A DNA stretch of 61,564 nt, counting the filler. It is 3 parts of 3 records of this genome, joined end to end, with 100 filler letters (N's around TTAATTAATTAA, not from the genome) between each part and the next. Parts side by side here need not be neighbours in the genome. Positions count along the whole stretch, not along the records: positions 27,214 to 52,832 come from DRR723986_9977; 2 more parts are not named here. One strand, given 5' to 3'. This document shows, piece by piece, positions 1 through 61,564 of the stretch. Numbering within the stretch: the stretch's first letter is position 1; every line of letters starts with the position of its first letter. The notes under the pieces were generated by a model. That model was not told the origin of the DNA and made no database searches. It saw only the letters and a program-made list of their open reading frames with translations. The translations under genes were made by a program, and so were the position numbers.

Positions 1-2
1 CC

Positions 3-461
3 AAACAACAGCGCCACTTCCTGCTTCTGCCCATTTGGGGCGTTGTTAAGCACCTGTAAAAGGCCATCTAAAACCGGATGAACATCTGACCGCACCCTGA
101 ACGACCCCGGCTCAAACAAATATGTGGCTGGTAATTGCACCTGATAGATATGACCATCAGAAACTGCATATTGACCAGTAACATTAAATGCCGCTGAAAA
201 TGCTCGTTCAATTTCAATAAGTACCGGGTCCGATTTAGCGCTGCGCAACATCTCTTGATTAAAACCATTATCGGCAATGCCCGTGTCGTTAAACACGGCA
301 TTGACACTTTCTATCGCCGCGGATGCACGCGCCGTGGATTGCTGCGAAATTGCCGTTAGAACAATAAAAAATGCGAGCAAAATCAAATATAAGGCAACGA
401 ATAGCCCCATAGTTGAATCGCTGCCAAAAACTTTGCGCGTTTGATGTTCTTCAATATGCAT
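3..461 (-). CDS. MotB-like membrane protein, partial (runs off the window start); lacks the conserved TM Asp
   Basis: Not in the ORF track. Manual translation from ATG at 461 is open to the edge: MHIEEHQTRKVFGSDSTMGLFVALYLILLAFFIVLTAISQQ...QVQLPATYLFEPGSFRVR. It has a MotB-type TM/plug (LLAFF) and the start of an OmpA-like domain, and lies downstream of motE. Confidence 0.7.
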   Translation of the reverse strand, partial: MHIEEHQTRKVFGSDSTMGLFVALYLILLAFFIVLTAISQQSTARASAAIESVNAVFNDTGIADNGFNQEMLRSAKSDPVLIEIERAFSAAFNVTGQYAVSDGHIYQVQLPATYLFEPGSFRVRSDVHPVLDGLLQVLNNAPNGQKQEVALLF

Positions 462-562
462 CTGGTTTCAAACTCGTATTATTCTTGTTATCAATTGAGC
501 GCGCCTTTTAAGGGCAGTTGATTATGAGCATTATGTTCATAGTATTTTGAATAAAGGCCTCA

Positions 563-1255
563 TCATTTGCCAACTTCACCGATACTGGGTGGTTGTGCCT
601 TGGTCGCGAGTTCAGTCGTCAGGACAGAGGCTTTGCGCGGCGTCATTTTTTCCATCAAAGCCGCGACTTTTCGAGGGTTCATCAATTGAACCAAATCTAA
701 TTGTGTTTGTAGAGACAACGCCTCAAACCTTGGCGCAGCTTCTTTCGGTTTCATGGTTTCATAAATGCTGACAATGCTTTGAAGTTGCTCGGTTTCTTTC
801 TCTTCAAACAACCGAAGATGGTTCTTAATTCTTTCTTCCAGCACTTCCAATTGACCAATTTTCTGATTGATCCGTTTTTCAGTGCTTTCCAGCAGCTTTT
901 CCTGCAAATCAAGAGAAGTCGACCGAGACTCAAGTTCTTCGCGGCGCTGACGCAACTGTGTTATCAGTTCCATTTCTTCGTCAGTTGGCAGACCCACAAC
1001 AATTGGCGGGCGATTTTGTGTGTCTTGCGGCTTCAAAGCAGATTCTCTGTCACTCTCTGCACCCTCTTGCGCTGCATCATCAGCTAAGTTTTCTGGTGCG
1101 CTCTCTTCTTCCGTTTGCTGGTCCTGAGCTTGCACTGGCGCATTTAAAAGTTCTAATCCGGTGTAGACATCAAAGGCCCGCAGTCCAAAAGCAAGCGCTG
1201 CCACGCCCATTAACAGAGGCAATAATCTTAACCGGTTCACTATATTGTTAGCCAT
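563..1255 (-). CDS. motE: MotE family flagellar motility protein (MgtE N-terminal-like domain)
   Basis: N-terminal signal/TM, coiled coil, C-terminal 'IYETMKPKEAA...MNPRKVAALMEKMTP' motif; downstream of fliL-fliM. Confidence 0.75.
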   Translation of the reverse strand: MANNIVNRLRLLPLLMGVAALAFGLRAFDVYTGLELLNAPVQAQDQQTEEESAPENLADDAAQEGAESDRESALKPQDTQNRPPIVVGLPTDEEMELITQLRQRREELESRSTSLDLQEKLLESTEKRINQKIGQLEVLEERIKNHLRLFEEKETEQLQSIVSIYETMKPKEAAPRFEALSLQTQLDLVQLMNPRKVAALMEKMTPRKASVLTTELATKAQPPSIGEVGK

Positions 1256-1284
1256 GGTTGGAGTTTCCCTGCTTAGTCTTTGAT

Positions 1285-1710
1285 TTATCTCGCTTCGCGA
1301 AGCGCAGACATTATGTCTTTTTGCTGTCTATTTTCGGTTTCAGCAGCGGTTGGAAACGCTTTGGCAGCAGGCCTTTCGGCAGGTACGCCACCCGTAAGCC
1401 CCCGTTCAATGCGGTCCGCTAAGTTATTACCTGCCTCGGTAATAAGCCCTAACTCATCTGCTAAAGAGCTTGCTTTTTTGGTCTCAATTTGCAGCCTTTG
1501 TTCAACTTCGGATGCGGACTGCTTTAAGTTTGCAACGCCGCGCTGAGCCTCAACAACTGCCGTGTTTAATTGATCAACCAAAACACGCAATTCAGTTTGC
1601 CCCTCTTTGATCGTACCCAGTCGCCGGTAAACGATAAAACAGGCCCCAATAACCGCCAGCAGCAAAACAGCAAGCACGCTATCAATTAACAAAGGTGACA
1701 CACCGCTCAT
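1285..1710 (-). CDS. Flagellar-associated membrane-anchored coiled-coil protein (DUF6468-like)
   Basis: N-terminal TM helix plus coiled coil; overlaps the fliM stop; usual position between fliM and motE in Alphaproteobacteria. Confidence 0.6.
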   Translation of the reverse strand: MSGVSPLLIDSVLAVLLLAVIGACFIVYRRLGTIKEGQTELRVLVDQLNTAVVEAQRGVANLKQSASEVEQRLQIETKKASSLADELGLITEAGNNLADRIERGLTGGVPAERPAAKAFPTAAETENRQQKDIMSALREAR

Positions 1711-2873
1711 TGGCTTACCCCCGACATTGCTTCACCCTCATCTGCCAGTCGCTCAGCTGTGTTACGCACCATAACGGCAACATGCTGGCCAGACCGCCCA
1801 ATGGCCCCGCTAACCATGGGGACTTCACCGCATTTCAACACCACTTCATCTTTCGGGGTTTTGTTGAATAATATTGTTTGACCAACCTCAAAGTTCATCA
1901 CATCCCCCAAAGACATATTCACTTCGTCCATAATTGCATTAAGGCCTACATCTGCTCGCCATAACTCCGTAGCCAAATGGGTTTCCCATATAGTGTCTCG
2001 ACCAAATTTCTCACCCATGAAGCGTTGCAATAACAATTCCCGAACTGGCTCTAGCGTTGCGTAGGGAAATAATACTTCCAGCCTGCCACCACGATCTTCC
2101 ATATCAACACGAAGTTTAATCAAAACAGCCGCATTGGGCGGGCGAGCAATGGTGGCAAAACGTGGGTTTGTCTCAAGCCGATCAAAAGTAAAATTAACGG
2201 GAGACAATGGCTCAAAAGCGCCGCACATGTCTTTAAGCACCACTGAAATCATGCGCTCTACTAAGGTTTGCTCAATTGTAGTATAGGGCCGCCCTTCAAT
2301 TCTCATGGCGGCTGTCCCGCGGCGTCCACCCAGCAACACATCCACTATGGAGTAGATCAAGCTGGAGTCGATTGTCATAAGGCCATAATTGTCCCATTCC
2401 TCGGCGCGAAACACACCCAGCATTGCCGGTAGAGGGATTGAGTTCAGATAATCACCAAATCGCACAGACGTAATATTATCAAGCGACACTTCAATATTAT
2501 CCGATGTAAAGTTACGCAGAGATGTGGACATCATCCGAACCATGCGGTCAAAAATAATGTCCAGCATTGGTAACCGTTCGTATGAAACCAATGCACTGTT
2601 AATAAGAGCATGAATGCCTGTCATCTCACCTGCATCAGCATCACCGTCAAACCCAAGAAGGCTATCAATCTCGTCCTGATCAAGAACACGTCCAGAAGAC
2701 GGACTGTCATCATCTGGCACCGGTGCATCAGAGTCAGCCATAGCTTCCCACTCGGCGGCCGTTTCTTCATTGTCGGCTGGCTTAGCGGCGGCGCCTTCTT
2801 CGCCCTCCTCAGCCATGGCTTCCCATTCTGCCATCATTGCTTCTTCGTCTACTGGTTTATCATCGTCCGCCAT
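1707..2873 (-). CDS. fliM: Flagellar motor switch protein FliM
   Basis: 'RVLDQDEIDSLLG' CheY-binding motif, 'ERLPML', C-terminal SpoA-like domain. Confidence 0.95.
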   Translation of the reverse strand: MADDDKPVDEEAMMAEWEAMAEEGEEGAAAKPADNEETAAEWEAMADSDAPVPDDDSPSSGRVLDQDEIDSLLGFDGDADAGEMTGIHALINSALVSYERLPMLDIIFDRMVRMMSTSLRNFTSDNIEVSLDNITSVRFGDYLNSIPLPAMLGVFRAEEWDNYGLMTIDSSLIYSIVDVLLGGRRGTAAMRIEGRPYTTIEQTLVERMISVVLKDMCGAFEPLSPVNFTFDRLETNPRFATIARPPNAAVLIKLRVDMEDRGGRLEVLFPYATLEPVRELLLQRFMGEKFGRDTIWETHLATELWRADVGLNAIMDEVNMSLGDVMNFEVGQTILFNKTPKDEVVLKCGEVPMVSGAIGRSGQHVAVMVRNTAERLADEGEAMSGVSQ

Positions 2874-2920
2874 GGGCGATCCTTACTGAATTACGAAACA
2901 TTATGAGTGTCGGAAAGCCG

Positions 2921-3490
2921 TCACCCTTGAACCAAAAATTGCTGAAATAGAACGTCTTTAACTCTAGTTGGAGCAACTGCCTGATTGATCCTCATCAGCA
3001 GCTCTTCCTTCAGGCGAAAAATACCGGCAGACCCATCAAGGTCTTCGGGGCGAAGTTCACGCATATAGGTGTTAAATTCATCAAGGATGCGCGGCATTTT
3101 ACTTTGCAGGTCTGAACGGTAACTCTCTCGATCAACCTCAAGGACAATTTTTGCACTTAAGAAACTGCTACCCTGCCCGCCTGTATTGAGATTAAAACGT
3201 TGCTCATCCAGCTCAACAAACAATAACTCCAGATCTTCATTAGATCTGTCTTGCTCTAGCTGAATTTCGTCGCGACGCTGCGCGGCCTCTTGTGCAAGGC
3301 GTTCAATTTCCGGATCCTCTACCGTTGGAGCTTCTTCGCCGCCCAACAAGCTACTGATGCCAATAACAAGCAAAAGCGCAACGATTACACCTGCTGCAAT
3401 AAACACCAGTGTTTTGCCATTGAATTTCTTCTTTTCAAGACCTTCAACCAGTTCGGCTTCGCCGAGGGTTTCTTCAAGATTGTCTGCCAT
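2921..3490 (-). CDS. fliL: Flagellar basal body-associated protein FliL
   Basis: Single N-terminal TM; 'DLDGSAGIFRLKEELLMRIN...VKDVLFQQFLVQ'; upstream of fliM. Confidence 0.92.
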   Translation of the reverse strand: MADNLEETLGEAELVEGLEKKKFNGKTLVFIAAGVIVALLLVIGISSLLGGEEAPTVEDPEIERLAQEAAQRRDEIQLEQDRSNEDLELLFVELDEQRFNLNTGGQGSSFLSAKIVLEVDRESYRSDLQSKMPRILDEFNTYMRELRPEDLDGSAGIFRLKEELLMRINQAVAPTRVKDVLFQQFLVQG

Positions 3491-3623
3491 AACCTTACAT
3501 CCTTTATGAAGCTACCGTTCGAACTGAGTTTAATTCGTTCTGCCCAATACAAAAAATGGACGAACTAACCTAGGCCAAACAGTTACAGCTTCATTGCCTT
3601 ATGGTCGAAAGAAGTAAGCCAAT

Positions 3624-3642
3624 ATGGTTAACAAGGCGTGAA
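3624..3642 (-). promoter_or_regulatory. CtrA-type box of the fliL-fliM promoter
   Basis: Minus strand reads TTCA-CGCCTTG-TTAACCAT, matching the TTAA-N7-TTAAC pattern of class II flagellar promoters. Confidence 0.7.
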
Positions 3643-3728
3643 GCTTTGCCAATTCACTTACAAATTTACAGCACATATTTTTCGGGAAAATGAGGGGTTC
3701 ATTCTTGCCCAGTGAACCGTTATTGCAC

Positions 3729-3744
3729 CGGCAATTTCGTGCCA
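3729..3744 (+). promoter_or_regulatory. ftr-like (FlbD enhancer) site upstream of flgF
   Basis: CGGCAATTTCGTGCCA (GGCA...TGCC dyad), about 65-75 bp upstream of the sigma54 box. Confidence 0.5.
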
Positions 3745-3805
3745 TCGGCAAAATTCAATATACAAAAAAATATATAAGTTATTGTAATCTATGAATTTTT
3801 AGTTT

Positions 3806-3821
3806 TGGCACAGTTACTGCA
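3806..3821 (+). promoter_or_regulatory. Sigma54 (-24/-12) promoter of flgFGAH
   Basis: TGGCACAGTTACTGCA with GG-N10-GC spacing. Confidence 0.8.
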
Positions 3822-3881
3822 AATTTGTTGGCAACCAAATCCCGTGGCAAGCGGGTTGTCTGCAAAAGCAGGAGAAAGATA

Positions 3882-4628
3882 ATGGATACCGCACTTTTTG
3901 TCGGGTTGGCTCATAAAGCGGCGCTTAAAAGGCGCATGGACGTGGTCGCACATAATATCGCGAACATGTCGACGACTGCGTATAATAAAGAAAAAATAGT
4001 ATTCAGGCAGCATCTGGTTGATGCCCCTGGTGCAGCTGCAACAAGCGGCGGTAAGATTTCTTATGTCATGGATCACGGGGTTCTTAGAAATTTGAATTCC
4101 GGCACCATGATTCCAACCAACAACCCGCTCGATGTTTTCATCAATGGCCGCGCTTACCTAGCTGTAAGGGGCTCAGATGGTGAAACATTATATACGCGCA
4201 ATGGCAGGATGACTGTGAATTCAGAACAGTTTCTAACGCTTCTTAGTGGCGAAAAAGTTCTGGACGACAACGGCCAAGACATAAAGTTCGATGATGATGA
4301 CCGTGACTTTCACATTGCTGACGATGGAACAATTTCTAGCAATAACGGTGAAAAAGCGAAGTTGGGCTTATCTATTTTCTCCAATGAGCAAAATATGAAA
4401 CGCCGCGGCACGTCTCTTTATGAAACAACCGAAGCGCCAGACGAAACTGATGACCTGAGCGATGTGTCTGTAAGGCAAAAGGCGTTTGAAGGGTCAAACG
4501 TCAATGCAATCGAGTCCATGACCGAAATGATAGATGTAATGCGCGCCTACCAAAGCGCCACACGCCAATCGGGCGGTTATGAAGATATGAGAGAAGATGC
4601 ACTCAAACGGCTTGGTCGAGTTCAATAA
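3882..4628 (+). CDS. flgF: Flagellar basal-body rod protein FlgF
   Basis: 'MDVVAHNIANMSTTAYNK', 'YTRNGRM', 'EGSNVNAIESM'. Start moved to ATG 3882, after AGGAG and downstream of the sigma54 box. Confidence 0.9.
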   Translation: MDTALFVGLAHKAALKRRMDVVAHNIANMSTTAYNKEKIVFRQHLVDAPGAAATSGGKISYVMDHGVLRNLNSGTMIPTNNPLDVFINGRAYLAVRGSDGETLYTRNGRMTVNSEQFLTLLSGEKVLDDNGQDIKFDDDDRDFHIADDGTISSNNGEKAKLGLSIFSNEQNMKRRGTSLYETTEAPDETDDLSDVSVRQKAFEGSNVNAIESMTEMIDVMRAYQSATRQSGGYEDMREDALKRLGRVQ

Positions 4629-4665
4629 ACCCGAGCCCTCGTTTGACCATTAAAAGGATGGAATC

Positions 4666-5451
4666 ATGAAAGCACTAAGTACAGCAGCAACCGGCATGTT
4701 GGCCCAGCAACTAAATATTGAAGTTGTGTCAAACAATATTGCCAATATGAATACTACAGGGTTCAAGCGCCAGCGCGCAGAATTCCAGGACCTTCTATAC
4801 CAAAACATTGAGCGGGTCGGCGCGAACTCATCAGACGCAGGCACAGTAGTGCCAAGCGGTATTCAGGTGGGTGTTGGTGTCAGAACTGCGGGTGTTTACC
4901 GCATCACAGACCAAGGTAGCTTGCAAAATACTGGCAATACTTATGACCTCGCCGTAAATGGGCGCGGTTTTTTCAATATTCAATTACCAGACGGGCAAGA
5001 TGCCTACACCCGGGCCGGCTCATTTCAAGTTGACCCAACCGGACAGCTTGTCACGCCTGAAGGTTACGTGGTTCAACCTGCCATCCAAATTCCACAAACT
5101 GCCACTGATGTAAGCATTAACGAGCAAGGCCAAGTTGAATATCTTGAGGCTGGAGCAACTGCACCGGCCGCGGCTGGGCAGCTTAATCTTGTTATCTTTC
5201 CCAATGAAGTCGGCTTGGAGGCTATTGGAGGCAATATGTTCCTGGAAAGCCAAGCGTCTGGTGCACCGGTTATCGGTCTTGCCAATCAAAATGGCTACGG
5301 CGCTGTTCTGCAAGGCTTTCTTGAGCAATCGAATGTTAACGCAGTGTCAGAAATTACCGCGATGATTTCCGCCCAGCGGGCTTACGAGCTGAACTCAAAA
5401 GTCATTCAAACAGCGGACGAGATGCTGCAAGCAGCCAATAATCTTCGCTAA
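4666..5451 (+). CDS. flgG: Flagellar basal-body rod protein FlgG
   Basis: 'SNNIANMNTTGFKRQRAEFQDLLYQ', 'QRAYELNSKVIQTADEM'. Confidence 0.97.
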   Translation: MKALSTAATGMLAQQLNIEVVSNNIANMNTTGFKRQRAEFQDLLYQNIERVGANSSDAGTVVPSGIQVGVGVRTAGVYRITDQGSLQNTGNTYDLAVNGRGFFNIQLPDGQDAYTRAGSFQVDPTGQLVTPEGYVVQPAIQIPQTATDVSINEQGQVEYLEAGATAPAAAGQLNLVIFPNEVGLEAIGGNMFLESQASGAPVIGLANQNGYGAVLQGFLEQSNVNAVSEITAMISAQRAYELNSKVIQTADEMLQAANNLR

Positions 5452-5486
5452 CGTCGCTAAAAAGTAAGAGAAACAGGTAGAATACC

Positions 5487-6470
5487 ATGCAAACCAAACA
5501 AAATTGGCACCACAAACGAAAAATTCTGAACGCCCTGGCTCTATTTTTTACTCTGACGTTTTCTGCCTCTGCTTTTGGCGTCGAGCTAAAAACTAATTTG
5601 GCAGTTGAAAGTCGGGCAATCACATTGGGGGACTTATTCGAGGGCATAGGTGCCAAAGCAGACATTGTAGTTCTCAATGCCCCTGCTCCCGGCAAGTCCA
5701 AGAATGTATCAGCAAACGACCTAGCTCGTTTGGCAGATAAATATGAAATTGACTGGCAGAAGCCTGATTACCTTAAAAAAGTAAGCATCACACGGCGCGG
5801 GCACATTATTTCGAGTAACGAAATCCAAGAACTTGTGCATACAATTGCGATGGAAAATGGTGCAGACCCAGATAACCAAATTCGCTTCTTTGGCCGTAAC
5901 AACGGCCTTTTGGTTCCAACGGACGCAACCGCAGATGACATTCAATTCGAAAACTTCTCTTTATCTGAAAAAGGCGACAGGTTTTCAGCGGTTCTTCTTG
6001 TGCCATCAGGCGGCGATGTACCCACCAGACTAAGCTTGAACGGTGTGTTGGAAGAGGTTCGCGATATTCCGGTATTTAATAGCAGCATCATGCCTGGTGA
6101 AATTATCCGTGCATCCGATCTTACCTGGATCAAATATCCTGCTAAGCGACTGAATAGCCGTGTAATTTTAAACAGCCAACAATTGGTTGGCATGACAGTT
6201 CGGCGGCCAGCACGCATGAATAAGCCAATCAACACCAATGACGTTACTGCACCAATTGCTGTCGCCAAGGGAGACGCCGTCACCATGACAGTGCGCACCC
6301 GGGCTATGACACTTTCTGCGGGTGGTAAGGCGCTGGAAAATGGCGGAATCGGCGACACAATTCGCGTTATTAACTCAAAATCAAGGCTTACTGTCGATGC
6401 AAAAATTATTCGCAGTGGCCATGTCGAAATACTTTCTGGGCCAACGCTGGCCCTCGGCTCACAGCGATAA
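5487..6470 (+). CDS. flgA: Flagellar P-ring formation chaperone FlgA
   Basis: Signal peptide, SAF-like region, C-terminal 'GKALENGGIGDTIRVINSKS'; between flgG and flgH. Confidence 0.88.
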   Translation: MQTKQNWHHKRKILNALALFFTLTFSASAFGVELKTNLAVESRAITLGDLFEGIGAKADIVVLNAPAPGKSKNVSANDLARLADKYEIDWQKPDYLKKVSITRRGHIISSNEIQELVHTIAMENGADPDNQIRFFGRNNGLLVPTDATADDIQFENFSLSEKGDRFSAVLLVPSGGDVPTRLSLNGVLEEVRDIPVFNSSIMPGEIIRASDLTWIKYPAKRLNSRVILNSQQLVGMTVRRPARMNKPINTNDVTAPIAVAKGDAVTMTVRTRAMTLSAGGKALENGGIGDTIRVINSKSRLTVDAKIIRSGHVEILSGPTLALGSQR

Positions 6471-6524
6471 CCTAATGAACATTTATCAAAAACCACAATT
6501 TAACGACTATTCTGGAGGTCTGCG

Positions 6525-7292
6525 ATGAACAGCACGCTTACAAAGATCTTAGCCCTTGGAGTTGTATTATTTTCTCTTGCGGCTTGCGGCAGTATTGACC
6601 GGGTAGGCGATATTGGTAAAGCGCCAGCATTGACACCAATTAAGGATATCAAGGCACCATTGACGCAGCGCTCAATAAGTCTGCCTATGCCCGACAACAC
6701 GCCCAGCCGCCATGAAGCAAATTCGTTGTGGCGTACTGGAGCGCGGGCATTTTTTAAAGACCAGCGCGCTGCCCGCATTGGCGACATTGTAACTGTAAAC
6801 ATTGCCATTTCCGACAATGCACAAATTGGTAACACAACAACGCGTGCCCGCACTTCCGCAGAGAATGCTGGCCTGGATAGCTTCCTCGGATTCGAACAAA
6901 AACTGCAAGCTTTGCTACATGGAAGCGGTGAAAATGCCCCTACTTTAACACCGGGCGCACTGGTAGGGGCTGATGCGACCAGCACATACAACGGCACCGG
7001 CACTGTCAACCGTAGCGAGGCCATTAACATGACGGTAGCAGCCATTGTCACCGATGTTTTGCCAAACGGTAATATGGTTATTCAAGGCCGCCAAGAAGTG
7101 CGCGTAAACTTTGAAAAACGCGAGCTTTTGCTTGCAGGCATTGTACGCCCAGAAGACATTTCTTCCCTGAACACAATTGCGCATACCCAAATCGCCGAAG
7201 CGAGAATTTCATACGGCGGTAAAGGGCAAATCACCGATGTCCAGCAACCTCGATATGGGGCTCAGCTTTATGACATCGTATTCCCATTCTAA
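6525..7292 (+). CDS. flgH: Flagellar L-ring lipoprotein FlgH
   Basis: Lipobox 'LAAC', 'DQRAARIGDIVTV', 'GIVRPEDI', 'IAEARISYGGKG'. Confidence 0.96.
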   Translation: MNSTLTKILALGVVLFSLAACGSIDRVGDIGKAPALTPIKDIKAPLTQRSISLPMPDNTPSRHEANSLWRTGARAFFKDQRAARIGDIVTVNIAISDNAQIGNTTTRARTSAENAGLDSFLGFEQKLQALLHGSGENAPTLTPGALVGADATSTYNGTGTVNRSEAINMTVAAIVTDVLPNGNMVIQGRQEVRVNFEKRELLLAGIVRPEDISSLNTIAHTQIAEARISYGGKGQITDVQQPRYGAQLYDIVFPF

Positions 7293-7377
7293 TAGCTACA
7301 GGAGGTTACTTAAAGGAAACTACTTACCGAATTATCGAATAAAGCCAACTTGAATTCTGCTTGCGGTATGCTTGCAG

Positions 7378-7413
7378 TGGCCGGTACCCAAAAATGGGGC
7401 CGGCCATTTTTTT
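7378..7413 (+). terminator. Intrinsic terminator after flgH
   Basis: TGGCCGG...CCGGCCA stem followed by T7. Confidence 0.75.
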
Positions 7414-7419
7414 ACTCAT

Positions 7420-7443
7420 AAAAAAGGGAGCCAAAGGCTCCCT
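7420..7443 (-). terminator. Intrinsic terminator after dksA
   Basis: GGGAGCC-AAA-GGCTCCC stem with an A-run on the plus strand (U-tract on the minus strand). Confidence 0.75.
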
Positions 7444-7471
7444 GTTCATATACTTTTATGTGCAACGCTGA

Positions 7472-7909
7472 TTAATCGTCACGGGTAACTTTTTCATTAC
7501 GCTCATGTGCTTCCTGCGCTTCAATTGTCATTGTTGCAATTGGGCGCGCATCCAAGCGGCGCAAGCTAATGGGCTCGCCTGTTACTTCGCAGTAACCATA
7601 TTCGCCTTCTTCAATACGACGAAGCGCAGAATCAATTTTTGAAACAAGCTTGCGCTGACGATCACGGGTTCTTAGCTCAACTGACCAATCAGTTTCAGAT
7701 GAAGCACGGTCTGCAACATCAGGTTCCCGCAGGTTATCTTCTTGTAAGTTTTGAAGAGTTTCAGCCGATTCCCGAAGGATATCATCTTTCCAATCATTCA
7801 GTTTACGCCGAAAATACTCTAATTGCTTAGGACTCATGAAGTCTTCTTCAGATGACGGCATGTAGTTTTTTGGCAATTTCACCCCTGAATTTGTCTTGGA
7901 CATAGTCAC
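7472..7909 (-). CDS. dksA: RNA polymerase-binding transcription factor DksA (one-Cys alphaproteobacterial type)
   Basis: 'EPDVADRAS' coiled-coil tip, 'RTRDRQRKL', 'EYGYCEVTGEPISLRRLDARP'. Confidence 0.95.
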   Translation of the reverse strand: MTMSKTNSGVKLPKNYMPSSEEDFMSPKQLEYFRRKLNDWKDDILRESAETLQNLQEDNLREPDVADRASSETDWSVELRTRDRQRKLVSKIDSALRRIEEGEYGYCEVTGEPISLRRLDARPIATMTIEAQEAHERNEKVTRDD

Positions 7910-8061
7910 TCCCTAACAAACGCTTTACTCAAAAATCCTTTGGGTCCCCCCAAAAAGGCTGCGCGTTTTATAGAGTTTTCTTGAGTGTGAAACAAGATGA
8001 ATTATTCTAAGCAATTAGAGCTGCCAATAAGCCGCAAAGCTGAACAAACTATGTATTTGAA

Positions 8062-8502
8062 CTACAAGCCTAATTTTGCCAACTCAACCTCTGCGCGAAG
8101 CTCAATTTCATCCAAAATTTCGCTAAGGCGATCATCATTTTGAAGTGATGAATTTTTATTTTCGCGCTGGTTACGAGCCATATCAGCTAAAGTTCGCAAG
8201 TTAGACTCTGACACTGCCCCAAGCAGAATTCCCTTTCGCACTTCTTCGAGCAAATCAAGCATCTCGTTTGCACGCGCCAGGCCTTTTGAACGACCATCTG
8301 TTGCGTCCGGGACCTCTTGCAAAGAAAGCAGTGCATCCAAATGCGCCAATGGGGCAGCGCCGCCAACATTTTGGGGGGCATCTGCTGCGCCAGAAGAGTT
8401 AAGCTTGCTTGAAAACTCGCTCGATCCAGCGCTGCGCTGTTTCGACGACTTTTTAATCGATTTAGATTGGATTTGTCCTGGGCCTGTAATCTTCATTGTC
8501 AC
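8062..8502 (-). CDS. fliX: Flagellar assembly regulator FliX
   Basis: 'LDALLSLQEV', C-terminal 'LDEIELRAEVELAKL'; divergent from flgI as in Caulobacter. Confidence 0.9.
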   Translation of the reverse strand: MTMKITGPGQIQSKSIKKSSKQRSAGSSEFSSKLNSSGAADAPQNVGGAAPLAHLDALLSLQEVPDATDGRSKGLARANEMLDLLEEVRKGILLGAVSESNLRTLADMARNQRENKNSSLQNDDRLSEILDEIELRAEVELAKLGL

Positions 8503-8548
8503 AATCTATTCTCTTGCCTTGAGGAGAGCAAGTCTTGCTGCCCCAGTT

Positions 8549-8590
8549 CGGCAAATATTTCCCTGTGGCACATGGCGGCAGAAATTTCAT
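8549..8590 (+). promoter_or_regulatory. ftr-like enhancer sites between fliX and flgI
   Basis: CGGCAAATATTTCC (8549) and CGGCAGAAATTTC (8576) upstream of the flgI sigma54 box. Confidence 0.5.
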
Positions 8591-8634
8591 TTATGATTTC
8601 TGTTTTAATTCAGTCACTTACAAAAATAGTGGGT

Positions 8635-8650
8635 TGGCACGAAACTCGCT
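8635..8650 (+). promoter_or_regulatory. Sigma54 promoter of the flgI operon
   Basis: TGGCACGAAACTCGCT, GG-N10-GC. Confidence 0.78.
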
Positions 8651-8707
8651 ACTCGACGCATGAATAAAACGGCTTTCCCGATAGCTGGGCAAATAAGGAC
8701 TTTTACA

Positions 8708-9835
8708 ATGCGTCAAACGGTAAATTCACTTCGCCTTCTTTTAGTAGCAATTATGAGCCTTCTGCTTGTTGTGCAAACTGCGCAAGCAACTCCGTCACGC
8801 ATCAAAGACATCATTGCAATTGAAGGTATTCGTGAAAACCAGCTTATTGGCTATGGTTTGGTTGTAGGCCTAAACGGTACAGGTGATACATTCCTGAACG
8901 TGCCATACACACAGCAAAGCTTAACAGCTATGCTGGAACGTCTGGGTGTAAACGCAAAAGAAACAGTTATGCGGCCAGAAAATGTTGCTGCCGTTATGGT
9001 GACGGCCAACCTGCCGTCATTTGCCCGCCAAGGCACACGCATTGATGTATCAGTCAGTTCACTGGGTGATGCGGAAGACCTTAAAGGCGGTACACTTATC
9101 GCAACCCCTCTTCTCGGTGCAGACGGCGAGGTATACTCGGTTGCGCAAGGCGCCGTTGCAGTTGCAGGTTTCAGTGCACAAGGTGAAGCTGCCAGTATTG
9201 TTCAAGGTGTCCCAACAAATGGCCGCATCGCCAACGGCGGTATAGTTGAACGCGAACTCCCTTTTGAGCTGTCCGACATGAATTCTGTGAAGCTTTCGCT
9301 TCATAACCCCGACCTCACAACAGCGCGTCGTGTTACCGCCGCTATCAATAAAAACCTGAATATGCAGATAGCACGAGCCCTTGACCCTGCGACTATTCAA
9401 CTTGAGCGCCCCATAGGGCACCCACTTGCTATGGTTGATATACTAACCAATATTGAGCAGTTGGCGATTACACCAGACCAACGGGCACGGGTTATTATTG
9501 ACGAACGCACGGGTATCATTGTCATCGGCGCGGAAGTGCGCATCAACTCTGTCGCTATTGCACAGGGTAACTTGACCATTAGTATTACGGAAGAACCCCA
9601 AGTGTCGCAGCCCGGTGCATTTGCACAAGGCGGACAAACACAAGTGGTTAACCGCACGGGCATCGAAATTGATGATGGCAGCGACAAGCGCCTAACAGTG
9701 TTAGCGCCCGCAGTAACCTTGCAAGATCTTGTTGACGGCTTAAATGCTCTGGGCATTGGGCCCCGGGACATGATTTCAATTTTGCAGGCCATAAAAGCGT
9801 CAGGTGCTATGCAAGCTGAAATTCAGGTGATGTAA
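8708..9835 (+). CDS. flgI: Flagellar P-ring protein FlgI
   Basis: 'RENQLIGYGLVVGLNGTGD', 'ILQAIKASGAMQAEI'. ATG 8708 (after AAGGA) is preferred because ATG 8660 lies at the predicted transcription start. Confidence 0.96.
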   Translation: MRQTVNSLRLLLVAIMSLLLVVQTAQATPSRIKDIIAIEGIRENQLIGYGLVVGLNGTGDTFLNVPYTQQSLTAMLERLGVNAKETVMRPENVAAVMVTANLPSFARQGTRIDVSVSSLGDAEDLKGGTLIATPLLGADGEVYSVAQGAVAVAGFSAQGEAASIVQGVPTNGRIANGGIVERELPFELSDMNSVKLSLHNPDLTTARRVTAAINKNLNMQIARALDPATIQLERPIGHPLAMVDILTNIEQLAITPDQRARVIIDERTGIIVIGAEVRINSVAIAQGNLTISITEEPQVSQPGAFAQGGQTQVVNRTGIEIDDGSDKRLTVLAPAVTLQDLVDGLNALGIGPRDMISILQAIKASGAMQAEIQVM

Positions 9836-10167
9836 TGCAGGCATTAACCGTAAATATAGCACAAGACCAGCTTATAGAAGCGCAGCTGCGTGCCAGTCAG
9901 TCCGGCATGGGCGCTAGCCGAACAGGCGGCATGAGCAAAGCTGCTGCGCGCGAAGCTGCGGAACAATTTGAAGCAGTATTCCTGGCCCAAATGTTATCGC
10001 CCATGTTCGAAACTGTACCAACTGACAGTTTCATGGGCGGCGGTCATGCTGAAAGCGTTTATCGCGGCATGATGGTGGAAGAAATGGGCAAATCTCTCGC
10101 AAAACAAGGTGGTGTTGGCATTGCCGATTCTGTTTACCGGGAAATAATCAAGCTTCAGGAGGGGTAA
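9835..10167 (+). CDS. flgJ: Short FlgJ (rod-binding domain only)
   Basis: 'AAEQFEAVFLAQMLSPM...GGVGIADSVYRE'; directly after flgI; no muramidase domain. Confidence 0.85.
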   Translation: MQALTVNIAQDQLIEAQLRASQSGMGASRTGGMSKAAAREAAEQFEAVFLAQMLSPMFETVPTDSFMGGGHAESVYRGMMVEEMGKSLAKQGGVGIADSVYREIIKLQEG

Positions 10168-10650
10168 ATGACATTAGTGGATGTCGAATTGCCATCGGAA
10201 TTGAAGCCTTACGCAGCGAGCCTTACCGGACCAGGTGCAAAGTTGGTAAAAATTACCAAATCACTATGCGACCTAATCGCCCGTGAAACCAAACTATTGC
10301 GCGAACGCAAAACCAATGCTGCGCAAATGCTGCACGGTGAAAAAAGTAAGCTAATTGCCGAGTATAAAAACACCATGAGCCAATTACAGGTGAATGAACA
10401 TTTATTGGGTGCCAAGGATTCTGGCGAAAGAAAATATATTAAGTTTGTGACTGAACGACTTCGTGAAATTATTCGGGACCATGCACGCTTGGTTCTCAGG
10501 CTTAAATCAGTTGCTGAAGGACTAATAAAAAGTGTCGGCGAAGAAGTTGCAAAACAGGACAGGCCTGTTGTCTCTTACGGGAACAATGCTGGTTATCAAA
10601 TGCCCCGTGCAGCACGACCAATGTCTTTAAGCCTTAACCAAGTTATATAA
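10168..10650 (+). CDS. FlbY/FlgN-like flagellar helical protein
   Basis: Abuts the flgJ stop with a GGAGG RBS; predicted helical; third gene of the flgI-flgJ operon as in Caulobacter. Confidence 0.55.
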   Translation: MTLVDVELPSELKPYAASLTGPGAKLVKITKSLCDLIARETKLLRERKTNAAQMLHGEKSKLIAEYKNTMSQLQVNEHLLGAKDSGERKYIKFVTERLREIIRDHARLVLRLKSVAEGLIKSVGEEVAKQDRPVVSYGNNAGYQMPRAARPMSLSLNQVI

Positions 10651-10651
10651 C

Positions 10652-10990
10652 ATGACGCTTAATGCACTGCCTATTCCCGCAAAAATACCAACACCTATTC
10701 AAACAGATGTAAAACCATACGTTCGCAACATATCTACCCTGGAGGCATCAACAAAAGCCTTCCTGGCGGAATTAGCCATGACAACAGCCAACAACGGCAA
10801 GCGTATCTCCTCACTATCACAACAAAATGTTGCAAACGCTAACAGTACTCGTGCAGGTGTATATTCACCCGCCTCTTTGGGCATGCCTTCAGCGTCTACC
10901 GGCACATCTTCTACAAGCGCCAGCAAGTGTGCAAACCGCAAACGCCGCAAGGGAAAAACTAATAGCTTGTCGCCATTAAGCCCTCGCTAA
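10652..10990 (+). CDS. Hypothetical Ser/Thr/Ala-rich protein with a basic tail
   Basis: ATG 1 nt after the previous stop and fills the gap before the flagellin promoter; no recognisable family. Confidence 0.35.
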   Translation: MTLNALPIPAKIPTPIQTDVKPYVRNISTLEASTKAFLAELAMTTANNGKRISSLSQQNVANANSTRAGVYSPASLGMPSASTGTSSTSASKCANRKRRKGKTNSLSPLSPR

Positions 10991-11044
10991 ATTTACCTGT
11001 AAAAATATCTTCTCGTTCCTGATGGCTAATTCACATTTTATGCC

Positions 11045-11108
11045 CGGCAGATGTTGCACAAAGGCAGGCAAATCAAGGCAAACCATGCAGGAAAATATTT
11101 TCCTGCAT
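11045..11108 (+). promoter_or_regulatory. ftr-like enhancer region of flagellin 1, including a perfect 24-bp palindrome
   Basis: CGGCAGATGTTGCAC (11045) and ATGCAGGAAAATATTTTCCTGCAT (11085-11108), about 100 bp before the predicted start site. Confidence 0.55.
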
Positions 11109-11173
11109 TTTTCACATCAGGACAAATTTTATTTTAATTATTTAAAAACAAGTGGTTAGCAACTCATAAAAAT

Positions 11174-11189
11174 TGGCACACGTCTTGCT
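11174..11189 (+). promoter_or_regulatory. Sigma54 promoter of flagellin 1
   Basis: TGGCACACGTCTTGCT, near-consensus TGGCAC-N5-TTGC. Confidence 0.88.
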
Positions 11190-11246
11190 ATTTTCAGAGC
11201 ACCGGATAGCCGGGATATTTTTAACGTCATAAACAGGAGAGGTTAA

Positions 11247-12077
11247 ATGACCTTTTCAATTAATGTAAATGCCAGCGCACTTAGTGCGCTACGTAACTTG
11301 AACCAAACAAGTAATGACCTGGGTGATACTCAAACCAGAATTAATACAGGTCTAAGAATTTCATCAGCAAAAGATAATGCAGCAGTATTCTCAATTGCAC
11401 AAAAGCTACGCAGTGACCTACGCGGCCTTTCTGCTGTCGGGCAATCCCTAGATCGCGGCGTATCTACCGTGGATGTAGCACTTGCTGCTGCCAGTGCAGT
11501 GTCAGATTTACTGCTGGAAATGAAGGAAAAAGCCGTAGCGGCAGCCGACCAAGGGTTGGACGCAACAAGCCGCACCGCTCTTTCGCAAGATTTTACATCG
11601 CTTCGAGATCAAATCACTTCTGTGGTAGAAAGTGCAGAATTTAATGGCACAAATTTGATTGATGGCGGTACTGATGCGATTGTTGCCATTACAAATGCTG
11701 ATGCTACTCAAACGCTGACGGTTGAACACCAAACATTGACGCTAGGCAGCACGAATATCCCGATTTCAGCATCGCAAGATATTTCAACACAAACATCAGC
11801 TTCGAATGCCGTTACAGATATCTCAACGGCTATCAACAACCTGAATGCTGCTTTAACTAAGCTAGGCTCTGGCTCAACCGCGCTAGAGCAAAGCCGGAAC
11901 TTCGCCAGCCAACTTTCAGACGTAATCGAAGTTGGTATTGGTAACCTTGTTGACGCTGATTTGGCAAAAGAAAGCGCAAACTTGCAAGCACTTCAGGTAA
12001 AACAGCAGCTTGGAATCCAAGCATTATCGATTGCGAACCAATCACCACAATCAATACTCTCGCTCTTCCAAAACTAA
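11247..12077 (+). CDS. Flagellin (short Caulobacter Flj-type)
   Basis: 'INTGLRISSAKDNAA', 'GIGNLVDADLAKESANLQALQVKQQLG'; AGGAGAGG RBS. Confidence 0.96.
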   Translation: MTFSINVNASALSALRNLNQTSNDLGDTQTRINTGLRISSAKDNAAVFSIAQKLRSDLRGLSAVGQSLDRGVSTVDVALAAASAVSDLLLEMKEKAVAAADQGLDATSRTALSQDFTSLRDQITSVVESAEFNGTNLIDGGTDAIVAITNADATQTLTVEHQTLTLGSTNIPISASQDISTQTSASNAVTDISTAINNLNAALTKLGSGSTALEQSRNFASQLSDVIEVGIGNLVDADLAKESANLQALQVKQQLGIQALSIANQSPQSILSLFQN

Positions 12078-12114
12078 TGGTGGCTTAATCAGGCCATAGT
12101 TTATGACGTTTCTC

Positions 12115-12159
12115 GCCCACTACCCTATGCATAAGCAGCATAAAGGGTGGTGGGCTTTT
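12115..12159 (+). terminator. Intrinsic terminator after flagellin 1
   Basis: GCCCACTACCCT...AGGGTGGTGGGC stem followed by TTTT. Confidence 0.65.
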
Positions 12160-12234
12160 ACTATGGGTAAACTTGTCTAATAACCAAGCTGGTGCGGCTT
12201 GGCTCTATAGCACTAAGAAATAAAAATAAGAAAA

Positions 12235-13428
12235 TTAGCTGATTAAAGTTTGGCGCAACGCTTTTGCCACGCGTTCAATATCTGCCTCGGTCATACCAGG
12301 AAAAATAGGCAAACTTAAAACACCTTGGTAATAGGCATCAGCCCCCGGCAAACTTTGTATGCCGTATCGTTCCGTATAGTAAGGCTGGCTTGATACAGGC
12401 ACATAATGCACCTGGGTTCCAATGTTGGCCAAAACGAGCTGTTTCATCACTTCAGCTCGGTCTATACCCGCAGCCTTGAAGTCAATTTTTACCGGGTACA
12501 AATGCCAGGCTGAGTGAGAATGAGGAGACCGCTCAATTGGGCTGACAAGATTGGATAAACCATCAAGATGATGGTCATACCAATCAGCAATCTGTCGTCG
12601 ATTAGCAATAAACCCCGGTAACTTTTTCAATTGGCTTAAACCAAGCGCACACTGAATATCAGTAGCGCGGTAATTATACGCCAGAGTTTGCATCTCATAA
12701 TACCAAGGATTTGGGCTTCCGTCTGCGGCGCTTCCTTGCTCAGGGTTTAACCACGCCGACGATGTTTTTTCCATCGCATGACCTCGCAGCATGCGCATTT
12801 GCTGTGCTGCTTGCCTATTCGAGGTGGTTATAACCCCGCCCTCCCCCATAGCGATTGACTTAACTGGGTGCAGGGAGAAAGTGCCAAAGTCTTCAAACTG
12901 GCCGTCACCCGGCTTGCCCTTAGCAACATAATCGGCACCAAGTGCATGACAGCAGTCAGTTATTATTTTGATGTTGTTTTCCCGAGCAAATGCCGTGATT
13001 CCCGCCATATCGCCTGATTGGCCGTTCATATGAACAGGCAGCACTGCCTTTGGCTTTTTGGGTGAGCGAGCGACAGCATTCTTAAAGGTATCAACTGACA
13101 TCAGACCATTGCTTGGGTCAACATCAGCAAAACAAACCTCAGCGCCCGTCATTCGAATGGCATTGGCCGTTGCTAGAAAGGTAATAGAAGGCACAACAGC
13201 TATGTCGCCTTTCCCCAAACCGGCCGTCAAAGCAGCCAAATGCAATGCGGCTGTGCCGTTCGAGCAAACCACAGCCTCCTTAACACCAATATAGTGGGCA
13301 AATGCTGCCTCAAATTCCGCAATTTTAGGCCCGCAGGTCAATGGACCATTTTTTAAGACGTTAGTAACAGCATCAATGTCTGCCTGGTCAATTGTATGAC
13401 GGCCATATGGAAGAAAACTGTCTGTCAC
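12235..13428 (-). CDS. pseC: UDP-4-amino-4,6-dideoxy-N-acetyl-beta-L-altrosamine transaminase (PseC/FlmB)
   Basis: 'FLPYGRHTID', PLP lysine motif 'SLHPVKSIAMGEGG'; DegT family; follows pseB. Confidence 0.9.
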   Translation of the reverse strand: MTDSFLPYGRHTIDQADIDAVTNVLKNGPLTCGPKIAEFEAAFAHYIGVKEAVVCSNGTAALHLAALTAGLGKGDIAVVPSITFLATANAIRMTGAEVCFADVDPSNGLMSVDTFKNAVARSPKKPKAVLPVHMNGQSGDMAGITAFARENNIKIITDCCHALGADYVAKGKPGDGQFEDFGTFSLHPVKSIAMGEGGVITTSNRQAAQQMRMLRGHAMEKTSSAWLNPEQGSAADGSPNPWYYEMQTLAYNYRATDIQCALGLSQLKKLPGFIANRRQIADWYDHHLDGLSNLVSPIERSPHSHSAWHLYPVKIDFKAAGIDRAEVMKQLVLANIGTQVHYVPVSSQPYYTERYGIQSLPGADAYYQGVLSLPIFPGMTEADIERVAKALRQTLIS

Positions 13429-13434
13429 TCTTGG

Positions 13435-14478
13435 CTACTCGCCCTCATCTGGAATGGATTTTAGTGTTTCACGCAAGGCTTCCACTGTCATCCATTCATT
13501 GTTCTGGTCACTGGTATATTCAAATTTCTCACGAACCAACGGATGACCATCGTCTTTATGGGCTGGCCTGTGCCAAAAGCTCCACTCAGGTTCAATGATA
13601 TATCGGTCCGGCAAGTCAAGGGTCGTTGGTGCATTATGTTCCGTAATCATCAACTCATGAAGCTTTTCACCCGGCCTTATACCCACAATATTGCATTTTA
13701 AGTCAGGTGCCAACGCCTTCACCAAATCAGTGATTAGCATTGACGGAATTTTGGGTACAAAAATCTCACCGCCGCGCATCATGTCAATGCAGGTGGTTGT
13801 GAAATCAACGGCGTCTTTCAGTTCAATCCAAAATCGCGTCATGCGCTCATCGGTAACAGGCAGTTCTGTTGCCCCTTCTTTCATGAGTTTTCTAAAGAAC
13901 GGAATAACACTGCCGCGCGAACCCAGTACATTGCCGTATCGTACAACCGAAAACTTGGTGTCTGTGCCAGACGCCAACGCATTGGCAGCAACAAAAATTT
14001 TATCAGAAGCAAGCTTGCTGGCGCCGTATAAATTGATCGGATTAACAGCTTTATCTGTTGATAAAGCCAACACTTTACCAACGCCGGCCTGTATAGCAGC
14101 CTGAACAACATTTTCGGCACCCATGACATTAGTTCGGATGCATTCAAAGGGGTTATATTCGGCAAGCGGCACCTGCTTTTGTGCGGCGGCATGAATGACA
14201 ATATCGATGTTCCGCATCGCCATAACAACCCGCTCTTTATCTCGAACATCACCGATGAAAAATCGAACTTTTTTGCTATCTTCTTCGCTAAGGCTATTTT
14301 GCAGCAAAAAATGATTATACTCGCCCCGCGCAAAGACAATGATGCGCCTTGGGTTATGGTGCTTAAGTAATTGCCTGACCATTTTCTTACCGAAAGAGCC
14401 AGTACCACCTGTAATCAGGATAGATTTGCCGTCCAAGTTAACAGTTGAGCTATCAAATCCGTTTAACGCCATGACCAT
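13435..14478 (-). CDS. pseB: UDP-GlcNAc 4,6-dehydratase (inverting) (PseB/FlmA)
   Basis: 'ITGGTGSFG', 'LSTDKAVNPINLYGASKL', 'VRYGNVLGSRGSV', 'GIRPGEKLHE'. Confidence 0.93.
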   Translation of the reverse strand: MVMALNGFDSSTVNLDGKSILITGGTGSFGKKMVRQLLKHHNPRRIIVFARGEYNHFLLQNSLSEEDSKKVRFFIGDVRDKERVVMAMRNIDIVIHAAAQKQVPLAEYNPFECIRTNVMGAENVVQAAIQAGVGKVLALSTDKAVNPINLYGASKLASDKIFVAANALASGTDTKFSVVRYGNVLGSRGSVIPFFRKLMKEGATELPVTDERMTRFWIELKDAVDFTTTCIDMMRGGEIFVPKIPSMLITDLVKALAPDLKCNIVGIRPGEKLHELMITEHNAPTTLDLPDRYIIEPEWSFWHRPAHKDDGHPLVREKFEYTSDQNNEWMTVEALRETLKSIPDEGE

Positions 14479-14518
14479 CGTTCCATCTATTGATTGTTAT
14501 TCATCAAAGCAAAAGTGC

Positions 14519-14533
14519 TTAACTAGAAATGAA
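14519..14533 (-). promoter_or_regulatory. CtrA-like box upstream of pseB
   Basis: Minus strand TTCA-TTTCTAG-TTAA (N7 spacing). Confidence 0.45.
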
Positions 14534-14551
14534 TAAATTTATTTTTAACAA

Positions 14552-16558
14552 CTACTTAGCCTGCATTCCAAACTCGATTGAATAGCGAACAATCGGGTCA
14601 GGTAAAACCAATGACGAGCCGTTAAGCGACGATTTAACTGTCTCGTCAGATTCGCCGAGCGTGATTGCCGCCCGAACAAAAAAGCTATTTGAAACTGTCT
14701 TTGCAGTAATCAAGCCAACTCCGGCTGCGTCTGTGCGCTGCATAGTCAGCTTGACAAAATGTTGAGCATCTCCCAGCTCTAAAACACTGTCTGTCAGCCC
14801 TAAAGCAGTCGATGCAGAAACCAACCTGGATACCGATGCACCGTGGTCAACAGGCACCAAATCATCATCCCACAAAGAATGTCTTTCGCGCGTACGCCCA
14901 CCATTTTGAGTTTCAAAATAAAGGCTTTCAGCTTCAAACGCGTTAGGGTTAAGCATCACATGGCCACACCTGAAACTGCCATGGGGTAACGGAAATGAAA
15001 TGCCCTTGTAGCTTACTGTTATGGACCGGGACTGAATTTCAAACTCAATCATTTTTTGAAGACGACCCAATGCGGTATTAATTTCAGCTGTAATCTGAAC
15101 GATTTTGTTTTCGCCGCAGTAAACAATTTTTGGCTTACATTTAGCCAAGTCAGTCATTTTACTATGCGCCGAAGGCTCTCCAACAAAATGGCCGCTGTAA
15201 AAATCTGCACCATATTCAATGTCGTCAAAAAATCCGTGCGCAAGTGTGCCAAGCAATCCGTTTTTTGAAGGTGCTCCTGCTTGCGTGGGCGCATATTTTC
15301 CAGGACCAAACGACTGAATAGCAAGCCCTCGACTACAATTCAGTGCCAGATGAAAATTTTGTGTTTCAATAATGAGAAAACGACTTTCTTGCCGCACAAA
15401 AACCTCAGCTGGTAGATCAGTTCCTGTAAGTGAAAATACGTCCGGCCGCACTGGCTCAGGAAGGTTTAAACCTTCAATCCTCTTGAGCAATGCATTCCAG
15501 CGTTTTTCCGTAATATGGGTTCTGAAATCACTTGCCCATAGCTCACATAATAAACGCTGGTGTTCCTCGCTGACTTCACCGAAAGCTAGAGCGTCGTCAA
15601 ACAAACGCCAACATGCTGTATTTAAACCTAAATCATCACGACCAGTAACCGCCCACCGTAAAATATTGTATTTACGTTGCTTCTTAACAGGAACTGGTGC
15701 CCGCGCAGTTTCCAAGCGGATTGGCGCACTATTGGGCGCAAGGAAAGCCAAGGCATCACTGGGTGTTCCAACCTTTACTGCGTCGCTGGAACTTAAGGCT
15801 TTCAGCAAAAGCGATATACGCTCATATTCAGATATGGCCCCAACACAGGCTTCAGAGCTATACCTGCCCGGACGGTAATCAAAAATTTCAGCATCGCTTG
15901 TGTATATAGGGAATGCGCAAGCGCCCTGCTCCAGCTGCAACCCCATAAATTCAAAATATTCGTCGGCGCCAATTTCAGCTTGTGCATACCGCTGAAATTT
16001 TTGGAAAGACATAGCATCTGACCAAATCACCGGTAATGTCACACCGTCCACGCCGGTAAGGACTTGCGGTCGGTGAGCGAAGTTTTTTGACCAATTATGG
16101 TTGTGGCTTGAAGGCTCAGACCAGTCCATCATCACAGCTTCAAAGCCGGCAGCCTTGTATAGCGGTAGAATTCCCGGCGAATAAGCTTGCTCATTAAGCA
16201 ACGCCACTTTTGGCCTTACATTCAACATGTCTTGGTAATCTTGCATGCCCAAGGCCAAATTCATCTCGGTCATTTCGGCAGGCACCAAGGGCGCGACCAT
16301 CTGGGTATAACCACTGCCGATAAACTCAACCGAACCTGCCGCAATTAATTGGCGTAGAGCATCAACCCATTTCGGGTCCCGTTTCATGACTTCGCGAAGG
16401 GTAAAACTGGTCGCTTCAATACCAATCGGGTAACCATCTTCAGCCAACTTCAACAGCGGCCAATAACACCGGTTAATAACAGCCGTACGGTCTTCTTCTT
16501 CTATAGAAGAGAAAGCCAAATTGAGATGAAAAGCAGTGTAAATAAGAGCTTGCGGCAT
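14552..16558 (-). CDS. Glycoside hydrolase family 57-like protein
   Basis: N-terminal 'FHLNLAFSSIE...RCYWPLL', 'GSVEFIGSGYTQ', 'NEQAYS' and 'SDAE' resembling the GH57 conserved regions. Confidence 0.65.
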   Translation of the reverse strand: MPQALIYTAFHLNLAFSSIEEEDRTAVINRCYWPLLKLAEDGYPIGIEATSFTLREVMKRDPKWVDALRQLIAAGSVEFIGSGYTQMVAPLVPAEMTEMNLALGMQDYQDMLNVRPKVALLNEQAYSPGILPLYKAAGFEAVMMDWSEPSSHNHNWSKNFAHRPQVLTGVDGVTLPVIWSDAMSFQKFQRYAQAEIGADEYFEFMGLQLEQGACAFPIYTSDAEIFDYRPGRYSSEACVGAISEYERISLLLKALSSSDAVKVGTPSDALAFLAPNSAPIRLETARAPVPVKKQRKYNILRWAVTGRDDLGLNTACWRLFDDALAFGEVSEEHQRLLCELWASDFRTHITEKRWNALLKRIEGLNLPEPVRPDVFSLTGTDLPAEVFVRQESRFLIIETQNFHLALNCSRGLAIQSFGPGKYAPTQAGAPSKNGLLGTLAHGFFDDIEYGADFYSGHFVGEPSAHSKMTDLAKCKPKIVYCGENKIVQITAEINTALGRLQKMIEFEIQSRSITVSYKGISFPLPHGSFRCGHVMLNPNAFEAESLYFETQNGGRTRERHSLWDDDLVPVDHGASVSRLVSASTALGLTDSVLELGDAQHFVKLTMQRTDAAGVGLITAKTVSNSFFVRAAITLGESDETVKSSLNGSSLVLPDPIVRYSIEFGMQAK

Positions 16559-16607
16559 AACGGCCCGACAACAGTTAAATCCAGAGCCTAGATATAACTG
16601 CCAAAAG

Positions 16608-16623
16608 CTAACGACATGTTAAC
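16608..16623 (-). promoter_or_regulatory. CtrA-like box upstream of the GH57-like gene
   Basis: Minus strand TTAA-CATGTCG-TTAG, followed about 9 nt later by GTTATATC (a -10-like element). Confidence 0.6.
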
Positions 16624-16697
16624 CATAGTCTTATTTATAGAGGTTTATAGAGCTTGGGCACGGGTATTCGAAACTCAAGTCCAAACCTTATCACTTT

Positions 16698-17861
16698 TTA
16701 GGAAACGATGAATTTATGCCCAGTTTTCAATGCCTGTTGCACACCGTGCAAAACATACTCAGTTTTTGCGGATTCTTCCAAGGAAGGTATACATCCATTT
16801 TCAGGCCAGGTTTCATCACCAATAGTGCAATCCAAAAATTGCCGCACGCTATCATAGCCATAACCCGAAAACTCAATACTGCCGTGTAAATTCAATGTCT
16901 CACCAAAGAAATAAGGGTTAATTTCACTGACACCCTCATCGGACCAAACATTGATACCCCGTCTTGTTTGATCAAGGGAAACAAGACCATTCTCAAATTG
17001 TGCTTTTATTGTTTGAAGGCTTTTGGTTGGTGCGCCTGAAGGGTTAAACCATCCAACATTCATGGGGCACATTAAAGGTCCCATAGCAGTATTAAACTTT
17101 ATGGTTGCCAACACACCGTCGAATTGACCTGTTTCCTTGAAAACAATACCCTTGAGGGGTTCGGCCTCAACGGACACCAAACGTGCTTCAGGATACAGAT
17201 AAAAAACCTGATCTACATAGTGGCATCCAATATAGGTAAATACATCAACATCCTTGGCCCAACTGAACACATCAATCGGCAACACGCGCGGCTGATGATA
17301 GTCAACAGAATAGGACAACAGCCGTCCCATTTCGCCGCTATTCGCTTTAATTTTCAGCCACGCGTTTGAGGCATCAAAACGCTTGTGATAATCCACCCAT
17401 ACTTTGGCCGCAGTTTGACTTTGCAGCGCAACAAGTGCTTGTGTATCAACCCAATTTCCACAAAGCGGCTTTACCAACCAAAGCGGCACAGCTCGCTGCA
17501 TGCACATTTCGCTATAAATTCGATGATATTGGTCCGGAACTGCCACAAAGCATGCATGAATGTTGCCGGCTTCAATAAGCGACGCAACCTTCTGATCAGG
17601 AAAAAACTCTACCGAAATTAGCTCAGCCGGTATCTGCATTGATTGCATTATTGCCACCACTTTAAGCTGCTTACCCGCCAAAGTTTCCGGGTTATGATAG
17701 GTTATTTTAACAGACGCTTTTTGTGACTCTATTGCATCCGTCACCCTTTGTTTTTGCGTTTGCATTTTATGCAACCACTGCAGCACGGACCTGAGCACCA
17801 CCCCGGGTCCATACATATCGCTCAAAACATAAGACCCTGAACCAACGATCAATATATTCAT
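16698..17861 (-). CDS. Gfo/Idh/MocA family NAD(P)-dependent oxidoreductase
   Basis: 'ILIVGSGS', 'FVAVPDQYH', 'LVKPL', 'VDYHKRFD', 'GCHYVD'. Confidence 0.8.
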   Translation of the reverse strand: MNILIVGSGSYVLSDMYGPGVVLRSVLQWLHKMQTQKQRVTDAIESQKASVKITYHNPETLAGKQLKVVAIMQSMQIPAELISVEFFPDQKVASLIEAGNIHACFVAVPDQYHRIYSEMCMQRAVPLWLVKPLCGNWVDTQALVALQSQTAAKVWVDYHKRFDASNAWLKIKANSGEMGRLLSYSVDYHQPRVLPIDVFSWAKDVDVFTYIGCHYVDQVFYLYPEARLVSVEAEPLKGIVFKETGQFDGVLATIKFNTAMGPLMCPMNVGWFNPSGAPTKSLQTIKAQFENGLVSLDQTRRGINVWSDEGVSEINPYFFGETLNLHGSIEFSGYGYDSVRQFLDCTIGDETWPENGCIPSLEESAKTEYVLHGVQQALKTGHKFIVS

Positions 17862-17863
17862 GA

Positions 17864-19144
17864 TTAAACCTCAGCCCTTAGGGCAATTTTTATGTCTTCC
17901 ACTATTTCTTTCGCGCGCTTGTCTGCTAATTCCCTGCTCTCAGCAGCGCACACAACATACCCCAAGCGATCTCTGTGAGATTTAATCTTGGGGGCAAATT
18001 CAAGCGAATGCATATCCTCCCTAAACCAATGACCAATGAGATCGCGCTGCAAAATAATATGTTGAATTTCCTTGTGTTTTTTTAGGGGTGTACCCTCCGG
18101 CAAAAACACGAAGCGCTGGGACACACCAACATTTTGGCTGACTTCCAAATAGTGTTTTTTGGGCTCTTGTCCCAAGGCATATTGCAGCAAGGGATACAAA
18201 ATATTTACGCCGGTGCTAACCGGGGCAACCAAGTCACAAAAACGACCGCCAGAAGTGCGTACAGCCATTTCTAATACAATAATTTCACCATCATTTGTGA
18301 CAACAATATCCCCTTTAAGCACGCCTGTTTCAACACCAAGGGCTATTCGACACTTGTCAATTATTTGGTCCAGATCATACCGTAAAGCATCGCTTACGTT
18401 CCAGGGCATTGAATGGCCATCTTCTATTTGAAAAGGCCATAAATCATCAGTATTGTCATAATGTCTCAGGGCAATATTCGTGACAGAAACGCGTCCATCA
18501 AGCACCACACTTTCGGTACTTAATTGCATTCCAGAAACAAACTCTTCCATCAGGAAGTCTTGCTTGGCGAAGCAATGCTTTACCTCAAAGTATCTCTTTA
18601 GGGCTGCGAGGCTATCAATAAATTCCACCCCCTGCGCGCCTGCCATCGCAGTTGGCTTTACAATCACTGGAAAATTACTGCTTTTCGCGGCTTCTTGCCA
18701 CACAGACCACGGCGCATCACCGGGTAAGGGTACAAAAGCGGGCACGCGCACGCCAGAAGCCGCTAGGCAATCTGATCTTTTCACTTTATTAGTGCCAAGA
18801 AATGCTGTTGCCTTAGAAATACTAGGTAAACTATACGTTTCCGCAATAAGCGCAGCTTCATATGCCAACTCTGCAGCATGAACAAACACAGCATCAATGT
18901 TGAGCGATCTTGCCTTTTCAATCAATCCTTTGTGGTCTTTTATATTTACCTGATAAAATTCATCGGCTGCATAGCTACATGCAGCATCCGCATGGCCGTC
19001 AAATACAATAACCTCTGCACCTAATTCCCGAGCAATATACAAGGCATTAAGCTGCTCAAAACCGCCACCAAGTAATAGCAAGCGTTTACGCGCACTATTG
19101 CTGGCTGATTCATCAACCGAAGGAGACATAATATTCCAACTCAT
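17864..19144 (-). CDS. ATP-grasp enzyme (putative amide ligase)
   Basis: 'LLLLGGGFEQ', 'FPVIVKPTAMAGAQGV', 'LMEEFVSG', 'VLEMAVRTSGG'. Confidence 0.8.
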   Translation of the reverse strand: MSWNIMSPSVDESASNSARKRLLLLGGGFEQLNALYIARELGAEVIVFDGHADAACSYAADEFYQVNIKDHKGLIEKARSLNIDAVFVHAAELAYEAALIAETYSLPSISKATAFLGTNKVKRSDCLAASGVRVPAFVPLPGDAPWSVWQEAAKSSNFPVIVKPTAMAGAQGVEFIDSLAALKRYFEVKHCFAKQDFLMEEFVSGMQLSTESVVLDGRVSVTNIALRHYDNTDDLWPFQIEDGHSMPWNVSDALRYDLDQIIDKCRIALGVETGVLKGDIVVTNDGEIIVLEMAVRTSGGRFCDLVAPVSTGVNILYPLLQYALGQEPKKHYLEVSQNVGVSQRFVFLPEGTPLKKHKEIQHIILQRDLIGHWFREDMHSLEFAPKIKSHRDRLGYVVCAAESRELADKRAKEIVEDIKIALRAEV

Positions 19145-20177
19145 AAACTGCCAAAGGGTGATGCCCTACCCGAATACGAACATTATCAAATTTCTCTGCC
19201 AACCAGTCGGCAATTTTTTGGGCATGACTGTGATGATGATAAGCGCTAATCGCCAAATGAGGCTTATTTTGAGACAGCGTTTTGATCGCGCCCTCCAGAA
19301 AGTCTAATTCATAACCTTCTATATCCACTTTAATCATCGAAACTTGATCGAGGAGCATATCATCTAGGGCAAATATCTCAATTTTTTCACCACTATTACT
19401 GTTGTAGCTCTCAGCGTTGTTAAGTGTAGCACGGCTGGACGCGCCAGCAATGTCCTGCCACAAAGTTTGTCGCGCTGCGCCAATTGCTATTTGCCGAGGC
19501 TCAATAAGCACATTATGGTTACATGCCTTAATTCTCTCACATAACATATTGTAATTACTGGAGAATGGCTCAATTGCAATCACTTTTGAAAAACGCTCTG
19601 TGTCTGCAAACTCAATGGAAGAAACCCCATCATAAGCACCAATATCCACGGCCACTCCGCCCTTTTTCACCGACTTCAGCCAATCAGCATGATTATACTG
19701 ACGGCGCATACTTGGCATCGGTTTCAGGTCGCCCAGATTTCCAGACTGTTTAAACTTCCGCCAGCTAGAGAAATAGCATCGCTCTTCCTCACTGGTTAGC
19801 CCTAAACAAACCTTATTAAGCGATTGGTTATGCTCATAACCGTCCCGATATGTGGGAAAAAACATACCGTCCAAATGAGGGAAAACACAGTCAGAAGCGA
19901 TACCCTTTTCCCTTAGAAAAGCGTCGATTTCCATCTGGTAGGCTGAAACAATGATAACCCCCACTTTGTCGTTATACTCACCAAAGAAGGCTTCCGGAGA
20001 GAACACCTTATAACCCTGAAACAACGCTTTTTGTTTTTCTGGCGCACGGTCAATAAAACCAATAACTTTTTTACCCAAACGATCTAGCAATTTAATCGTT
20101 GCTTCTGCCGCAGGCGTTGCGCCGTACAAGTAGAATGAATTGAACTGGTCAAATCGAGATAAGAAATTGTTAGGCAT
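19113..20177 (-). CDS. FkbM family methyltransferase
   Basis: 'VDIGAYDG', 'IAIEP', 'MIKVDIEGYELDFLEGA', 'LAISAYH'. Confidence 0.85.
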   Translation of the reverse strand: MPNNFLSRFDQFNSFYLYGATPAAEATIKLLDRLGKKVIGFIDRAPEKQKALFQGYKVFSPEAFFGEYNDKVGVIIVSAYQMEIDAFLREKGIASDCVFPHLDGMFFPTYRDGYEHNQSLNKVCLGLTSEEERCYFSSWRKFKQSGNLGDLKPMPSMRRQYNHADWLKSVKKGGVAVDIGAYDGVSSIEFADTERFSKVIAIEPFSSNYNMLCERIKACNHNVLIEPRQIAIGAARQTLWQDIAGASSRATLNNAESYNSNSGEKIEIFALDDMLLDQVSMIKVDIEGYELDFLEGAIKTLSQNKPHLAISAYHHHSHAQKIADWLAEKFDNVRIRVGHHPLAVYELEYYVSFG

Positions 20178-20179
20178 GC

Positions 20180-21115
20180 TTATTGGCCTGTCTCATCTTT
20201 TTGAGCAAAAACAATTGCCAATCGACCCATGTTCATGTTTGCAAGGCCGCTGTAGAAAGCTTTAAGCATGCCCGTATTAACCTCGGACAGATTGATGTCT
20301 AGGTTTTTGCGCCAAGCATGCAGTTGCCGCCCCAATTTTGGGTCAGTCGTATAGTCCTGCCCCATTAACAAAAACATCTCCATGGGGAAGTTAGTCAGCT
20401 TTTCTTTGACTTGAAAACCAACAGTTTCAATCAAATTGCCCAAACTTTGAAAAGTGAAATAGTTTAAGTGGTGATCAGGCACCACCCACCATGAAGGCTT
20501 ATCAAACGTGTTGACCACAGCGCTCTGAAGTGGGTTAAAATCGTTTGGTGTAGAAACACAAAGCACACCGCCCGGAGTGAGCAGTTTTTCTGCCAAAACC
20601 AGTAATTGCCGAGGCTCAGCAACATGCTCGAGAACTTCGCTCAGGTGAATAAAGTCAAACTTGCCCAGTTCGCTAGCAGTTTCTGACGAAAAGAAACCCT
20701 CAATAACATCAAGGCCGCGCTCGCGTGCGTGTGCCACAGCAACAGGCGAAGGTTCGATACCAAGACACTGCCAACCCAAATCCTGCCCCACTTTAAGGAA
20801 ATCACCAGGGCCACAGCCTATATCAAGTATTCGCCCGGATTTCTCACCCAGAATATCACTCGCAACACTGTAGCGCAGCTTGCACTCTACTTCTTTCCAG
20901 GCAAAGTCTTCATGTGCCTCATCAAGATAGCTGGGTTTTTCTTCCTGATAAAAACTGTCTTCATAAAATGCCGCCTGTGTTTCTGGGCTGGGCAGCGGCA
21001 CGATATGAGTGAAGCCGCAAACTTTACAGTTGATAACGTCAACACCGTCGCTGCTGGTTAGCAAACGACCAGCATGATCTCCATGATTATTACTGCTCCA
21101 CTTACGCTGCTGCAT
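20180..21115 (-). CDS. Class I SAM-dependent methyltransferase with an N-terminal CxxC
   Basis: 'CKVCGF', 'ILDIGCGPG', 'EVLEHV'. Start moved to ATG 21115, after a GGGGGG RBS and overlapping the upstream stop. Confidence 0.85.
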   Translation of the reverse strand: MQQRKWSSNNHGDHAGRLLTSSDGVDVINCKVCGFTHIVPLPSPETQAAFYEDSFYQEEKPSYLDEAHEDFAWKEVECKLRYSVASDILGEKSGRILDIGCGPGDFLKVGQDLGWQCLGIEPSPVAVAHARERGLDVIEGFFSSETASELGKFDFIHLSEVLEHVAEPRQLLVLAEKLLTPGGVLCVSTPNDFNPLQSAVVNTFDKPSWWVVPDHHLNYFTFQSLGNLIETVGFQVKEKLTNFPMEMFLLMGQDYTTDPKLGRQLHAWRKNLDINLSEVNTGMLKAFYSGLANMNMGRLAIVFAQKDETGQ

Positions 21116-22856
21116 GAGCACCCCCCTGCCTTTCATGCAAACAACTGGCAACAAAGTCTGCAAAGTTTTTCGGCCCAATGGCCAGGGTTTGTGAAATTTT
21201 AGGGTCCAGAACTACCGCGCCGCGGTTCTGAAGGCGCGCAAGTTTTGATAACGCATCATCCAGACTTTCAGCAACAAAGTCCGGAAACATGTCGCCAAAC
21301 AAACGCCATTCCGCCTCAGTGGCCGCGCCCAGCGGGTCAAACACAATGGTGGGAACCCCTGCCCGTAGACATTCAAAAAAAGTTACACCGAAAACGCATA
21401 AAGCATAGTCAAATTCATGAAGCATTGCGGCCAAATTAGGCGGGGATTTAACCGTTTTAAATGTGGCTGCATCAGTGCGCCACTGCGGTGCATTGGCATA
21501 TGGCCCTTGTATCCAGGTAATTTCATGGCCTGTAGGCGCAATTTGCTCCAGCATATCCGGCAAAAAACGTGCGAAACCCGCAGGGTCTGATCCACCTGTA
21601 AGGATGACAGTCGATTTTTTTGTGTCCGGTGCAGTAAAGCCTTTCCTCATAGGTGTTTGACCTAGCAAAAAACAATCCAAACCATACCGCAAACGCCCTA
21701 CTGCTTGTTTTTCAAGAACTGGGGGAACGCAGATAGACGGCATCCAGATTTGGTCAAACATCTGCTGCGGATCACTTGCCTGATCAATACCAATTTTCAA
21801 AACTGATTGCGGCATAGTCTTAAGTTTGGTCGCAAAAGCGGCATCAATATATTTCACATCAACAACAACTGCATCAACGCTGGGGCCAACACCTTCAAAG
21901 GTATCCACCCACCTATGGCGTATATGCTTTAATTTATTAAAGTCATTAGGCTTTCCGCGAATTTGCATATCAACATCTGCGCCCAAATGTTCTTGCAGTG
22001 CTGCCGCTACAACACAGGCGCGCGATAAATGACCCAAACCTATTTTCGGCCCAACTTCACACAATATCGAAATTTTATGAGCAACGTGCTTAACTGTTTT
22101 TTGGTGAACATGAGCATTCATTGCCCTCAGGTCAGCATCGGCGAGTAACTTATCCACCACCCATCTTAAATCTACCAAACTATTGGCATCATTTTTCGCA
22201 TACCAATCTTGGTAGACCCTCTTCATAAAGTCATAATCTTGAAGGGTATCAACAGATAAGCGGTGGTTAATCTCAGCAAACCTCGGATTTTCGTCTACCA
22301 GCAAAAGCTGGTCTGGCTCTATTTTTTTCAGGTGGTGATAAACTGCGCCGATATGTTCACGCTCAAACGGCTCCTTGGCCGCATTAACCATGCGGTTCCA
22401 AAAGCCTCGATTAAAAACGTCAAAACCCTCATGAATATATGGCTTGCCGATTGCAGCCGGCGCAAGCAAAGCGATACCATTGGTGGAAACATGACCTGAC
22501 CCTCTAATCAAATGTTCAATTGTTGATGGCTCAATCAAAGGGCAGTCACCACAAACATAAACAATTGTGTTTGCATCAACAGACCGAATGGCGGCATCTA
22601 CACGCCCAACGACGTCATTCACGTCACCGTCCCAGGCAAAAGCGGTTACACCATTTGCCGCCGCCCATTCACATAACGCAGCGTTTGCAGGGTCATCCGT
22701 AGTCGCAATAAGTATCTGATCAAGGCTTGGCACTGCCTTAAGTCTATCAACAATATGGCCAATGATGGGCTTTCCCATAAGTGGTAGAAGCTGCTTACCG
22801 GGTAAACGGCTCGAGGTTAGGCGCGCACCAATTATGGCAACTGCTTTATTCGTCAT
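21102..22856 (-). CDS. Fused cytidylyltransferase (PseF/SpsF-like) and UDP-sugar hydrolase (PseG/SpsG-like)
   Basis: N-terminal 'ARLTSSRLPGK', 'GDCPLI', 'RLSVDT'; C-terminal half 'GPKIGLGHLSR' and 'LTGGSD' of the PseG GT-B fold. Confidence 0.8.
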   Translation of the reverse strand: MTNKAVAIIGARLTSSRLPGKQLLPLMGKPIIGHIVDRLKAVPSLDQILIATTDDPANAALCEWAAANGVTAFAWDGDVNDVVGRVDAAIRSVDANTIVYVCGDCPLIEPSTIEHLIRGSGHVSTNGIALLAPAAIGKPYIHEGFDVFNRGFWNRMVNAAKEPFEREHIGAVYHHLKKIEPDQLLLVDENPRFAEINHRLSVDTLQDYDFMKRVYQDWYAKNDANSLVDLRWVVDKLLADADLRAMNAHVHQKTVKHVAHKISILCEVGPKIGLGHLSRACVVAAALQEHLGADVDMQIRGKPNDFNKLKHIRHRWVDTFEGVGPSVDAVVVDVKYIDAAFATKLKTMPQSVLKIGIDQASDPQQMFDQIWMPSICVPPVLEKQAVGRLRYGLDCFLLGQTPMRKGFTAPDTKKSTVILTGGSDPAGFARFLPDMLEQIAPTGHEITWIQGPYANAPQWRTDAATFKTVKSPPNLAAMLHEFDYALCVFGVTFFECLRAGVPTIVFDPLGAATEAEWRLFGDMFPDFVAESLDDALSKLARLQNRGAVVLDPKISQTLAIGPKNFADFVASCLHERQGGAHAAA

Positions 22857-23721
22857 TTTGACCTCGCTGCCATTGCTCCCGCATAGCCAACATTGGTCTT
22901 ACGCCGTCAGATGGATCTGCACGCCATATTCGGTCGCTACTTTCTGCGGGTGTGGGCTTCTTGATGCCGTCACCGTCGGCACATAAAGCAAGGCGAATAT
23001 CGCTAATAACCGGCTCAATTTCATTCGGTAACCAGCAGTGACCCGTTTTATATTCTGCCCCTGCTTCGTCCAGGTCTAAGTGGAACTCAACCACAGGGGC
23101 GCCGTATTTATGCACAGCGCGCTCAATAACTGCTGGTTTACGCGAATGGTCAGACCACCCAACTGGCAGCCCTGTGGCATCAGCAATGGTTTTAATGGCG
23201 GCCAAATTGCACTGATCGACTGGGACCGGATAACCAGAAACGCAATGAAATAGCGTTAAGCTAGTGCCGCCAGCTTTTTCAAACGCTCCAACTGCTGCGG
23301 TAATTTCTGCTAAGTCCGCCATGCCCGTTGATAATAACGTCGGAATTTTTGTTCTCGCACAGGCTTGAATCAGGTCTAGCCATAGAAGCTCATAGGAAGC
23401 TATTTTGTAGAAGTCCACATACGGCGCAAGCTCATCAATTGCTTCCCTATAAAAAGGCGTACAGGAAAATTGAATTTTATTTTCTGCGCAAGATTTACTG
23501 AGCTCGGGCAAGAATGAAACAGGCAGTTCCCATTGGCGCCGTGCGCGGTGTTCAGGGCTTTTGGCTAAGATTTCAGGACTAAACAACTCATCTATTCGAA
23601 ACAGCTGAAATTTGACAGCATCGCAGCCAATTCGCGCAGCGGTTTCAATAAACTCTTTGCAACGATCCAAATCCTGCGCGTGGTTACTGGACACTTCGGC
23701 AATAAAAAATGGTTTCCGCAT
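22846..23721 (-). CDS. pseI: Nonulosonate (pseudaminic acid) synthase, NeuB/PseI family; short form with no evident C-terminal SAF domain
   Basis: 'FIAEVSSNH', 'DAVKFQ', 'KIASYE', 'LSTGMA', 'HCVSGYP', 'GWSDHS'; 291 aa. Confidence 0.8.
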   Translation of the reverse strand: MRKPFFIAEVSSNHAQDLDRCKEFIETAARIGCDAVKFQLFRIDELFSPEILAKSPEHRARRQWELPVSFLPELSKSCAENKIQFSCTPFYREAIDELAPYVDFYKIASYELLWLDLIQACARTKIPTLLSTGMADLAEITAAVGAFEKAGGTSLTLFHCVSGYPVPVDQCNLAAIKTIADATGLPVGWSDHSRKPAVIERAVHKYGAPVVEFHLDLDEAGAEYKTGHCWLPNEIEPVISDIRLALCADGDGIKKPTPAESSDRIWRADPSDGVRPMLAMREQWQRGQNDE

Positions 23722-23724
23722 TCT

Positions 23725-25485
23725 CTATAACCCTAACTTTTCAGTAACGCGGCGGGTTACCCGACCAATAATGTCATTCCAATCATTGTTTTCTGCGTCA
23801 AAAAACACTTCTGCGTCATCCGCAAACGGCACATTTGGTGTGCTTCCAAAACACCACCAGGGCGGCGCTCCAGACATCAACAGGGTTGGCCTACCTGACG
23901 ACATCGCGAACATGCCCGGCGCGGAACAAGATGAAATTACTAAGTCACACTGAGACATTATTGCCAGATTGGCTTCTATGTCGGCTTTCAAGTCAACATC
24001 ATCGAAATGACGAATTGTGACATCAAACTTGCTCTTAAACGCCGCTAATTCATCAGTAACATCACCATATTGTAAATTGACGAACTCTACATGTTCAGAA
24101 AGAGCCATAAGTGGCTCAAGATTATCCAAATCGGCATAAAGATATGACCTTTCAGACGATACAATGCCGCTTCGCCAAGCTAGACCTACTTTGGGTTTGT
24201 TACGAAATGCGCCCATGCGCATCTTAAACTCTTCAATGCGTGCAGGGTCAGCACACAAATAACCTTCTTCATGAGGGCAAATATCATCTGATGAAAGCCA
24301 TGCGAACCGCGCCGCACTGCCAACCGGCACGCAAAAATCTATGGATACATCGCCCTTAGAGATCATCTTTTCAATTCCAGGGAAAACCCTGTATCGATAC
24401 CCGGATACAATACGATCCAGATAACCACCAACAACAGCGTTCGGGAACCGCCTTTTATAAATGCTCACAAGGCGTGGGTCGCAGCCAATATACAGTTTTT
24501 CAGCAGCCTCATATAAATACGGCAGATATGATCCCCACATAATTTCGTCGCCGATACCCTGCTCCGCCGTTACGAAAAGGCTTTTTCCAGTCAAGTCTTC
24601 GCCTTTCCATTCAGGGAGCTTGTGTGTGTAATGCTGAGTTTGCGAAGATTTGCGGCGCACATCGAGGCGGAACTCGTAATGCTCCCAGGCCTCTTTCATT
24701 TCGCCCTTTAGAAATAGAAACTGTGCTGCACCCAGTCTGGGCTCAGGACTGTCTGGATTAAGTTCAATTGACTTCAGAGCCAGCTCCAACGCCTTATCCA
24801 ATTTATTACGGCGAGTGTAAGAAATTGAATAATTGCTGATGATTTGCGCATTGTCGGGGCTTAAGCGTAGTGCCTCTTCAAAAAATACATCAGCGGCATC
24901 AACACCGTCTCTTTCGCGCACTTGTGTGGCTAAAACATTCCAAAGATTAGCTTCTGTAGGCATCAATGGTATAGCAGCCTGCAACATATCAATGCTTTCA
25001 TCATACTGCTTGGTACCTGAGTAGGCTGCCGCCAAATTGACATAGCTAACGGGAATTTCAGGGGCCAACGCGATAAGTTGGACACCTAGTTTAATCGCGA
25101 CCTCGTACATACCCATATCAAGGGCCAGTCGCTGGATTATGCCGATTAAATCAGCAGTCGGTTCATGAACCTCAAGCGCGCGCTGCAAAACAGAAATTGC
25201 ATGCTCCCGAACGCCTAGTTGTACTAATGCATGCGCCAAAACAGTCAGAATAGACAGATCTTCAGGCATTGCATCCCAGACAACCAGCAAGTGCTTAACA
25301 GCAACTGGCCAATCTTGGCGCTCAGACGCCTCCTGGCCTAACTTAAGAGACCTTTTAAGGTCTTTGAATGATGCATTGCCAGCAACCAATCCAAGTTTTT
25401 GGCGTTTTGTTCTCACCAACTTGGGTACTGTTTTACGTTGCTGTTTTTTGCTGATCACCAGTTTTCTCCTAGCCATTGGCCGCAT
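23725..25485 (-). CDS. flmG: FlmG/FlbA-type flagellin glycosyltransferase (TPR + GT-B)
   Basis: N-terminal TPR repeats, then 'WKGEDLTGKSLFVTAEQGIGDEIM', 'KVGLAWRSG', 'FVNLQYG'; in a pse cluster next to flbT/flaF. Confidence 0.8.
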   Translation of the reverse strand: MRPMARRKLVISKKQQRKTVPKLVRTKRQKLGLVAGNASFKDLKRSLKLGQEASERQDWPVAVKHLLVVWDAMPEDLSILTVLAHALVQLGVREHAISVLQRALEVHEPTADLIGIIQRLALDMGMYEVAIKLGVQLIALAPEIPVSYVNLAAAYSGTKQYDESIDMLQAAIPLMPTEANLWNVLATQVRERDGVDAADVFFEEALRLSPDNAQIISNYSISYTRRNKLDKALELALKSIELNPDSPEPRLGAAQFLFLKGEMKEAWEHYEFRLDVRRKSSQTQHYTHKLPEWKGEDLTGKSLFVTAEQGIGDEIMWGSYLPYLYEAAEKLYIGCDPRLVSIYKRRFPNAVVGGYLDRIVSGYRYRVFPGIEKMISKGDVSIDFCVPVGSAARFAWLSSDDICPHEEGYLCADPARIEEFKMRMGAFRNKPKVGLAWRSGIVSSERSYLYADLDNLEPLMALSEHVEFVNLQYGDVTDELAAFKSKFDVTIRHFDDVDLKADIEANLAIMSQCDLVISSCSAPGMFAMSSGRPTLLMSGAPPWWCFGSTPNVPFADDAEVFFDAENNDWNDIIGRVTRRVTEKLGL

Positions 25486-25573
25486 AGCGTCTTAGCGAAA
25501 TAAAAAATCCATTTAGTTAGCAAATCTCGCCGCCTCGGTTCTCAAATGAGCTACCTCGGCGCAGAACTACAAT

Positions 25574-25589
25574 TGCAAACTAGATGCCA
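25574..25589 (-). promoter_or_regulatory. Sigma54 promoter of the flmG-pseI operon
   Basis: Minus strand TGGCATCTAGTTTGCA. Confidence 0.8.
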
Positions 25590-25626
25590 ATAAAAATTTG
25601 ACGTTCAGCGAATAAAAACACCGATA

Positions 25627-25657
25627 GTTAAAGAAGATGTTAATTTTTGTTCACCAT
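25627..25657 (+). promoter_or_regulatory. CtrA-like half-sites upstream of flbT
   Basis: GTTAA...GTTAATTTTTGTTCACCAT; spacing is imperfect. Confidence 0.35.
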
Positions 25658-25733
25658 AGTGCGGGTTAAATTTAAACGAACACGATGATTTTGGTGGGTA
25701 ATATTGTCCGTCTTAGTCAAACCGGAGGACCCA

Positions 25734-26129
25734 ATGGCATTAAAGCTTTCTTTAAAACCTGACGAGCGCTTGGTCATAAATGGCGCAGTTATTGCTAATG
25801 TTGATAGGCGGACAACTTTAATCGTCCACAACAAGGCTTCGATTTTGAGAGAAAAGGATATTTTGCAGGAAGAAGACGTCAATTCACCAGCGAAACGGAT
25901 CTATTTCCCGATTATGCTGATGTATATGGGACAAGGCAGCACAGACAAATTTTACGAAGAGTTTGTTAAGCGCATGACAGAATTCATGAGTGCAATCAAA
26001 AGCCCAGACGCAATAAATGACTGTGTTCAGATTAGTCGCGATGTAATGGACAAAAATTATTACAAAGCCCTAATGAGCTGCAAAAAACTAATCAAATTCG
26101 AGCAAAGCCGCATTGGAGATACAAGCTAG
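25734..26129 (+). CDS. flbT: Flagellin translational regulator FlbT
   Basis: 'MALKLSLKPDERLVINGAVIAN', 'SPAKRIYF', 'YYKAL'; ATG 25734 after GGAGG. Confidence 0.93.
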   Translation: MALKLSLKPDERLVINGAVIANVDRRTTLIVHNKASILREKDILQEEDVNSPAKRIYFPIMLMYMGQGSTDKFYEEFVKRMTEFMSAIKSPDAINDCVQISRDVMDKNYYKALMSCKKLIKFEQSRIGDTS

Positions 26130-26151
26130 GAAAGAATAACCGGGATATAAC

Positions 26152-26565
26152 ATGTCGTATCAAGCCTATAAACAAGCTCAAACTTCAACAGAAACTCACA
26201 GTCAGGTTGAGTACCGACTTTTTGCGCAAGTAACCAATGCGCTTATTGAGGTAAAAGACATACCTGTCACAGACCCCAAAACGATTTCAGCTTTAGACTG
26301 GAACCGCCGAATGTGGTCAGTTTTTTCCAGTGATTGCGGTGCGAAAGGCAATGGCCTGCCCGACCAACTAAGAGCGGGGGTTGTATCACTTTCCATATGG
26401 GTTTCAAAGCATTCATCACTTGTTATGCGCGGCGTTGAACGCATTGATGATCTAATCGATATTAATAAGACAATTATGGAAGGTTTAGCCGAACAGGCTG
26501 AGCTTCAAACCAATAGCCAGATAGCTGATGCGGAAAACTTGAAACCGGTGAATGCTACACTGTGA
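26152..26565 (+). CDS. flaF: Flagellar biosynthesis regulator FlaF
   Basis: 'ALDWNRRMWS', 'GNGLPDQLRAGVVSLSIWV', 'LIDINKTIMEGL'. Confidence 0.93.
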   Translation: MSYQAYKQAQTSTETHSQVEYRLFAQVTNALIEVKDIPVTDPKTISALDWNRRMWSVFSSDCGAKGNGLPDQLRAGVVSLSIWVSKHSSLVMRGVERIDDLIDINKTIMEGLAEQAELQTNSQIADAENLKPVNATL

Positions 26566-26700
26566 ACCAAAATCGCAGACTTTCTGCCCATTCTTCAAAC
26601 TCCTAGCCTGATAACGCACAAACCCATTACGTAAATCCACTCGTAAAGCGCTGCGTACATCAACAATGCCATCTCATATCTCAACAATAGCAACTGGCTA

Positions 26701-26776
26701 GGCAATAAATGCACTAAGCGGCAAATTTTTCCGATCAATAGACAGTAATTTTTGCCGCGCATGACATTTATTGCCT
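26701..26776 (+). promoter_or_regulatory. Cluster of ftr-like sites upstream of flagellin 2
   Basis: GGCAATAAATGCA, CGGCAAATTTTTCCG, AGTAATTTTTGCCG and GACATTTATTGCC (GGCA-N5-TKCC pattern), spaced about 20 bp apart. Confidence 0.6.
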
Positions 26777-26877
26777 AGCGGAAACAGCGACTAAAAACAC
26801 ACTCTGTCGTATTTTAATTTTTATTTACCTATTAATTTCAATGCTTTGTCATATTTTTCCTAGCACATAGGCAAAAT

Positions 26878-26893
26878 TGGCACACCACCTGCA
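26878..26893 (+). promoter_or_regulatory. Sigma54 promoter of flagellin 2
   Basis: TGGCACACCACCTGCA, GG-N10-GC. Confidence 0.8.
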
Positions 26894-26966
26894 ATTATGT
26901 TGTCGAAGGCAAAAGGCTTTCGTGAGCAAAAAGCTCTTAACATATTCTCAGAATGGAGATTCTATC

Positions 26967-27113
26967 ATGGCGTTTTCAGTAAACACCAATGCAGGTGCAC
27001 TTTTCGCACTGCAAAACCTTAACAGAACAACCTCACAATTGAACACTATCCAAACCCAAATCAACACGGGTTTGAAAGTTTCGTCTGCAAAAGATGATGC
27101 TGCAACCTTTGCT
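26967..27113 (+). CDS. Flagellin 2, partial (cut by the contig end)
   Basis: 'MAFSVNTNAGALFALQNLN...INTGLKVSSAKDDAATFA'; GGAG RBS; paralogue of 11247-12077. Confidence 0.92.
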
Positions 27114-27213
27114 NNNNNNNNNNNNNNNNNNNNNNNNNNNNNNNNNNNNNNNNNNNNTTAATTAATTAANNNNNNNNNNNNNNNNNNNNNNNNNNNNNNN
27201 NNNNNNNNNNNNN
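27114..27213. other. Artificial contig spacer
   Basis: 44 N + TTAATTAATTAA (stops in all six frames) + 44 N. Confidence 0.99.
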
Positions 27214-27217
27214 GGCT

Positions 27218-27243
27218 GGAAGACCGAAGACGGATGACCGAAG
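27218..27243 (+). repeat. Degenerate heptamer tandem repeat (GACCGAA/GACGGAT)
   Basis: GGAAGACCGAAGACGGATGACCGAAG at the contig start; related copies at 35921 and 36098. Confidence 0.55.
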
Positions 27244-27346
27244 TCTCGAATTCGCTAGAGTTAGCCATATTAGAAGACGAGTTTGTTCTGGTGGTAAAAT
27301 AAATGAGGTTACTCAAAAAAGTAAATTGCTAATCAATCATTCTTTC

Positions 27347-29440
27347 ATGACTAAAACCAAAGGAAAATCAGGAAAACTACTCCTACTTGTACTGCTTTTC
27401 TTCAGTTTCTACGCTCAAGCACAGATTATTGCTCCGCCAAAATGGACGATTTCAATCGAGCCAAAAAGTCTGGTTCAAGGTGAAGAGGCTAAGTTGGTAT
27501 TCGAAGCACAAATTCCAATTGGTTGGTATATCTATGCCAATGATTTTGATCCGGATCTAGGTCCGATTTTGGCAACTTTGGAGTTGGATAATTCTGAAGA
27601 ATATACTTTGACAGGTGGTTTTAAAGCCATTGATTCCAAGACAAAATATGAAGATATCTGGGAAGGTGATGTAAAGTATTTTATAGGTAAAGGGAGGTTT
27701 GAGCAATTATTTAGCCCTAAAAGTACCTCAGGAAAGATTACCGGAACGCTGGCATATCAAATGTGTTCTGATGTCTCAGGTAAGTGTGTTAATTATGATC
27801 TTGATATAGAGACTGAATTCGAGGCTAGTGAGCCTGCTATTACCTCAACTCCTTCAGAAAGTACTGTTCTAGCAATAGATTCAGTTTCTTCTTCTGATTC
27901 TGAGACAGAGGATGCTCCTTTTGGTATCCAAGAAAATCAGGTGGATGAGCCAGTTGCTACTTCTTCTGAACCCATTGAAATTGTTGCAGTTCAGGAGAGT
28001 GAATCTCTTTGGGGATTTATGGTTTTAGCTTTCTTGGCTGGCTTGGCCGCTTTGCTTACTCCCTGTGTATTTCCAATGATACCGATGACTGTAAGTTTCT
28101 TTACTGGCCGTGCTGGGAGCAAAGCAACAGGAATACGAAATGCCATCATTTATGGCTTGTCGATTATTGCTATTTATACAATTGCTGGAACCGCAGTGGC
28201 CGCTATTCAAGGTCCTGAATTCGCCAATTGGCTCGCAACACATTGGCTTCCGAATCTTTTTTTCTTCGGGATTTTTATCTTTTTCGCCTTGGCTTTTCTT
28301 GGGATGTTTGAGATTACTTTGCCTTCTGGCTTTGTAAACAAAGTAGATGAAAAGGCTGAAAAAGGTGGTTTGACAGGGATTTTCTTTATGGCATTCACAC
28401 TCGTGTTAGTGTCGTTTTCCTGCACAGGCCCTATCGTTGGATCTATTTTGATCTCTTCGGCTGGTGGAGAATTGATTAAACCGATTCTGGGAATGTTTGC
28501 ATTCTCCCTAGCCTTTGCAATTCCATTTACGCTGTTTGCTATTTTCCCTGAATGGATGAATCGCTTGCCGAAGTCCGGTGGTTGGTTGAATTCTGTGAAA
28601 GTGGTTTTGGGATTTCTAGAACTGGCTTTAGCTTTCAAATTCCTTTCCATCGCTGATCTGGTATATCACTGGGGGATTCTTGACCGTGATATTTTCCTGA
28701 TTATTTGGATTGTGATTTTCTCTGGATTGGGACTTTATCTTTTGGGTAAAATTCGCCTTCCACACGATTCACCTATGGAGACCATAGGTGTGCCAAGACT
28801 ACTTTTGGCTTTGGCAACTTTCATGTTTGTGCTTTACATGATTCCAGGTCTTTTTGGAGCGCCGCTGAAATACCTAAGCGGTTACCTTCCTCCTATGTCC
28901 ACCCAGCAGTTTAAAATGACTGGTGGGCAAAGTATGGTTGAGGCTGGAGAGAATATCCTGGGTGAACCAGTAAAATATGCAGATATCCCACTGGAAATAC
29001 CTCTCGGCATTGAGGGTTATTTTGATTATGAGCAAGCAATGAGAGCTGCAAAAAAAGCAAATAAGCCACTTCTCATTGACTTCACTGGGCATGGATGCGT
29101 GAACTGCCGAAAGATGGAGGAAAACGTCTGGGTAGATCCGCATGTTTTGAAGAGGCTGAAAGAAGATTTTGTCATGGTGGCACTCTATATCGATGAGCGT
29201 TTGGAGCTTCCTGAAAGCGATTGGTACACCTCAGAATATGACGGAAAAGTCAAGAAGACTTTGGGTAAGCAAAATGCTGATTTCCAGATTACCCACTTTC
29301 AAAACAATGCGCAGCCTTACTATGTGATCCTAGATCATAGTGAAAATCTCCTCGCTCAGCCTAGGGGATATGAAACCGATATACAGGAATTTGTTGAGTT
29401 TTTAGACGGAGCGAAAGAGAGGTTTAAGCAAACGAATTAA
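27347..29440 (+). CDS. dsbD: Thiol:disulfide interchange protein DsbD (Bacteroidota type)
   Basis: Signal peptide and N-terminal domain 'CSDVSGKC'; TM cysteines 'TPCVFPM' and 'SCTGP'; thioredoxin 'GCVNCRKME'. Confidence 0.9.
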   Translation: MTKTKGKSGKLLLLVLLFFSFYAQAQIIAPPKWTISIEPKSLVQGEEAKLVFEAQIPIGWYIYANDFDPDLGPILATLELDNSEEYTLTGGFKAIDSKTKYEDIWEGDVKYFIGKGRFEQLFSPKSTSGKITGTLAYQMCSDVSGKCVNYDLDIETEFEASEPAITSTPSESTVLAIDSVSSSDSETEDAPFGIQENQVDEPVATSSEPIEIVAVQESESLWGFMVLAFLAGLAALLTPCVFPMIPMTVSFFTGRAGSKATGIRNAIIYGLSIIAIYTIAGTAVAAIQGPEFANWLATHWLPNLFFFGIFIFFALAFLGMFEITLPSGFVNKVDEKAEKGGLTGIFFMAFTLVLVSFSCTGPIVGSILISSAGGELIKPILGMFAFSLAFAIPFTLFAIFPEWMNRLPKSGGWLNSVKVVLGFLELALAFKFLSIADLVYHWGILDRDIFLIIWIVIFSGLGLYLLGKIRLPHDSPMETIGVPRLLLALATFMFVLYMIPGLFGAPLKYLSGYLPPMSTQQFKMTGGQSMVEAGENILGEPVKYADIPLEIPLGIEGYFDYEQAMRAAKKANKPLLIDFTGHGCVNCRKMEENVWVDPHVLKRLKEDFVMVALYIDERLELPESDWYTSEYDGKVKKTLGKQNADFQITHFQNNAQPYYVILDHSENLLAQPRGYETDIQEFVEFLDGAKERFKQTN

Positions 29441-30714
29441 TCTTGCTTCATTTTATAAGTCAGCAATCTAGGATTCACAATTAACTGTACCCAACCCCAG
29501 TTATTGGTGTTTTCTGAACTTGTTCCGCCTTTCACAGCACTCATACTTTCCGTGGCAAATAGCTGAGAGTAACCCACATTCATTTTCACATATTTTCCCA
29601 GCGAGTTACCATAAACCAAGTCAAGCTCTGTTCCCAGATTTTGTGATAAATCGTTTGCCATTTCACCGTTGGCAAAAAACACGTGAGCATTCAGACCCAA
29701 AGTGGATTTCTCTCCAGTTGGTAAGGCTATTTTTCCATAGACATCATTCAGTCCTACATTGTTGGCATGATTTCCCACGTAGAAATAATCCATGTATCCA
29801 TTGAATTTATGGTTGGTGCCATAAAGCGGGAAGAAGGATTTATTCTTTTCTTCCCCAGCTTGATCTGTCCCACTCAATGACTCAAAACCCCCAATTAAAG
29901 TCACTTTTCCAGCTTTATATTTTGCCTCAACCATGTACTGGTAGGCACTCAGATCTGTGGAGGCATTTGCCTTTCCAGTCTGCAAATAAGCTGAACCCGT
30001 AATAGTGAGAGCAGAAAGCGGGAAGGTAAAGTAAGTGCCTGTAGTCTGGCGGTAATAAAGTCCGTCTGTCTGAGGAACAGGATCGCTGCTGTACTTCTGA
30101 AAACCATTATTCATAAAGAGAAAGCTAATCGATCCTTTGTCCCATGACTTAGTAAGGTGAGCCATTTGCATGGTTTTGTAGGAGAAAAAACCAGTAATAG
30201 TGTAGTCACTACCTATGGTTTTTTGGTTCTCTTGATTGTAAGCAAAAGCTAAATCTAGCTTGAACTGATCTTTAGAATACTGAATCATTGCCGCATCATG
30301 AAATCTTCCCTGCATCGCCCAATCCACTCCACCAAGTATTCTCTGATCGTCATATGAAATCGTTTGACGGCCAAGCTTTAATGCCCAGTTTGGAGTAAAA
30401 GAATAGCGAAGCCAAGCCTGAAAAAGGCCAAAAGAGTCATTTCCATCTGCAGCACTGAGTTGCTGGGTGTCGCCCCAAGTACTTACGTCCTGTACACTTA
30501 AATAGAGGCTTAGCTTTTCGTCTTGAAAACCCAAATTGAGTCTAGATCGCTGCGTTACAAATGCTGCAGGTTTTCCATTATCTGGGAATAGGCTACCAAA
30601 GCCGTGTCTATATTCAAACCGAGGACGTATGTCCGCGTCTAATGTGAATTCCTGAGCCAATACAATTTGATGGTATGCTACGAAGGCAAGAATTAGCGTA
30701 AAAATCTTTTTCAT
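29437..30714 (-). CDS. Outer-membrane beta-barrel, alginate export (AlgE-like) family
   Basis: Signal peptide from ATG 30714 (MKKIFTL...AQ), 'RPRFEYRHG', 'KLGRQTISYDDQRILG', 'PLYGTNHKFNGYMDYF'; alternating aromatic beta-strands. Confidence 0.75.
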   Translation of the reverse strand: MKKIFTLILAFVAYHQIVLAQEFTLDADIRPRFEYRHGFGSLFPDNGKPAAFVTQRSRLNLGFQDEKLSLYLSVQDVSTWGDTQQLSAADGNDSFGLFQAWLRYSFTPNWALKLGRQTISYDDQRILGGVDWAMQGRFHDAAMIQYSKDQFKLDLAFAYNQENQKTIGSDYTITGFFSYKTMQMAHLTKSWDKGSISFLFMNNGFQKYSSDPVPQTDGLYYRQTTGTYFTFPLSALTITGSAYLQTGKANASTDLSAYQYMVEAKYKAGKVTLIGGFESLSGTDQAGEEKNKSFFPLYGTNHKFNGYMDYFYVGNHANNVGLNDVYGKIALPTGEKSTLGLNAHVFFANGEMANDLSQNLGTELDLVYGNSLGKYVKMNVGYSQLFATESMSAVKGGTSSENTNNWGWVQLIVNPRLLTYKMKQD

Positions 30715-30744
30715 AGTTCGAGTGTTAGTGGTTAAATCTCGAAC

Positions 30745-30799
30745 CAAATATAAGTATAAATACTTATTATACTTTAAATAAAATACGTATAAATACTAA
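30745..30799 (-). promoter_or_regulatory. Promoter/operator of the barrel gene: -7 box plus two TAMGTA-N4-TACKTA-type palindromes
   Basis: TATATTTG (-7, 30745-30752, minus strand) overlaps ATAAGTA-TAAA-TACTTAT (30750-30767); second copy TACGTA-TAAA-TACTAA at 30784-30799. Confidence 0.75.
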
Positions 30800-30877
30800 G
30801 TTTTATATTTTCTGGAATTTCTAACATTTCTTCTCGAATCGATTTAAATGCTTCCACTGAATACAGATCACTGCTCA

Positions 30878-32320
30878 CTATTCAACTTGCTTTTCAAAAG
30901 TCTTTTTCACAAACTTCGATTTAGGAGCTTCGCAAAGAGAGCAAAGGTAGGTTTCAGGTAAGTCCTCAAATGCAGTCAATGGAGCTATTTTCTGAACCAA
31001 ATCTCCGTATGCTGGATCATAAACTGTGAGGCAATCCGAGCATTGATAAGCTTCAGTTTTTATAGTCTCCTTTGGAGTAGCCAATTTTTTGGAACCCTCT
31101 GGCTTTTTTCCCAACTGCTCGAAGTACATCTTACTTAGCTCGATCAAAAGTCCCGGCAATTCTACCTTATCCACTTCTTGTACGTAGACGATGTATTGCT
31201 GTGAGTTTGGATCAAAGTTTTTTGCATAAAGAAGATTGTACGTATTTCGGATTTTGATTCCTTCCAATCCCTCCGGTAGCTGATTTTTCTCTATGATGAT
31301 GGAGGTGAAATAATATGCCTTTCTGGTGTAATCAGTGATTCCAAAAGTAAGTCCGTAAGTACTGATGTCGCGCTTGTCAAAGTTGTCAACAAGATACTCT
31401 TTGAGTTTCAGCGCAGATTTATTGTTGACAGGAAGATGCCAATTCAGCTCCAGCATGGAGTGACGTACATTGATTCCGTAACGGCCCAGCAGTCTTTCCC
31501 ATTCGATTTTTGTGTTTTCAGGAATTCCTTTAATGATAATGGATTTCCAGGGCGTGATGGAGATTTTTCCGATTCGGCTGTCCGCACAGAGGTCACAGAG
31601 CACCTTCAAAAAGTCTATGTAGTACTTATTATTTCTCCAATACAATCCCAGCCAATAGCGATCGTCTCCCACACGATTGATGCCTTCGTAGTAGGGAAAC
31701 GGGTAAAAGGGAACTTCAAGTGGAGTGTCCACTGTACGGTTATTGGAATCCACAGCGTCATTCACCAACTCAAATAGAAACTCCACATCGGCTGGCTCTT
31801 CCTTCAAAATCTCTTCAATTGCCGCAGCTACTTTTGCTATATCCCAACTGTAGATAAGCGCTGGGTACATCATTGTCTCTTCCCATTCTGGCAGACGGAC
31901 GTACAGATACCAGTAATCCTCGTGTGCAGAAGCTATGAAATTCAAATGCCCCGTGAAAAGTGGTACAAGGCGCTGTTTGGGGTCTGTAATGTTGATTTTG
32001 AGGTTTGGCTGTACTCTGAATTGTTCCAAAATATACAGATAGCGATCCCCAGTCAGCCAAGGGGTGTTAGGAAAAATGTCTGATGAAACGTAAGAAGAAA
32101 CAATATTTTCCACCCCCAATTTCTCCGGAGACACCAATTGAAATTTATCCTGAGAATCAATTTCCAGCGTATCATCATCTTTGATAAAGAGAATATCTTG
32201 ACGAGAGCCCAATGAAATAGTGTCCAAACCGGCACTTTCTGCTAGTTCCAAAATCTGCTTTAATTCTGCGGGTGAAAGTACTCCCCCTTTCACCACTACT
32301 CTAGAATAAGTCTGTTTCAT
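30878..32320 (-). CDS. Nitrite/sulfite-reductase-fold protein lacking the siroheme/4Fe-4S cysteines, with a C-terminal rubredoxin
   Basis: N-terminus aligns by eye with the C-terminal domain of NirB in this window; C-terminal 'YQCSDC...LPETYLCSLCEAPKSKF'; ATGA overlap with nasA. Confidence 0.75.
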   Translation of the reverse strand: MKQTYSRVVVKGGVLSPAELKQILELAESAGLDTISLGSRQDILFIKDDDTLEIDSQDKFQLVSPEKLGVENIVSSYVSSDIFPNTPWLTGDRYLYILEQFRVQPNLKINITDPKQRLVPLFTGHLNFIASAHEDYWYLYVRLPEWEETMMYPALIYSWDIAKVAAAIEEILKEEPADVEFLFELVNDAVDSNNRTVDTPLEVPFYPFPYYEGINRVGDDRYWLGLYWRNNKYYIDFLKVLCDLCADSRIGKISITPWKSIIIKGIPENTKIEWERLLGRYGINVRHSMLELNWHLPVNNKSALKLKEYLVDNFDKRDISTYGLTFGITDYTRKAYYFTSIIIEKNQLPEGLEGIKIRNTYNLLYAKNFDPNSQQYIVYVQEVDKVELPGLLIELSKMYFEQLGKKPEGSKKLATPKETIKTEAYQCSDCLTVYDPAYGDLVQKIAPLTAFEDLPETYLCSLCEAPKSKFVKKTFEKQVE

Positions 32321-35300
32321 ACCAGTACTTTTGATTGGTGAAGAATCTCTCTTACCTCTGTTTTACAACTTCCGCAACCCAAACCAGCTCCTGTTTGCTG
32401 ACAAAGTGTAGTGAAGTCTGTGCATCCTCCTGCTATAGCTTCCTGGATATTTCCTTCGCCTACACGGCTACAGCTACATACTAATTTTCCTATTACTGGC
32501 CTTGTATCAGAAGATCCCATTAACAAGGATTTTCGTTTTTCAGAAAGCTCAATTTTGTTTTCGATAAGGGATTTGAACTCAGCAAATTCATTTTTATCCC
32601 CCATCAGCACAGCGCCAATTAGCAAGTCATCTTTGACAATACACTTCTTGTAATAACGCCGACTCATGTCAGCGAAAATGATTTCCTCGTAGGAGTCGTC
32701 ATTTTCAGGAATGAGAATATCTCCAATGCTGCAAAGTTCCAGATCCTTAAATTTCAGAATGTTCATCAGCACGGATCCGCTATAAATGCTACTCACATCA
32801 CCAGCGATATAATTTGCCAAAACCATAGCTTGCTCCTCAGCAGCAGAAGTGATTCCGAAGAGTTGATTTTGGAATTCTGCGATCTCGCCTATGGCAAAAA
32901 TGTTAGGATAATTGGTCTGTAAGTGCTGATTGACCTTGATGCCACGACCACATAAAATCCCGTTATCCCGGGCAATTTTGATATTCGGCTGAGTGCCAAT
33001 GGCGTAAACTACTGCATTGGCGTAAATGATTTTTCCGCTTTTCAGCGTGATGGAAAGCGACTTGTGTTCTTCATCATCGAAAACTGTGCTCACTTCGTTG
33101 TCGAAATACACGTGAATTCCACGCTCCTGCACATCCAATGAAAGCAGCTTGCTGGAAACCTCATCCAGTTGTCGTTCCATGAGTCTGGAAGCGCGCTGTA
33201 CGATGGTCACTTTTACACGATTGTGCTGTAAGGCCGCAGCAAGTTCTAGTCCCAACAAGCCACCGCCGATAATCACGACATGCTGATTTTCAGGTGGTAA
33301 CTTGGTCGAGTCTAAGTAATCTTTGAATCGATCCGCATCAATTTTACTTCGCATAGTGAATCTACCAGGCAGGTCTAGCTGAGCATCTTTCGGTATAAAA
33401 GCTCTACTTCCTGTAGCTAGGATCAACTTGTCAAAAGGATATTCTTGCCCATTATCGTCAACCACCACCTGCTTTTCAGGATCGATCTTTTCTATGGAAA
33501 GGCCAGTATGAAGAGAGATTTTAAGCTTCTGAAGCTCATATTCCTTTATCTTCTGAAGCTGCTCCCAAGTCAGTTCTTCGGTCACATATTCCGGTAATAG
33601 AACCCTGTTGTAGAACGGATGGGGTTCCTTCGAAAATACATGAATCTGATCGGAATCATTATGCTCACGGTAATTTTGGATAAAGCGGAAAGCGGCGGCT
33701 CCGGCACCCACAACCACTATTTTCTCTTTTTCTTTTTTGTATTTGGATACTGATACCGTCGTAAATTTAAAATCCGGTTCCTTGGATTGAGGATCGACTA
33801 CAGTTTTGGTCAGGTTATTCGCACGGTTTAGATCCGATTGCAATTGCTTCCCCCAGTGCATCGGTAGGAAGACCACGCCTTCTCGAATGCTTTTGGAAAG
33901 TTTTGCCTTTACTCTCACTACGCCATTCTTGCTTTTCACCTCTACCACATCTCCGTCTTTCACCTTGTCCAAATAGGCATCTATGGGATTGATTTCCAGT
34001 ACTGGACTTGGGTAATGTGTGCGAAGTCGGGATACTTTTCCTGTCTTAGTCATCGTATGCCATTGATCACGAACACGGCCGGTAGTAAGAATCAAAGGAT
34101 ATTCCTTGCTCGTTTTTTCGGAAGTATTGGCGATCTGAGCAGGGATATTGAAGATCGCTTTTTGAGTCGGTGTATAGAATTTATTGTCTGAAAATAGTCG
34201 CGCGGTTCCTGTGTGTCTGTATTCTGGAACAGGCCATTGGAATGTTCCTTCATTTTTCAACCGATCGTAATTCAGAAAGGAAATATCGATGTTCGTGCCT
34301 TTGGTCATCGCACAATATTCCTCATATATTTCCTCCGTATTGTTGTAATTAAAGCCTCGGAAACCCATTCTACGGGCAAAATCGCAAAGTATCTCTACGT
34401 CAGGTCTAGCTTCTCCTGGAGGATTGATTCCTTTGTTCAGGTAAGAAATCCTACGCTCGGAATTCGTCATCGTGCCTTCTTTCTCCAGCCATCCTGCCGC
34501 TGGCAGAACCAAATCTGCGTATTCAACCGTGTCAGCTTTGTGGGAAATATCCTGGACGACTACGAACTTGGCATTTTTCATCGCCTTTTCGATTTTCTTT
34601 GAATTCGGCAAACTCACCATAGGATTGGTACAGATGATCCATACGGCCTTCAATTCCCCACTTTCCAAAGCATCAAACATTTCAGTGGCAGATAATCCAG
34701 GTTCTGGAGAAATCTCATTTACGCCCCAAAAATTCGCGACTTCCTGTCGGTGTACAGGATTATTCAAGTCCTTGTGAACAGCCAGTAAACTCGCCATTCC
34801 ACCTACTTCACGTCCGCCCATGGCATTTGGCTGACCTGTGAGCGAGAAAGGACCATTGCCAGGTTTCCCGATTCTGCCAGTTACCAGCGAAAGATTGAGC
34901 AGGGAAAAGTTCTTATCTGTACCGATGGCGCTTTGGTTCAGGCCCATTGCCCACATGCTGATAAATCCTTTGGATTCGCCGATGATCTCGGCTACTTTTT
35001 TAATGTCGTCAACAGAAATTCCGCAGAGTTTTGAAGCTTCTTTCAAGGAAGTTGACATCACTTGCTTGCGGTACTTCAGGTAGTTTTCGGTGTGTTTTTC
35101 TATGAATTCTTTATCTGCCAGTCCGATGTCGATGATTCTACGGCCGATGGCATTGTATAAAATAATGTCCGTACCGGGAATGATTTGCAGGTGAATATCT
35201 GCGAAAGTAGCAGAATCAGTCTTGCGTGGATCTACCACGATAATCTTCACATTCGGATTTTTCTCCTTATGCTTTTCCAATCTGCGAAAGAGGATGGGAT

Positions 35301-35841
35301 GACACCAGGCAGGATTTGCGCCAGCGATCAAAAAAGCATCAGCCAACTCTATGTCTTCATACGAAATAGGAACTGAGTCTTCTCCGAATGTCTTCTTATA
35401 GGCAACTACCGCCGAGCTCATGCACAACCGACTGTTTGTGTCGATGTTATTTGTCCCCAAAAAGCCTTTTGTAAGCTTATTGGCGATGTAATATTCTTCA
35501 GTAAGGCATTGTCCTGAAATGTAAAAGCCTACACTGTTTGGTCCGTATTTCTGAATCAAAGACTTGAAAACACCAGCAGCTCTGTCGAGTCCTTGGTCCC
35601 AGCTCACCCGCTCCCGAGGATGAGATCTACTCCAACGCATCTCAGGATAGAGAATTCTATCCGAAGTATCGTTTACCACGTAGTGCAGATTACGGCCCTT
35701 GGAGCAAAGCATGCCCTGGTTCACAGGATGATTCTGATCACCTTCGACCTGAACTTTGTTTTGAGAGTCCACCTCAGCAACTATTCCGCAGCCAACGCCG
35801 CAGTAAGAACAAGTGGTTTTGATTTTTTTATCTGGGATCAC
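32317..35841 (-). CDS. nasA: Assimilatory nitrate reductase catalytic subunit fused to a FAD/NADH diaphorase and a BFD-like [2Fe-2S] domain
   Basis: 'CSYCGVGC...C' 4Fe-4S motif, 'NSRLCMSS' Mo ligand, 'LTTGRVRDQWHT'; then 'VVGAGAAA', 'IIGGGLLGLE', and 'CSC...CGSC'; no Tat signal; GTG start. Confidence 0.9.
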   Translation of the reverse strand: MIPDKKIKTTCSYCGVGCGIVAEVDSQNKVQVEGDQNHPVNQGMLCSKGRNLHYVVNDTSDRILYPEMRWSRSHPRERVSWDQGLDRAAGVFKSLIQKYGPNSVGFYISGQCLTEEYYIANKLTKGFLGTNNIDTNSRLCMSSAVVAYKKTFGEDSVPISYEDIELADAFLIAGANPAWCHPILFRRLEKHKEKNPNVKIIVVDPRKTDSATFADIHLQIIPGTDIILYNAIGRRIIDIGLADKEFIEKHTENYLKYRKQVMSTSLKEASKLCGISVDDIKKVAEIIGESKGFISMWAMGLNQSAIGTDKNFSLLNLSLVTGRIGKPGNGPFSLTGQPNAMGGREVGGMASLLAVHKDLNNPVHRQEVANFWGVNEISPEPGLSATEMFDALESGELKAVWIICTNPMVSLPNSKKIEKAMKNAKFVVVQDISHKADTVEYADLVLPAAGWLEKEGTMTNSERRISYLNKGINPPGEARPDVEILCDFARRMGFRGFNYNNTEEIYEEYCAMTKGTNIDISFLNYDRLKNEGTFQWPVPEYRHTGTARLFSDNKFYTPTQKAIFNIPAQIANTSEKTSKEYPLILTTGRVRDQWHTMTKTGKVSRLRTHYPSPVLEINPIDAYLDKVKDGDVVEVKSKNGVVRVKAKLSKSIREGVVFLPMHWGKQLQSDLNRANNLTKTVVDPQSKEPDFKFTTVSVSKYKKEKEKIVVVGAGAAAFRFIQNYREHNDSDQIHVFSKEPHPFYNRVLLPEYVTEELTWEQLQKIKEYELQKLKISLHTGLSIEKIDPEKQVVVDDNGQEYPFDKLILATGSRAFIPKDAQLDLPGRFTMRSKIDADRFKDYLDSTKLPPENQHVVIIGGGLLGLELAAALQHNRVKVTIVQRASRLMERQLDEVSSKLLSLDVQERGIHVYFDNEVSTVFDDEEHKSLSITLKSGKIIYANAVVYAIGTQPNIKIARDNGILCGRGIKVNQHLQTNYPNIFAIGEIAEFQNQLFGITSAAEEQAMVLANYIAGDVSSIYSGSVLMNILKFKDLELCSIGDILIPENDDSYEEIIFADMSRRYYKKCIVKDDLLIGAVLMGDKNEFAEFKSLIENKIELSEKRKSLLMGSSDTRPVIGKLVCSCSRVGEGNIQEAIAGGCTDFTTLCQQTGAGLGCGSCKTEVREILHQSKVLV

Positions 35842-36097
35842 TACTCAGGTGTTAGAATTTGAATTTGGAAAATATGGATATCTGTAATGATGTCAGGCAT
35901 TTCATTTTCTTTGCTTAAAGGACGGAAGATCGAAGTGGCCTTAGATCTAGCGGTTAGCTTATTTTAGTATGATTTAATCTCGTTGCTAATTGAAATGCGA
36001 TATACATATGATTTATTATAATTATGAGCGTCTATGGTAGCCTGCTAGTAAAGAACTTAAACACCAGCGAGGGAGGCAAACATTAACATTGAAGTTG

Positions 36098-36120
36098 CTT
36101 CGGTCATCGGTCATCGGTCT
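36098..36120 (-). repeat. Heptamer tandem repeat (GACCGAT)n
   Basis: CTTCGGTCATCGGTCATCGGTCT, inverted relative to GACGGAAGATCGAAG at 35921-35935. Confidence 0.55.
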
Positions 36121-36130
36121 GGCCTTTATC

Positions 36131-36183
36131 AACAAAATAGCTCATCCGCAAGACAAATGGTCAACTGCAGAAGAGCTATTTTG
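36131..36183 (-). terminator. Long hairpin/terminator after the nitrate transporter
   Basis: CAAAATAGCTC...GAGCTATTTTG inverted repeat with an extended stem, starting 16 nt after the stop. Confidence 0.6.
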
Positions 36184-36199
36184 GGAGTGATGCTACAAG

Positions 36200-37624
36200 T
36201 TAATTATCAATTCTCACTAATTCAGGTTGCAATTTGCTTAATTCTACCTCTGCTACTTTTTCATCCTCTGTGCTGAATCGAATGGCTAAAGCAACCATGC
36301 CTGATACCACGATCAATCCTCCTATTACCAAGTATCCTGCTGATACAGCACTTGCTGCTGCGGCAGATTGAGCGGCTGCGGCTGCCTCAGCTCCTAATGC
36401 CTCGCTTGCAATTAGAGCAGTTTTCTCAGCGACTGCAGATTTAGAGCTCAGGAAAAGTGCCGCTACAAAAGCTCCAAAATTCCCGCCTGCTCCTACGATT
36501 CCAGAGATAGAACCGATTGCTTTCCTATTCACAAATGGGACAACTGAGAATGTGGCCCCCTCCGCCATTTGTACAGCTAGGCTAAATGCAATTAACAAAG
36601 CAAATCCTATGAAAAGTCCTGTGGCCAGAGAGAACAAACTAAGCATTAATCCCTCTACAATTAAAATTGCTGCCAAAAACCAAACTCTTCCTTTCAATCC
36701 TCTCAATTTTCCAAATTTGTCGCCAAAGTATCCTCCAAGTGTACGTGCAAAAATGTTCATCAGCGCGAAGGAAAGTACGATATTACCCGCAGTGATTCGC
36801 TCCAGTTGGAAGGTGTTCTGCAAGTAATCGTCCATGGTTCCATATACGGTTAGTTCTATACCAAAACATGCTGCGTATACAACGAATAGCAACCATACAC
36901 GGTAGTCTTTAATGGCTTCGCCAAATCCCACTTTGTCCTTTTTGGTGGAAGGAACTTTCATTCCTCGTGCTTCCAATTCTTTGAAATTACCTTCAGGAGT
37001 GTCTTTTGTGAAGAAATAGTAAACTAGGCCCATGGAAAAGCAAACAATTCCTGCAATCACCATGGCGTAACGCCAGGCATCTGCCTCTGCTACCCCAGCA
37101 CCAATTACTATGGCTGCGATGATCGGCATTCCAAGTCTATTTGCTCCGCCTCCAAGATTTCCCCAGCCTGCAGAAGTTGCATTGGCGGTTCCCACCACAT
37201 TGGAGGCAAACATTAGAGATGTGTGGACCTGAGTGATGACAAAAGAAGCACCAATAAATCCTGTCAACAGTCTACAAATCATAAACTGCATCGGTGTCGT
37301 TACCAGTCCGCTCAAAACAACAGGAATGGATCCCAAAATCAAAAGCCAGGTGTAGCAAAGTCTTGGACCGTATTTGTCACAAAGTTTCCCGATGAGAAGT
37401 CTGGCGAAAACTGTTCCCGCTACTGCTAATACTGTCGCGTTCCATTTTTGGGCAGGAGTAAGGCCAAGATCCTTGACCACGTCAGGCATGAAAGGCACTA
37501 TACCGAACCATGCGAAAAAGCAGATGAAAAACGCGATTGATGTAATCCAGAATGTACGGATAGGCACGGCTTTAATGTCTAGTAGATTTAACCGTGTCGC
37601 TTTGTGTGTAAGTAGTGGTTCCAT
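36200..37624 (-). CDS. Nitrate/nitrite MFS transporter (NarK/NRT2 family)
   Basis: Nitrate signature 'ATSAGWGNLGGG', 'FARTLGGYFGD', 'GIVGAGGNFG'; about 12 TM segments. Confidence 0.9.
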   Translation of the reverse strand: MEPLLTHKATRLNLLDIKAVPIRTFWITSIAFFICFFAWFGIVPFMPDVVKDLGLTPAQKWNATVLAVAGTVFARLLIGKLCDKYGPRLCYTWLLILGSIPVVLSGLVTTPMQFMICRLLTGFIGASFVITQVHTSLMFASNVVGTANATSAGWGNLGGGANRLGMPIIAAIVIGAGVAEADAWRYAMVIAGIVCFSMGLVYYFFTKDTPEGNFKELEARGMKVPSTKKDKVGFGEAIKDYRVWLLFVVYAACFGIELTVYGTMDDYLQNTFQLERITAGNIVLSFALMNIFARTLGGYFGDKFGKLRGLKGRVWFLAAILIVEGLMLSLFSLATGLFIGFALLIAFSLAVQMAEGATFSVVPFVNRKAIGSISGIVGAGGNFGAFVAALFLSSKSAVAEKTALIASEALGAEAAAAAQSAAAASAVSAGYLVIGGLIVVSGMVALAIRFSTEDEKVAEVELSKLQPELVRIDN

Positions 37625-37645
37625 AATACTTATATTTAACTGAGT

Positions 37646-37687
37646 TAAAAGTAAGTATAAATACGTAATTAATAAAAAAAATACGTA
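37646..37687 (-). promoter_or_regulatory. Promoter/operator of the nitrate transporter
   Basis: TACTTTTA (-7 variant, 37646-37653) overlaps TAAGTA-TAAA-TACGTA (37652-37667); extra TACGTA at 37682. Confidence 0.7.
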
Positions 37688-37700
37688 ATTAATTTAGAAT

Positions 37701-37739
37701 AAAAATAAAAAATCCACTTAGAATTGCTCTGAGTGGATT
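37701..37739 (-). terminator. Intrinsic terminator after the response regulator
   Basis: AATCCACTTAGA...TCTGAGTGGATT stem plus an A-run. Confidence 0.65.
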
Positions 37740-37781
37740 GCTGACTAAGTATAAAATTGAATATATTTTTCTGGATTCCTT

Positions 37782-37823
37782 TTTTAACCGCGAAGGACAC
37801 GGAGTTTTTCGCAGAGAGCGCAG
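37782..37823 (+). repeat. Intergenic repeat (AACCGC...CGCAGAG type)
   Basis: TTTTAACCGCGAAGGACACGGAGTTTTTCGCAGAGAGCGCAG; inverted relative at 44408-44441. Confidence 0.55.
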
Positions 37824-37926
37824 TATTAATTTATTTTTCTTATCCCACCAAACAAAGGCTTTATAGTTCTGAGACTGCGACTGATCACTAATCTCTATAG
37901 TTCCCATCCCGACTTAATAAGTACTG

Positions 37927-38589
37927 CTAGATCAAATTCAATTCTCTGGATTTGGTAGTGAGTTCTACCAGATTCTTCACGTTCATTTTCTTCATCAGGT
38001 TAAAGCGGTGAACCTCTGCCGTTCTTTTGCTGATTTCCAGCGCATCGGCGATTTCATTGTTTCCTTTTCCTTCCAGAATGAGTTCTAAGATCTGCTTTTC
38101 TCTGTTTGTCAGATTAGCCAATTCTTCCGGAAGCTCATCGGACTTGGAAGATGCTTTGGGTTTACCGTTGACAAAATTATTGATAATATATGCCGACACA
38201 TCTCCAGCAAAAAATTTCCCGCCATTGGAAATCGTGTGTAAAGCCTTTAAGAACTCACTTTTAGAGGATCCTTTCAGCAAGTACCCATCTGCTCCAGCCT
38301 GAATAGCCTCTACTACATACTCTTCCGAATCGTGCATAGATAGGACAAGCTTTTTGATTTTCGGAAAGGATTTGGTCATTTCCTTTACTACTTCGAGTCC
38401 ATTCATTTTTGGCATGCGAATGTCCACAATAAGTAAATCAGGATGTTGCTCCGCAATCACTTTCAGCGCTTCGACACCGTCGGAAGCCTCGTCGATAACT
38501 TGGAATTCTTGTTCACTTTCAAGGAGTGACTTGATTCCATCCCGTACCAATTCGTGGTCATCCGCTAAAACTATCTTTATTGGGTTCAT
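37927..38589 (-). CDS. NarL/FixJ-family response regulator (REC + LuxR HTH)
   Basis: 'LADDHELVRDG', 'VDIRMP', 'LTNREKQIL...SKRTAEVHRFNLMKK'. Confidence 0.92.
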   Translation of the reverse strand: MNPIKIVLADDHELVRDGIKSLLESEQEFQVIDEASDGVEALKVIAEQHPDLLIVDIRMPKMNGLEVVKEMTKSFPKIKKLVLSMHDSEEYVVEAIQAGADGYLLKGSSKSEFLKALHTISNGGKFFAGDVSAYIINNFVNGKPKASSKSDELPEELANLTNREKQILELILEGKGNNEIADALEISKRTAEVHRFNLMKKMNVKNLVELTTKSRELNLI

Positions 38590-38648
38590 ATGCGCTTAAG
38601 TAAATACGTAGTAAAGTAACAGAATTTACGTATAATAATCTAGAAAAT

Positions 38649-40460
38649 CTAAGTCAAAGGAAGGTTGAGCGTCACTTTGGTTCCTTCGTTTGGTGAGGAA
38701 TTGATGAATAATCTTCCGTTGATGTATTTCACCCGCTCCTGCATAAAGGTCAGTCCCATTCCGCCTTCTTCGTCAGGTTTGGATTTCAGCTTTGACTTGT
38801 CGAAGCCTTTTCCATTATCATCGACGATGATGCTTAGGATATTTTGACTATGCGAGACCGTCACAATGATATGGGAGGATTCTGCATATTTAATTGCGTT
38901 GTTAATCGCTTCTTGGGTAATTCGATACAGGTTGATTTCAACCAAGGAATCTAATCGCTGGGAGAATTCAGATTTGTTGAAAAGCACAATCTCTTTTCCG
39001 GTGAGCTTTGAGAGCTCCTGAGTCAATTCCGTCAGGGCAGGGACAATTCCGTAATCTTTTAATTCAGGTGGGGTGAGATTGAAAGTAGCAGTTCTTACTC
39101 CTTTGATGATATTGGAAGTCAGCTCTTTTAGCTTAATGATCTTCACCTCGGCTTTCTCGGGATCGGTGGTGTCCACACTTTCCAGTAGGTATTTCAGTCC
39201 GGTGAGCATCTGACCGATCCCATCATGAATATCTTTTGCAATACGATTTTGCTCATTTTCCTGATTTTCGATTATTTGTCGGGAAATGACCTTTTGTTGA
39301 TGCATTTTTTCCTCGAAACTCTCCTTTGTGAGTTGCTCTACCTGATGCATAAATTCCTTACGCTTGGTAATATCCAGGCAAATCAAAATCAGTTCGGATT
39401 TGTCTTCAGCCGAATTGAAAGGAATCATGGAGACGTCAAGCCAGATATCTTCGCCAGTTTGTGAAGTGGTTTTTAACTCTCCTTCCCAACCTGCTTTTTT
39501 GTTTTCGGCGATGATGCGATCTATCGTGAGCTGCTCATTTTCGAGAGGGGAAAGCAAGTCTGAAATCTTCGCATTTATGTTGAATTTTTGTGCTTTGTAC
39601 AATCTGCTGAAGCGCTCACCTATATGGGTGATGTAACCTTCAGGAGTAATCCTTGCGAAAAGCAGAATCTGATCCATAGCTTTGCTCAAAGCCTGTAATT
39701 CCCGTACAGATTTTTCCTTGGATTGACTAAGTATATCCGCGTTTTTGGCCATTTGAATTGCTTTTTCCTCGGCATCCATCAGCTCGTGAATGCTGGCTTT
39801 CATGGCTTTTGCCGAAGGCCAAAAAATTATTAAAAACTCACCAACTAAGACCAGTAGGGTGAAAAGTGTAATGAGTAATTCTACCCGCTTCAAGTTTGAG
39901 ACTTTCTCCTTTGCTTCGTGATCATATTGGTTCACGATCTCATCCATTTTCACCAAAAAGCTTGTTGCATTACTCTCTATGCTTTTCAGCTGATCTGCCA
40001 TGGCTGTGGAGTCTGGTGCTTCGGCAGATTTGAGAAAAATGAAATTTTGTGTAGCCTCAGTGACTTGCTTGAAATAAGGATTAATCTCCTCAAACATTTT
40101 CGTGACCTCGGGACTATTTTCCACGCTGAAATCCTGGGATTCATCCCCGAGTTGCAGGATTTGATGGGCGATTTCCCAGCGAGTCATGGTGTGTTGGATC
40201 GAATCGGTGAGTGGCCCAATGGCTTCAGGAGACGTGGCTGTAGAAAGCAAAAGCACTTCCTTGTTCAGCTTTTGGCTGAGCATACGCTGCCGACCAGCCA
40301 CATTGACCAGACGGCTGTCATTTTCCTGATCATTCAGATGTTTTCTGATAAGAATCTGGCTCGCGATCAGGGAGATGGCTATAGCTCCCAAGGCAATGAT
40401 GTAAAGTCTACGTAGACGATTAAAAGTATCTTGATCCAGGGATCGCGGTGTACCAGTCAT
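38649..40460 (-). CDS. NarX/NarQ-like sensor histidine kinase (periplasmic nitrate-sensing domain, PAS, HisKA_3)
   Basis: P-box-like 'VNVAGRQRMLSQK' after TM1; PAS/PAC 'WEGELKT...IWLDVSMIP'; 'RIAKDIHDGIGQML'; 'DDNGKGF'. Confidence 0.85.
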   Translation of the reverse strand: MTGTPRSLDQDTFNRLRRLYIIALGAIAISLIASQILIRKHLNDQENDSRLVNVAGRQRMLSQKLNKEVLLLSTATSPEAIGPLTDSIQHTMTRWEIAHQILQLGDESQDFSVENSPEVTKMFEEINPYFKQVTEATQNFIFLKSAEAPDSTAMADQLKSIESNATSFLVKMDEIVNQYDHEAKEKVSNLKRVELLITLFTLLVLVGEFLIIFWPSAKAMKASIHELMDAEEKAIQMAKNADILSQSKEKSVRELQALSKAMDQILLFARITPEGYITHIGERFSRLYKAQKFNINAKISDLLSPLENEQLTIDRIIAENKKAGWEGELKTTSQTGEDIWLDVSMIPFNSAEDKSELILICLDITKRKEFMHQVEQLTKESFEEKMHQQKVISRQIIENQENEQNRIAKDIHDGIGQMLTGLKYLLESVDTTDPEKAEVKIIKLKELTSNIIKGVRTATFNLTPPELKDYGIVPALTELTQELSKLTGKEIVLFNKSEFSQRLDSLVEINLYRITQEAINNAIKYAESSHIIVTVSHSQNILSIIVDDNGKGFDKSKLKSKPDEEGGMGLTFMQERVKYINGRLFINSSPNEGTKVTLNLPLT

Positions 40461-40464
40461 TTGA

Positions 40465-41043
40465 TTAGGTAATGGCTTCTTTGACTAATTCTAAACTTGA
40501 GGGTGAAAGAGGTAATTGTAATGCTGCCCGGTGCCCTTTTTCAGACATTTTTGCCCAGGTTTTTTGAAGTATGTCGATGATTTTGGCGGATTCATGCTTG
40601 GCCGCAAATTCTTCAAAATAATATTCCAAAAAGACCAGGCAGATGACGTCTTCCATGGTTTGAGTATCTGGATCTGTTTTCAGTTGCTTCTTTCGGATAA
40701 GAAATTTCGTTCGTTCTATGGTATCTTCATCGTAGCCAGCATCCTGAAGTATCTCCGCAGCCATATCAGCATGCATCTTTTTCAGCTCTTCTCTCCACTT
40801 GAGATATCCTACTCTATCCATTGGGTAGTCTGACCTTGGAATCTTCCATCTTCCGATGTGCTGTGCCCTGACGGCTAGCTGCATAGCTTCTGATGATTCA
40901 GGATCGAATTGATCCAGTTTTTCGGTCATACGAATGGAGTACAACAGCTCTTTTGCAATCTCTTTTCCCGCTACTACTTCTTTGATGGGGTCTTCCGCAT
41001 TGACCTGATCGATCAATGTGATTGCTTTCTGGAATTTGTTCAT
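40465..41043 (-). CDS. DUF4202 family protein
   Basis: 'IDQVNAEDP', 'ELLYSIRM', 'RAQHIGRWKIPRSDYP...GYLKWR', 'EDVICLVFL', 'KTWAKMS'; start moved to ATG 41043. Confidence 0.8.
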   Translation of the reverse strand: MNKFQKAITLIDQVNAEDPIKEVVAGKEIAKELLYSIRMTEKLDQFDPESSEAMQLAVRAQHIGRWKIPRSDYPMDRVGYLKWREELKKMHADMAAEILQDAGYDEDTIERTKFLIRKKQLKTDPDTQTMEDVICLVFLEYYFEEFAAKHESAKIIDILQKTWAKMSEKGHRAALQLPLSPSSLELVKEAIT

Positions 41044-41056
41044 ATGTGAAATTGGA

Positions 41057-41434
41057 TTAATCTGCGAATCCAATATATACATTTCCCTCCTGAATCCTGA
41101 CCGGATAAGTTGCAATACTATATTCTTCTCCGTTGAGATTGCTCCCATTTTCCAGCGAAAAGGTCTTCTTGTGAAGCGGACAGGCCACCTTTGGAATTCC
41201 TTGTGAATCGCCCGTCATTCCACGGCTTAGGACCATTTCCATCTTGTGGGGGCAAAGGTTTTGGCAGGCATACCAAGAGTTGGTTCTCGTAAAATGGTAA
41301 ACGGCAACCTGTTTGGATTTGTATTTCACACAGGCACCGGCATTTGCTGGGAAGTCATCTGTCTGACCTACTTTGATCCAATGAATAGCATGTTCTTCAG
41401 CTACGGATTGATAATTTTTTAATAATTCTTCCAT
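41057..41434 (-). CDS. nirD: Nitrite reductase (NADH) small subunit
   Basis: Rieske-like 'NLCPHK...LSRG...KVACPLHK'; follows nirB. Confidence 0.93.
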   Translation of the reverse strand: MEELLKNYQSVAEEHAIHWIKVGQTDDFPANAGACVKYKSKQVAVYHFTRTNSWYACQNLCPHKMEMVLSRGMTGDSQGIPKVACPLHKKTFSLENGSNLNGEEYSIATYPVRIQEGNVYIGFAD

Positions 41435-41452
41435 GATCTTATTCGTATAGGA

Positions 41453-43963
41453 TTACCAAGGTCTAGGCATTTTTTGATCTCTCATCGGCACGAATACCAA
41501 ACTGTCGTCGGTCTCATCAGAGTTGACAAAGGGCTTAAATCGCTTCATCATTTGTGGATCTTCGATGGCTTCTTTCCATTCGCAGGCATATCGCTGCACC
41601 AGTTCCTCCATTTCTGCTTCCAGTTCCTCGCCGATTCCGAGGCTATCTTCCACCACCACTTTTTTCAAATAGTCAATTCCACCTTCCAGTTTTTCCAACC
41701 AAGGGGCTGTTCTCTGTAGAGGAGCGGCAGTTCTGATGTAATAGACTAGGAATCTATCTAAGTATTTGATGCAGGTTTCGTCATCCAGTTTTTCTGCCAA
41801 AAGGATTGCATGCTTCGGTGTAGCTCCGCCGTTTCCACAGACGAAGAGGTTCCATCCGCCTTCCACTGCGATTACGCCAAAGTCCTTTCCTCTTGCCTCG
41901 GCACATTCTCGAATACAGCCGGATACGCCACCTTTAAGCTTATGCGGGGAACGAAGACCTTTGTAGCGCTCTTCGATTCGGATCGCAAAGCTTACGCTGT
42001 CATGCAGACCATATCGGCACCAAGTCGAGCCAACACAGCTTTTGACTGTTCTAAGTGATTTGCCGTAGGCGTGTCCACTTTCAAAGCCAGCATCAATGAG
42101 TTCTTTCCAAATCATAGGAAGTTCATGAAGCTGAGCTCCAAAAAGATCAATACGCTGACCGCCCGTGATTTTGGTGTAGAGATCGTATTTCTTTGCGACT
42201 TGCCCCAAAACCATCAGTTTCTCAGGAGTAATCTCTCCGCCCGGTACTCGAGGTACTACGGAGTAAGTGCCGTTTCTTTGAATATTGGCAAGAAATCTAT
42301 CGTTGGAATCCTGAATAGGTGCCTGGCGATTGGCTGTTTCCATGTAGATACTGGCGAAAATGGAAGCCAAAACAGGTTTGCAGGTCTCACAACCATGGCC
42401 TTTGCCATGTCGATCCAGTGCTTCGTCAAAATCCATAATGCTTTGAAGCTTCACTAAATCGTACATTTCCTGACGGCTGTATTCGAAGTGCTCACAAATG
42501 GTTTCCTTCACTTCCTGCCCCATGGACTTTAAAGTCTCTTTCACCAAGTCGGTCACCATTGGTTTGCAGCCGCCGCAAGAGCTCGAGGCTTTGGTGCTCT
42601 TCACCACATCTGCGAAAGAACAGCAGGACCCACTCGTGATCGCACCACAAATGGCGCCTTTGGAGACGGCTTCGCAAGAGCAAATTTGTGCTGTATCCGG
42701 TAGATCGAGTACTGAACCCAAAGCACTTTTGCTCTCTCCACCTCTGGAACCCAAGATCAAATCTCCCGGATTCTCAGGAAGCTTCATCGCATTGATGTAA
42801 AGCTGAAAAAGGGTATTGTAATCTGAAGAATCTCCGACCATGATGCCTCCAAAGAGCTTAGAGCCATCCTTGGCGATGTTAATTCTTTTGTAAACTCCTC
42901 GTTGCTTGTTTTCATAGACAATCGCAGTGACCTCCTCATTTTCGATAAAAGGATCCCCAAAAGAAGCTACTTCCGTGCCTACCAGTTTGAGCTGAGTGGA
43001 CATATCGATGGAGGGACTCATGAGCTTTTCTCCTCCGGTGATTTGCTCCACAGCCACCCCAGCCATCTCATAGCCCGGAGCTACTAATCCGTAGATGCCA
43101 TTATTATATAGTGCCACTTCTCCGATAGCATAGATCGCCGGATCGGAGGTTTCCATTTTATTATTTACATAGACTCCGCCGCGTTCGCCAGTTTTCAAGC
43201 CACATTTCACCGCTAATTCATCTCTAGGACGAATCCCGGCGGAAATAATCAGCATGTCTGTTTGAAGTGAGGTTTCGTCCGTAAAATTGATTTTTTCGAT
43301 ACCTGCCTCACCGATGATTTCCTGGGAGTTTTTGCCAAGATGAATTTTCATCCCAAGGCTCTCAATCTTTCTCTGAAGCATATCACTGGCAGCTTTGTCC
43401 AGTTGACGAGGCATCAAGCGGGGAGCAAATTCGACTACGTCTGTCTGCATGCCTAGTTCTTTTGCTGCATTTGCAGCTTCGAGACCTAGCAAACCGCCGC
43501 CAAGGACGGAAGCCTTGAACTTCCCTTCATTCTTCAGTTTCTGAGCGTAATCCTTGATCGCATCAAGATCTTCGATGGTTCTGTAGATAAATACGCCAGG
43601 CTTGTCTACTCCTTTGATGTTCGGAACGAAGCAGGAAGAACCGGTTGCTAAAACCAGGTAGTCATATTCGAAATAATCATGCTTATGGGTAAACACACGC
43701 TTAGATTCATTTTCGATATCAGTGATCATTTCACCTGTTCGAAGTGTGATACCGTTTTCAGCATACCATTCGCGAGTAGCCAAAAGCAGCTTATCCGCAG
43801 AGTCTAGAGAGAAGTATTCACTCAGATGGACACGATCGTATGCCGGTCTGGATTCCTCGCCGAACACGGTAATCTCAAACTCATCGCGAAGTGGGTGAGT
43901 AGCTAGTTTTTCGCAAAACTTATATCCTACCATTCCATTTCCTATGACAATAACTTTCTTCAT
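41453..43963 (-). CDS. nirB: Nitrite reductase (NADH) large subunit
   Basis: 'IGNGMVG', two BFD motifs, siroheme/4Fe-4S ligands 'KSCVGSTWC' and 'SGCIREC'. Confidence 0.96.
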   Translation of the reverse strand: MKKVIVIGNGMVGYKFCEKLATHPLRDEFEITVFGEESRPAYDRVHLSEYFSLDSADKLLLATREWYAENGITLRTGEMITDIENESKRVFTHKHDYFEYDYLVLATGSSCFVPNIKGVDKPGVFIYRTIEDLDAIKDYAQKLKNEGKFKASVLGGGLLGLEAANAAKELGMQTDVVEFAPRLMPRQLDKAASDMLQRKIESLGMKIHLGKNSQEIIGEAGIEKINFTDETSLQTDMLIISAGIRPRDELAVKCGLKTGERGGVYVNNKMETSDPAIYAIGEVALYNNGIYGLVAPGYEMAGVAVEQITGGEKLMSPSIDMSTQLKLVGTEVASFGDPFIENEEVTAIVYENKQRGVYKRINIAKDGSKLFGGIMVGDSSDYNTLFQLYINAMKLPENPGDLILGSRGGESKSALGSVLDLPDTAQICSCEAVSKGAICGAITSGSCCSFADVVKSTKASSSCGGCKPMVTDLVKETLKSMGQEVKETICEHFEYSRQEMYDLVKLQSIMDFDEALDRHGKGHGCETCKPVLASIFASIYMETANRQAPIQDSNDRFLANIQRNGTYSVVPRVPGGEITPEKLMVLGQVAKKYDLYTKITGGQRIDLFGAQLHELPMIWKELIDAGFESGHAYGKSLRTVKSCVGSTWCRYGLHDSVSFAIRIEERYKGLRSPHKLKGGVSGCIRECAEARGKDFGVIAVEGGWNLFVCGNGGATPKHAILLAEKLDDETCIKYLDRFLVYYIRTAAPLQRTAPWLEKLEGGIDYLKKVVVEDSLGIGEELEAEMEELVQRYACEWKEAIEDPQMMKRFKPFVNSDETDDSLVFVPMRDQKMPRPW

Positions 43964-43982
43964 GGCTACGTAATTTAGAGCT

Positions 43983-44047
43983 CAAATATAAGTATAAATA
44001 CGTAATTCAAAAGAAAATATAAAATAAATACTTACTTATAATAAGTA
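43983..44047 (-). promoter_or_regulatory. Promoter/operator of the nirBD operon
   Basis: TATATTTG (-7, 43983-43990) overlaps TAAGTA-TAAA-TACGTA (43989-44004); further TACTTA/TAAGTA half-sites at 44029-44047. Confidence 0.75.
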
Positions 44048-44243
44048 TTGAAATAAGGCCTTGAAAAGCATATATCTGCCTCTATTTAAATTTAGATCAT
44101 GTTTTATTTGTTCAGAATTATCCCGATACGTATTTTTTTCTCTTACAAAGAGGCGATAAATACGTAAGTGGTTTCTTTAGAAAAGTGGGGTGTGATGTAA
44201 ATTCAGGCAGTATGGAATAAAGGGCGTTCCAATTATTTCTTTT

Positions 44244-44332
44244 ATCTCGCTCTTTCAGAGCTTTTTGATTTATATTAATTAAAAATTCCCAGCCCTCCAG
44301 GCTGGGCTATAATATTTGAGGCTTTCAGCCCT
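44244..44332. repeat. Degenerate REP-like palindromic unit
   Basis: GCTCTTTCAGAGC, CCCAGCCCTCCAGGCTGGG and GGCTTTCAGCC hairpins in an AT-rich intergenic region. Confidence 0.45.
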
Positions 44333-44407
44333 ATGCGTATTAATTAATTATTCCGATAATCTGATAGAACCTGATTGGATAATCATATTAAATTACTGCA
44401 TAGTTTC

Positions 44408-44441
44408 CTCTGCGAAACCTCTGCGCTCACTGCGGTTAAAA
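44408..44441 (-). repeat. Intergenic repeat (AACCGC...CGCAGAG type)
   Basis: Minus strand TTTTAACCGCAGTGAGCGCAGAGGTTTCGCAGAG. Confidence 0.55.
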
Positions 44442-44457
44442 AAGATTGACTTTAATC

Positions 44458-44486
44458 AAAAAAAGCACCCCAAGATGAGGTGCTTT
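44458..44486 (-). terminator. Intrinsic terminator after ndk
   Basis: AAAGCACC...GGTGCTTT with an A-run. Confidence 0.75.
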
Positions 44487-44507
44487 CAATTTTATTTTCG
44501 GTAAGAA

Positions 44508-44930
44508 TTAACCTACTCTTTCGATTTGAGAGAAGTAGAATGCTCCTTCGATAGCAGCGTTTTCGTCTGAGTCAGAACCGTGCACTGCATTTGCTTCGAT
44601 CGACTTAGCAAAGATCTTACGGATAGTACCTTCTGCTGCATCAGCAGGATTAGTAGCACCGATCAATTTTCTGAAATCTTCCACTGCATTGTCTTTTTCC
44701 AAGATAGCAGCGATGATAGGTCCAGAAGACATATATGCGCATAGATCAGCGTAGAATGGTCTTTCTGAGTGAACTTCGTAGAATTTACCTGCGATAGCTG
44801 GAGTCAATTGGGTAGCTTTCATGGCTACGATTTTGAAGCCTGCTTCTTCGATCATTTTAAGGATTGCTCCAGAATTGCCTGCAGAGAAAGCGTCAGGCTT
44901 GATCATGGTGAATGTTCTGTTAGTTGCCAT
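44508..44930 (-). CDS. ndk: Nucleoside diphosphate kinase
   Basis: '[10 protein letters not shown]', catalytic 'NAVHGSDS'. Confidence 0.97.
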
Positions 44931-45105
44931 GTTATTGGTATTTCATTGGTTTAAATCGGGCGCAAAAATAGACTTTTTCATTACAATCTCCATAATAACT
45001 TTTGTATTTATCGCTTACCTGCTTCATTATCAGCAGGCTACTATAATTGGGAATTGTCAAAAAATTCCTGACCTTTGCGAGCTACAAGAGCCAAAAAGCA
45101 GCTAA

Positions 45106-46149
45106 ATGTATAAAATGGAAGCTTTAGCCTCGTTTAAGAGAGAGATATCTTCACCCAAAAAAATATTCATTACAACTCACGTCAAGCCTGATGCCGACGC
45201 ATTGGGATCTTCCTTAGGATTGGCTAATTACCTGCTCAAGAAAGGACATGAAGTGACTGTAGTGACTCCATCGGATTATCCTTCGTTTCTTAATTGGATG
45301 AAAGGCAATGATTCTGTGTTGGATTTTAGTAATCCCCTACACACTGAACTTGCTACCAAAAAGTTAAATGAAGCTGATATAATCTTCTGTTTGGATTTCT
45401 CTGTCTTAAATAGGGTAAATGAATTAGGCGAAATGATCCGGAACTCGGATGCATATACCGTCAACATTGACCATCATCAAGATCCTGAAGACTTTGCTGA
45501 CTATCGTATATGGAGTACGGAAGCCGCAGCTACCTGTGAATTGGTGTATGAAATGGTGGTACAGCTCGGCGATGAAAATCTCCTGGATAAGGACATAGCA
45601 GAATGCCTATACGCTGGTATTATGACTGATACGGGTGGATTTAGACATCCTAATACCACCAAGAATGTTCATTTAGTTGTTGCAGAATTGTTGGATTTGG
45701 GAGCGGATAGTTCTCAGATTGCCAATTGGATTTACGATTCCAATTCTGTTAACAGGTTGAAATTTATCGGCTTTGCGATCAGCCGCCGTCTAGTAGTTCA
45801 CGAGGAACTTCATATGGCCTATTTTGCGATCAGCAAAAAAGATCTTAAAAAATATCAAAGCCGTACTGGCGATACCGAAGGTTTAGTCAATTATGCATTA
45901 TCTTTGGACGGGATAAAGCTGGCTGCCCTATTTTCGGAACGCGAAGATGGTATCAAAATTTCCTTTAGGTCGTCCAGTGAGGTAGCTGTTAATAAATTTG
46001 CAGCAGAATATTTCGATGGGGGTGGACATAAAAATGCCTCTGGAGGCAAGTCAATGTTAAGCCTAAAAGATACAGTTGAGCGATTTGAGTCGTTAGTAGA
46101 AGAACATCAGGAAGAGTTATTCCGAGTTGTTCCAGCTACAGTCGGATAA
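45106..46149 (+). CDS. nrnA: DHH/DHHA1 phosphoesterase (NrnA-like)
   Basis: 'HVKPDADALGS', 'NIDHH', 'TDTGGF', 'GGGHKNASG'. Confidence 0.88.
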   Translation: MYKMEALASFKREISSPKKIFITTHVKPDADALGSSLGLANYLLKKGHEVTVVTPSDYPSFLNWMKGNDSVLDFSNPLHTELATKKLNEADIIFCLDFSVLNRVNELGEMIRNSDAYTVNIDHHQDPEDFADYRIWSTEAAATCELVYEMVVQLGDENLLDKDIAECLYAGIMTDTGGFRHPNTTKNVHLVVAELLDLGADSSQIANWIYDSNSVNRLKFIGFAISRRLVVHEELHMAYFAISKKDLKKYQSRTGDTEGLVNYALSLDGIKLAALFSEREDGIKISFRSSSEVAVNKFAAEYFDGGGHKNASGGKSMLSLKDTVERFESLVEEHQEELFRVVPATVG

Positions 46150-46291
46150 ATAGCTTACAGCCCTCCCAAATAAATAGTAAAAATCACTCATCCATCCTTT
46201 ATGAAATCGAGCGAAACCCAGAAGTCAAACAATGGGATGATTATAATATAAGCGAGATTCCATATGACCTTTGAAAAACAAGTATAATCAA

Positions 46292-47215
46292 ATGAAAAAT
46301 TCAAAAAGCCTTTTGGCAATTCTAGCTCTTATGATAGGAGCAATCAGCTTGACTTCATGCAATAAGACCAAAGTCACTGAAAAAGATGGTATCGAATACA
46401 CCTACGTTAAAGAAGGGAATGAAAAAGCTCCAAATGGAGAGTATTTACTATATAATCTTGAAGTTCTGACTGCAACTGATTCCGTGATTATATCTACGCT
46501 AGAACAACCTTTTCCAGGGTATGTGCAAGCAAATGATTCTATGGAGGTTACAAATGGAATGGATGAGATATTCCTAAATCTTAAAAAGGGCGATAGTATC
46601 GCTTTTGAATCAACTGCGAAAACAATTTTTGGTGGTAATTATCCTCCGTTCATGAAAGAAGACGATTTGGTTAAAGTAAGACTAGGGGCGTTTGAAATCA
46701 TGAATCAAGAGGGAATTCAGGCATACTATGAGAAAGTAATGGCTGCGGAAGAAGTAAAAAGAACTGAAAGAGCGGCTGAAAGAATCATTGAAGAAGATAA
46801 AATCATTCAAGATTACCTAAAAGAAAAAGGTCTTGAAGCACAGAAAACTGAGAGTGGTCTGTATTATATCATCGAAGAAGAAGGAACTGGCGATCCGGTG
46901 ACTCCGGGTACCTCTATGTCTGTGCATTATGCTGGATATTTGATTGACGGTAGTTTGTTTGACACTTCTATCGAGGCAATTGCTAAAGAAAATGGAATCT
47001 TCAATGAAGGAAGACCTTATGAGCCTCTTCCCGTAGCTGTCGGCATGGGTCAGGTAATTCCAGGTTGGGATGAAGGGCTACTTTTATTGAAAAAAGGTTC
47101 AAAGGGTAAATTCCTTATCCCTTCTCCACTTGGATATGGTGAAAACGCTATGGGAGACAGAATTCCTGCAAATTCAATCCTTATTTTCGACGTAGATGTA
47201 GCGGATGTAAAGTAA
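46292..47215 (+). CDS. FKBP-type peptidyl-prolyl isomerase lipoprotein (two-domain)
   Basis: Lipobox 'LTSC', 'VHYAGYL...FDTS', 'VIPGWDEG', 'IPSPLGYG'. Confidence 0.9.
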   Translation: MKNSKSLLAILALMIGAISLTSCNKTKVTEKDGIEYTYVKEGNEKAPNGEYLLYNLEVLTATDSVIISTLEQPFPGYVQANDSMEVTNGMDEIFLNLKKGDSIAFESTAKTIFGGNYPPFMKEDDLVKVRLGAFEIMNQEGIQAYYEKVMAAEEVKRTERAAERIIEEDKIIQDYLKEKGLEAQKTESGLYYIIEEEGTGDPVTPGTSMSVHYAGYLIDGSLFDTSIEAIAKENGIFNEGRPYEPLPVAVGMGQVIPGWDEGLLLLKKGSKGKFLIPSPLGYGENAMGDRIPANSILIFDVDVADVK

Positions 47216-47263
47216 CATACGTATTGAAGCTATAGTCAGCCCGTTTAAACAAAACCAACTACA

Positions 47264-47815
47264 ATGAAATTTAGATTATTTTCCATTTTAAGCTTGATTG
47301 CTGGAAGTTTAGCATTTGTATCTTGCATTGATGAGGAGGCTACTGATGCCACAATCCTTGCAAACGATAAAGCTGCCATACTTGCATACGTCGATACCAC
47401 TACGATAGTCAATGTGAAGGAATTTCACGATGAGGCTTCAGGTATAAGAATAATTTGGCAACTTGAAGCTCAGCCTGATACCATTTCTGAATTTTACTCA
47501 ACAGATACGGTAACTGTAAATTACACGGGAAAATTCCTAACTAATCAGGTCTTTGAAACAACTGTTGAATCTGTAGCCAAGGCTAATGGGATATATAATC
47601 AAAACAAAAATTACGAGCCAGTTCAGTTTATTTTAGGAGGAGTTATTGCAGGATTTCAGTTTGGAATTTCTCAAATGGAAACAGGTGAAAAAGCAACTGT
47701 ATTTATGCCTTCAAGATACGCATATGGAAGAAATGGTCAAGGTAATATAGGAGCAAATACACCTTTAATATTCGAGCTAGAGCTAGTAAAAGTGAATCCT
47801 GGGCCGAGAAACTAA
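47264..47815 (+). CDS. FKBP-type peptidyl-prolyl isomerase lipoprotein
   Basis: Lipobox 'FVSC', 'VNYTGKF', 'MPSRYAYG', 'LIFELEL'. Confidence 0.88.
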   Translation: MKFRLFSILSLIAGSLAFVSCIDEEATDATILANDKAAILAYVDTTTIVNVKEFHDEASGIRIIWQLEAQPDTISEFYSTDTVTVNYTGKFLTNQVFETTVESVAKANGIYNQNKNYEPVQFILGGVIAGFQFGISQMETGEKATVFMPSRYAYGRNGQGNIGANTPLIFELELVKVNPGPRN

Positions 47816-47820
47816 TTAAT

Positions 47821-48378
47821 ATGATTTTACAACGAGTTAGTATTTTCTTCTTTCTGCTGATATCAATTGCATTTGTAAGCTGCGATGCTCAGAATCCTTT
47901 CGATACGGGCCCCGTCTATGATACGGCAGGGAACCTTGAGAGAGATAGCTTATTAATTGTGGAATATCTAGAGACGGCTGATATAGATAGCCTTTATCGT
48001 ATTCATGATCCAAGTGGTATAGTTATTATCGTTCAAGAAGAAGGTGTCGCGTCTCGCCCAAATAGTGGAAATGTAGTATACACTAATTACGTAGGGTCTT
48101 TAATGAGTGATGGGTCTGTTTTTGATACAAACATTGAAAATGTTGCAATAGATAATGATATTTTCGTTGAGGGTCGTGATTACGATATTTTCAGCTTTCA
48201 GCTAGGTGCTGGTAGTGTAATTCAAGGATGGGACATTGCTTTTAGGCGATTAAGGTCAGGGACTAAAGCAAAACTTATCATTCCATCTCCTTATGGGTAT
48301 CGTGATTCGGAAAATAACGACAGGATACCACCTAACTCGATATTGATATTTGATGTGGATTTCAAAGGAATGGACTAA
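47821..48378 (+). CDS. FKBP-type peptidyl-prolyl isomerase lipoprotein
   Basis: Lipobox 'FVSC', 'VIQGWD', 'IPSPYGY', 'IPPNSILIFDV'. Confidence 0.88.
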   Translation: MILQRVSIFFFLLISIAFVSCDAQNPFDTGPVYDTAGNLERDSLLIVEYLETADIDSLYRIHDPSGIVIIVQEEGVASRPNSGNVVYTNYVGSLMSDGSVFDTNIENVAIDNDIFVEGRDYDIFSFQLGAGSVIQGWDIAFRRLRSGTKAKLIIPSPYGYRDSENNDRIPPNSILIFDVDFKGMD

Positions 48379-48383
48379 AATAT

Positions 48384-48415
48384 AAAGGAGGGCTTCAGCA
48401 GCCCTCCTTTTTTTT
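48384..48415 (+). terminator. Intrinsic terminator after the FKBP genes
   Basis: AAAGGAGGGCT...AGCCCTCC followed by T8. Confidence 0.85.
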
Positions 48416-48518
48416 GATCATACTTTTATATAAAACTGAGGCAGAGCCATTTCTGTCTTGATACCAAGGTAGTTGTTAACGTCTGACTTTCGAATAATAG
48501 CTTTTGAAAGCCTTTAGC

Positions 48519-48833
48519 TTAAACTGTTACCTGTGATGTTTGGTTTTCTTGCTTTATTTTTTTACCCAAATAGTCCAAAAGAAAGAAGCTAATTAAAAAA
48601 CCGATTGCAGGAACAGAAAAGAATACCATGTGCCAAAACTCAGAGTTAGCAGGAGGGTAATAATCATATAACTCAGTCTGAATAGATAGATCCCAATCTG
48701 TCATAATCCCCAGTGATGCGAGATAAATCATGTAGATAAATAGAGCCACCATCACTGCCGAAAATATCATCCCTAAACGAATGAAAACTCTTGCTAGTTT
48801 ATAACTTGGGTCGAGAGATAAGGTAGTTGTCAT
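48519..48833 (-). CDS. Hypothetical membrane protein with 2 TM segments
   Basis: 104 aa, two hydrophobic segments, fills an intergenic gap. Confidence 0.6.
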   Translation of the reverse strand: MTTTLSLDPSYKLARVFIRLGMIFSAVMVALFIYMIYLASLGIMTDWDLSIQTELYDYYPPANSEFWHMVFFSVPAIGFLISFFLLDYLGKKIKQENQTSQVTV

Positions 48834-48978
48834 GGCGGAAAAGTTTATTAAAAATGCGTTTCAAATTGCTGCTAACCAATTATTTAACGTTAAATCCCTT
48901 TAAAATTATCTAAAGGGTCAGGTTTTTATTTATGGTAAAGACTTTAGGGAGTTGGTAAACCTTGCTTTTATCCTAAAT

Positions 48979-49009
48979 AAAAAAAGGAACTCATTGCTGA
49001 GTTCCTTTT
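48979..49009 (-). terminator. Intrinsic terminator after rplS
   Basis: AAAAGGAACTCA-TTGC-TGAGTTCCTTTT. Confidence 0.85.
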
Positions 49010-49030
49010 CGATTTCAAACGGGAGAAATC

Positions 49031-49396
49031 TTACTTTCTCACTCTGATTTTTTCCTTGATACGTGCAGCTTTACCCTGACGTCCTCTTAGGTAGAATAGA
49101 CGAGCTCTTCTTACTTTACCTTGTCTCAATAGATCGATTTGCTCGATTGCAGGAGAGATGATAGGGAAGATTCTTTCTACACCGATACCATTGGATATTT
49201 TTCTTACAGTGAATGTCTCACCGTTAGAGTTCGGGTTTCTACGCTGGATCACAGTTCCTTGGAACTGCTGGATACGCTCCTTGCTACCTTCTTTGATACG
49301 TACGTGTACGTTGATGGTATCGCCAGCTTTGAATGAAGGGAATTTAGCTCTAACCTCGCTGTATTCCGCTTCTACTATTTTCATTAGATCGCTCAT
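49031..49396 (-). CDS. rplS: 50S ribosomal protein L19
   Basis: '[16 protein letters not shown]', '[12 protein letters not shown]'. Confidence 0.98.
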
Positions 49397-49445
49397 AGCT
49401 TTATATTTTTATGCTTTCGCTGTTTGCCAACGCGTGGCTTATTAA

Positions 49446-50162
49446 TTATTTCTTATACGATTCTGCATCGCTTTTCCCGGGTTGGTTGTCCCTGAGCAAG
49501 TCAGGTCTTCTCTCGTGGGTTCGGCGAACCGATGCTTCAAATCTCCATTCATTTATCTTGGCTTCATGTCCTGATAGCAATACCTCAGGTACTTTCATCC
49601 CGTCGTATTCGGCGGGGCGAGTGTACACCGGCGGTGCCAGTAGACCATCCTGGAAGGAGTCTGTCAAAGCTGAGGTTTCATCATTCAGCACTCCCGGTAT
49701 CAGGCGAATCAATGCGTCAGCTACTACAGCTGCTGCTAATTCTCCTCCGGAAAGTACGTAATCACCAATGCTAATTTCCTTGGTGATGAATCGCTCTCTC
49801 ACTCGCTCATCTACTCCCTTATAATGACCACAAAGGATCAGCAGGTTTTGGTTGAGCGAAAGGGCATTTGCCATGGGCTGATCGAAACGAGCTCCGTCAG
49901 GTGTCATGTAGATGATCTCATCGTACGTGCGTTCCTTCTGAAGTGCTTCTATGCAACGAGCGATGGGCTCGATTGACATTACCATCCCTGCTCCCCCTCC
50001 AAAAGCGTAGTCATCGACTTGCTTTTGCTTGCTTGTTGAATAATCCCGTAGGTTGATCACGCGAATACTGGCTAGTCCTTTGTCCTCCGCTCTTTTCAGA
50101 ATGGAGTGAGCAAAAGGCCCTTCCAATAATCCCGGTACTACAGTGATGATATCAATGTGCAT
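49446..50162 (-). CDS. trmD: tRNA (guanine-N1)-methyltransferase
   Basis: 'FGGGAGMV', '[10 protein letters not shown]', '[11 protein letters not shown]'. Confidence 0.97.
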
Positions 50163-50165
50163 GGG

Positions 50166-50696
50166 TTAGTCTTCCAGATAAATTTCAAGTAAACCTTCGG
50201 GTAATCGGCAGTAAACTTTTTTAGCTGCCTTGTCCACCTTTAGGATAATTCCGTCCTGAATAGGTATCAGTACTTCTTTTTCCTTGTGTGTTACTCCGAG
50301 GAGATTCTGTGTCTCCAGATCATAAACGATCTGAATAGGTCCGATCAGGCCTTCTGTCTCGTCAAAGACTTCGAATCCGATCAACTCATGAAAGAAGTAT
50401 TGGTCGTCTTTCAGTTCAGGTAAAGCTGTCAAAGGAAGATAAACTCCCAATCCAACCAAATTTTCTACCTGATCCAACGAGTTCAAATCCTCAAATTTCG
50501 CCAATGCTTTATTTCCAGGTTGGAGTACAAAGTGCTCCAGGAAAAACGGCACCAGCCGGGATTTTTGCTCTAAGAATAAATGCTCTAATGTCTCATAATC
50601 CTCAGGATAATCGACATCCAGCACTATCATTACTTCTCCACGAAGTCCATGAACTTTAGACACGTAGCCTAACTGAAAGCTTTGGTCCTTATTCAT
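50166..50696 (-). CDS. rimM: Ribosome maturation factor RimM
   Basis: 'KVHGLRGEV', 'EVLIP'; lies between rpsP and trmD. Confidence 0.95.
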   Translation of the reverse strand: MNKDQSFQLGYVSKVHGLRGEVMIVLDVDYPEDYETLEHLFLEQKSRLVPFFLEHFVLQPGNKALAKFEDLNSLDQVENLVGLGVYLPLTALPELKDDQYFFHELIGFEVFDETEGLIGPIQIVYDLETQNLLGVTHKEKEVLIPIQDGIILKVDKAAKKVYCRLPEGLLEIYLED

Positions 50697-50707
50697 GGGG
50701 ATTTATA

Positions 50708-51313
50708 TTATGCTTTTGCTTCGTCTTCGCCAGACTCAGGAGCTTTTTCTTCTGCAGGAGCTTCAGCCTCAGCAGCAGGAGCCTCTTCAGTTGCAACTTC
50801 TTCTACCGGGGCAGGATTGTTAGCAGCTTCAGCAGCAGCTAGAAGAGCTTTTTGCTCGTCTTCTCTTGCTTTGATAGCATCAAGTCTTGCTTGGTTCTTA
50901 GCAGCTTCAGCATCGAATGCTTTCTTCTTAGCATCAGCTTTCGCAGCAGTGATACCCTCAGTTTTTCCAGCAATTTTAGTCTCTTTATCGGTCAACCATG
51001 CTTCGAATTTCGCGTCTGCTTGTTCTTGGGTGATTGCACCTTTCAATACACCAATCTGAAGGTGTTTTTTCAGCATTACACCTCTGTAAGAAAGCATAGC
51101 TTTCACAGTGTCTGTTGGCTGAGCTCCATTCAACAACCATTTAAGAGCGCGCTCATTGTTGATGTTAATAGAAGCAGGATTCGTGTTTGGATTGTAAGAT
51201 CCGATTTTTTCGATGAAGCGTCCATCACGTGGAGCTCTTGCATCAGCTACAACCACGTCGTAGATAGCCATTTTTCTTCTACCTCTTCGTGCTAATCTGA
51301 TTTTTACTGACAT
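50708..51313 (-). CDS. rpsP: 30S ribosomal protein S16 (long C-terminal extension, as in Bacteroidota)
   Basis: '[10 protein letters not shown]', '[14 protein letters not shown]', '[12 protein letters not shown]'. Confidence 0.98.
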
Positions 51314-51621
51314 AAATTATAATGTATTTAGTGAGTGGATGGAACCCGTCCATCCTAATTTTGGAGTGCAAAGATAGTGTAAATACTTGTAAAGCCATAA
51401 GTTGGCTAAAGAATATTTGCCTGAAAGCGGGCTTTTCTTTTATCTTGCAGGAGAATGTCCAAAGGCTGGTTAATCAATGGTTTTGATGAGCAATAAGTTC
51501 ATGTTAACATGACCCGATAGATCAATGAGCGTCCAAATTATTTCAGCTGGTTGGTGATATACCAAGCATTTGCTAAACGCTAAATGAATTTATTTCTTTA
51601 AATAAAAGGATGATTTGATAT

Positions 51622-51693
51622 GGCCCCGTAGTTCAATGGATAGAACAAGCGTTTCCTAAACGCTAGATCTAGGTTCGATTCCTAGCGGGGCTA
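51622..51693 (+). tRNA. tRNA-Arg (anticodon CCT)
   Basis: Acceptor stem GGCCCCG/CGGGGCT, anticodon arm AGCGT-TTCCTAA-ACGCT, T-loop GGTTCGATTCC; no encoded CCA. Confidence 0.95.
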
Positions 51694-51761
51694 CTTTTTC
51701 ACTCAGGCTGTTTTTTGGAATCAATTACCTAAATTAAATACGATTTAGAAACCCAAACTAC

Positions 51762-52814
51762 ATGTCAGAAAAGAGAAGAATTGGCTTGAAAGATATTGCC
51801 AAAGAACTTGGAATATCTATTTCTACTGCTTCAAGAGCATTAAATGCCTATCCTGGAATAGCAGACGAAACGATTAAACTGGTCAAGGAATATGCCGAAA
51901 AGCATAATTATGTGCCAAATACCATGGCTGTCAATTTCCGGAAAAACAAAACCATGACCTTAGGGATAGTGGTACCTGAGCTCATTCACTACTTTTTTTC
52001 TTCAGTAATCAGTGGAGCTATTCAAACAGCCAAGAAACATGGGTATAGTGTGTTTGTAAGTCAAACAGATGAAAAAGTAGCTAATGAAATTGTTGCTTGT
52101 AGAACTCTACTATCTTCAGGAATAGATGGATTACTCATATCTATCTCCAATGAAACAATTGAGGGTAAGCATATACAAGAATTTTTGGAAGAGGGAAAAC
52201 CAGTTGTTCAATTTGATAAAGTCTCCGATTATCTGGAAACTCCCAAAGTAATTGTTGATGATTTCCAGGGTGCCTTTAATGCAGTTGAGCATCTCCTAAA
52301 AAAAGGATATAAGAAAATTGCGCATATAGGGGGATGGGCTGATGTCAAAAATTCAGTAGAAAGGAAAAGAGGATATATGGAAGCTTTAAGGACAAATGGA
52401 TTTGAAATCCATGGAGATTTTTTATTAGAGTGCACAGACATAAGTGAGCAGGAGGGGTATGAATTCACTAAAAAATTTATGGAATCACACAATCCTCCCG
52501 ATGCGATTTTTTGCATAACAGATCTGGTTGCTATTGGTGCAATAAAGTATTTGAAAGAGAAGAATTTTCAAATTCCAGAACAAGTTGGGGTTATGGGGTT
52601 CAGTAATTGGCAACTCGCAGGAATGGTGTCCCCAGGTTTAAGTTCCGTTGACCAGCATGCATATGAGATGGGAGTGAAATCCACTGAAATTCTAATCAAT
52701 ATTCTAAGGGGAAAAGCACTATGTACGGATCAAACGCACATAGTGAAAACTGAGCTCATTATTAGAGAATCTACCTCGGTTAAAAGTCACAAAGATCAAG
52801 AACCGATTAATTAA
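51762..52814 (+). CDS. LacI-family transcriptional regulator
   Basis: HTH 'LKDIAKELGISISTASRAL', periplasmic-binding-protein-like effector domain, 'ELIIREST'. Confidence 0.93.
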   Translation: MSEKRRIGLKDIAKELGISISTASRALNAYPGIADETIKLVKEYAEKHNYVPNTMAVNFRKNKTMTLGIVVPELIHYFFSSVISGAIQTAKKHGYSVFVSQTDEKVANEIVACRTLLSSGIDGLLISISNETIEGKHIQEFLEEGKPVVQFDKVSDYLETPKVIVDDFQGAFNAVEHLLKKGYKKIAHIGGWADVKNSVERKRGYMEALRTNGFEIHGDFLLECTDISEQEGYEFTKKFMESHNPPDAIFCITDLVAIGAIKYLKEKNFQIPEQVGVMGFSNWQLAGMVSPGLSSVDQHAYEMGVKSTEILINILRGKALCTDQTHIVKTELIIRESTSVKSHKDQEPIN

Positions 52815-52832
52815 TCGGCTCAAATAAATGGA

Positions 52833-52932
52833 NNNNNNNNNNNNNNNNNNNNNNNNNNNNNNNNNNNNNNNNNNNNTTAATTAATTAANNNNNNNNNNNN
52901 NNNNNNNNNNNNNNNNNNNNNNNNNNNNNNNN
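52833..52932. other. Artificial contig spacer
   Basis: 44 N + TTAATTAATTAA + 44 N. Confidence 0.99.
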
Positions 52933-52933
52933 G

Positions 52934-53446
52934 AACAGTTCATCGGAGACTCTGTCCATTCCTGCGATTGGCCAACTAGTCAGCGATCAGGAGGCGAGAA
53001 ATGCCGGTCGGCACTTTGTGTTGCTGGTGAATACCGAGCCTGATGCACGCGGGTTTTATCTGGCGGAATCCCAGGTGGTAGTGGATGCTGAGTCCGGCCA
53101 ATATCCCTTCCGTTTCGAGTTTGATGATGGCGAGGAACCGCGGCGTTTGAGTGAGGTTCGTCCGGGTGACTACTATCTGGTGGCCGGAACAGACCATGAC
53201 GGAGATGGCCTCATCTGCCAGCCTGGAGAAGCCTGTGCAGAATACCCGGTTGCGGGTCTGCGTGAGATCGTTTCCATTACGGATGAGTCAAGCCTGTCTG
53301 ATATCCGCATGACCACCAGTTTCTCGCGTCCAACCATTTCTACCTCCAACCCTGATATCCTTCCTAGGCCCGGGTTTAAAGGTTACAGATTACTGCAGCC
53401 TGACCAGGCGCCCTCGACCAACGACGGAGTAAAAGCAGTTCAATGA
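52934..53446 (+). CDS. C-terminal fragment of a secreted protein, possibly an S8 (subtilase) peptidase
   Basis: Frame is open from the contig start; Ca-loop-like 'AGTDHDGDGLICQPGEAC'; ATGA-coupled to a PrcB-like gene. The catalytic domain is not in view. Confidence 0.5.
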   Translation, partial: NSSSETLSIPAIGQLVSDQEARNAGRHFVLLVNTEPDARGFYLAESQVVVDAESGQYPFRFEFDDGEEPRRLSEVRPGDYYLVAGTDHDGDGLICQPGEACAEYPVAGLREIVSITDESSLSDIRMTTSFSRPTISTSNPDILPRPGFKGYRLLQPDQAPSTNDGVKAVQ

Positions 53447-53940
53447 AAAGGACTCTGGTTCGACCATTTATCATCTCCGCTGCGATGCTGCTTCTGGCGG
53501 CGTGCAGCGCCACGGGCGGTCCCGGCGAGGGTGAGGGTGTCATGGTGCGGCAGATTACCCAGTCCGCTTATTGCGGCCTGACGGGGCCGGGGGTGGCGTT
53601 TGTGCGTTCGGAGGCCGATCGCGAAGCACTCCTGGATGTGAGTGGCCAGAATATGGCCACGGATGTGGTGCGCAAGGTTGATCTGAGCCGGGAGGCACTG
53701 GTGATGGTCACGCTCGGCCAGAAACCAACCGCCGGTTACAGCGTCGGGCTCCAGTCTGCGCTGGCGCAAGGCGAGAGTCTGGTGCTCGACATGCGGGTGA
53801 ATGAACCGGCGCCGGACATGATGGTGGCCCAGGTGATCACCTCGCCCTGTGCGGTACTTGCGGTTGAGCCTCGGGGCTGGCAGCAGATTCGTGTGCAGGG
53901 CCTGGCTGAGCAGCCACTGGTTCGGACGTTTGAAAACTGA
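53443..53940 (+). CDS. Lipoprotein with a PrcB C-terminal-like domain
   Basis: Lipobox 'LAAC', 'LGQKPTAGYSV', 'VAQVITSPC'. Confidence 0.75.
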   Translation: MKRTLVRPFIISAAMLLLAACSATGGPGEGEGVMVRQITQSAYCGLTGPGVAFVRSEADREALLDVSGQNMATDVVRKVDLSREALVMVTLGQKPTAGYSVGLQSALAQGESLVLDMRVNEPAPDMMVAQVITSPCAVLAVEPRGWQQIRVQGLAEQPLVRTFEN

Positions 53941-53986
53941 AACCACTTGGCGCCGCCACAAAACAACCGTTGATCTTTCAGCCTGA

Positions 53987-55930
<1,944 letters not shown>

Positions 55931-56026
55931 TATTCCATAATCAGCTATAAAAATCGATAGTTATTCTTTCTAAGAATTGCTTTGCCTCGCTATCCTGCCA
56001 GTTTTCAAACCGGAAAAGACTGAGTT

Positions 56027-57793
56027 ATGGACTGGCAAGGATGGTTTTCCCTGGGGTTGGCGCTTAGCGCCCTGCTATTGATGAGTTCAGGCCGCTTTGC
56101 ACCGCATCTGGTGATGATGGCGGTGCTTGTGGTGCTCAGTGCCAGTGGCATCATCTCCGCCGATCAGGCGCTGGCCGGATTCAGTAACAGCGGCTTGATC
56201 ACCGTGGTGGCTATGTTTGTGGTGGCCGCAGGCATTCATCATTCCGGCGGCGTCGATCTGCTGGTTAACCATCTGCTTCGCAATCCCAAATCGGTCCGTT
56301 CCGCGCAGGCTCGCATAGCGCTGCCGGTTTCCCTGCTGAGTGGCTTCCTCAACAATACACCGGTGGTTGCCACCATGATTCCCGCCGTCCATGCCTGGTC
56401 CCGGAAGATCGGTATTTCACCCTCCAAGTTGATGATTCCGCTGAGTTACTCAGCGATTCTGGGCGGCACACTGACACTGATTGGCACCAGCACCAATCTG
56501 GTTGTGAATGGCCAGTATCAGCAGTTGACCGGTGAGGCCGGGTTCTCGATCTTCTCCATTACAGCGGTTGGTTTGCCGGTGGCCGTTATCGGGCTTGCGG
56601 TCATGCTTCTGGTCATGCCGCGGGTGCTGCCAGACCGTAAGGATCAGCAGAAATTTGGCTCCATGAGGGAGTTTACGCTGGAAGTGGCGGTGTCCTTTGA
56701 AGGTCCGCTGGTGGGCCGGACCGTGGGTGAAGCCGGCTTGCGGGAACTGGAGCGATTGTATCTGGTGGAAATCGAGCGGGATGGCAGTGTGGTCACTGCC
56801 GTCCCCTCGGAAGAACGGCTGCGTGGCGGTGATCGGCTGGTGTTTGCGGGCGATACCCAGGCGATCTCAGACCTGTTGCGCATCAATGGCATTGTGCCGT
56901 CGGTGCACGACGATGAGCCCAGTCTCAGTCAGGATCGTGCGGAGCGGCGGTTGGTGGAAGCCGCTTTGTCTCCGCAATCGGATGTGCTGGGCCTGACCAT
57001 CCGGGACGCGAGGTTCCGGGACCGTTACGGCGCCGTGGTGCTGGCGGTGGCCCGGGGCGGCGAGCGTGTGTCAGGCAACCTCGGCAACATTCGCCTGAAA
57101 CCCGGCGACGTCCTGCTGCTTGAGGCGCGTCCGGCCTTCGTCAGCCGTCAGCGCTACAACAAGGATTTTCTGCTCATCAACGACCTGGAAACGGAAACGC
57201 CCCGACATGACCGGGCCTGGCTTTCCTGGGGGATCCTGCTTGTGTTGGTGAGCCTGGCGGCCTGCGGGGTGATGAGTATGCTCAACGCCGCCTTACTGGG
57301 AGCCGCTCTGATGATCCTGTCTGGCTGCTGCTCGGTGGGGCAGGCTCAGAAATCGGTGGATGTGCCGGTCATCCTCACCATCGCAGCGTCCTTTGCGCTG
57401 GGAGCGGCATTGGAAGAAACCGGAGCAGCGGCGTTCATGGCCGAGGGTATTCTGGCCTTCAGTGCAGGCCAGGTGCTGCTAACGCTGTTTCTCGTATACT
57501 GCGCTGTGTCGTTTCTGACCGAGGTCATCACGAACAATGCCGCAGCTGTACTGGTGATTCCCGTTGTGCTGTCGATGACCGGCAGCATGGGGGTGCCTGC
57601 AGAACCCTTTGTTATTGCAGTGATGATGGCAGCCTCCGCCAGCTTCGCTACGCCATTGGGGTATCAGACCAACATGATGGTGTTTGGTCCCGGTGGCTAC
57701 CGGTTTTCAGATTTCGTGAAAGTGGGGTTGCCCATGAATGTGCTGGTGGGGTTGGTAACGGTTGCGGTGATTGCCGTGGTTTACGGGTTGTGA
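56027..57793 (+). CDS. SLC13/DASS-type anion permease with TrkA-C domains
   Basis: 'FLNNTPVV', 'LIGTSTNL', two RCK_C-like segments, 'TPLGYQTN...GGYRFSDF'. Confidence 0.88.
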   Translation: MDWQGWFSLGLALSALLLMSSGRFAPHLVMMAVLVVLSASGIISADQALAGFSNSGLITVVAMFVVAAGIHHSGGVDLLVNHLLRNPKSVRSAQARIALPVSLLSGFLNNTPVVATMIPAVHAWSRKIGISPSKLMIPLSYSAILGGTLTLIGTSTNLVVNGQYQQLTGEAGFSIFSITAVGLPVAVIGLAVMLLVMPRVLPDRKDQQKFGSMREFTLEVAVSFEGPLVGRTVGEAGLRELERLYLVEIERDGSVVTAVPSEERLRGGDRLVFAGDTQAISDLLRINGIVPSVHDDEPSLSQDRAERRLVEAALSPQSDVLGLTIRDARFRDRYGAVVLAVARGGERVSGNLGNIRLKPGDVLLLEARPAFVSRQRYNKDFLLINDLETETPRHDRAWLSWGILLVLVSLAACGVMSMLNAALLGAALMILSGCCSVGQAQKSVDVPVILTIAASFALGAALEETGAAAFMAEGILAFSAGQVLLTLFLVYCAVSFLTEVITNNAAAVLVIPVVLSMTGSMGVPAEPFVIAVMMAASASFATPLGYQTNMMVFGPGGYRFSDFVKVGLPMNVLVGLVTVAVIAVVYGL

Positions 57794-59064
57794 TCCGCGT
57801 TGGCAAGAATATCGCAGCAGAGTACCCGCAGTTTGCCGTCCTGACGGAAGGCCAGTGACAGGGTCACGCACATATAGGCACCGGTCACGCACAGGTAGGG
57901 AGTGGTCACATGAATGTTCTCTGGCTGGGCCAGCGCCTGGCGGAGATACTGCTGGCGAAACCAGTCTGCACTGCTGGTGTTTTCCAGTGGTCGGAATCTT
58001 GGGTCCTGCTTTTTAACGGCGGACTCCGAAACCAGAGTGTCTTCCAGCTGAACGCCCTGGTCGTCCACCAGGTAGCAGCGGGAAACCGTGTGGTGGCTGA
58101 GCAGTTCAAAACAGGCCTGGTCCATGGACAGGCCCTTCTGCAGGCGCTCGATCACCCGCCGGAAAGGCCCACTGAAATGGTTGACGACCAGTTGGGTTGG
58201 ATCGTGGCTAATCTGCTTGCTGCTTTTGTACTCTTCGAGCAAATCCTCGAAATTCATTGTGCTCTGGGGCAGTTCGTCCAGCTCCAGGCAGGGCCGACGA
58301 AAGTAGAAGCCCTGTACAAAATCGACACCGGCATCAATGGCAATCATGGCCTGATCCCGGGTTTCCACTCCTTCCAGCAACACCAGGCAGCCAGATTGAT
58401 GCAGCAGGGATACCATGCCGTTCAGTATCTGCCTGGCGCGGCGATCTTCGGTTGCCCGGGTCAGCAGGGTACGGTCCAGCTTGACGATGTCCGGTGACAG
58501 ATTCCAGATGCGCTCGAAATTGGAGTGCCCGGCACCAAAATCGTCAATGGCGGTCAGACACCCCAGTTTGCGGTAGTAGGCAACGGTATCCCGTAGCCGT
58601 TCAGCATCGTCGGTTGGCTGTTCAACGATTTCCATTACGATTCGATGTGGCGGCAGCCCGGTTTTCTCAAGCAATTGTCCAAAAAAGGAATCGGATTGAG
58701 AGCCGGAGGTGACCACCCTCGGGGAGACGTTCAGGAACAGCCAGTTGACCTGATCCTTGATCTCGCTGTAGTTGCGAATGTGCAAGTACCGGCAGAGTCT
58801 GTCCAGCAACAGATTTTCGGCTTCGGATGCGGGCAGCTCGAACAGGTGCAAAGGCAGAACAGCTGAATTGTCGTTATCGAAGGCCCGGATCAGGGCTTCA
58901 TAACCGACGGTACGTTTGTGGGAAATGCTGTAAATCGGCTGAAGGGCGGTGCGCAGTTTGAGCCCGCGAAAATCCGCTGTCCACACCTGACCCTGCTGAT
59001 TAAGCATGGGGGAAAGCAGGTCTACTTCCGGCGCGGGTAGCGAATCGGGAAGATTGTGGGACAT
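57781..59064 (-). CDS. EAL c-di-GMP phosphodiesterase with a C-terminal YkuI-like sensor domain
   Basis: 'GYEALIR', 'LFLNVSP', 'IDDFGAGHSN', 'KLD', 'EGVE', 'QGFYF'; C-terminal 'TTPYL...CVTLS'; start uncertain. Confidence 0.85.
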   Translation of the reverse strand: MSHNLPDSLPAPEVDLLSPMLNQQGQVWTADFRGLKLRTALQPIYSISHKRTVGYEALIRAFDNDNSAVLPLHLFELPASEAENLLLDRLCRYLHIRNYSEIKDQVNWLFLNVSPRVVTSGSQSDSFFGQLLEKTGLPPHRIVMEIVEQPTDDAERLRDTVAYYRKLGCLTAIDDFGAGHSNFERIWNLSPDIVKLDRTLLTRATEDRRARQILNGMVSLLHQSGCLVLLEGVETRDQAMIAIDAGVDFVQGFYFRRPCLELDELPQSTMNFEDLLEEYKSSKQISHDPTQLVVNHFSGPFRRVIERLQKGLSMDQACFELLSHHTVSRCYLVDDQGVQLEDTLVSESAVKKQDPRFRPLENTSSADWFRQQYLRQALAQPENIHVTTPYLCVTGAYMCVTLSLAFRQDGKLRVLCCDILANADHNP

Positions 59065-59277
59065 AGGCAGGTCTGTACCCTTCAACGAATACATTGGCGC
59101 AGTACTGAAGTACACGCCAATCTGTTAGCCACTGTGCCTGTGTCCCTGGCACGGACGCCTGAAATTCAGGCGTTACCTCATCAATTCGTCGAAGGTTGCC
59201 AAAAAACAAGAACCATTACCACTACTTAATGCATAAAAGACGAAACAGTTTGTATCTTTCAGGCATTAAAACGGTGG

Positions 59278-59303
59278 TAAAGAAAACCCGGCAGTAGCCG
59301 GGT
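59278..59303 (-). terminator. Intrinsic terminator of a small transcript
   Basis: Minus strand ACCCGGC-TACT-GCCGGGT-TTTCTTT. Confidence 0.75.
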
Positions 59304-59313
59304 CTGTATCAAA

Positions 59314-59361
59314 TCAGTTGTTGCTGGGTACTACCACAGACTCGTCAAATTCAAGTTCCAT
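59314..59361 (-). CDS. Putative 15-aa peptide MELEFDESVVVPSNN
   Basis: GAGAGGA RBS 6 nt before the ATG; terminator 10 nt after the stop; CATACT -10 element upstream. Confidence 0.5.
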   Translation of the reverse strand: MELEFDESVVVPSNN

Positions 59362-59509
59362 GTCGTTTCCTCTCGGTCACTGAGGCCCCGGACGGGGCGG
59401 ATTAAAAGTATGGTTAAAGTTTATCGCTGTCATAATTTTCAACAATCCGTAAAACCGCATACGACCAAAGTGGTTGCTGTCAAGTGTTTGCGGATCGTGG
59501 ATGCTATGG

Positions 59510-59522
59510 TCAGAAAATCTGA
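59510..59522 (+). promoter_or_regulatory. LysR-type T-N11-A box upstream of cytochrome b561-yceI
   Basis: TCAGA-AAA-TCTGA dyad. Confidence 0.45.
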
Positions 59523-59644
59523 TGCAGGCCAGCAAAACATTTTGATTTTGGTCAGCTCTCTGTCCTTCTAGACTATGCTGATCTTATCTGGAGGACGTGG
59601 AAAAGCCGTTTGGGTCCACATCAGCAACGGAGGCGATTGTTTTT

Positions 59645-60193
59645 ATGCAGGCAAAGAATTCAGAAGACGCATACGGGTGGGTGGCAATCCTGCTGCATTG
59701 GCTGGTGGCCGTCACCATTATCGGCCTGTTTGCCCTGGGCTTCTGGATGGTCGATCTCTCTTATTATGATCCCTGGTACCGACAGGGGCCGGACATCCAC
59801 CGCAGCGTGGGTATTCTCCTGTTCATGGCGATGGTGCTCAGACTGGTCTGGCGGCTGTTAAGCCCGCCGCCCAGGCCTTTGCCCAATCACCAGCGCTGGG
59901 AGGTGGTTTCTGCTCACCTGGCGCATGTGGCGCTGTATCTGTTGATCTTTGTCGCCATGATCAGTGGCTATCTGATTTCAACGGCTGACGGCTCTGCGAT
60001 CCATGTGTTCGGCTGGTTTCAGGTGCCATCGGTGACAGGCCAGGTGAAAGGCCTCGAAGATACGGCGGGAGCCATCCATTACTGGAGCACCTGGGCGATT
60101 GTCGTCCTGGCCGGCGTTCATGCGCTGGGGGCGTTGAAGCATCACTTGATCGACCGGGACAGTACGCTTCGCAGAATGCTTGGGTTGGCCTGA
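59645..60193 (+). CDS. Cytochrome b561 (YceJ/CybB family)
   Basis: Heme histidines in 'LHWL', 'IHRSVG', 'IHYW', 'VHALGALKHH'; 4 TM; GGAGG RBS upstream of ATG 59645. Confidence 0.9.
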   Translation: MQAKNSEDAYGWVAILLHWLVAVTIIGLFALGFWMVDLSYYDPWYRQGPDIHRSVGILLFMAMVLRLVWRLLSPPPRPLPNHQRWEVVSAHLAHVALYLLIFVAMISGYLISTADGSAIHVFGWFQVPSVTGQVKGLEDTAGAIHYWSTWAIVVLAGVHALGALKHHLIDRDSTLRRMLGLA

Positions 60194-60253
60194 CAGTTCC
60201 GGGACAGCTAACTCTCTTAACTCAACGCAAAACAGACTCAAAAGGAGTGAATA

Positions 60254-60835
60254 ATGAAGAAGATTCTTCTGGCTTCAGCCATTTCAGCCGCGATGGTTGC
60301 CTCTGTGCAGGCAAACGAGCACAGCGGTACTTACGCCTTCGATACCCAGGGCACGCACCAGTTCGTAACCTTCAAGATTTCCCATCTGGGCTACAGCTGG
60401 CTGTACGGTCGATTCAACGATTTTGATGGTGAGTTCACCTACGATGCGGACAATCCCGAAAACAGCTCTGTATCAGTAACGATCGATACCTCCAGCGTTG
60501 ACAGCAACCATGCCGAGCGCGACAAGCATTTGCGCAGCGAAGACTTCCTGTACGTGAGTGAGTTCCCGGAAGCGACGTTCAAGAGCAAGCGCGTAGTGGT
60601 TGACGAGGCCGGTGAGGCGGACATCATTGGTGATCTGACTCTGCGTGGCGTTACCCGGGAAATCACCCTGGATGCTGAGCTGGTTGGCCACGGTGAAGAC
60701 CCCTGGGGAGGCTATCGCATGGGTTTTGAGGCTGAAACCGAGTTGCGCCTGAAGGATTTCGGCATTCCCATGGATCTTGGCAAAGCCTCCGAAACCGTGG
60801 AAATCGAAATCTCGGTAGAAGGCATTCGCCAGTAA
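60254..60835 (+). CDS. yceI: YceI family periplasmic polyisoprenoid-binding protein
   Basis: Signal peptide, 'HLGYSWLYGRF', 'ERDKHLRSEDF', 'GDLTLRGVT', 'DPWGGYRMGF'. Confidence 0.92.
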   Translation: MKKILLASAISAAMVASVQANEHSGTYAFDTQGTHQFVTFKISHLGYSWLYGRFNDFDGEFTYDADNPENSSVSVTIDTSSVDSNHAERDKHLRSEDFLYVSEFPEATFKSKRVVVDEAGEADIIGDLTLRGVTREITLDAELVGHGEDPWGGYRMGFEAETELRLKDFGIPMDLGKASETVEIEISVEGIRQ

Positions 60836-60868
60836 TCGGATCCTTCCGGCGATGACGCGGCGGTCCGG

Positions 60869-61564
60869 TTAAACCCGGAACCGCCCTGTCTGTTGTTCCA
60901 GCTCCCTGACATAGCTCTCCAGCGATTTGGCAATGCCATCGATGGCTTTGGACCGATCGGCACTGGCCGCAGCCAGATCATTGATATCAGTAATGCTCCG
61001 GTTAATTTCATCTACCACCTGAGTCTGCTCTTCGGTGGCGGACGCCACACTGGTGTTGACGTCGGTGATACTGGAGATCGCTTCCAGAATGGCCTGGAGT
61101 TCCTGTTCCGCTTCCGTTGCCAGCCGTTCGGTTTCGGTGGCCTCCTTGCTGCCGGTCTCCATCACGCTCACGACGTCCGAAACACCGGTCTGCAGTGCGG
61201 TTATCATGGTCTGAATATCTTCTGTCGACTGGCCGGTGCGTTGCGCCAGAGTACGGACTTCATCCGCCACCACGGCGAACCCACGGCCTTGCTCACCGGC
61301 CCGGGCAGCCTCAATGGCGGCGTTCAGAGCCAGCAGGTTGGTCTGCTCGGCAATGCCGCGAATGACATCCAGCACCGAAGTAATGTTGTCGGAATCCGCA
61401 GAAAGTTTGCGGATAACCTCAACCGCTTTGGAAATCTGGGCGGCTAGGCGGTGCACCTGTTTCGACGAGTTGCGGATGATCTGGGCGCTGTTGTTCCCCT
61501 TGGTTTCCGCTTCGCGAGTGATCTCTGCGGCGCGGGAGGCGTTCCCGGCTACTTCTTCAATCGC
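60869..61564 (-). CDS. Methyl-accepting chemotaxis protein, partial (C-terminal signalling domain)
   Basis: '[37 protein letters not shown]'; frame open to the window end. Confidence 0.95.

What the first reader, a model, noticed from the sequence alone, without database searches (positions are those of the whole stretch)
29437..44047. Self-contained Bacteroidota nitrate assimilation system with a NarX/NarL-type sensor and three uncharacterised components
Seen: nine co-oriented genes: nirB, nirD, DUF4202, sensor kinase, response regulator, NarK/NRT2 transporter, nasA fusion, rubredoxin protein and an outer-membrane barrel, tied together by a shared operator. Known: assimilatory nas operons in Proteobacteria are usually induced by NasR or NasS/NasT antitermination, whereas NarX/NarL control respiratory genes. 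No ANTAR protein is present here, and the kinase has the P-box-like AGRQRMLSQ motif plus a PAS domain. Inference: this is a distinct regulatory and electron-transfer design, with DUF4202, the rubredoxin protein and the barrel as unassigned parts.
Basis: partly seen in the sequence, partly recalled or inferred. Interest (0 to 1): 0.72.

Follow-up and report, generated by a model that had tools for sequence, protein, structure and literature searches.

The report
Bacteroidota nitrate-assimilation regulon with NarX-like sensor
This is the standard nitrate-assimilation gene cluster of an Algoriphagus-like bacterium, apparently switched by a NarX/NarL-type sensor pair through a palindromic DNA box, and it carries three conserved proteins whose roles nobody has tested.

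Summary
Nine co-oriented minus-strand genes lie at 29437-43963: nirB, nirD, DUF4202, sensor kinase, response regulator, narK, a nasA-NAD(P)H-reductase fusion, a rubredoxin-tailed protein and an outer-membrane barrel.

The shared box is real. It is a 16-bp 7-2-7 palindrome (TAMGTAT-NN-ATACKTA) at the nirB, narK and barrel promoters, with related TACGTA boxes before the regulator gene.

In 80 related Bacteroidota loci the order is conserved. The palindrome occurs 185 times against 1.6 in shuffles, and precedes narK in 58 of 58 loci. It also precedes moeA, nrtA-like, globin and mobA genes. It was found in none of 7 nasA loci lacking the kinase pair.

The kinase keeps the nitrate-binding arginine of McpN/NarX. 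The nearest genome shows no NarG or NapA.

The rubredoxin protein has a complete sulfite/nitrite-reductase fold (Z 28) but no conserved cluster cysteines. DUF4202 has an HD-like fold and sits directly before the kinase gene.

Nitrate induction itself is untested. The kinase class ("narHK/narRR") was already described in a 2021 review. Verdict: a new variant of a known kind, of moderate interest.

The parts
41453..43963 (-). nirB, NAD(P)H nitrite reductase large subunit (836 aa)
   Evidence: NCBIfam NF011565 scores 1083 bits against a cut-off of 883. Pfam finds Pyr_redox_2, Rubredoxin_C, Fer2_BFD, NIR_SIR_ferr and NIR_SIR.
41057..41434 (-). nirD, Rieske-type small subunit (125 aa)
   Evidence: TIGR02378 scores 110.8 bits against a cut-off of 74.65.
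40465..41043 (-). DUF4202 protein (193 aa from the ATG at 41043), HD/PDE-like helical fold, function unknown
   Evidence: PF13875, E 1e-78. The AF2 model has pLDDT 95.4. The best VIA match is the HD-superfamily hydrolase 2pq7 at Z 11.8, and nearly all of the 50 listed entries are HD-domain, phosphodiesterase or alarmone-hydrolase proteins. In the phylum sample the gene lies directly upstream of the kinase gene in 10 of the 13 genomes that have DUF4202.
38649..40460 (-). Sensor histidine kinase of the 'narHK' class (603 aa): NarX/PilJ-like periplasmic domain, PAS, HisKA_3, HATPase_c
   Evidence: Pfam domains. The only PDB hit of the sensor part is the McpN nitrate-binding domain 6GCV, which shares NVAGxQRMLSQK. 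Kinase R59 aligns with McpN R61. The motif is kept in 66 of 66 orthologues.
37927..38589 (-). NarL/FixJ-family response regulator ('narRR', 220 aa)
   Evidence: REC plus GerE. NarL model: 154.8 bits, below its cut-off of 250. Best PDB hits are VraR at 2.6e-33 and NarL (1a04) at 3.8e-33.
36200..37624 (-). NarK-family MFS nitrate/nitrite transporter (474 aa)
   Evidence: TIGR00886 scores 292 bits, below its cut-off of 311.7. Pfam finds MFS_1.
32317..35841 (-). Assimilatory nitrate reductase NasA/NasC module (residues 1-700) fused to a NirB-N-terminal-like NAD(P)H reductase module (705-1174)
   Evidence: Molybdop_Fe4S4, Molybdopterin and Molydop_binding, then Pyr_redox_2, Rubredoxin_C and Fer2_BFD. 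NasC model E 2.8e-164; NirB model matches residues 708-1170.
30878..32320 (-). Sulfite/nitrite-reductase-fold protein without conserved cluster cysteines, with a C-terminal rubredoxin (480 aa); its start overlaps the nasA stop (ATGA)
   Evidence: Pfam finds only NIR_SIR_ferr (5-46) and Rubredoxin (425-470). The AF2 model has pLDDT 92.5. Model residues 5-407 superpose on SiRHP 81-546 at Z 28.0. In 90 homologues the only invariant cysteines are 427, 430, 460 and 463.
29437..30714 (-). Outer-membrane barrel of the alginate-export family, probable anion channel
   Evidence: PF13372 scores 32.2 bits against a cut-off of 25.2. The N-terminus looks like a signal peptide. It has its own operator. It lies next to the cluster in 29 of 80 loci.
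43989..44004 (-). 7-2-7 palindromic operator at the nirB promoter; its last two bases begin a TAnnTTTG box
   Evidence: Exact match. Sequence context. Conserved in 8 congeners.
43967..43972 (-). TACGTA box in the nirB leader, just before the ATG
   Evidence: Conserved in 7 of 8 congeners; the eighth has TACTTA.
44127..44166 (-). Two further TACGTA boxes upstream of the nirB promoter
37652..37667 (-). 7-2-7 palindromic operator at the narK promoter
   Evidence: Exact match. A palindrome lies within 250 nt upstream of narK in 58 of 58 related loci.
37682..37687 (-). Extra TACGTA box 20 nt upstream of the narK operator
   Evidence: (repeat families D1, D9, D20).
38605..38632 (-). Two TACGTA boxes in the 59-nt gap between the kinase and regulator genes (probable autoregulation of the regulator gene)
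   Evidence: Conserved in congeners. A full palindrome precedes the regulator gene in 40 of 71 related loci.
30751..30799 (-). Operator (30751-30766, one mismatch to the 16-mer, full palindrome) and a second box (30784-30799) before the barrel gene
36133..36183 (-). Strong hairpin followed by a U-run between narK and nasA, terminator-like
   Evidence: Centroid -25.8 kcal/mol, z -3.65, 0 of 200 shuffles fold as well. Inverted repeat I14. By my reading of the sequences, 7 of 8 congeners (all but L011) carry a hairpin-forming stretch of different sequence at the same place.

Best explanation
The cluster is the nitrate-assimilation regulon of an Algoriphagus-like member of the Cytophagales.

Inferred pathway, from the families present:
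1. Nitrate crosses the outer membrane, probably through the alginate-export-type barrel.
2. NarK takes it up.
3. The cytoplasmic NasA reduces it to nitrite, using electrons from its own fused NAD(P)H/FAD/[2Fe-2S] module.
4. NirBD reduces nitrite to ammonium.

Inferred control:
- The kinase binds periplasmic nitrate in its NarX/PilJ-type four-helix domain and sets the phosphorylation state of the NarL-family regulator.
- The regulator dimer binds the 7-2-7 palindrome TAMGTAT-NN-ATACKTA, and single TACGTA heptamers, at the promoters of nirB-nirD-DUF4202-kinase, of the regulator gene itself, of narK(-nasA-rubredoxin protein) and of the barrel.
- Elsewhere in the genome it binds before moeA.
- The palindrome lies between the -33 and -7 promoter elements. 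Whether the regulator activates or represses there is therefore open; either way the outcome would be nitrate-dependent expression.

The rubredoxin-tailed protein with a sulfite/nitrite-reductase fold is most likely a dedicated redox or assembly partner of NasA. DUF4202 is an HD-like protein tied to the kinase operon.

Shown here: the genes, the folds, the box, its conservation and its co-variation with the kinase/regulator pair. Inferred: nitrate binding, the identity of the protein that binds the box, the direction of control, and the roles of the three unassigned proteins.
For: Gene content and domains.

Synteny:
- 8 of the 10 relatives' DUF4202 loci fetched, all of the same genus, carry the cluster in the same order; the other two, from other families, do not.
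- In 80 loci centred on the rubredoxin protein, from Algoriphagus, many Flavobacteriaceae and one Labilibaculum MAG, the neighbours found were: nasA 76, regulator 73, kinase 69, DUF4202 65, narK 63, nirD 61, nirB 31 (limited by the flank length) and barrel 29. All lie on the same strand and in the same order.

Operator:
- Three exact or near-exact copies in the window.
- 185 palindromes in the 1.60 Mb of the 80 loci, against a mean of 1.6 in 20 local shuffles. 77 of 80 loci have at least one; the three without are contigs of 1.9, 3.2 and 12.8 kb.
- A palindrome lies upstream of narK in 58 of 58 loci, of the regulator gene in 40 of 71, of the barrel in 12 of 27, and of nasA in 12 of 75.
- Other sites precede moeA (17 loci), an NrtA-like binding protein (12), a globin (6), a Crp/Fnr regulator (3), mobA (2) and cobA (1).
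- In the nearest genome, G001, all three zero-mismatch sites lie in the cluster. One of the two further loci with a one-mismatch site lies 36 nt before moeA.
- The box tracks the kinase/regulator pair. Seven 20-kb loci from 6 genomes that have nasA or the rubredoxin gene but no orthologue of the pair contain 0 palindromes. The one distant locus that has the pair contains one, 51 nt before its barrel gene.

Sensor:
- The only PDB hit of the sensor part is the nitrate-binding domain of McpN (6GCV).
- Kinase G56, R59 and M60 align with McpN G58, R61 and M62, the residues that contact nitrate.
- The motif is invariant in 66 of 66 orthologues.

No respiratory target was found. G001 (99% complete) has only two molybdopterin-oxidoreductase frames, NasA and a YdeP/FdhF-like protein.

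Phylum sample of 301 genomes:
- The kinase orthologue is in 11 genomes, and all 11 also have the rubredoxin protein and the fused NasA.
- DUF4202 directly precedes the kinase gene in 10 of the 13 genomes that have it.
Against: - There is no expression, binding or genetic evidence. No RNA run was listed for this DNA.
- The palindrome overlaps the core promoter. Its end lies 25-27 nt from the ATG at most narK sites. In textbook systems that is a repressor position, so simple activation by the phosphorylated regulator is not assured.
- nasA and the rubredoxin gene have no box of their own in this window. They lie behind a strong terminator-like hairpin and a 358-nt gap, so their co-regulation with narK assumes read-through.
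- The kinase and regulator score far below the NarX/NarQ/NarL equivalog cut-offs. The kinase lacks HAMP and GAF-like parts, so its signalling may differ from NarX.
- The regulator gene lacks a full palindrome upstream in 31 of 71 loci, and the barrel in 15 of 27.
- No regulator of nitrogen status (ammonium repression) was identified. The physiological purpose, assimilation versus redox balancing, is therefore inferred from enzyme types.
- Related genomes are not independent, so the locus counts overstate the statistical support.
Confidence: 0.78

Rival explanations
1. The genes and sensor are as above, but the regulator is a repressor. It occupies the palindrome inside the promoter when nitrate is absent, and nitrate sensing releases it. 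This is derepression, not NarL-style activation.
For: - The palindrome lies between a TTTG and a TAnnTTTG element and overlaps the latter by 2 nt.
- Its end is 25-27 nt from the narK ATG in most loci, 23-25 nt for nirB and 26-29 nt for most barrel genes.
- A further TACGTA box lies in the nirB leader just before the ATG.
- From my own knowledge, NarL represses when its sites overlap a promoter.
Against: - Extra heptamers lie about 20 nt and further upstream of the palindrome, which would fit an activator bound near position -40.
- The narK promoters show no clear -33 TTTG, which suggests they depend on an activator.
- The promoter elements were recognised from a recalled consensus, and no transcription start was mapped.
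Confidence: 0.3
2. The palindrome belongs to a different regulator, such as a global nitrogen regulator or a Crp/Fnr-type protein, and the kinase/regulator pair controls something else or only fine-tunes expression.
For: - No binding data exist.
- A Crp/Fnr-family gene with the box upstream lies in 3 loci.
- Sixteen-bp palindromes suit many dimeric regulators.
Against: - The box is absent from 7 of 7 nasA or rubredoxin-gene loci that lack the pair, and present in the one distant locus that has it.
- It precedes the regulator gene itself in 40 of 71 loci.
- Two inverted heptamers separated by 2 bp is the arrangement I recall for NarL-family dimers.
- The Crp/Fnr gene is present in only 3 of the 80 loci.
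Confidence: 0.08
3. The cluster mainly serves cytoplasmic nitrate/nitrite ammonification for redox balancing or nitrite detoxification, as E. coli NirBD does. On this view expression follows nitrate alone, not nitrogen demand.
For: - The sensor is of the type known from respiratory control (PMC8199190, passages read).
- No nitrogen-status regulator was seen in the cluster.
- A globin gene shares the box in 6 loci, which suggests that NO is handled as a by-product.
Against: - NasA is a cytoplasmic NAD(P)H-linked enzyme of the assimilatory type.
- Some loci replace or add to NarK with an NrtA-type ABC binding protein, which I recall as typical of high-affinity assimilatory uptake.
- No respiratory nitrate reductase was found in G001.
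- The hosts are, from my own knowledge, aerobic marine heterotrophs.
Confidence: 0.12

Closest known systems
Bacteroidetes 'narHK/narRR' nitrate sensor class (Gushchin et al. 2021, PMC8199190; passages, section 4 and the legend of figure 3 read)
   Same: This is the same protein class: a NarX-like sensor domain, no HAMP or GAF-like part, and a PAS domain in the Flavobacteriales/Cytophagales group around the Indibacter alkaliphilus kinase. The review shows it next to nitrate genes. One of its example records (JH651379) is my locus L050.
   Different: In the passages I read, the review gives no operator, no regulon, no statement that the targets are assimilatory, and nothing on DUF4202, the rubredoxin protein or the barrel. 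The figure itself and the supplementary datasets were not seen.
E. coli NarX-NarL / NarQ-NarP with 7-2-7 heptamer sites
   Same: Both have a periplasmic four-helix sensor with a conserved arginine that binds nitrate, a HisKA_3 kinase core and a REC-GerE regulator. Both use inverted heptamers with a 2-bp spacer plus single heptamers. From my own knowledge, nirBD is among the E. coli targets.
   Different: The kinase has no HAMP, S-helix or GAF-like part and carries PAS instead. Scores are far below the equivalog cut-offs. The heptamer is TACGTAT or TAAGTAT, whereas I recall TACYYMT for NarL. The main site overlaps the core promoter. The targets are assimilatory genes, and no Nar or Nap was found in the nearest genome.
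NasR and NasS-NasT nitrate-responsive antitermination (Klebsiella, Paracoccus; PMC3795266 and PMC5424462, abstracts in the search listing only)
   Same: The physiological task is the same: nitrate- or nitrite-dependent induction of nas genes.
   Different: Those systems act on RNA through an ANTAR domain. Here none of the nine proteins has ANTAR, and control appears to act at DNA palindromes.
McpN PilJ-type nitrate chemoreceptor domain (PDB 6GCV; PMC6381276, passages read)
   Same: It is the only solved structure hit by the sensor part. It shares NVAGxQRMLSQK, including the arginine that hydrogen-bonds nitrate.
   Different: McpN is a chemoreceptor, not a kinase. The match is weak (E 0.012, 73 residues).
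Assimilatory sulfite/nitrite reductase hemoproteins (E. coli SiRHP 1AOP/4G38, M. tuberculosis NirA 1ZJ8, plant NiR), for the rubredoxin-tailed protein
   Same: The whole two-repeat fold is present: Z 28.0, rmsd 3.7 A, 375 residues aligned, model 5-407 on SiRHP 81-546. Foldseek gives E 7e-18. Several basic residues are conserved.
   Different: There are no conserved cysteines in the body and no Pfam NIR_SIR domain match. Identity is 12-18%. A rubredoxin is added at the C-terminus. The gene always sits next to nasA, not next to a nitrite or sulfite pathway gene.
Two-subunit NADH nitrate reductases (Klebsiella NasA/NasC, Bacillus NasB/NasC; recalled)
   Same: A molybdopterin catalytic part works with a NirB-N-terminal-like FAD/NAD(P)H electron-donor part.
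   Different: Here both parts are one 1174-aa polypeptide. Frames of 1170 aa or more occur in 17 of the 301 sampled Bacteroidota genomes.
HD-domain / PDE superfamily phosphohydrolases, for DUF4202
   Same: The overall helical fold matches: Z 11.8 to 2pq7, and nearly all of the 50 listed entries are HD-domain, phosphodiesterase or alarmone-hydrolase proteins.
   Different: There is no sequence-level match to any HD family. The conserved histidine 63 is followed by isoleucine, not aspartate. For helical proteins a Z under about 13 may reflect only a common arrangement.

Membership tests
NarX/NarQ-type nitrate-sensing histidine kinases | N-terminal NarX-like/PilJ four-helix periplasmic sensor domain | tested here: met
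   PF13675 PilJ at residues 43-143, E 1.4e-14, 54.5 bits against a cut-off of 26.6. Hydrophobic stretches flank it in the sequence.
NarX/NarQ-type nitrate-sensing histidine kinases | Conserved arginine of the ligand-binding helix (P-box) that binds nitrate | tested here: met
   R59 aligns with McpN R61 within NVAGxQRMLSQK. The motif is kept in 66 of 66 orthologues.
NarX/NarQ-type nitrate-sensing histidine kinases | HAMP, signalling helix and GAF-like region between the membrane and the DHp domain | tested here: not met
   Pfam finds no HAMP or GAF; it finds PAS_9 at 271-366. This agrees with PMC8199190.
NarX/NarQ-type nitrate-sensing histidine kinases | NCBIfam NarX or NarQ equivalog score over the cut-off | tested here: not met
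   NarQ 89.8 bits against 553; NarX 78.8 bits against 578. Only the C-terminal kinase core matches.
NarX/NarQ-type nitrate-sensing histidine kinases | Binds nitrate or nitrite and changes kinase/phosphatase balance | not testable with these tools
   Needs ITC and phosphotransfer assays.
NarL/FixJ response regulators | REC domain plus GerE/LuxR helix-turn-helix | tested here: met
   PF00072 E 1.7e-30 and PF00196 E 5.7e-21. Full-length match to NarL 1a04, E 3.8e-33.
NarL/FixJ response regulators | NarL equivalog score over the cut-off | tested here: not met
   154.8 bits against 250.
NarL-type 7-2-7 binding sites | Two inverted heptamers separated by 2 bp | tested here: met
   TACGTAT-TT-ATACTTA at 43989-44004 and 37652-37667. 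The palindrome occurs 185 times in the 80 loci.
NarL-type 7-2-7 binding sites | Heptamer consensus TACYYMT (recalled, not from a call) | tested here: inconclusive
   TACGTAT agrees at 5 of 7 positions and has GT where YY is expected. The consensus is quoted from memory.
NasR / NasS-NasT antitermination systems | ANTAR RNA-binding domain protein in or near the nas cluster | tested here: not met
   No ANTAR among the nine proteins. The whole-genome search of G001 found none, but the control rang in no genome, so that search is uninformative.
Assimilatory nitrate reductase NasA/NasC | Cytoplasmic Mo-bisPGD enzyme with an N-terminal Fe4S4 domain and no export signal | tested here: met
   Molybdop_Fe4S4 starts at residue 5, followed by Molybdopterin and Molydop_binding. 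The NasC model gives E 2.8e-164 but 548 bits, under its cut-off of 1100.
NirBD NAD(P)H nitrite reductase | Equivalog or subfamily scores over the cut-off for both subunits | tested here: met
   NirB 1083.1 bits against 883; NirD 110.8 bits against 74.65.
Siroheme-[4Fe-4S] sulfite/nitrite reductases (rubredoxin-tailed protein) | Two-repeat SiR/NiR hemoprotein fold | tested here: met
   Z 28.0, rmsd 3.7 A, 375 residues aligned to 4g38. The model has pLDDT 92.5.
Siroheme-[4Fe-4S] sulfite/nitrite reductases (rubredoxin-tailed protein) | Four conserved cysteines that hold the [4Fe-4S] cluster and bridge to siroheme | tested here: not met
   In 90 homologues the only invariant cysteines are the four of the rubredoxin. 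The body has only two partly conserved ones, at 56% and 74%. No residue-level superposition was available.
Rubredoxin | CxxC...CxxC iron site and rubredoxin fold | tested here: met
   C427, C430, C460 and C463 are invariant. PF00301 E 3e-15. Z about 10 at rmsd 1.1 A to rubredoxins.
HD-domain phosphohydrolases (DUF4202) | HD fold with the H...HD...D metal-binding motif | tested here: inconclusive
   The fold matches at Z 11.8 and below. Conserved H63, H92 and D133 exist, but H63 is followed by I, not D. No residue-level superposition was made.
Alginate-export (AlgE-like) outer-membrane channels (barrel) | Pfam Alginate_exp over the cut-off, plus a signal peptide | tested here: met
   32.2 bits against 25.2, residues 36-326. 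The N-terminus MKKIFTLILAFVAYHQIVLAQ looks like a signal peptide. No structure was predicted, and there is no PDB sequence hit.

The most novel reading that the evidence does not exclude
The rubredoxin-tailed protein is a working enzyme of a new kind. It would be a sulfite/nitrite-reductase-fold catalyst that has replaced the [4Fe-4S] cluster with a tethered rubredoxin. It would draw electrons from the rubredoxin-reductase-like module fused to NasA. It would carry out a third, unrecognised step of nitrate assimilation, such as removal of hydroxylamine or NO, or hand-over of nitrite. In the same reading, DUF4202 is an HD-type enzyme that feeds a metabolic signal into the NarX-like kinase, and the regulator activates transcription from inside the -33/-7 spacer of a Bacteroidota promoter.
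Probability: 0.12. Interest if true: 0.8.

Novelty: new variant of a known kind. Interest (0 to 1): 0.55.

Why it matters
Marine and soil Bacteroidota are major consumers of organic matter. Whether and when they compete for nitrate affects nitrogen budgets.

This work gives a concrete, testable regulatory model for their nitrate use:
- a defined sensor;
- a defined 16-bp operator;
- a predicted regulon that reaches molybdenum-cofactor genes, ABC nitrate transporters and a globin.

It also narrows three conserved unknowns to specific hypotheses:
- a sulfite/nitrite-reductase-fold partner of NasA that lacks the cluster cysteines;
- an HD-like protein tied to the kinase gene;
- a nitrate-regulated outer-membrane channel.

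The operator motif can be used at once to annotate nitrate regulons in Bacteroidota genomes and metagenomes.

Tried and rejected
- **RNA evidence.** The look-up of sequencing runs listed no RNA holder for window 35800-44100.
- **Complex prediction.** The NasA reductase module (alignment A4) against the rubredoxin-tailed protein (alignment A1) gave no verdict (score 0.00). This is not evidence either way.
- **Profile comparison.** hhalign of A1 against the window's NirB aligned only the NIR_SIR_ferr half-domain, with probability 5%. The cysteine positions could therefore not be compared by sequence, and I relied on column counts.
- **ANTAR search.** The search of G001 found nothing, but the control rang in no genome, so it is uninformative.
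- **Rfam.** It found nothing in the narK-nasA gap above chance. In the whole window it found only a tRNA.
- **Solved structures.** The barrel has no PDB sequence hit. The Foldseek search of the PDB with the DUF4202 model gave no match at E <= 0.001.
- **Literature.** 'DUF4202' returned 0 papers. Apart from chance word matches, 'narHK/narRR' returned only the 2021 review. Three further searches on Bacteroidetes or Flavobacteria nitrate assimilation, rubredoxin, porin or NarL found no experimental study of this cluster. Papers outside the held library were not searched.
- **Riboswitch or antitermination at the narK-nasA hairpin.** I considered this and rejected it. There is no ANTAR protein and no Rfam match, and the hairpin followed by a U-run looks like an ordinary, possibly leaky, terminator.
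- **DUF4202 context outside the cluster.** In G040 its neighbours are glutaminase, a kinase, a radical-SAM protein and a CLC channel. This gave no functional lead.

Full report
**Observation**

The window carries nine co-oriented minus-strand genes between 29437 and 43963. Pfam and NCBIfam assign them as follows.

- NirB: 1083 bits against a cut-off of 883.
- NirD: 110.8 bits against 74.65.
- A DUF4202 protein: PF13875, E 1e-78.
- A 603-aa histidine kinase with a PilJ/NarX-like N-terminal domain (residues 43-143), PAS_9 (271-366), HisKA_3 and HATPase_c.
- A REC-GerE response regulator.
- A NarK-family transporter.
- A 1174-aa NasA, whose molybdopterin module (1-700) is fused to a NirB-N-terminal-like module (Pyr_redox_2, Rubredoxin_C, BFD [2Fe-2S]; 705-1174).
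- A 480-aa protein in which Pfam sees only a NIR_SIR_ferr half-domain (5-46) and a rubredoxin (425-470).
- A barrel of the alginate-export family: 32.2 bits against 25.2.

AGRQRMLSQ is at kinase residues 55-63.

Two starts should be moved. DUF4202 begins at the ATG at 41043, giving 193 aa like its homologues. The barrel begins at the ATG at 30714, before a signal-peptide-like sequence.

The flanking genes are unrelated to nitrate: a convergent dsbD, and an ndk on the same strand upstream. The best named relatives are Algoriphagus species. The nearest held genome, G001, has the same cluster at 96-99.5% protein identity over eight of the nine genes, and 97.9% for DUF4202.

**The shared box**

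- TACGTATTTATACTTA is exact before nirB (43989-44004) and before narK (37652-37667). It has one mismatch before the barrel (30751-30766). There are 7 matches with up to 3 mismatches against 0.32 expected.
- Read as a palindrome, TAMGTA-N4-TACKTA, it matches only these three places in 61.5 kb, with 0.00 expected.
- It consists of two inverted heptamers with a 2-bp spacer: TACGTAT-TT-ATACTTA.
- Single TACGTA boxes accompany it. Two lie further upstream of nirB, and one lies in the nirB leader just before the ATG. One lies 20 nt upstream of the narK site, and two lie in the 59-nt gap between the kinase and regulator genes. One lies before the barrel.
- TACGTA occurs 18 times in the window against 4.8 expected. 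By my placing of its coordinates on the gene map, nine lie in the cluster's intergenic DNA.
- nasA has no box. It lies 358 nt behind narK, after a strong hairpin followed by a U-run: -25.8 kcal/mol, z -3.65.

**Conservation of the cluster**

- Ten of 41 sampled relatives have DUF4202. Of these 10, the 8 of the same genus have the cluster in the same order. The 2 from other families do not.
- A scan of one genome per species with the rubredoxin protein found 571 confirmed stretches. The best 80 loci were kept, with 10-kb flanks.
- Around the rubredoxin gene, on the same strand and in the same order, tblastn found nasA in 76, the regulator in 73, the kinase in 69, DUF4202 in 65, narK in 63, nirD in 61, nirB in 31 and the barrel in 29 of 80. 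The nirB count is limited by the flank length, and several loci are cut by contig ends.
- The nasA stop and the rubredoxin-gene start overlap as ATGA in the window and in 10 of 23 loci examined.

**Conservation of the box**

- The palindrome occurs 185 times in the 1.60 Mb of the 80 loci, against a mean of 1.6 in 20 local shuffles. It is present in 77 of 80 loci; the three without it are contigs of 1.9, 3.2 and 12.8 kb.
- It lies within 250 nt upstream of narK in 58 of 58 loci, of the regulator gene in 40 of 71, of the barrel in 12 of 27 and of nasA in 12 of 75.
- Its end lies 25-27 nt from the narK ATG in most loci.
- The remaining sites precede moeA (17 loci), an NrtA-like NMT1_2 binding protein (12), a globin (6), a Crp/Fnr regulator (3), mobA (2) and a tetrapyrrole methylase (1).
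- In G001 the degenerate 16-mer with up to one mismatch gives six strand hits at five loci. The three zero-mismatch hits are all in the cluster. One of the two further loci is 36 nt before moeA. The reversed control pattern gave three hits.

**Link between the box and the kinase/regulator pair**

In a sample of 301 Bacteroidota genomes:

| Feature | Genomes |
|---|---|
| Rubredoxin protein | 15 |
| Fused NasA (frame of 1170 aa or more) | 17 |
| Kinase orthologue (frames of 589-622 aa, E <= 2e-36) | 11 |
| DUF4202 over the cut-off | 13 |

- Of the 15 genomes with the rubredoxin protein, 14 have the fused NasA.
- Three genomes have a fused NasA without the rubredoxin protein.
- All 11 genomes with the kinase orthologue also have the rubredoxin protein.
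- In 10 of the 13 genomes with DUF4202, the gene lies directly upstream of the kinase gene.

I then fetched eight 20-kb loci. Seven of them, from six genomes, have nasA or the rubredoxin gene but no orthologue of the pair, and they contain no palindrome. The eighth is a distant locus with the pair (34-48% identity), and it has one palindrome 51 nt before its barrel gene. The sample is small and the genomes are related, but the box follows the regulator.

**The sensor**

- The only solved structure matched by the first 254 residues is the nitrate-binding PilJ domain of McpN (6GCV): E 0.012, 73 residues, sharing NVAGxQRMLSQK.
- In McpN, G58, A59 and M62 contact nitrate, and R61 makes two hydrogen bonds to it. 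The NarX site is conserved with it (PMC6381276, passages).
- These residues align with kinase G56, R57, M60 and R59.
- The motif N[VI][AS]GRQRMLSQK is kept in 66 of 66 orthologues whose alignment covers it.
- The kinase and regulator score far below the NarX, NarQ and NarL equivalog cut-offs, and HAMP and GAF are absent.
- This matches the class that Gushchin et al. 2021 described and labelled narHK/narRR.
- G001 (99% complete) has only two molybdopterin-oxidoreductase frames, NasA and a YdeP/FdhF-like protein. No respiratory nitrate reductase was found for the sensor to control.

**The three unassigned proteins**

(a) The rubredoxin-tailed protein.
- It belongs to a full-length family of about 480 aa: 1140 cluster representatives at E <= 1e-3 and 163 at E <= 1e-30, reaching down to 25% identity.
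- Its AF2 model (pLDDT 92.5, pTM 0.86) superposes over residues 5-407 on E. coli sulfite reductase hemoprotein residues 81-546. The match has Z 28.0, rmsd 3.7 A and 375 residues aligned. Plant and mycobacterial nitrite reductases match at Z 23.6-24.9 (Foldseek E 7e-18).
- In 90 homologues the only invariant cysteines are the four of the rubredoxin. The body has two partly conserved ones, at 56% and 74%.
- Several basic residues and one histidine are conserved: positions 7, 40, 108, 229, 264, 307 and H287. An anion or tetrapyrrole pocket therefore cannot be excluded.
- Two earlier notes of this scan on other genomes reached the same reading. They are not independent evidence.
- Tight coupling to nasA makes a dedicated NasA partner, either redox or assembly, the most likely role. 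The complex prediction gave no verdict.

(b) DUF4202.
- The model has pLDDT 95.4.
- The best match is an HD-superfamily hydrolase (2pq7): Z 11.8, rmsd 4.4 A, 157 residues aligned. Nearly all of the 50 listed entries are HD-domain, phosphodiesterase or alarmone-hydrolase proteins. For helical proteins this Z range is not decisive.
- H63, H92 and D133 are conserved, but there is no HD dyad.
- Its adjacency to the kinase gene suggests a role in the signalling or nitrite branch. No specific function can be assigned.

(c) The barrel.
- It is a member of the alginate-export family with its own operator.
- It is most simply a nitrate- or nitrite-permeable outer-membrane channel.
- It is optional, lying next to the cluster in 29 of 80 loci.

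**Mechanism and open points**

The best-supported model is a nitrate-sensing two-component system that acts on 7-2-7 palindromes to control a regulon of uptake, reduction and cofactor genes.

The palindrome sits between a TTTG and a TAnnTTTG element. I recognise these from memory as the Bacteroidetes -33 and -7 elements. The palindrome overlaps the second element by 2 nt. Whether the regulator activates or represses therefore cannot be decided from sequence.

Transcription of nasA and the rubredoxin gene in this window must pass the narK hairpin or start at an unrecognised promoter. The gap is enlarged here by about 250 nt. The two ends of that stretch match 11 other places in G001 at 75-91% identity.

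No regulator of nitrogen status was identified.

**Novelty**

In print:
- the kinase class and its neighbourhood to nitrate genes, though only as sequence analysis;
- from my own knowledge, NarL-type control of nirBD in E. coli.

Not found in my searches:
- the operator and its regulon;
- its co-variation with the kinase/regulator pair;
- the fold of the rubredoxin-tailed protein;
- the HD-like fold of DUF4202 and its linkage to the kinase gene.

The library searched is limited. The figures and supplements of the review were not seen.

I rate this a new variant of a known kind, interest 0.55.

Noticed in passing
window 54000-60000: A stretch with G+C 0.53-0.59 lies in a window that is otherwise 0.38-0.49. 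It encodes a GyrB/ParE-like protein (54014-55930), a CitMHS/TrkA_C transporter, an EAL-domain protein, cytochrome b561 and YceI. A tRNA lies at 51622-51693. It may be foreign DNA or an assembly join.
   Followed up: partly
window 35850-36125: The narK-nasA gap is about 250 nt longer here and in G001 than in other congeners. The two ends of this stretch match 11 other places in G001 at 75-91% identity, which suggests small dispersed repeats.
   Followed up: partly
window 37779-37808 and 44415-44444: A 30-nt inverted repeat pair, 73% complementary, lies in the regulator-narK and ndk-nirB intergenic regions (I1). It looks like copies of a REP-like element flanking the first operon.
   Followed up: no
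L049:20282-20695 and five other flavobacterial loci: A 137-aa single-domain globin gene carries the nitrate palindrome upstream. This recalls the globin in the Bradyrhizobium nas cluster (PMC4724949, abstract in a search listing only) and hints at NO handling during assimilation.
   Followed up: partly
L044:12687-14063 and 11 other loci: In some Flavobacteriaceae an NrtA-like (NMT1_2) lipoprotein gene with the palindrome lies downstream of the cluster. About a dozen loci show no narK, or only a 28%-identical MFS gene, between the regulator gene and nasA. The transporter therefore seems exchangeable.
   Followed up: partly
phylum sample, family f43: In 23 of 49 genomes of one other Bacteroidota family, a NarX/PilJ-like sensor domain (23-36% identity to residues 1-220 of the kinase) sits on frames of roughly 410 to 1240 aa, many near 1000 aa. 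These genomes lack the rubredoxin protein. This looks like a different class of nitrate-type sensor.
   Followed up: no
L092 (record titled as an Acidimicrobiia MAG): This locus carries the flavobacterial-type cluster at 66% identity to the rubredoxin protein, in the usual gene order. The contig was probably placed in the wrong bin.
   Followed up: no
G113, G049, G304 (loci L113-L115): Fused NasA genes (frames of 1172-1199 aa, 48-50% tblastn identity to the whole NasA) occur in high-G+C Bacteroidota genomes without the rubredoxin protein, the kinase pair or the palindrome. The fusion is therefore older or more widespread than the rest of the system.
   Followed up: partly
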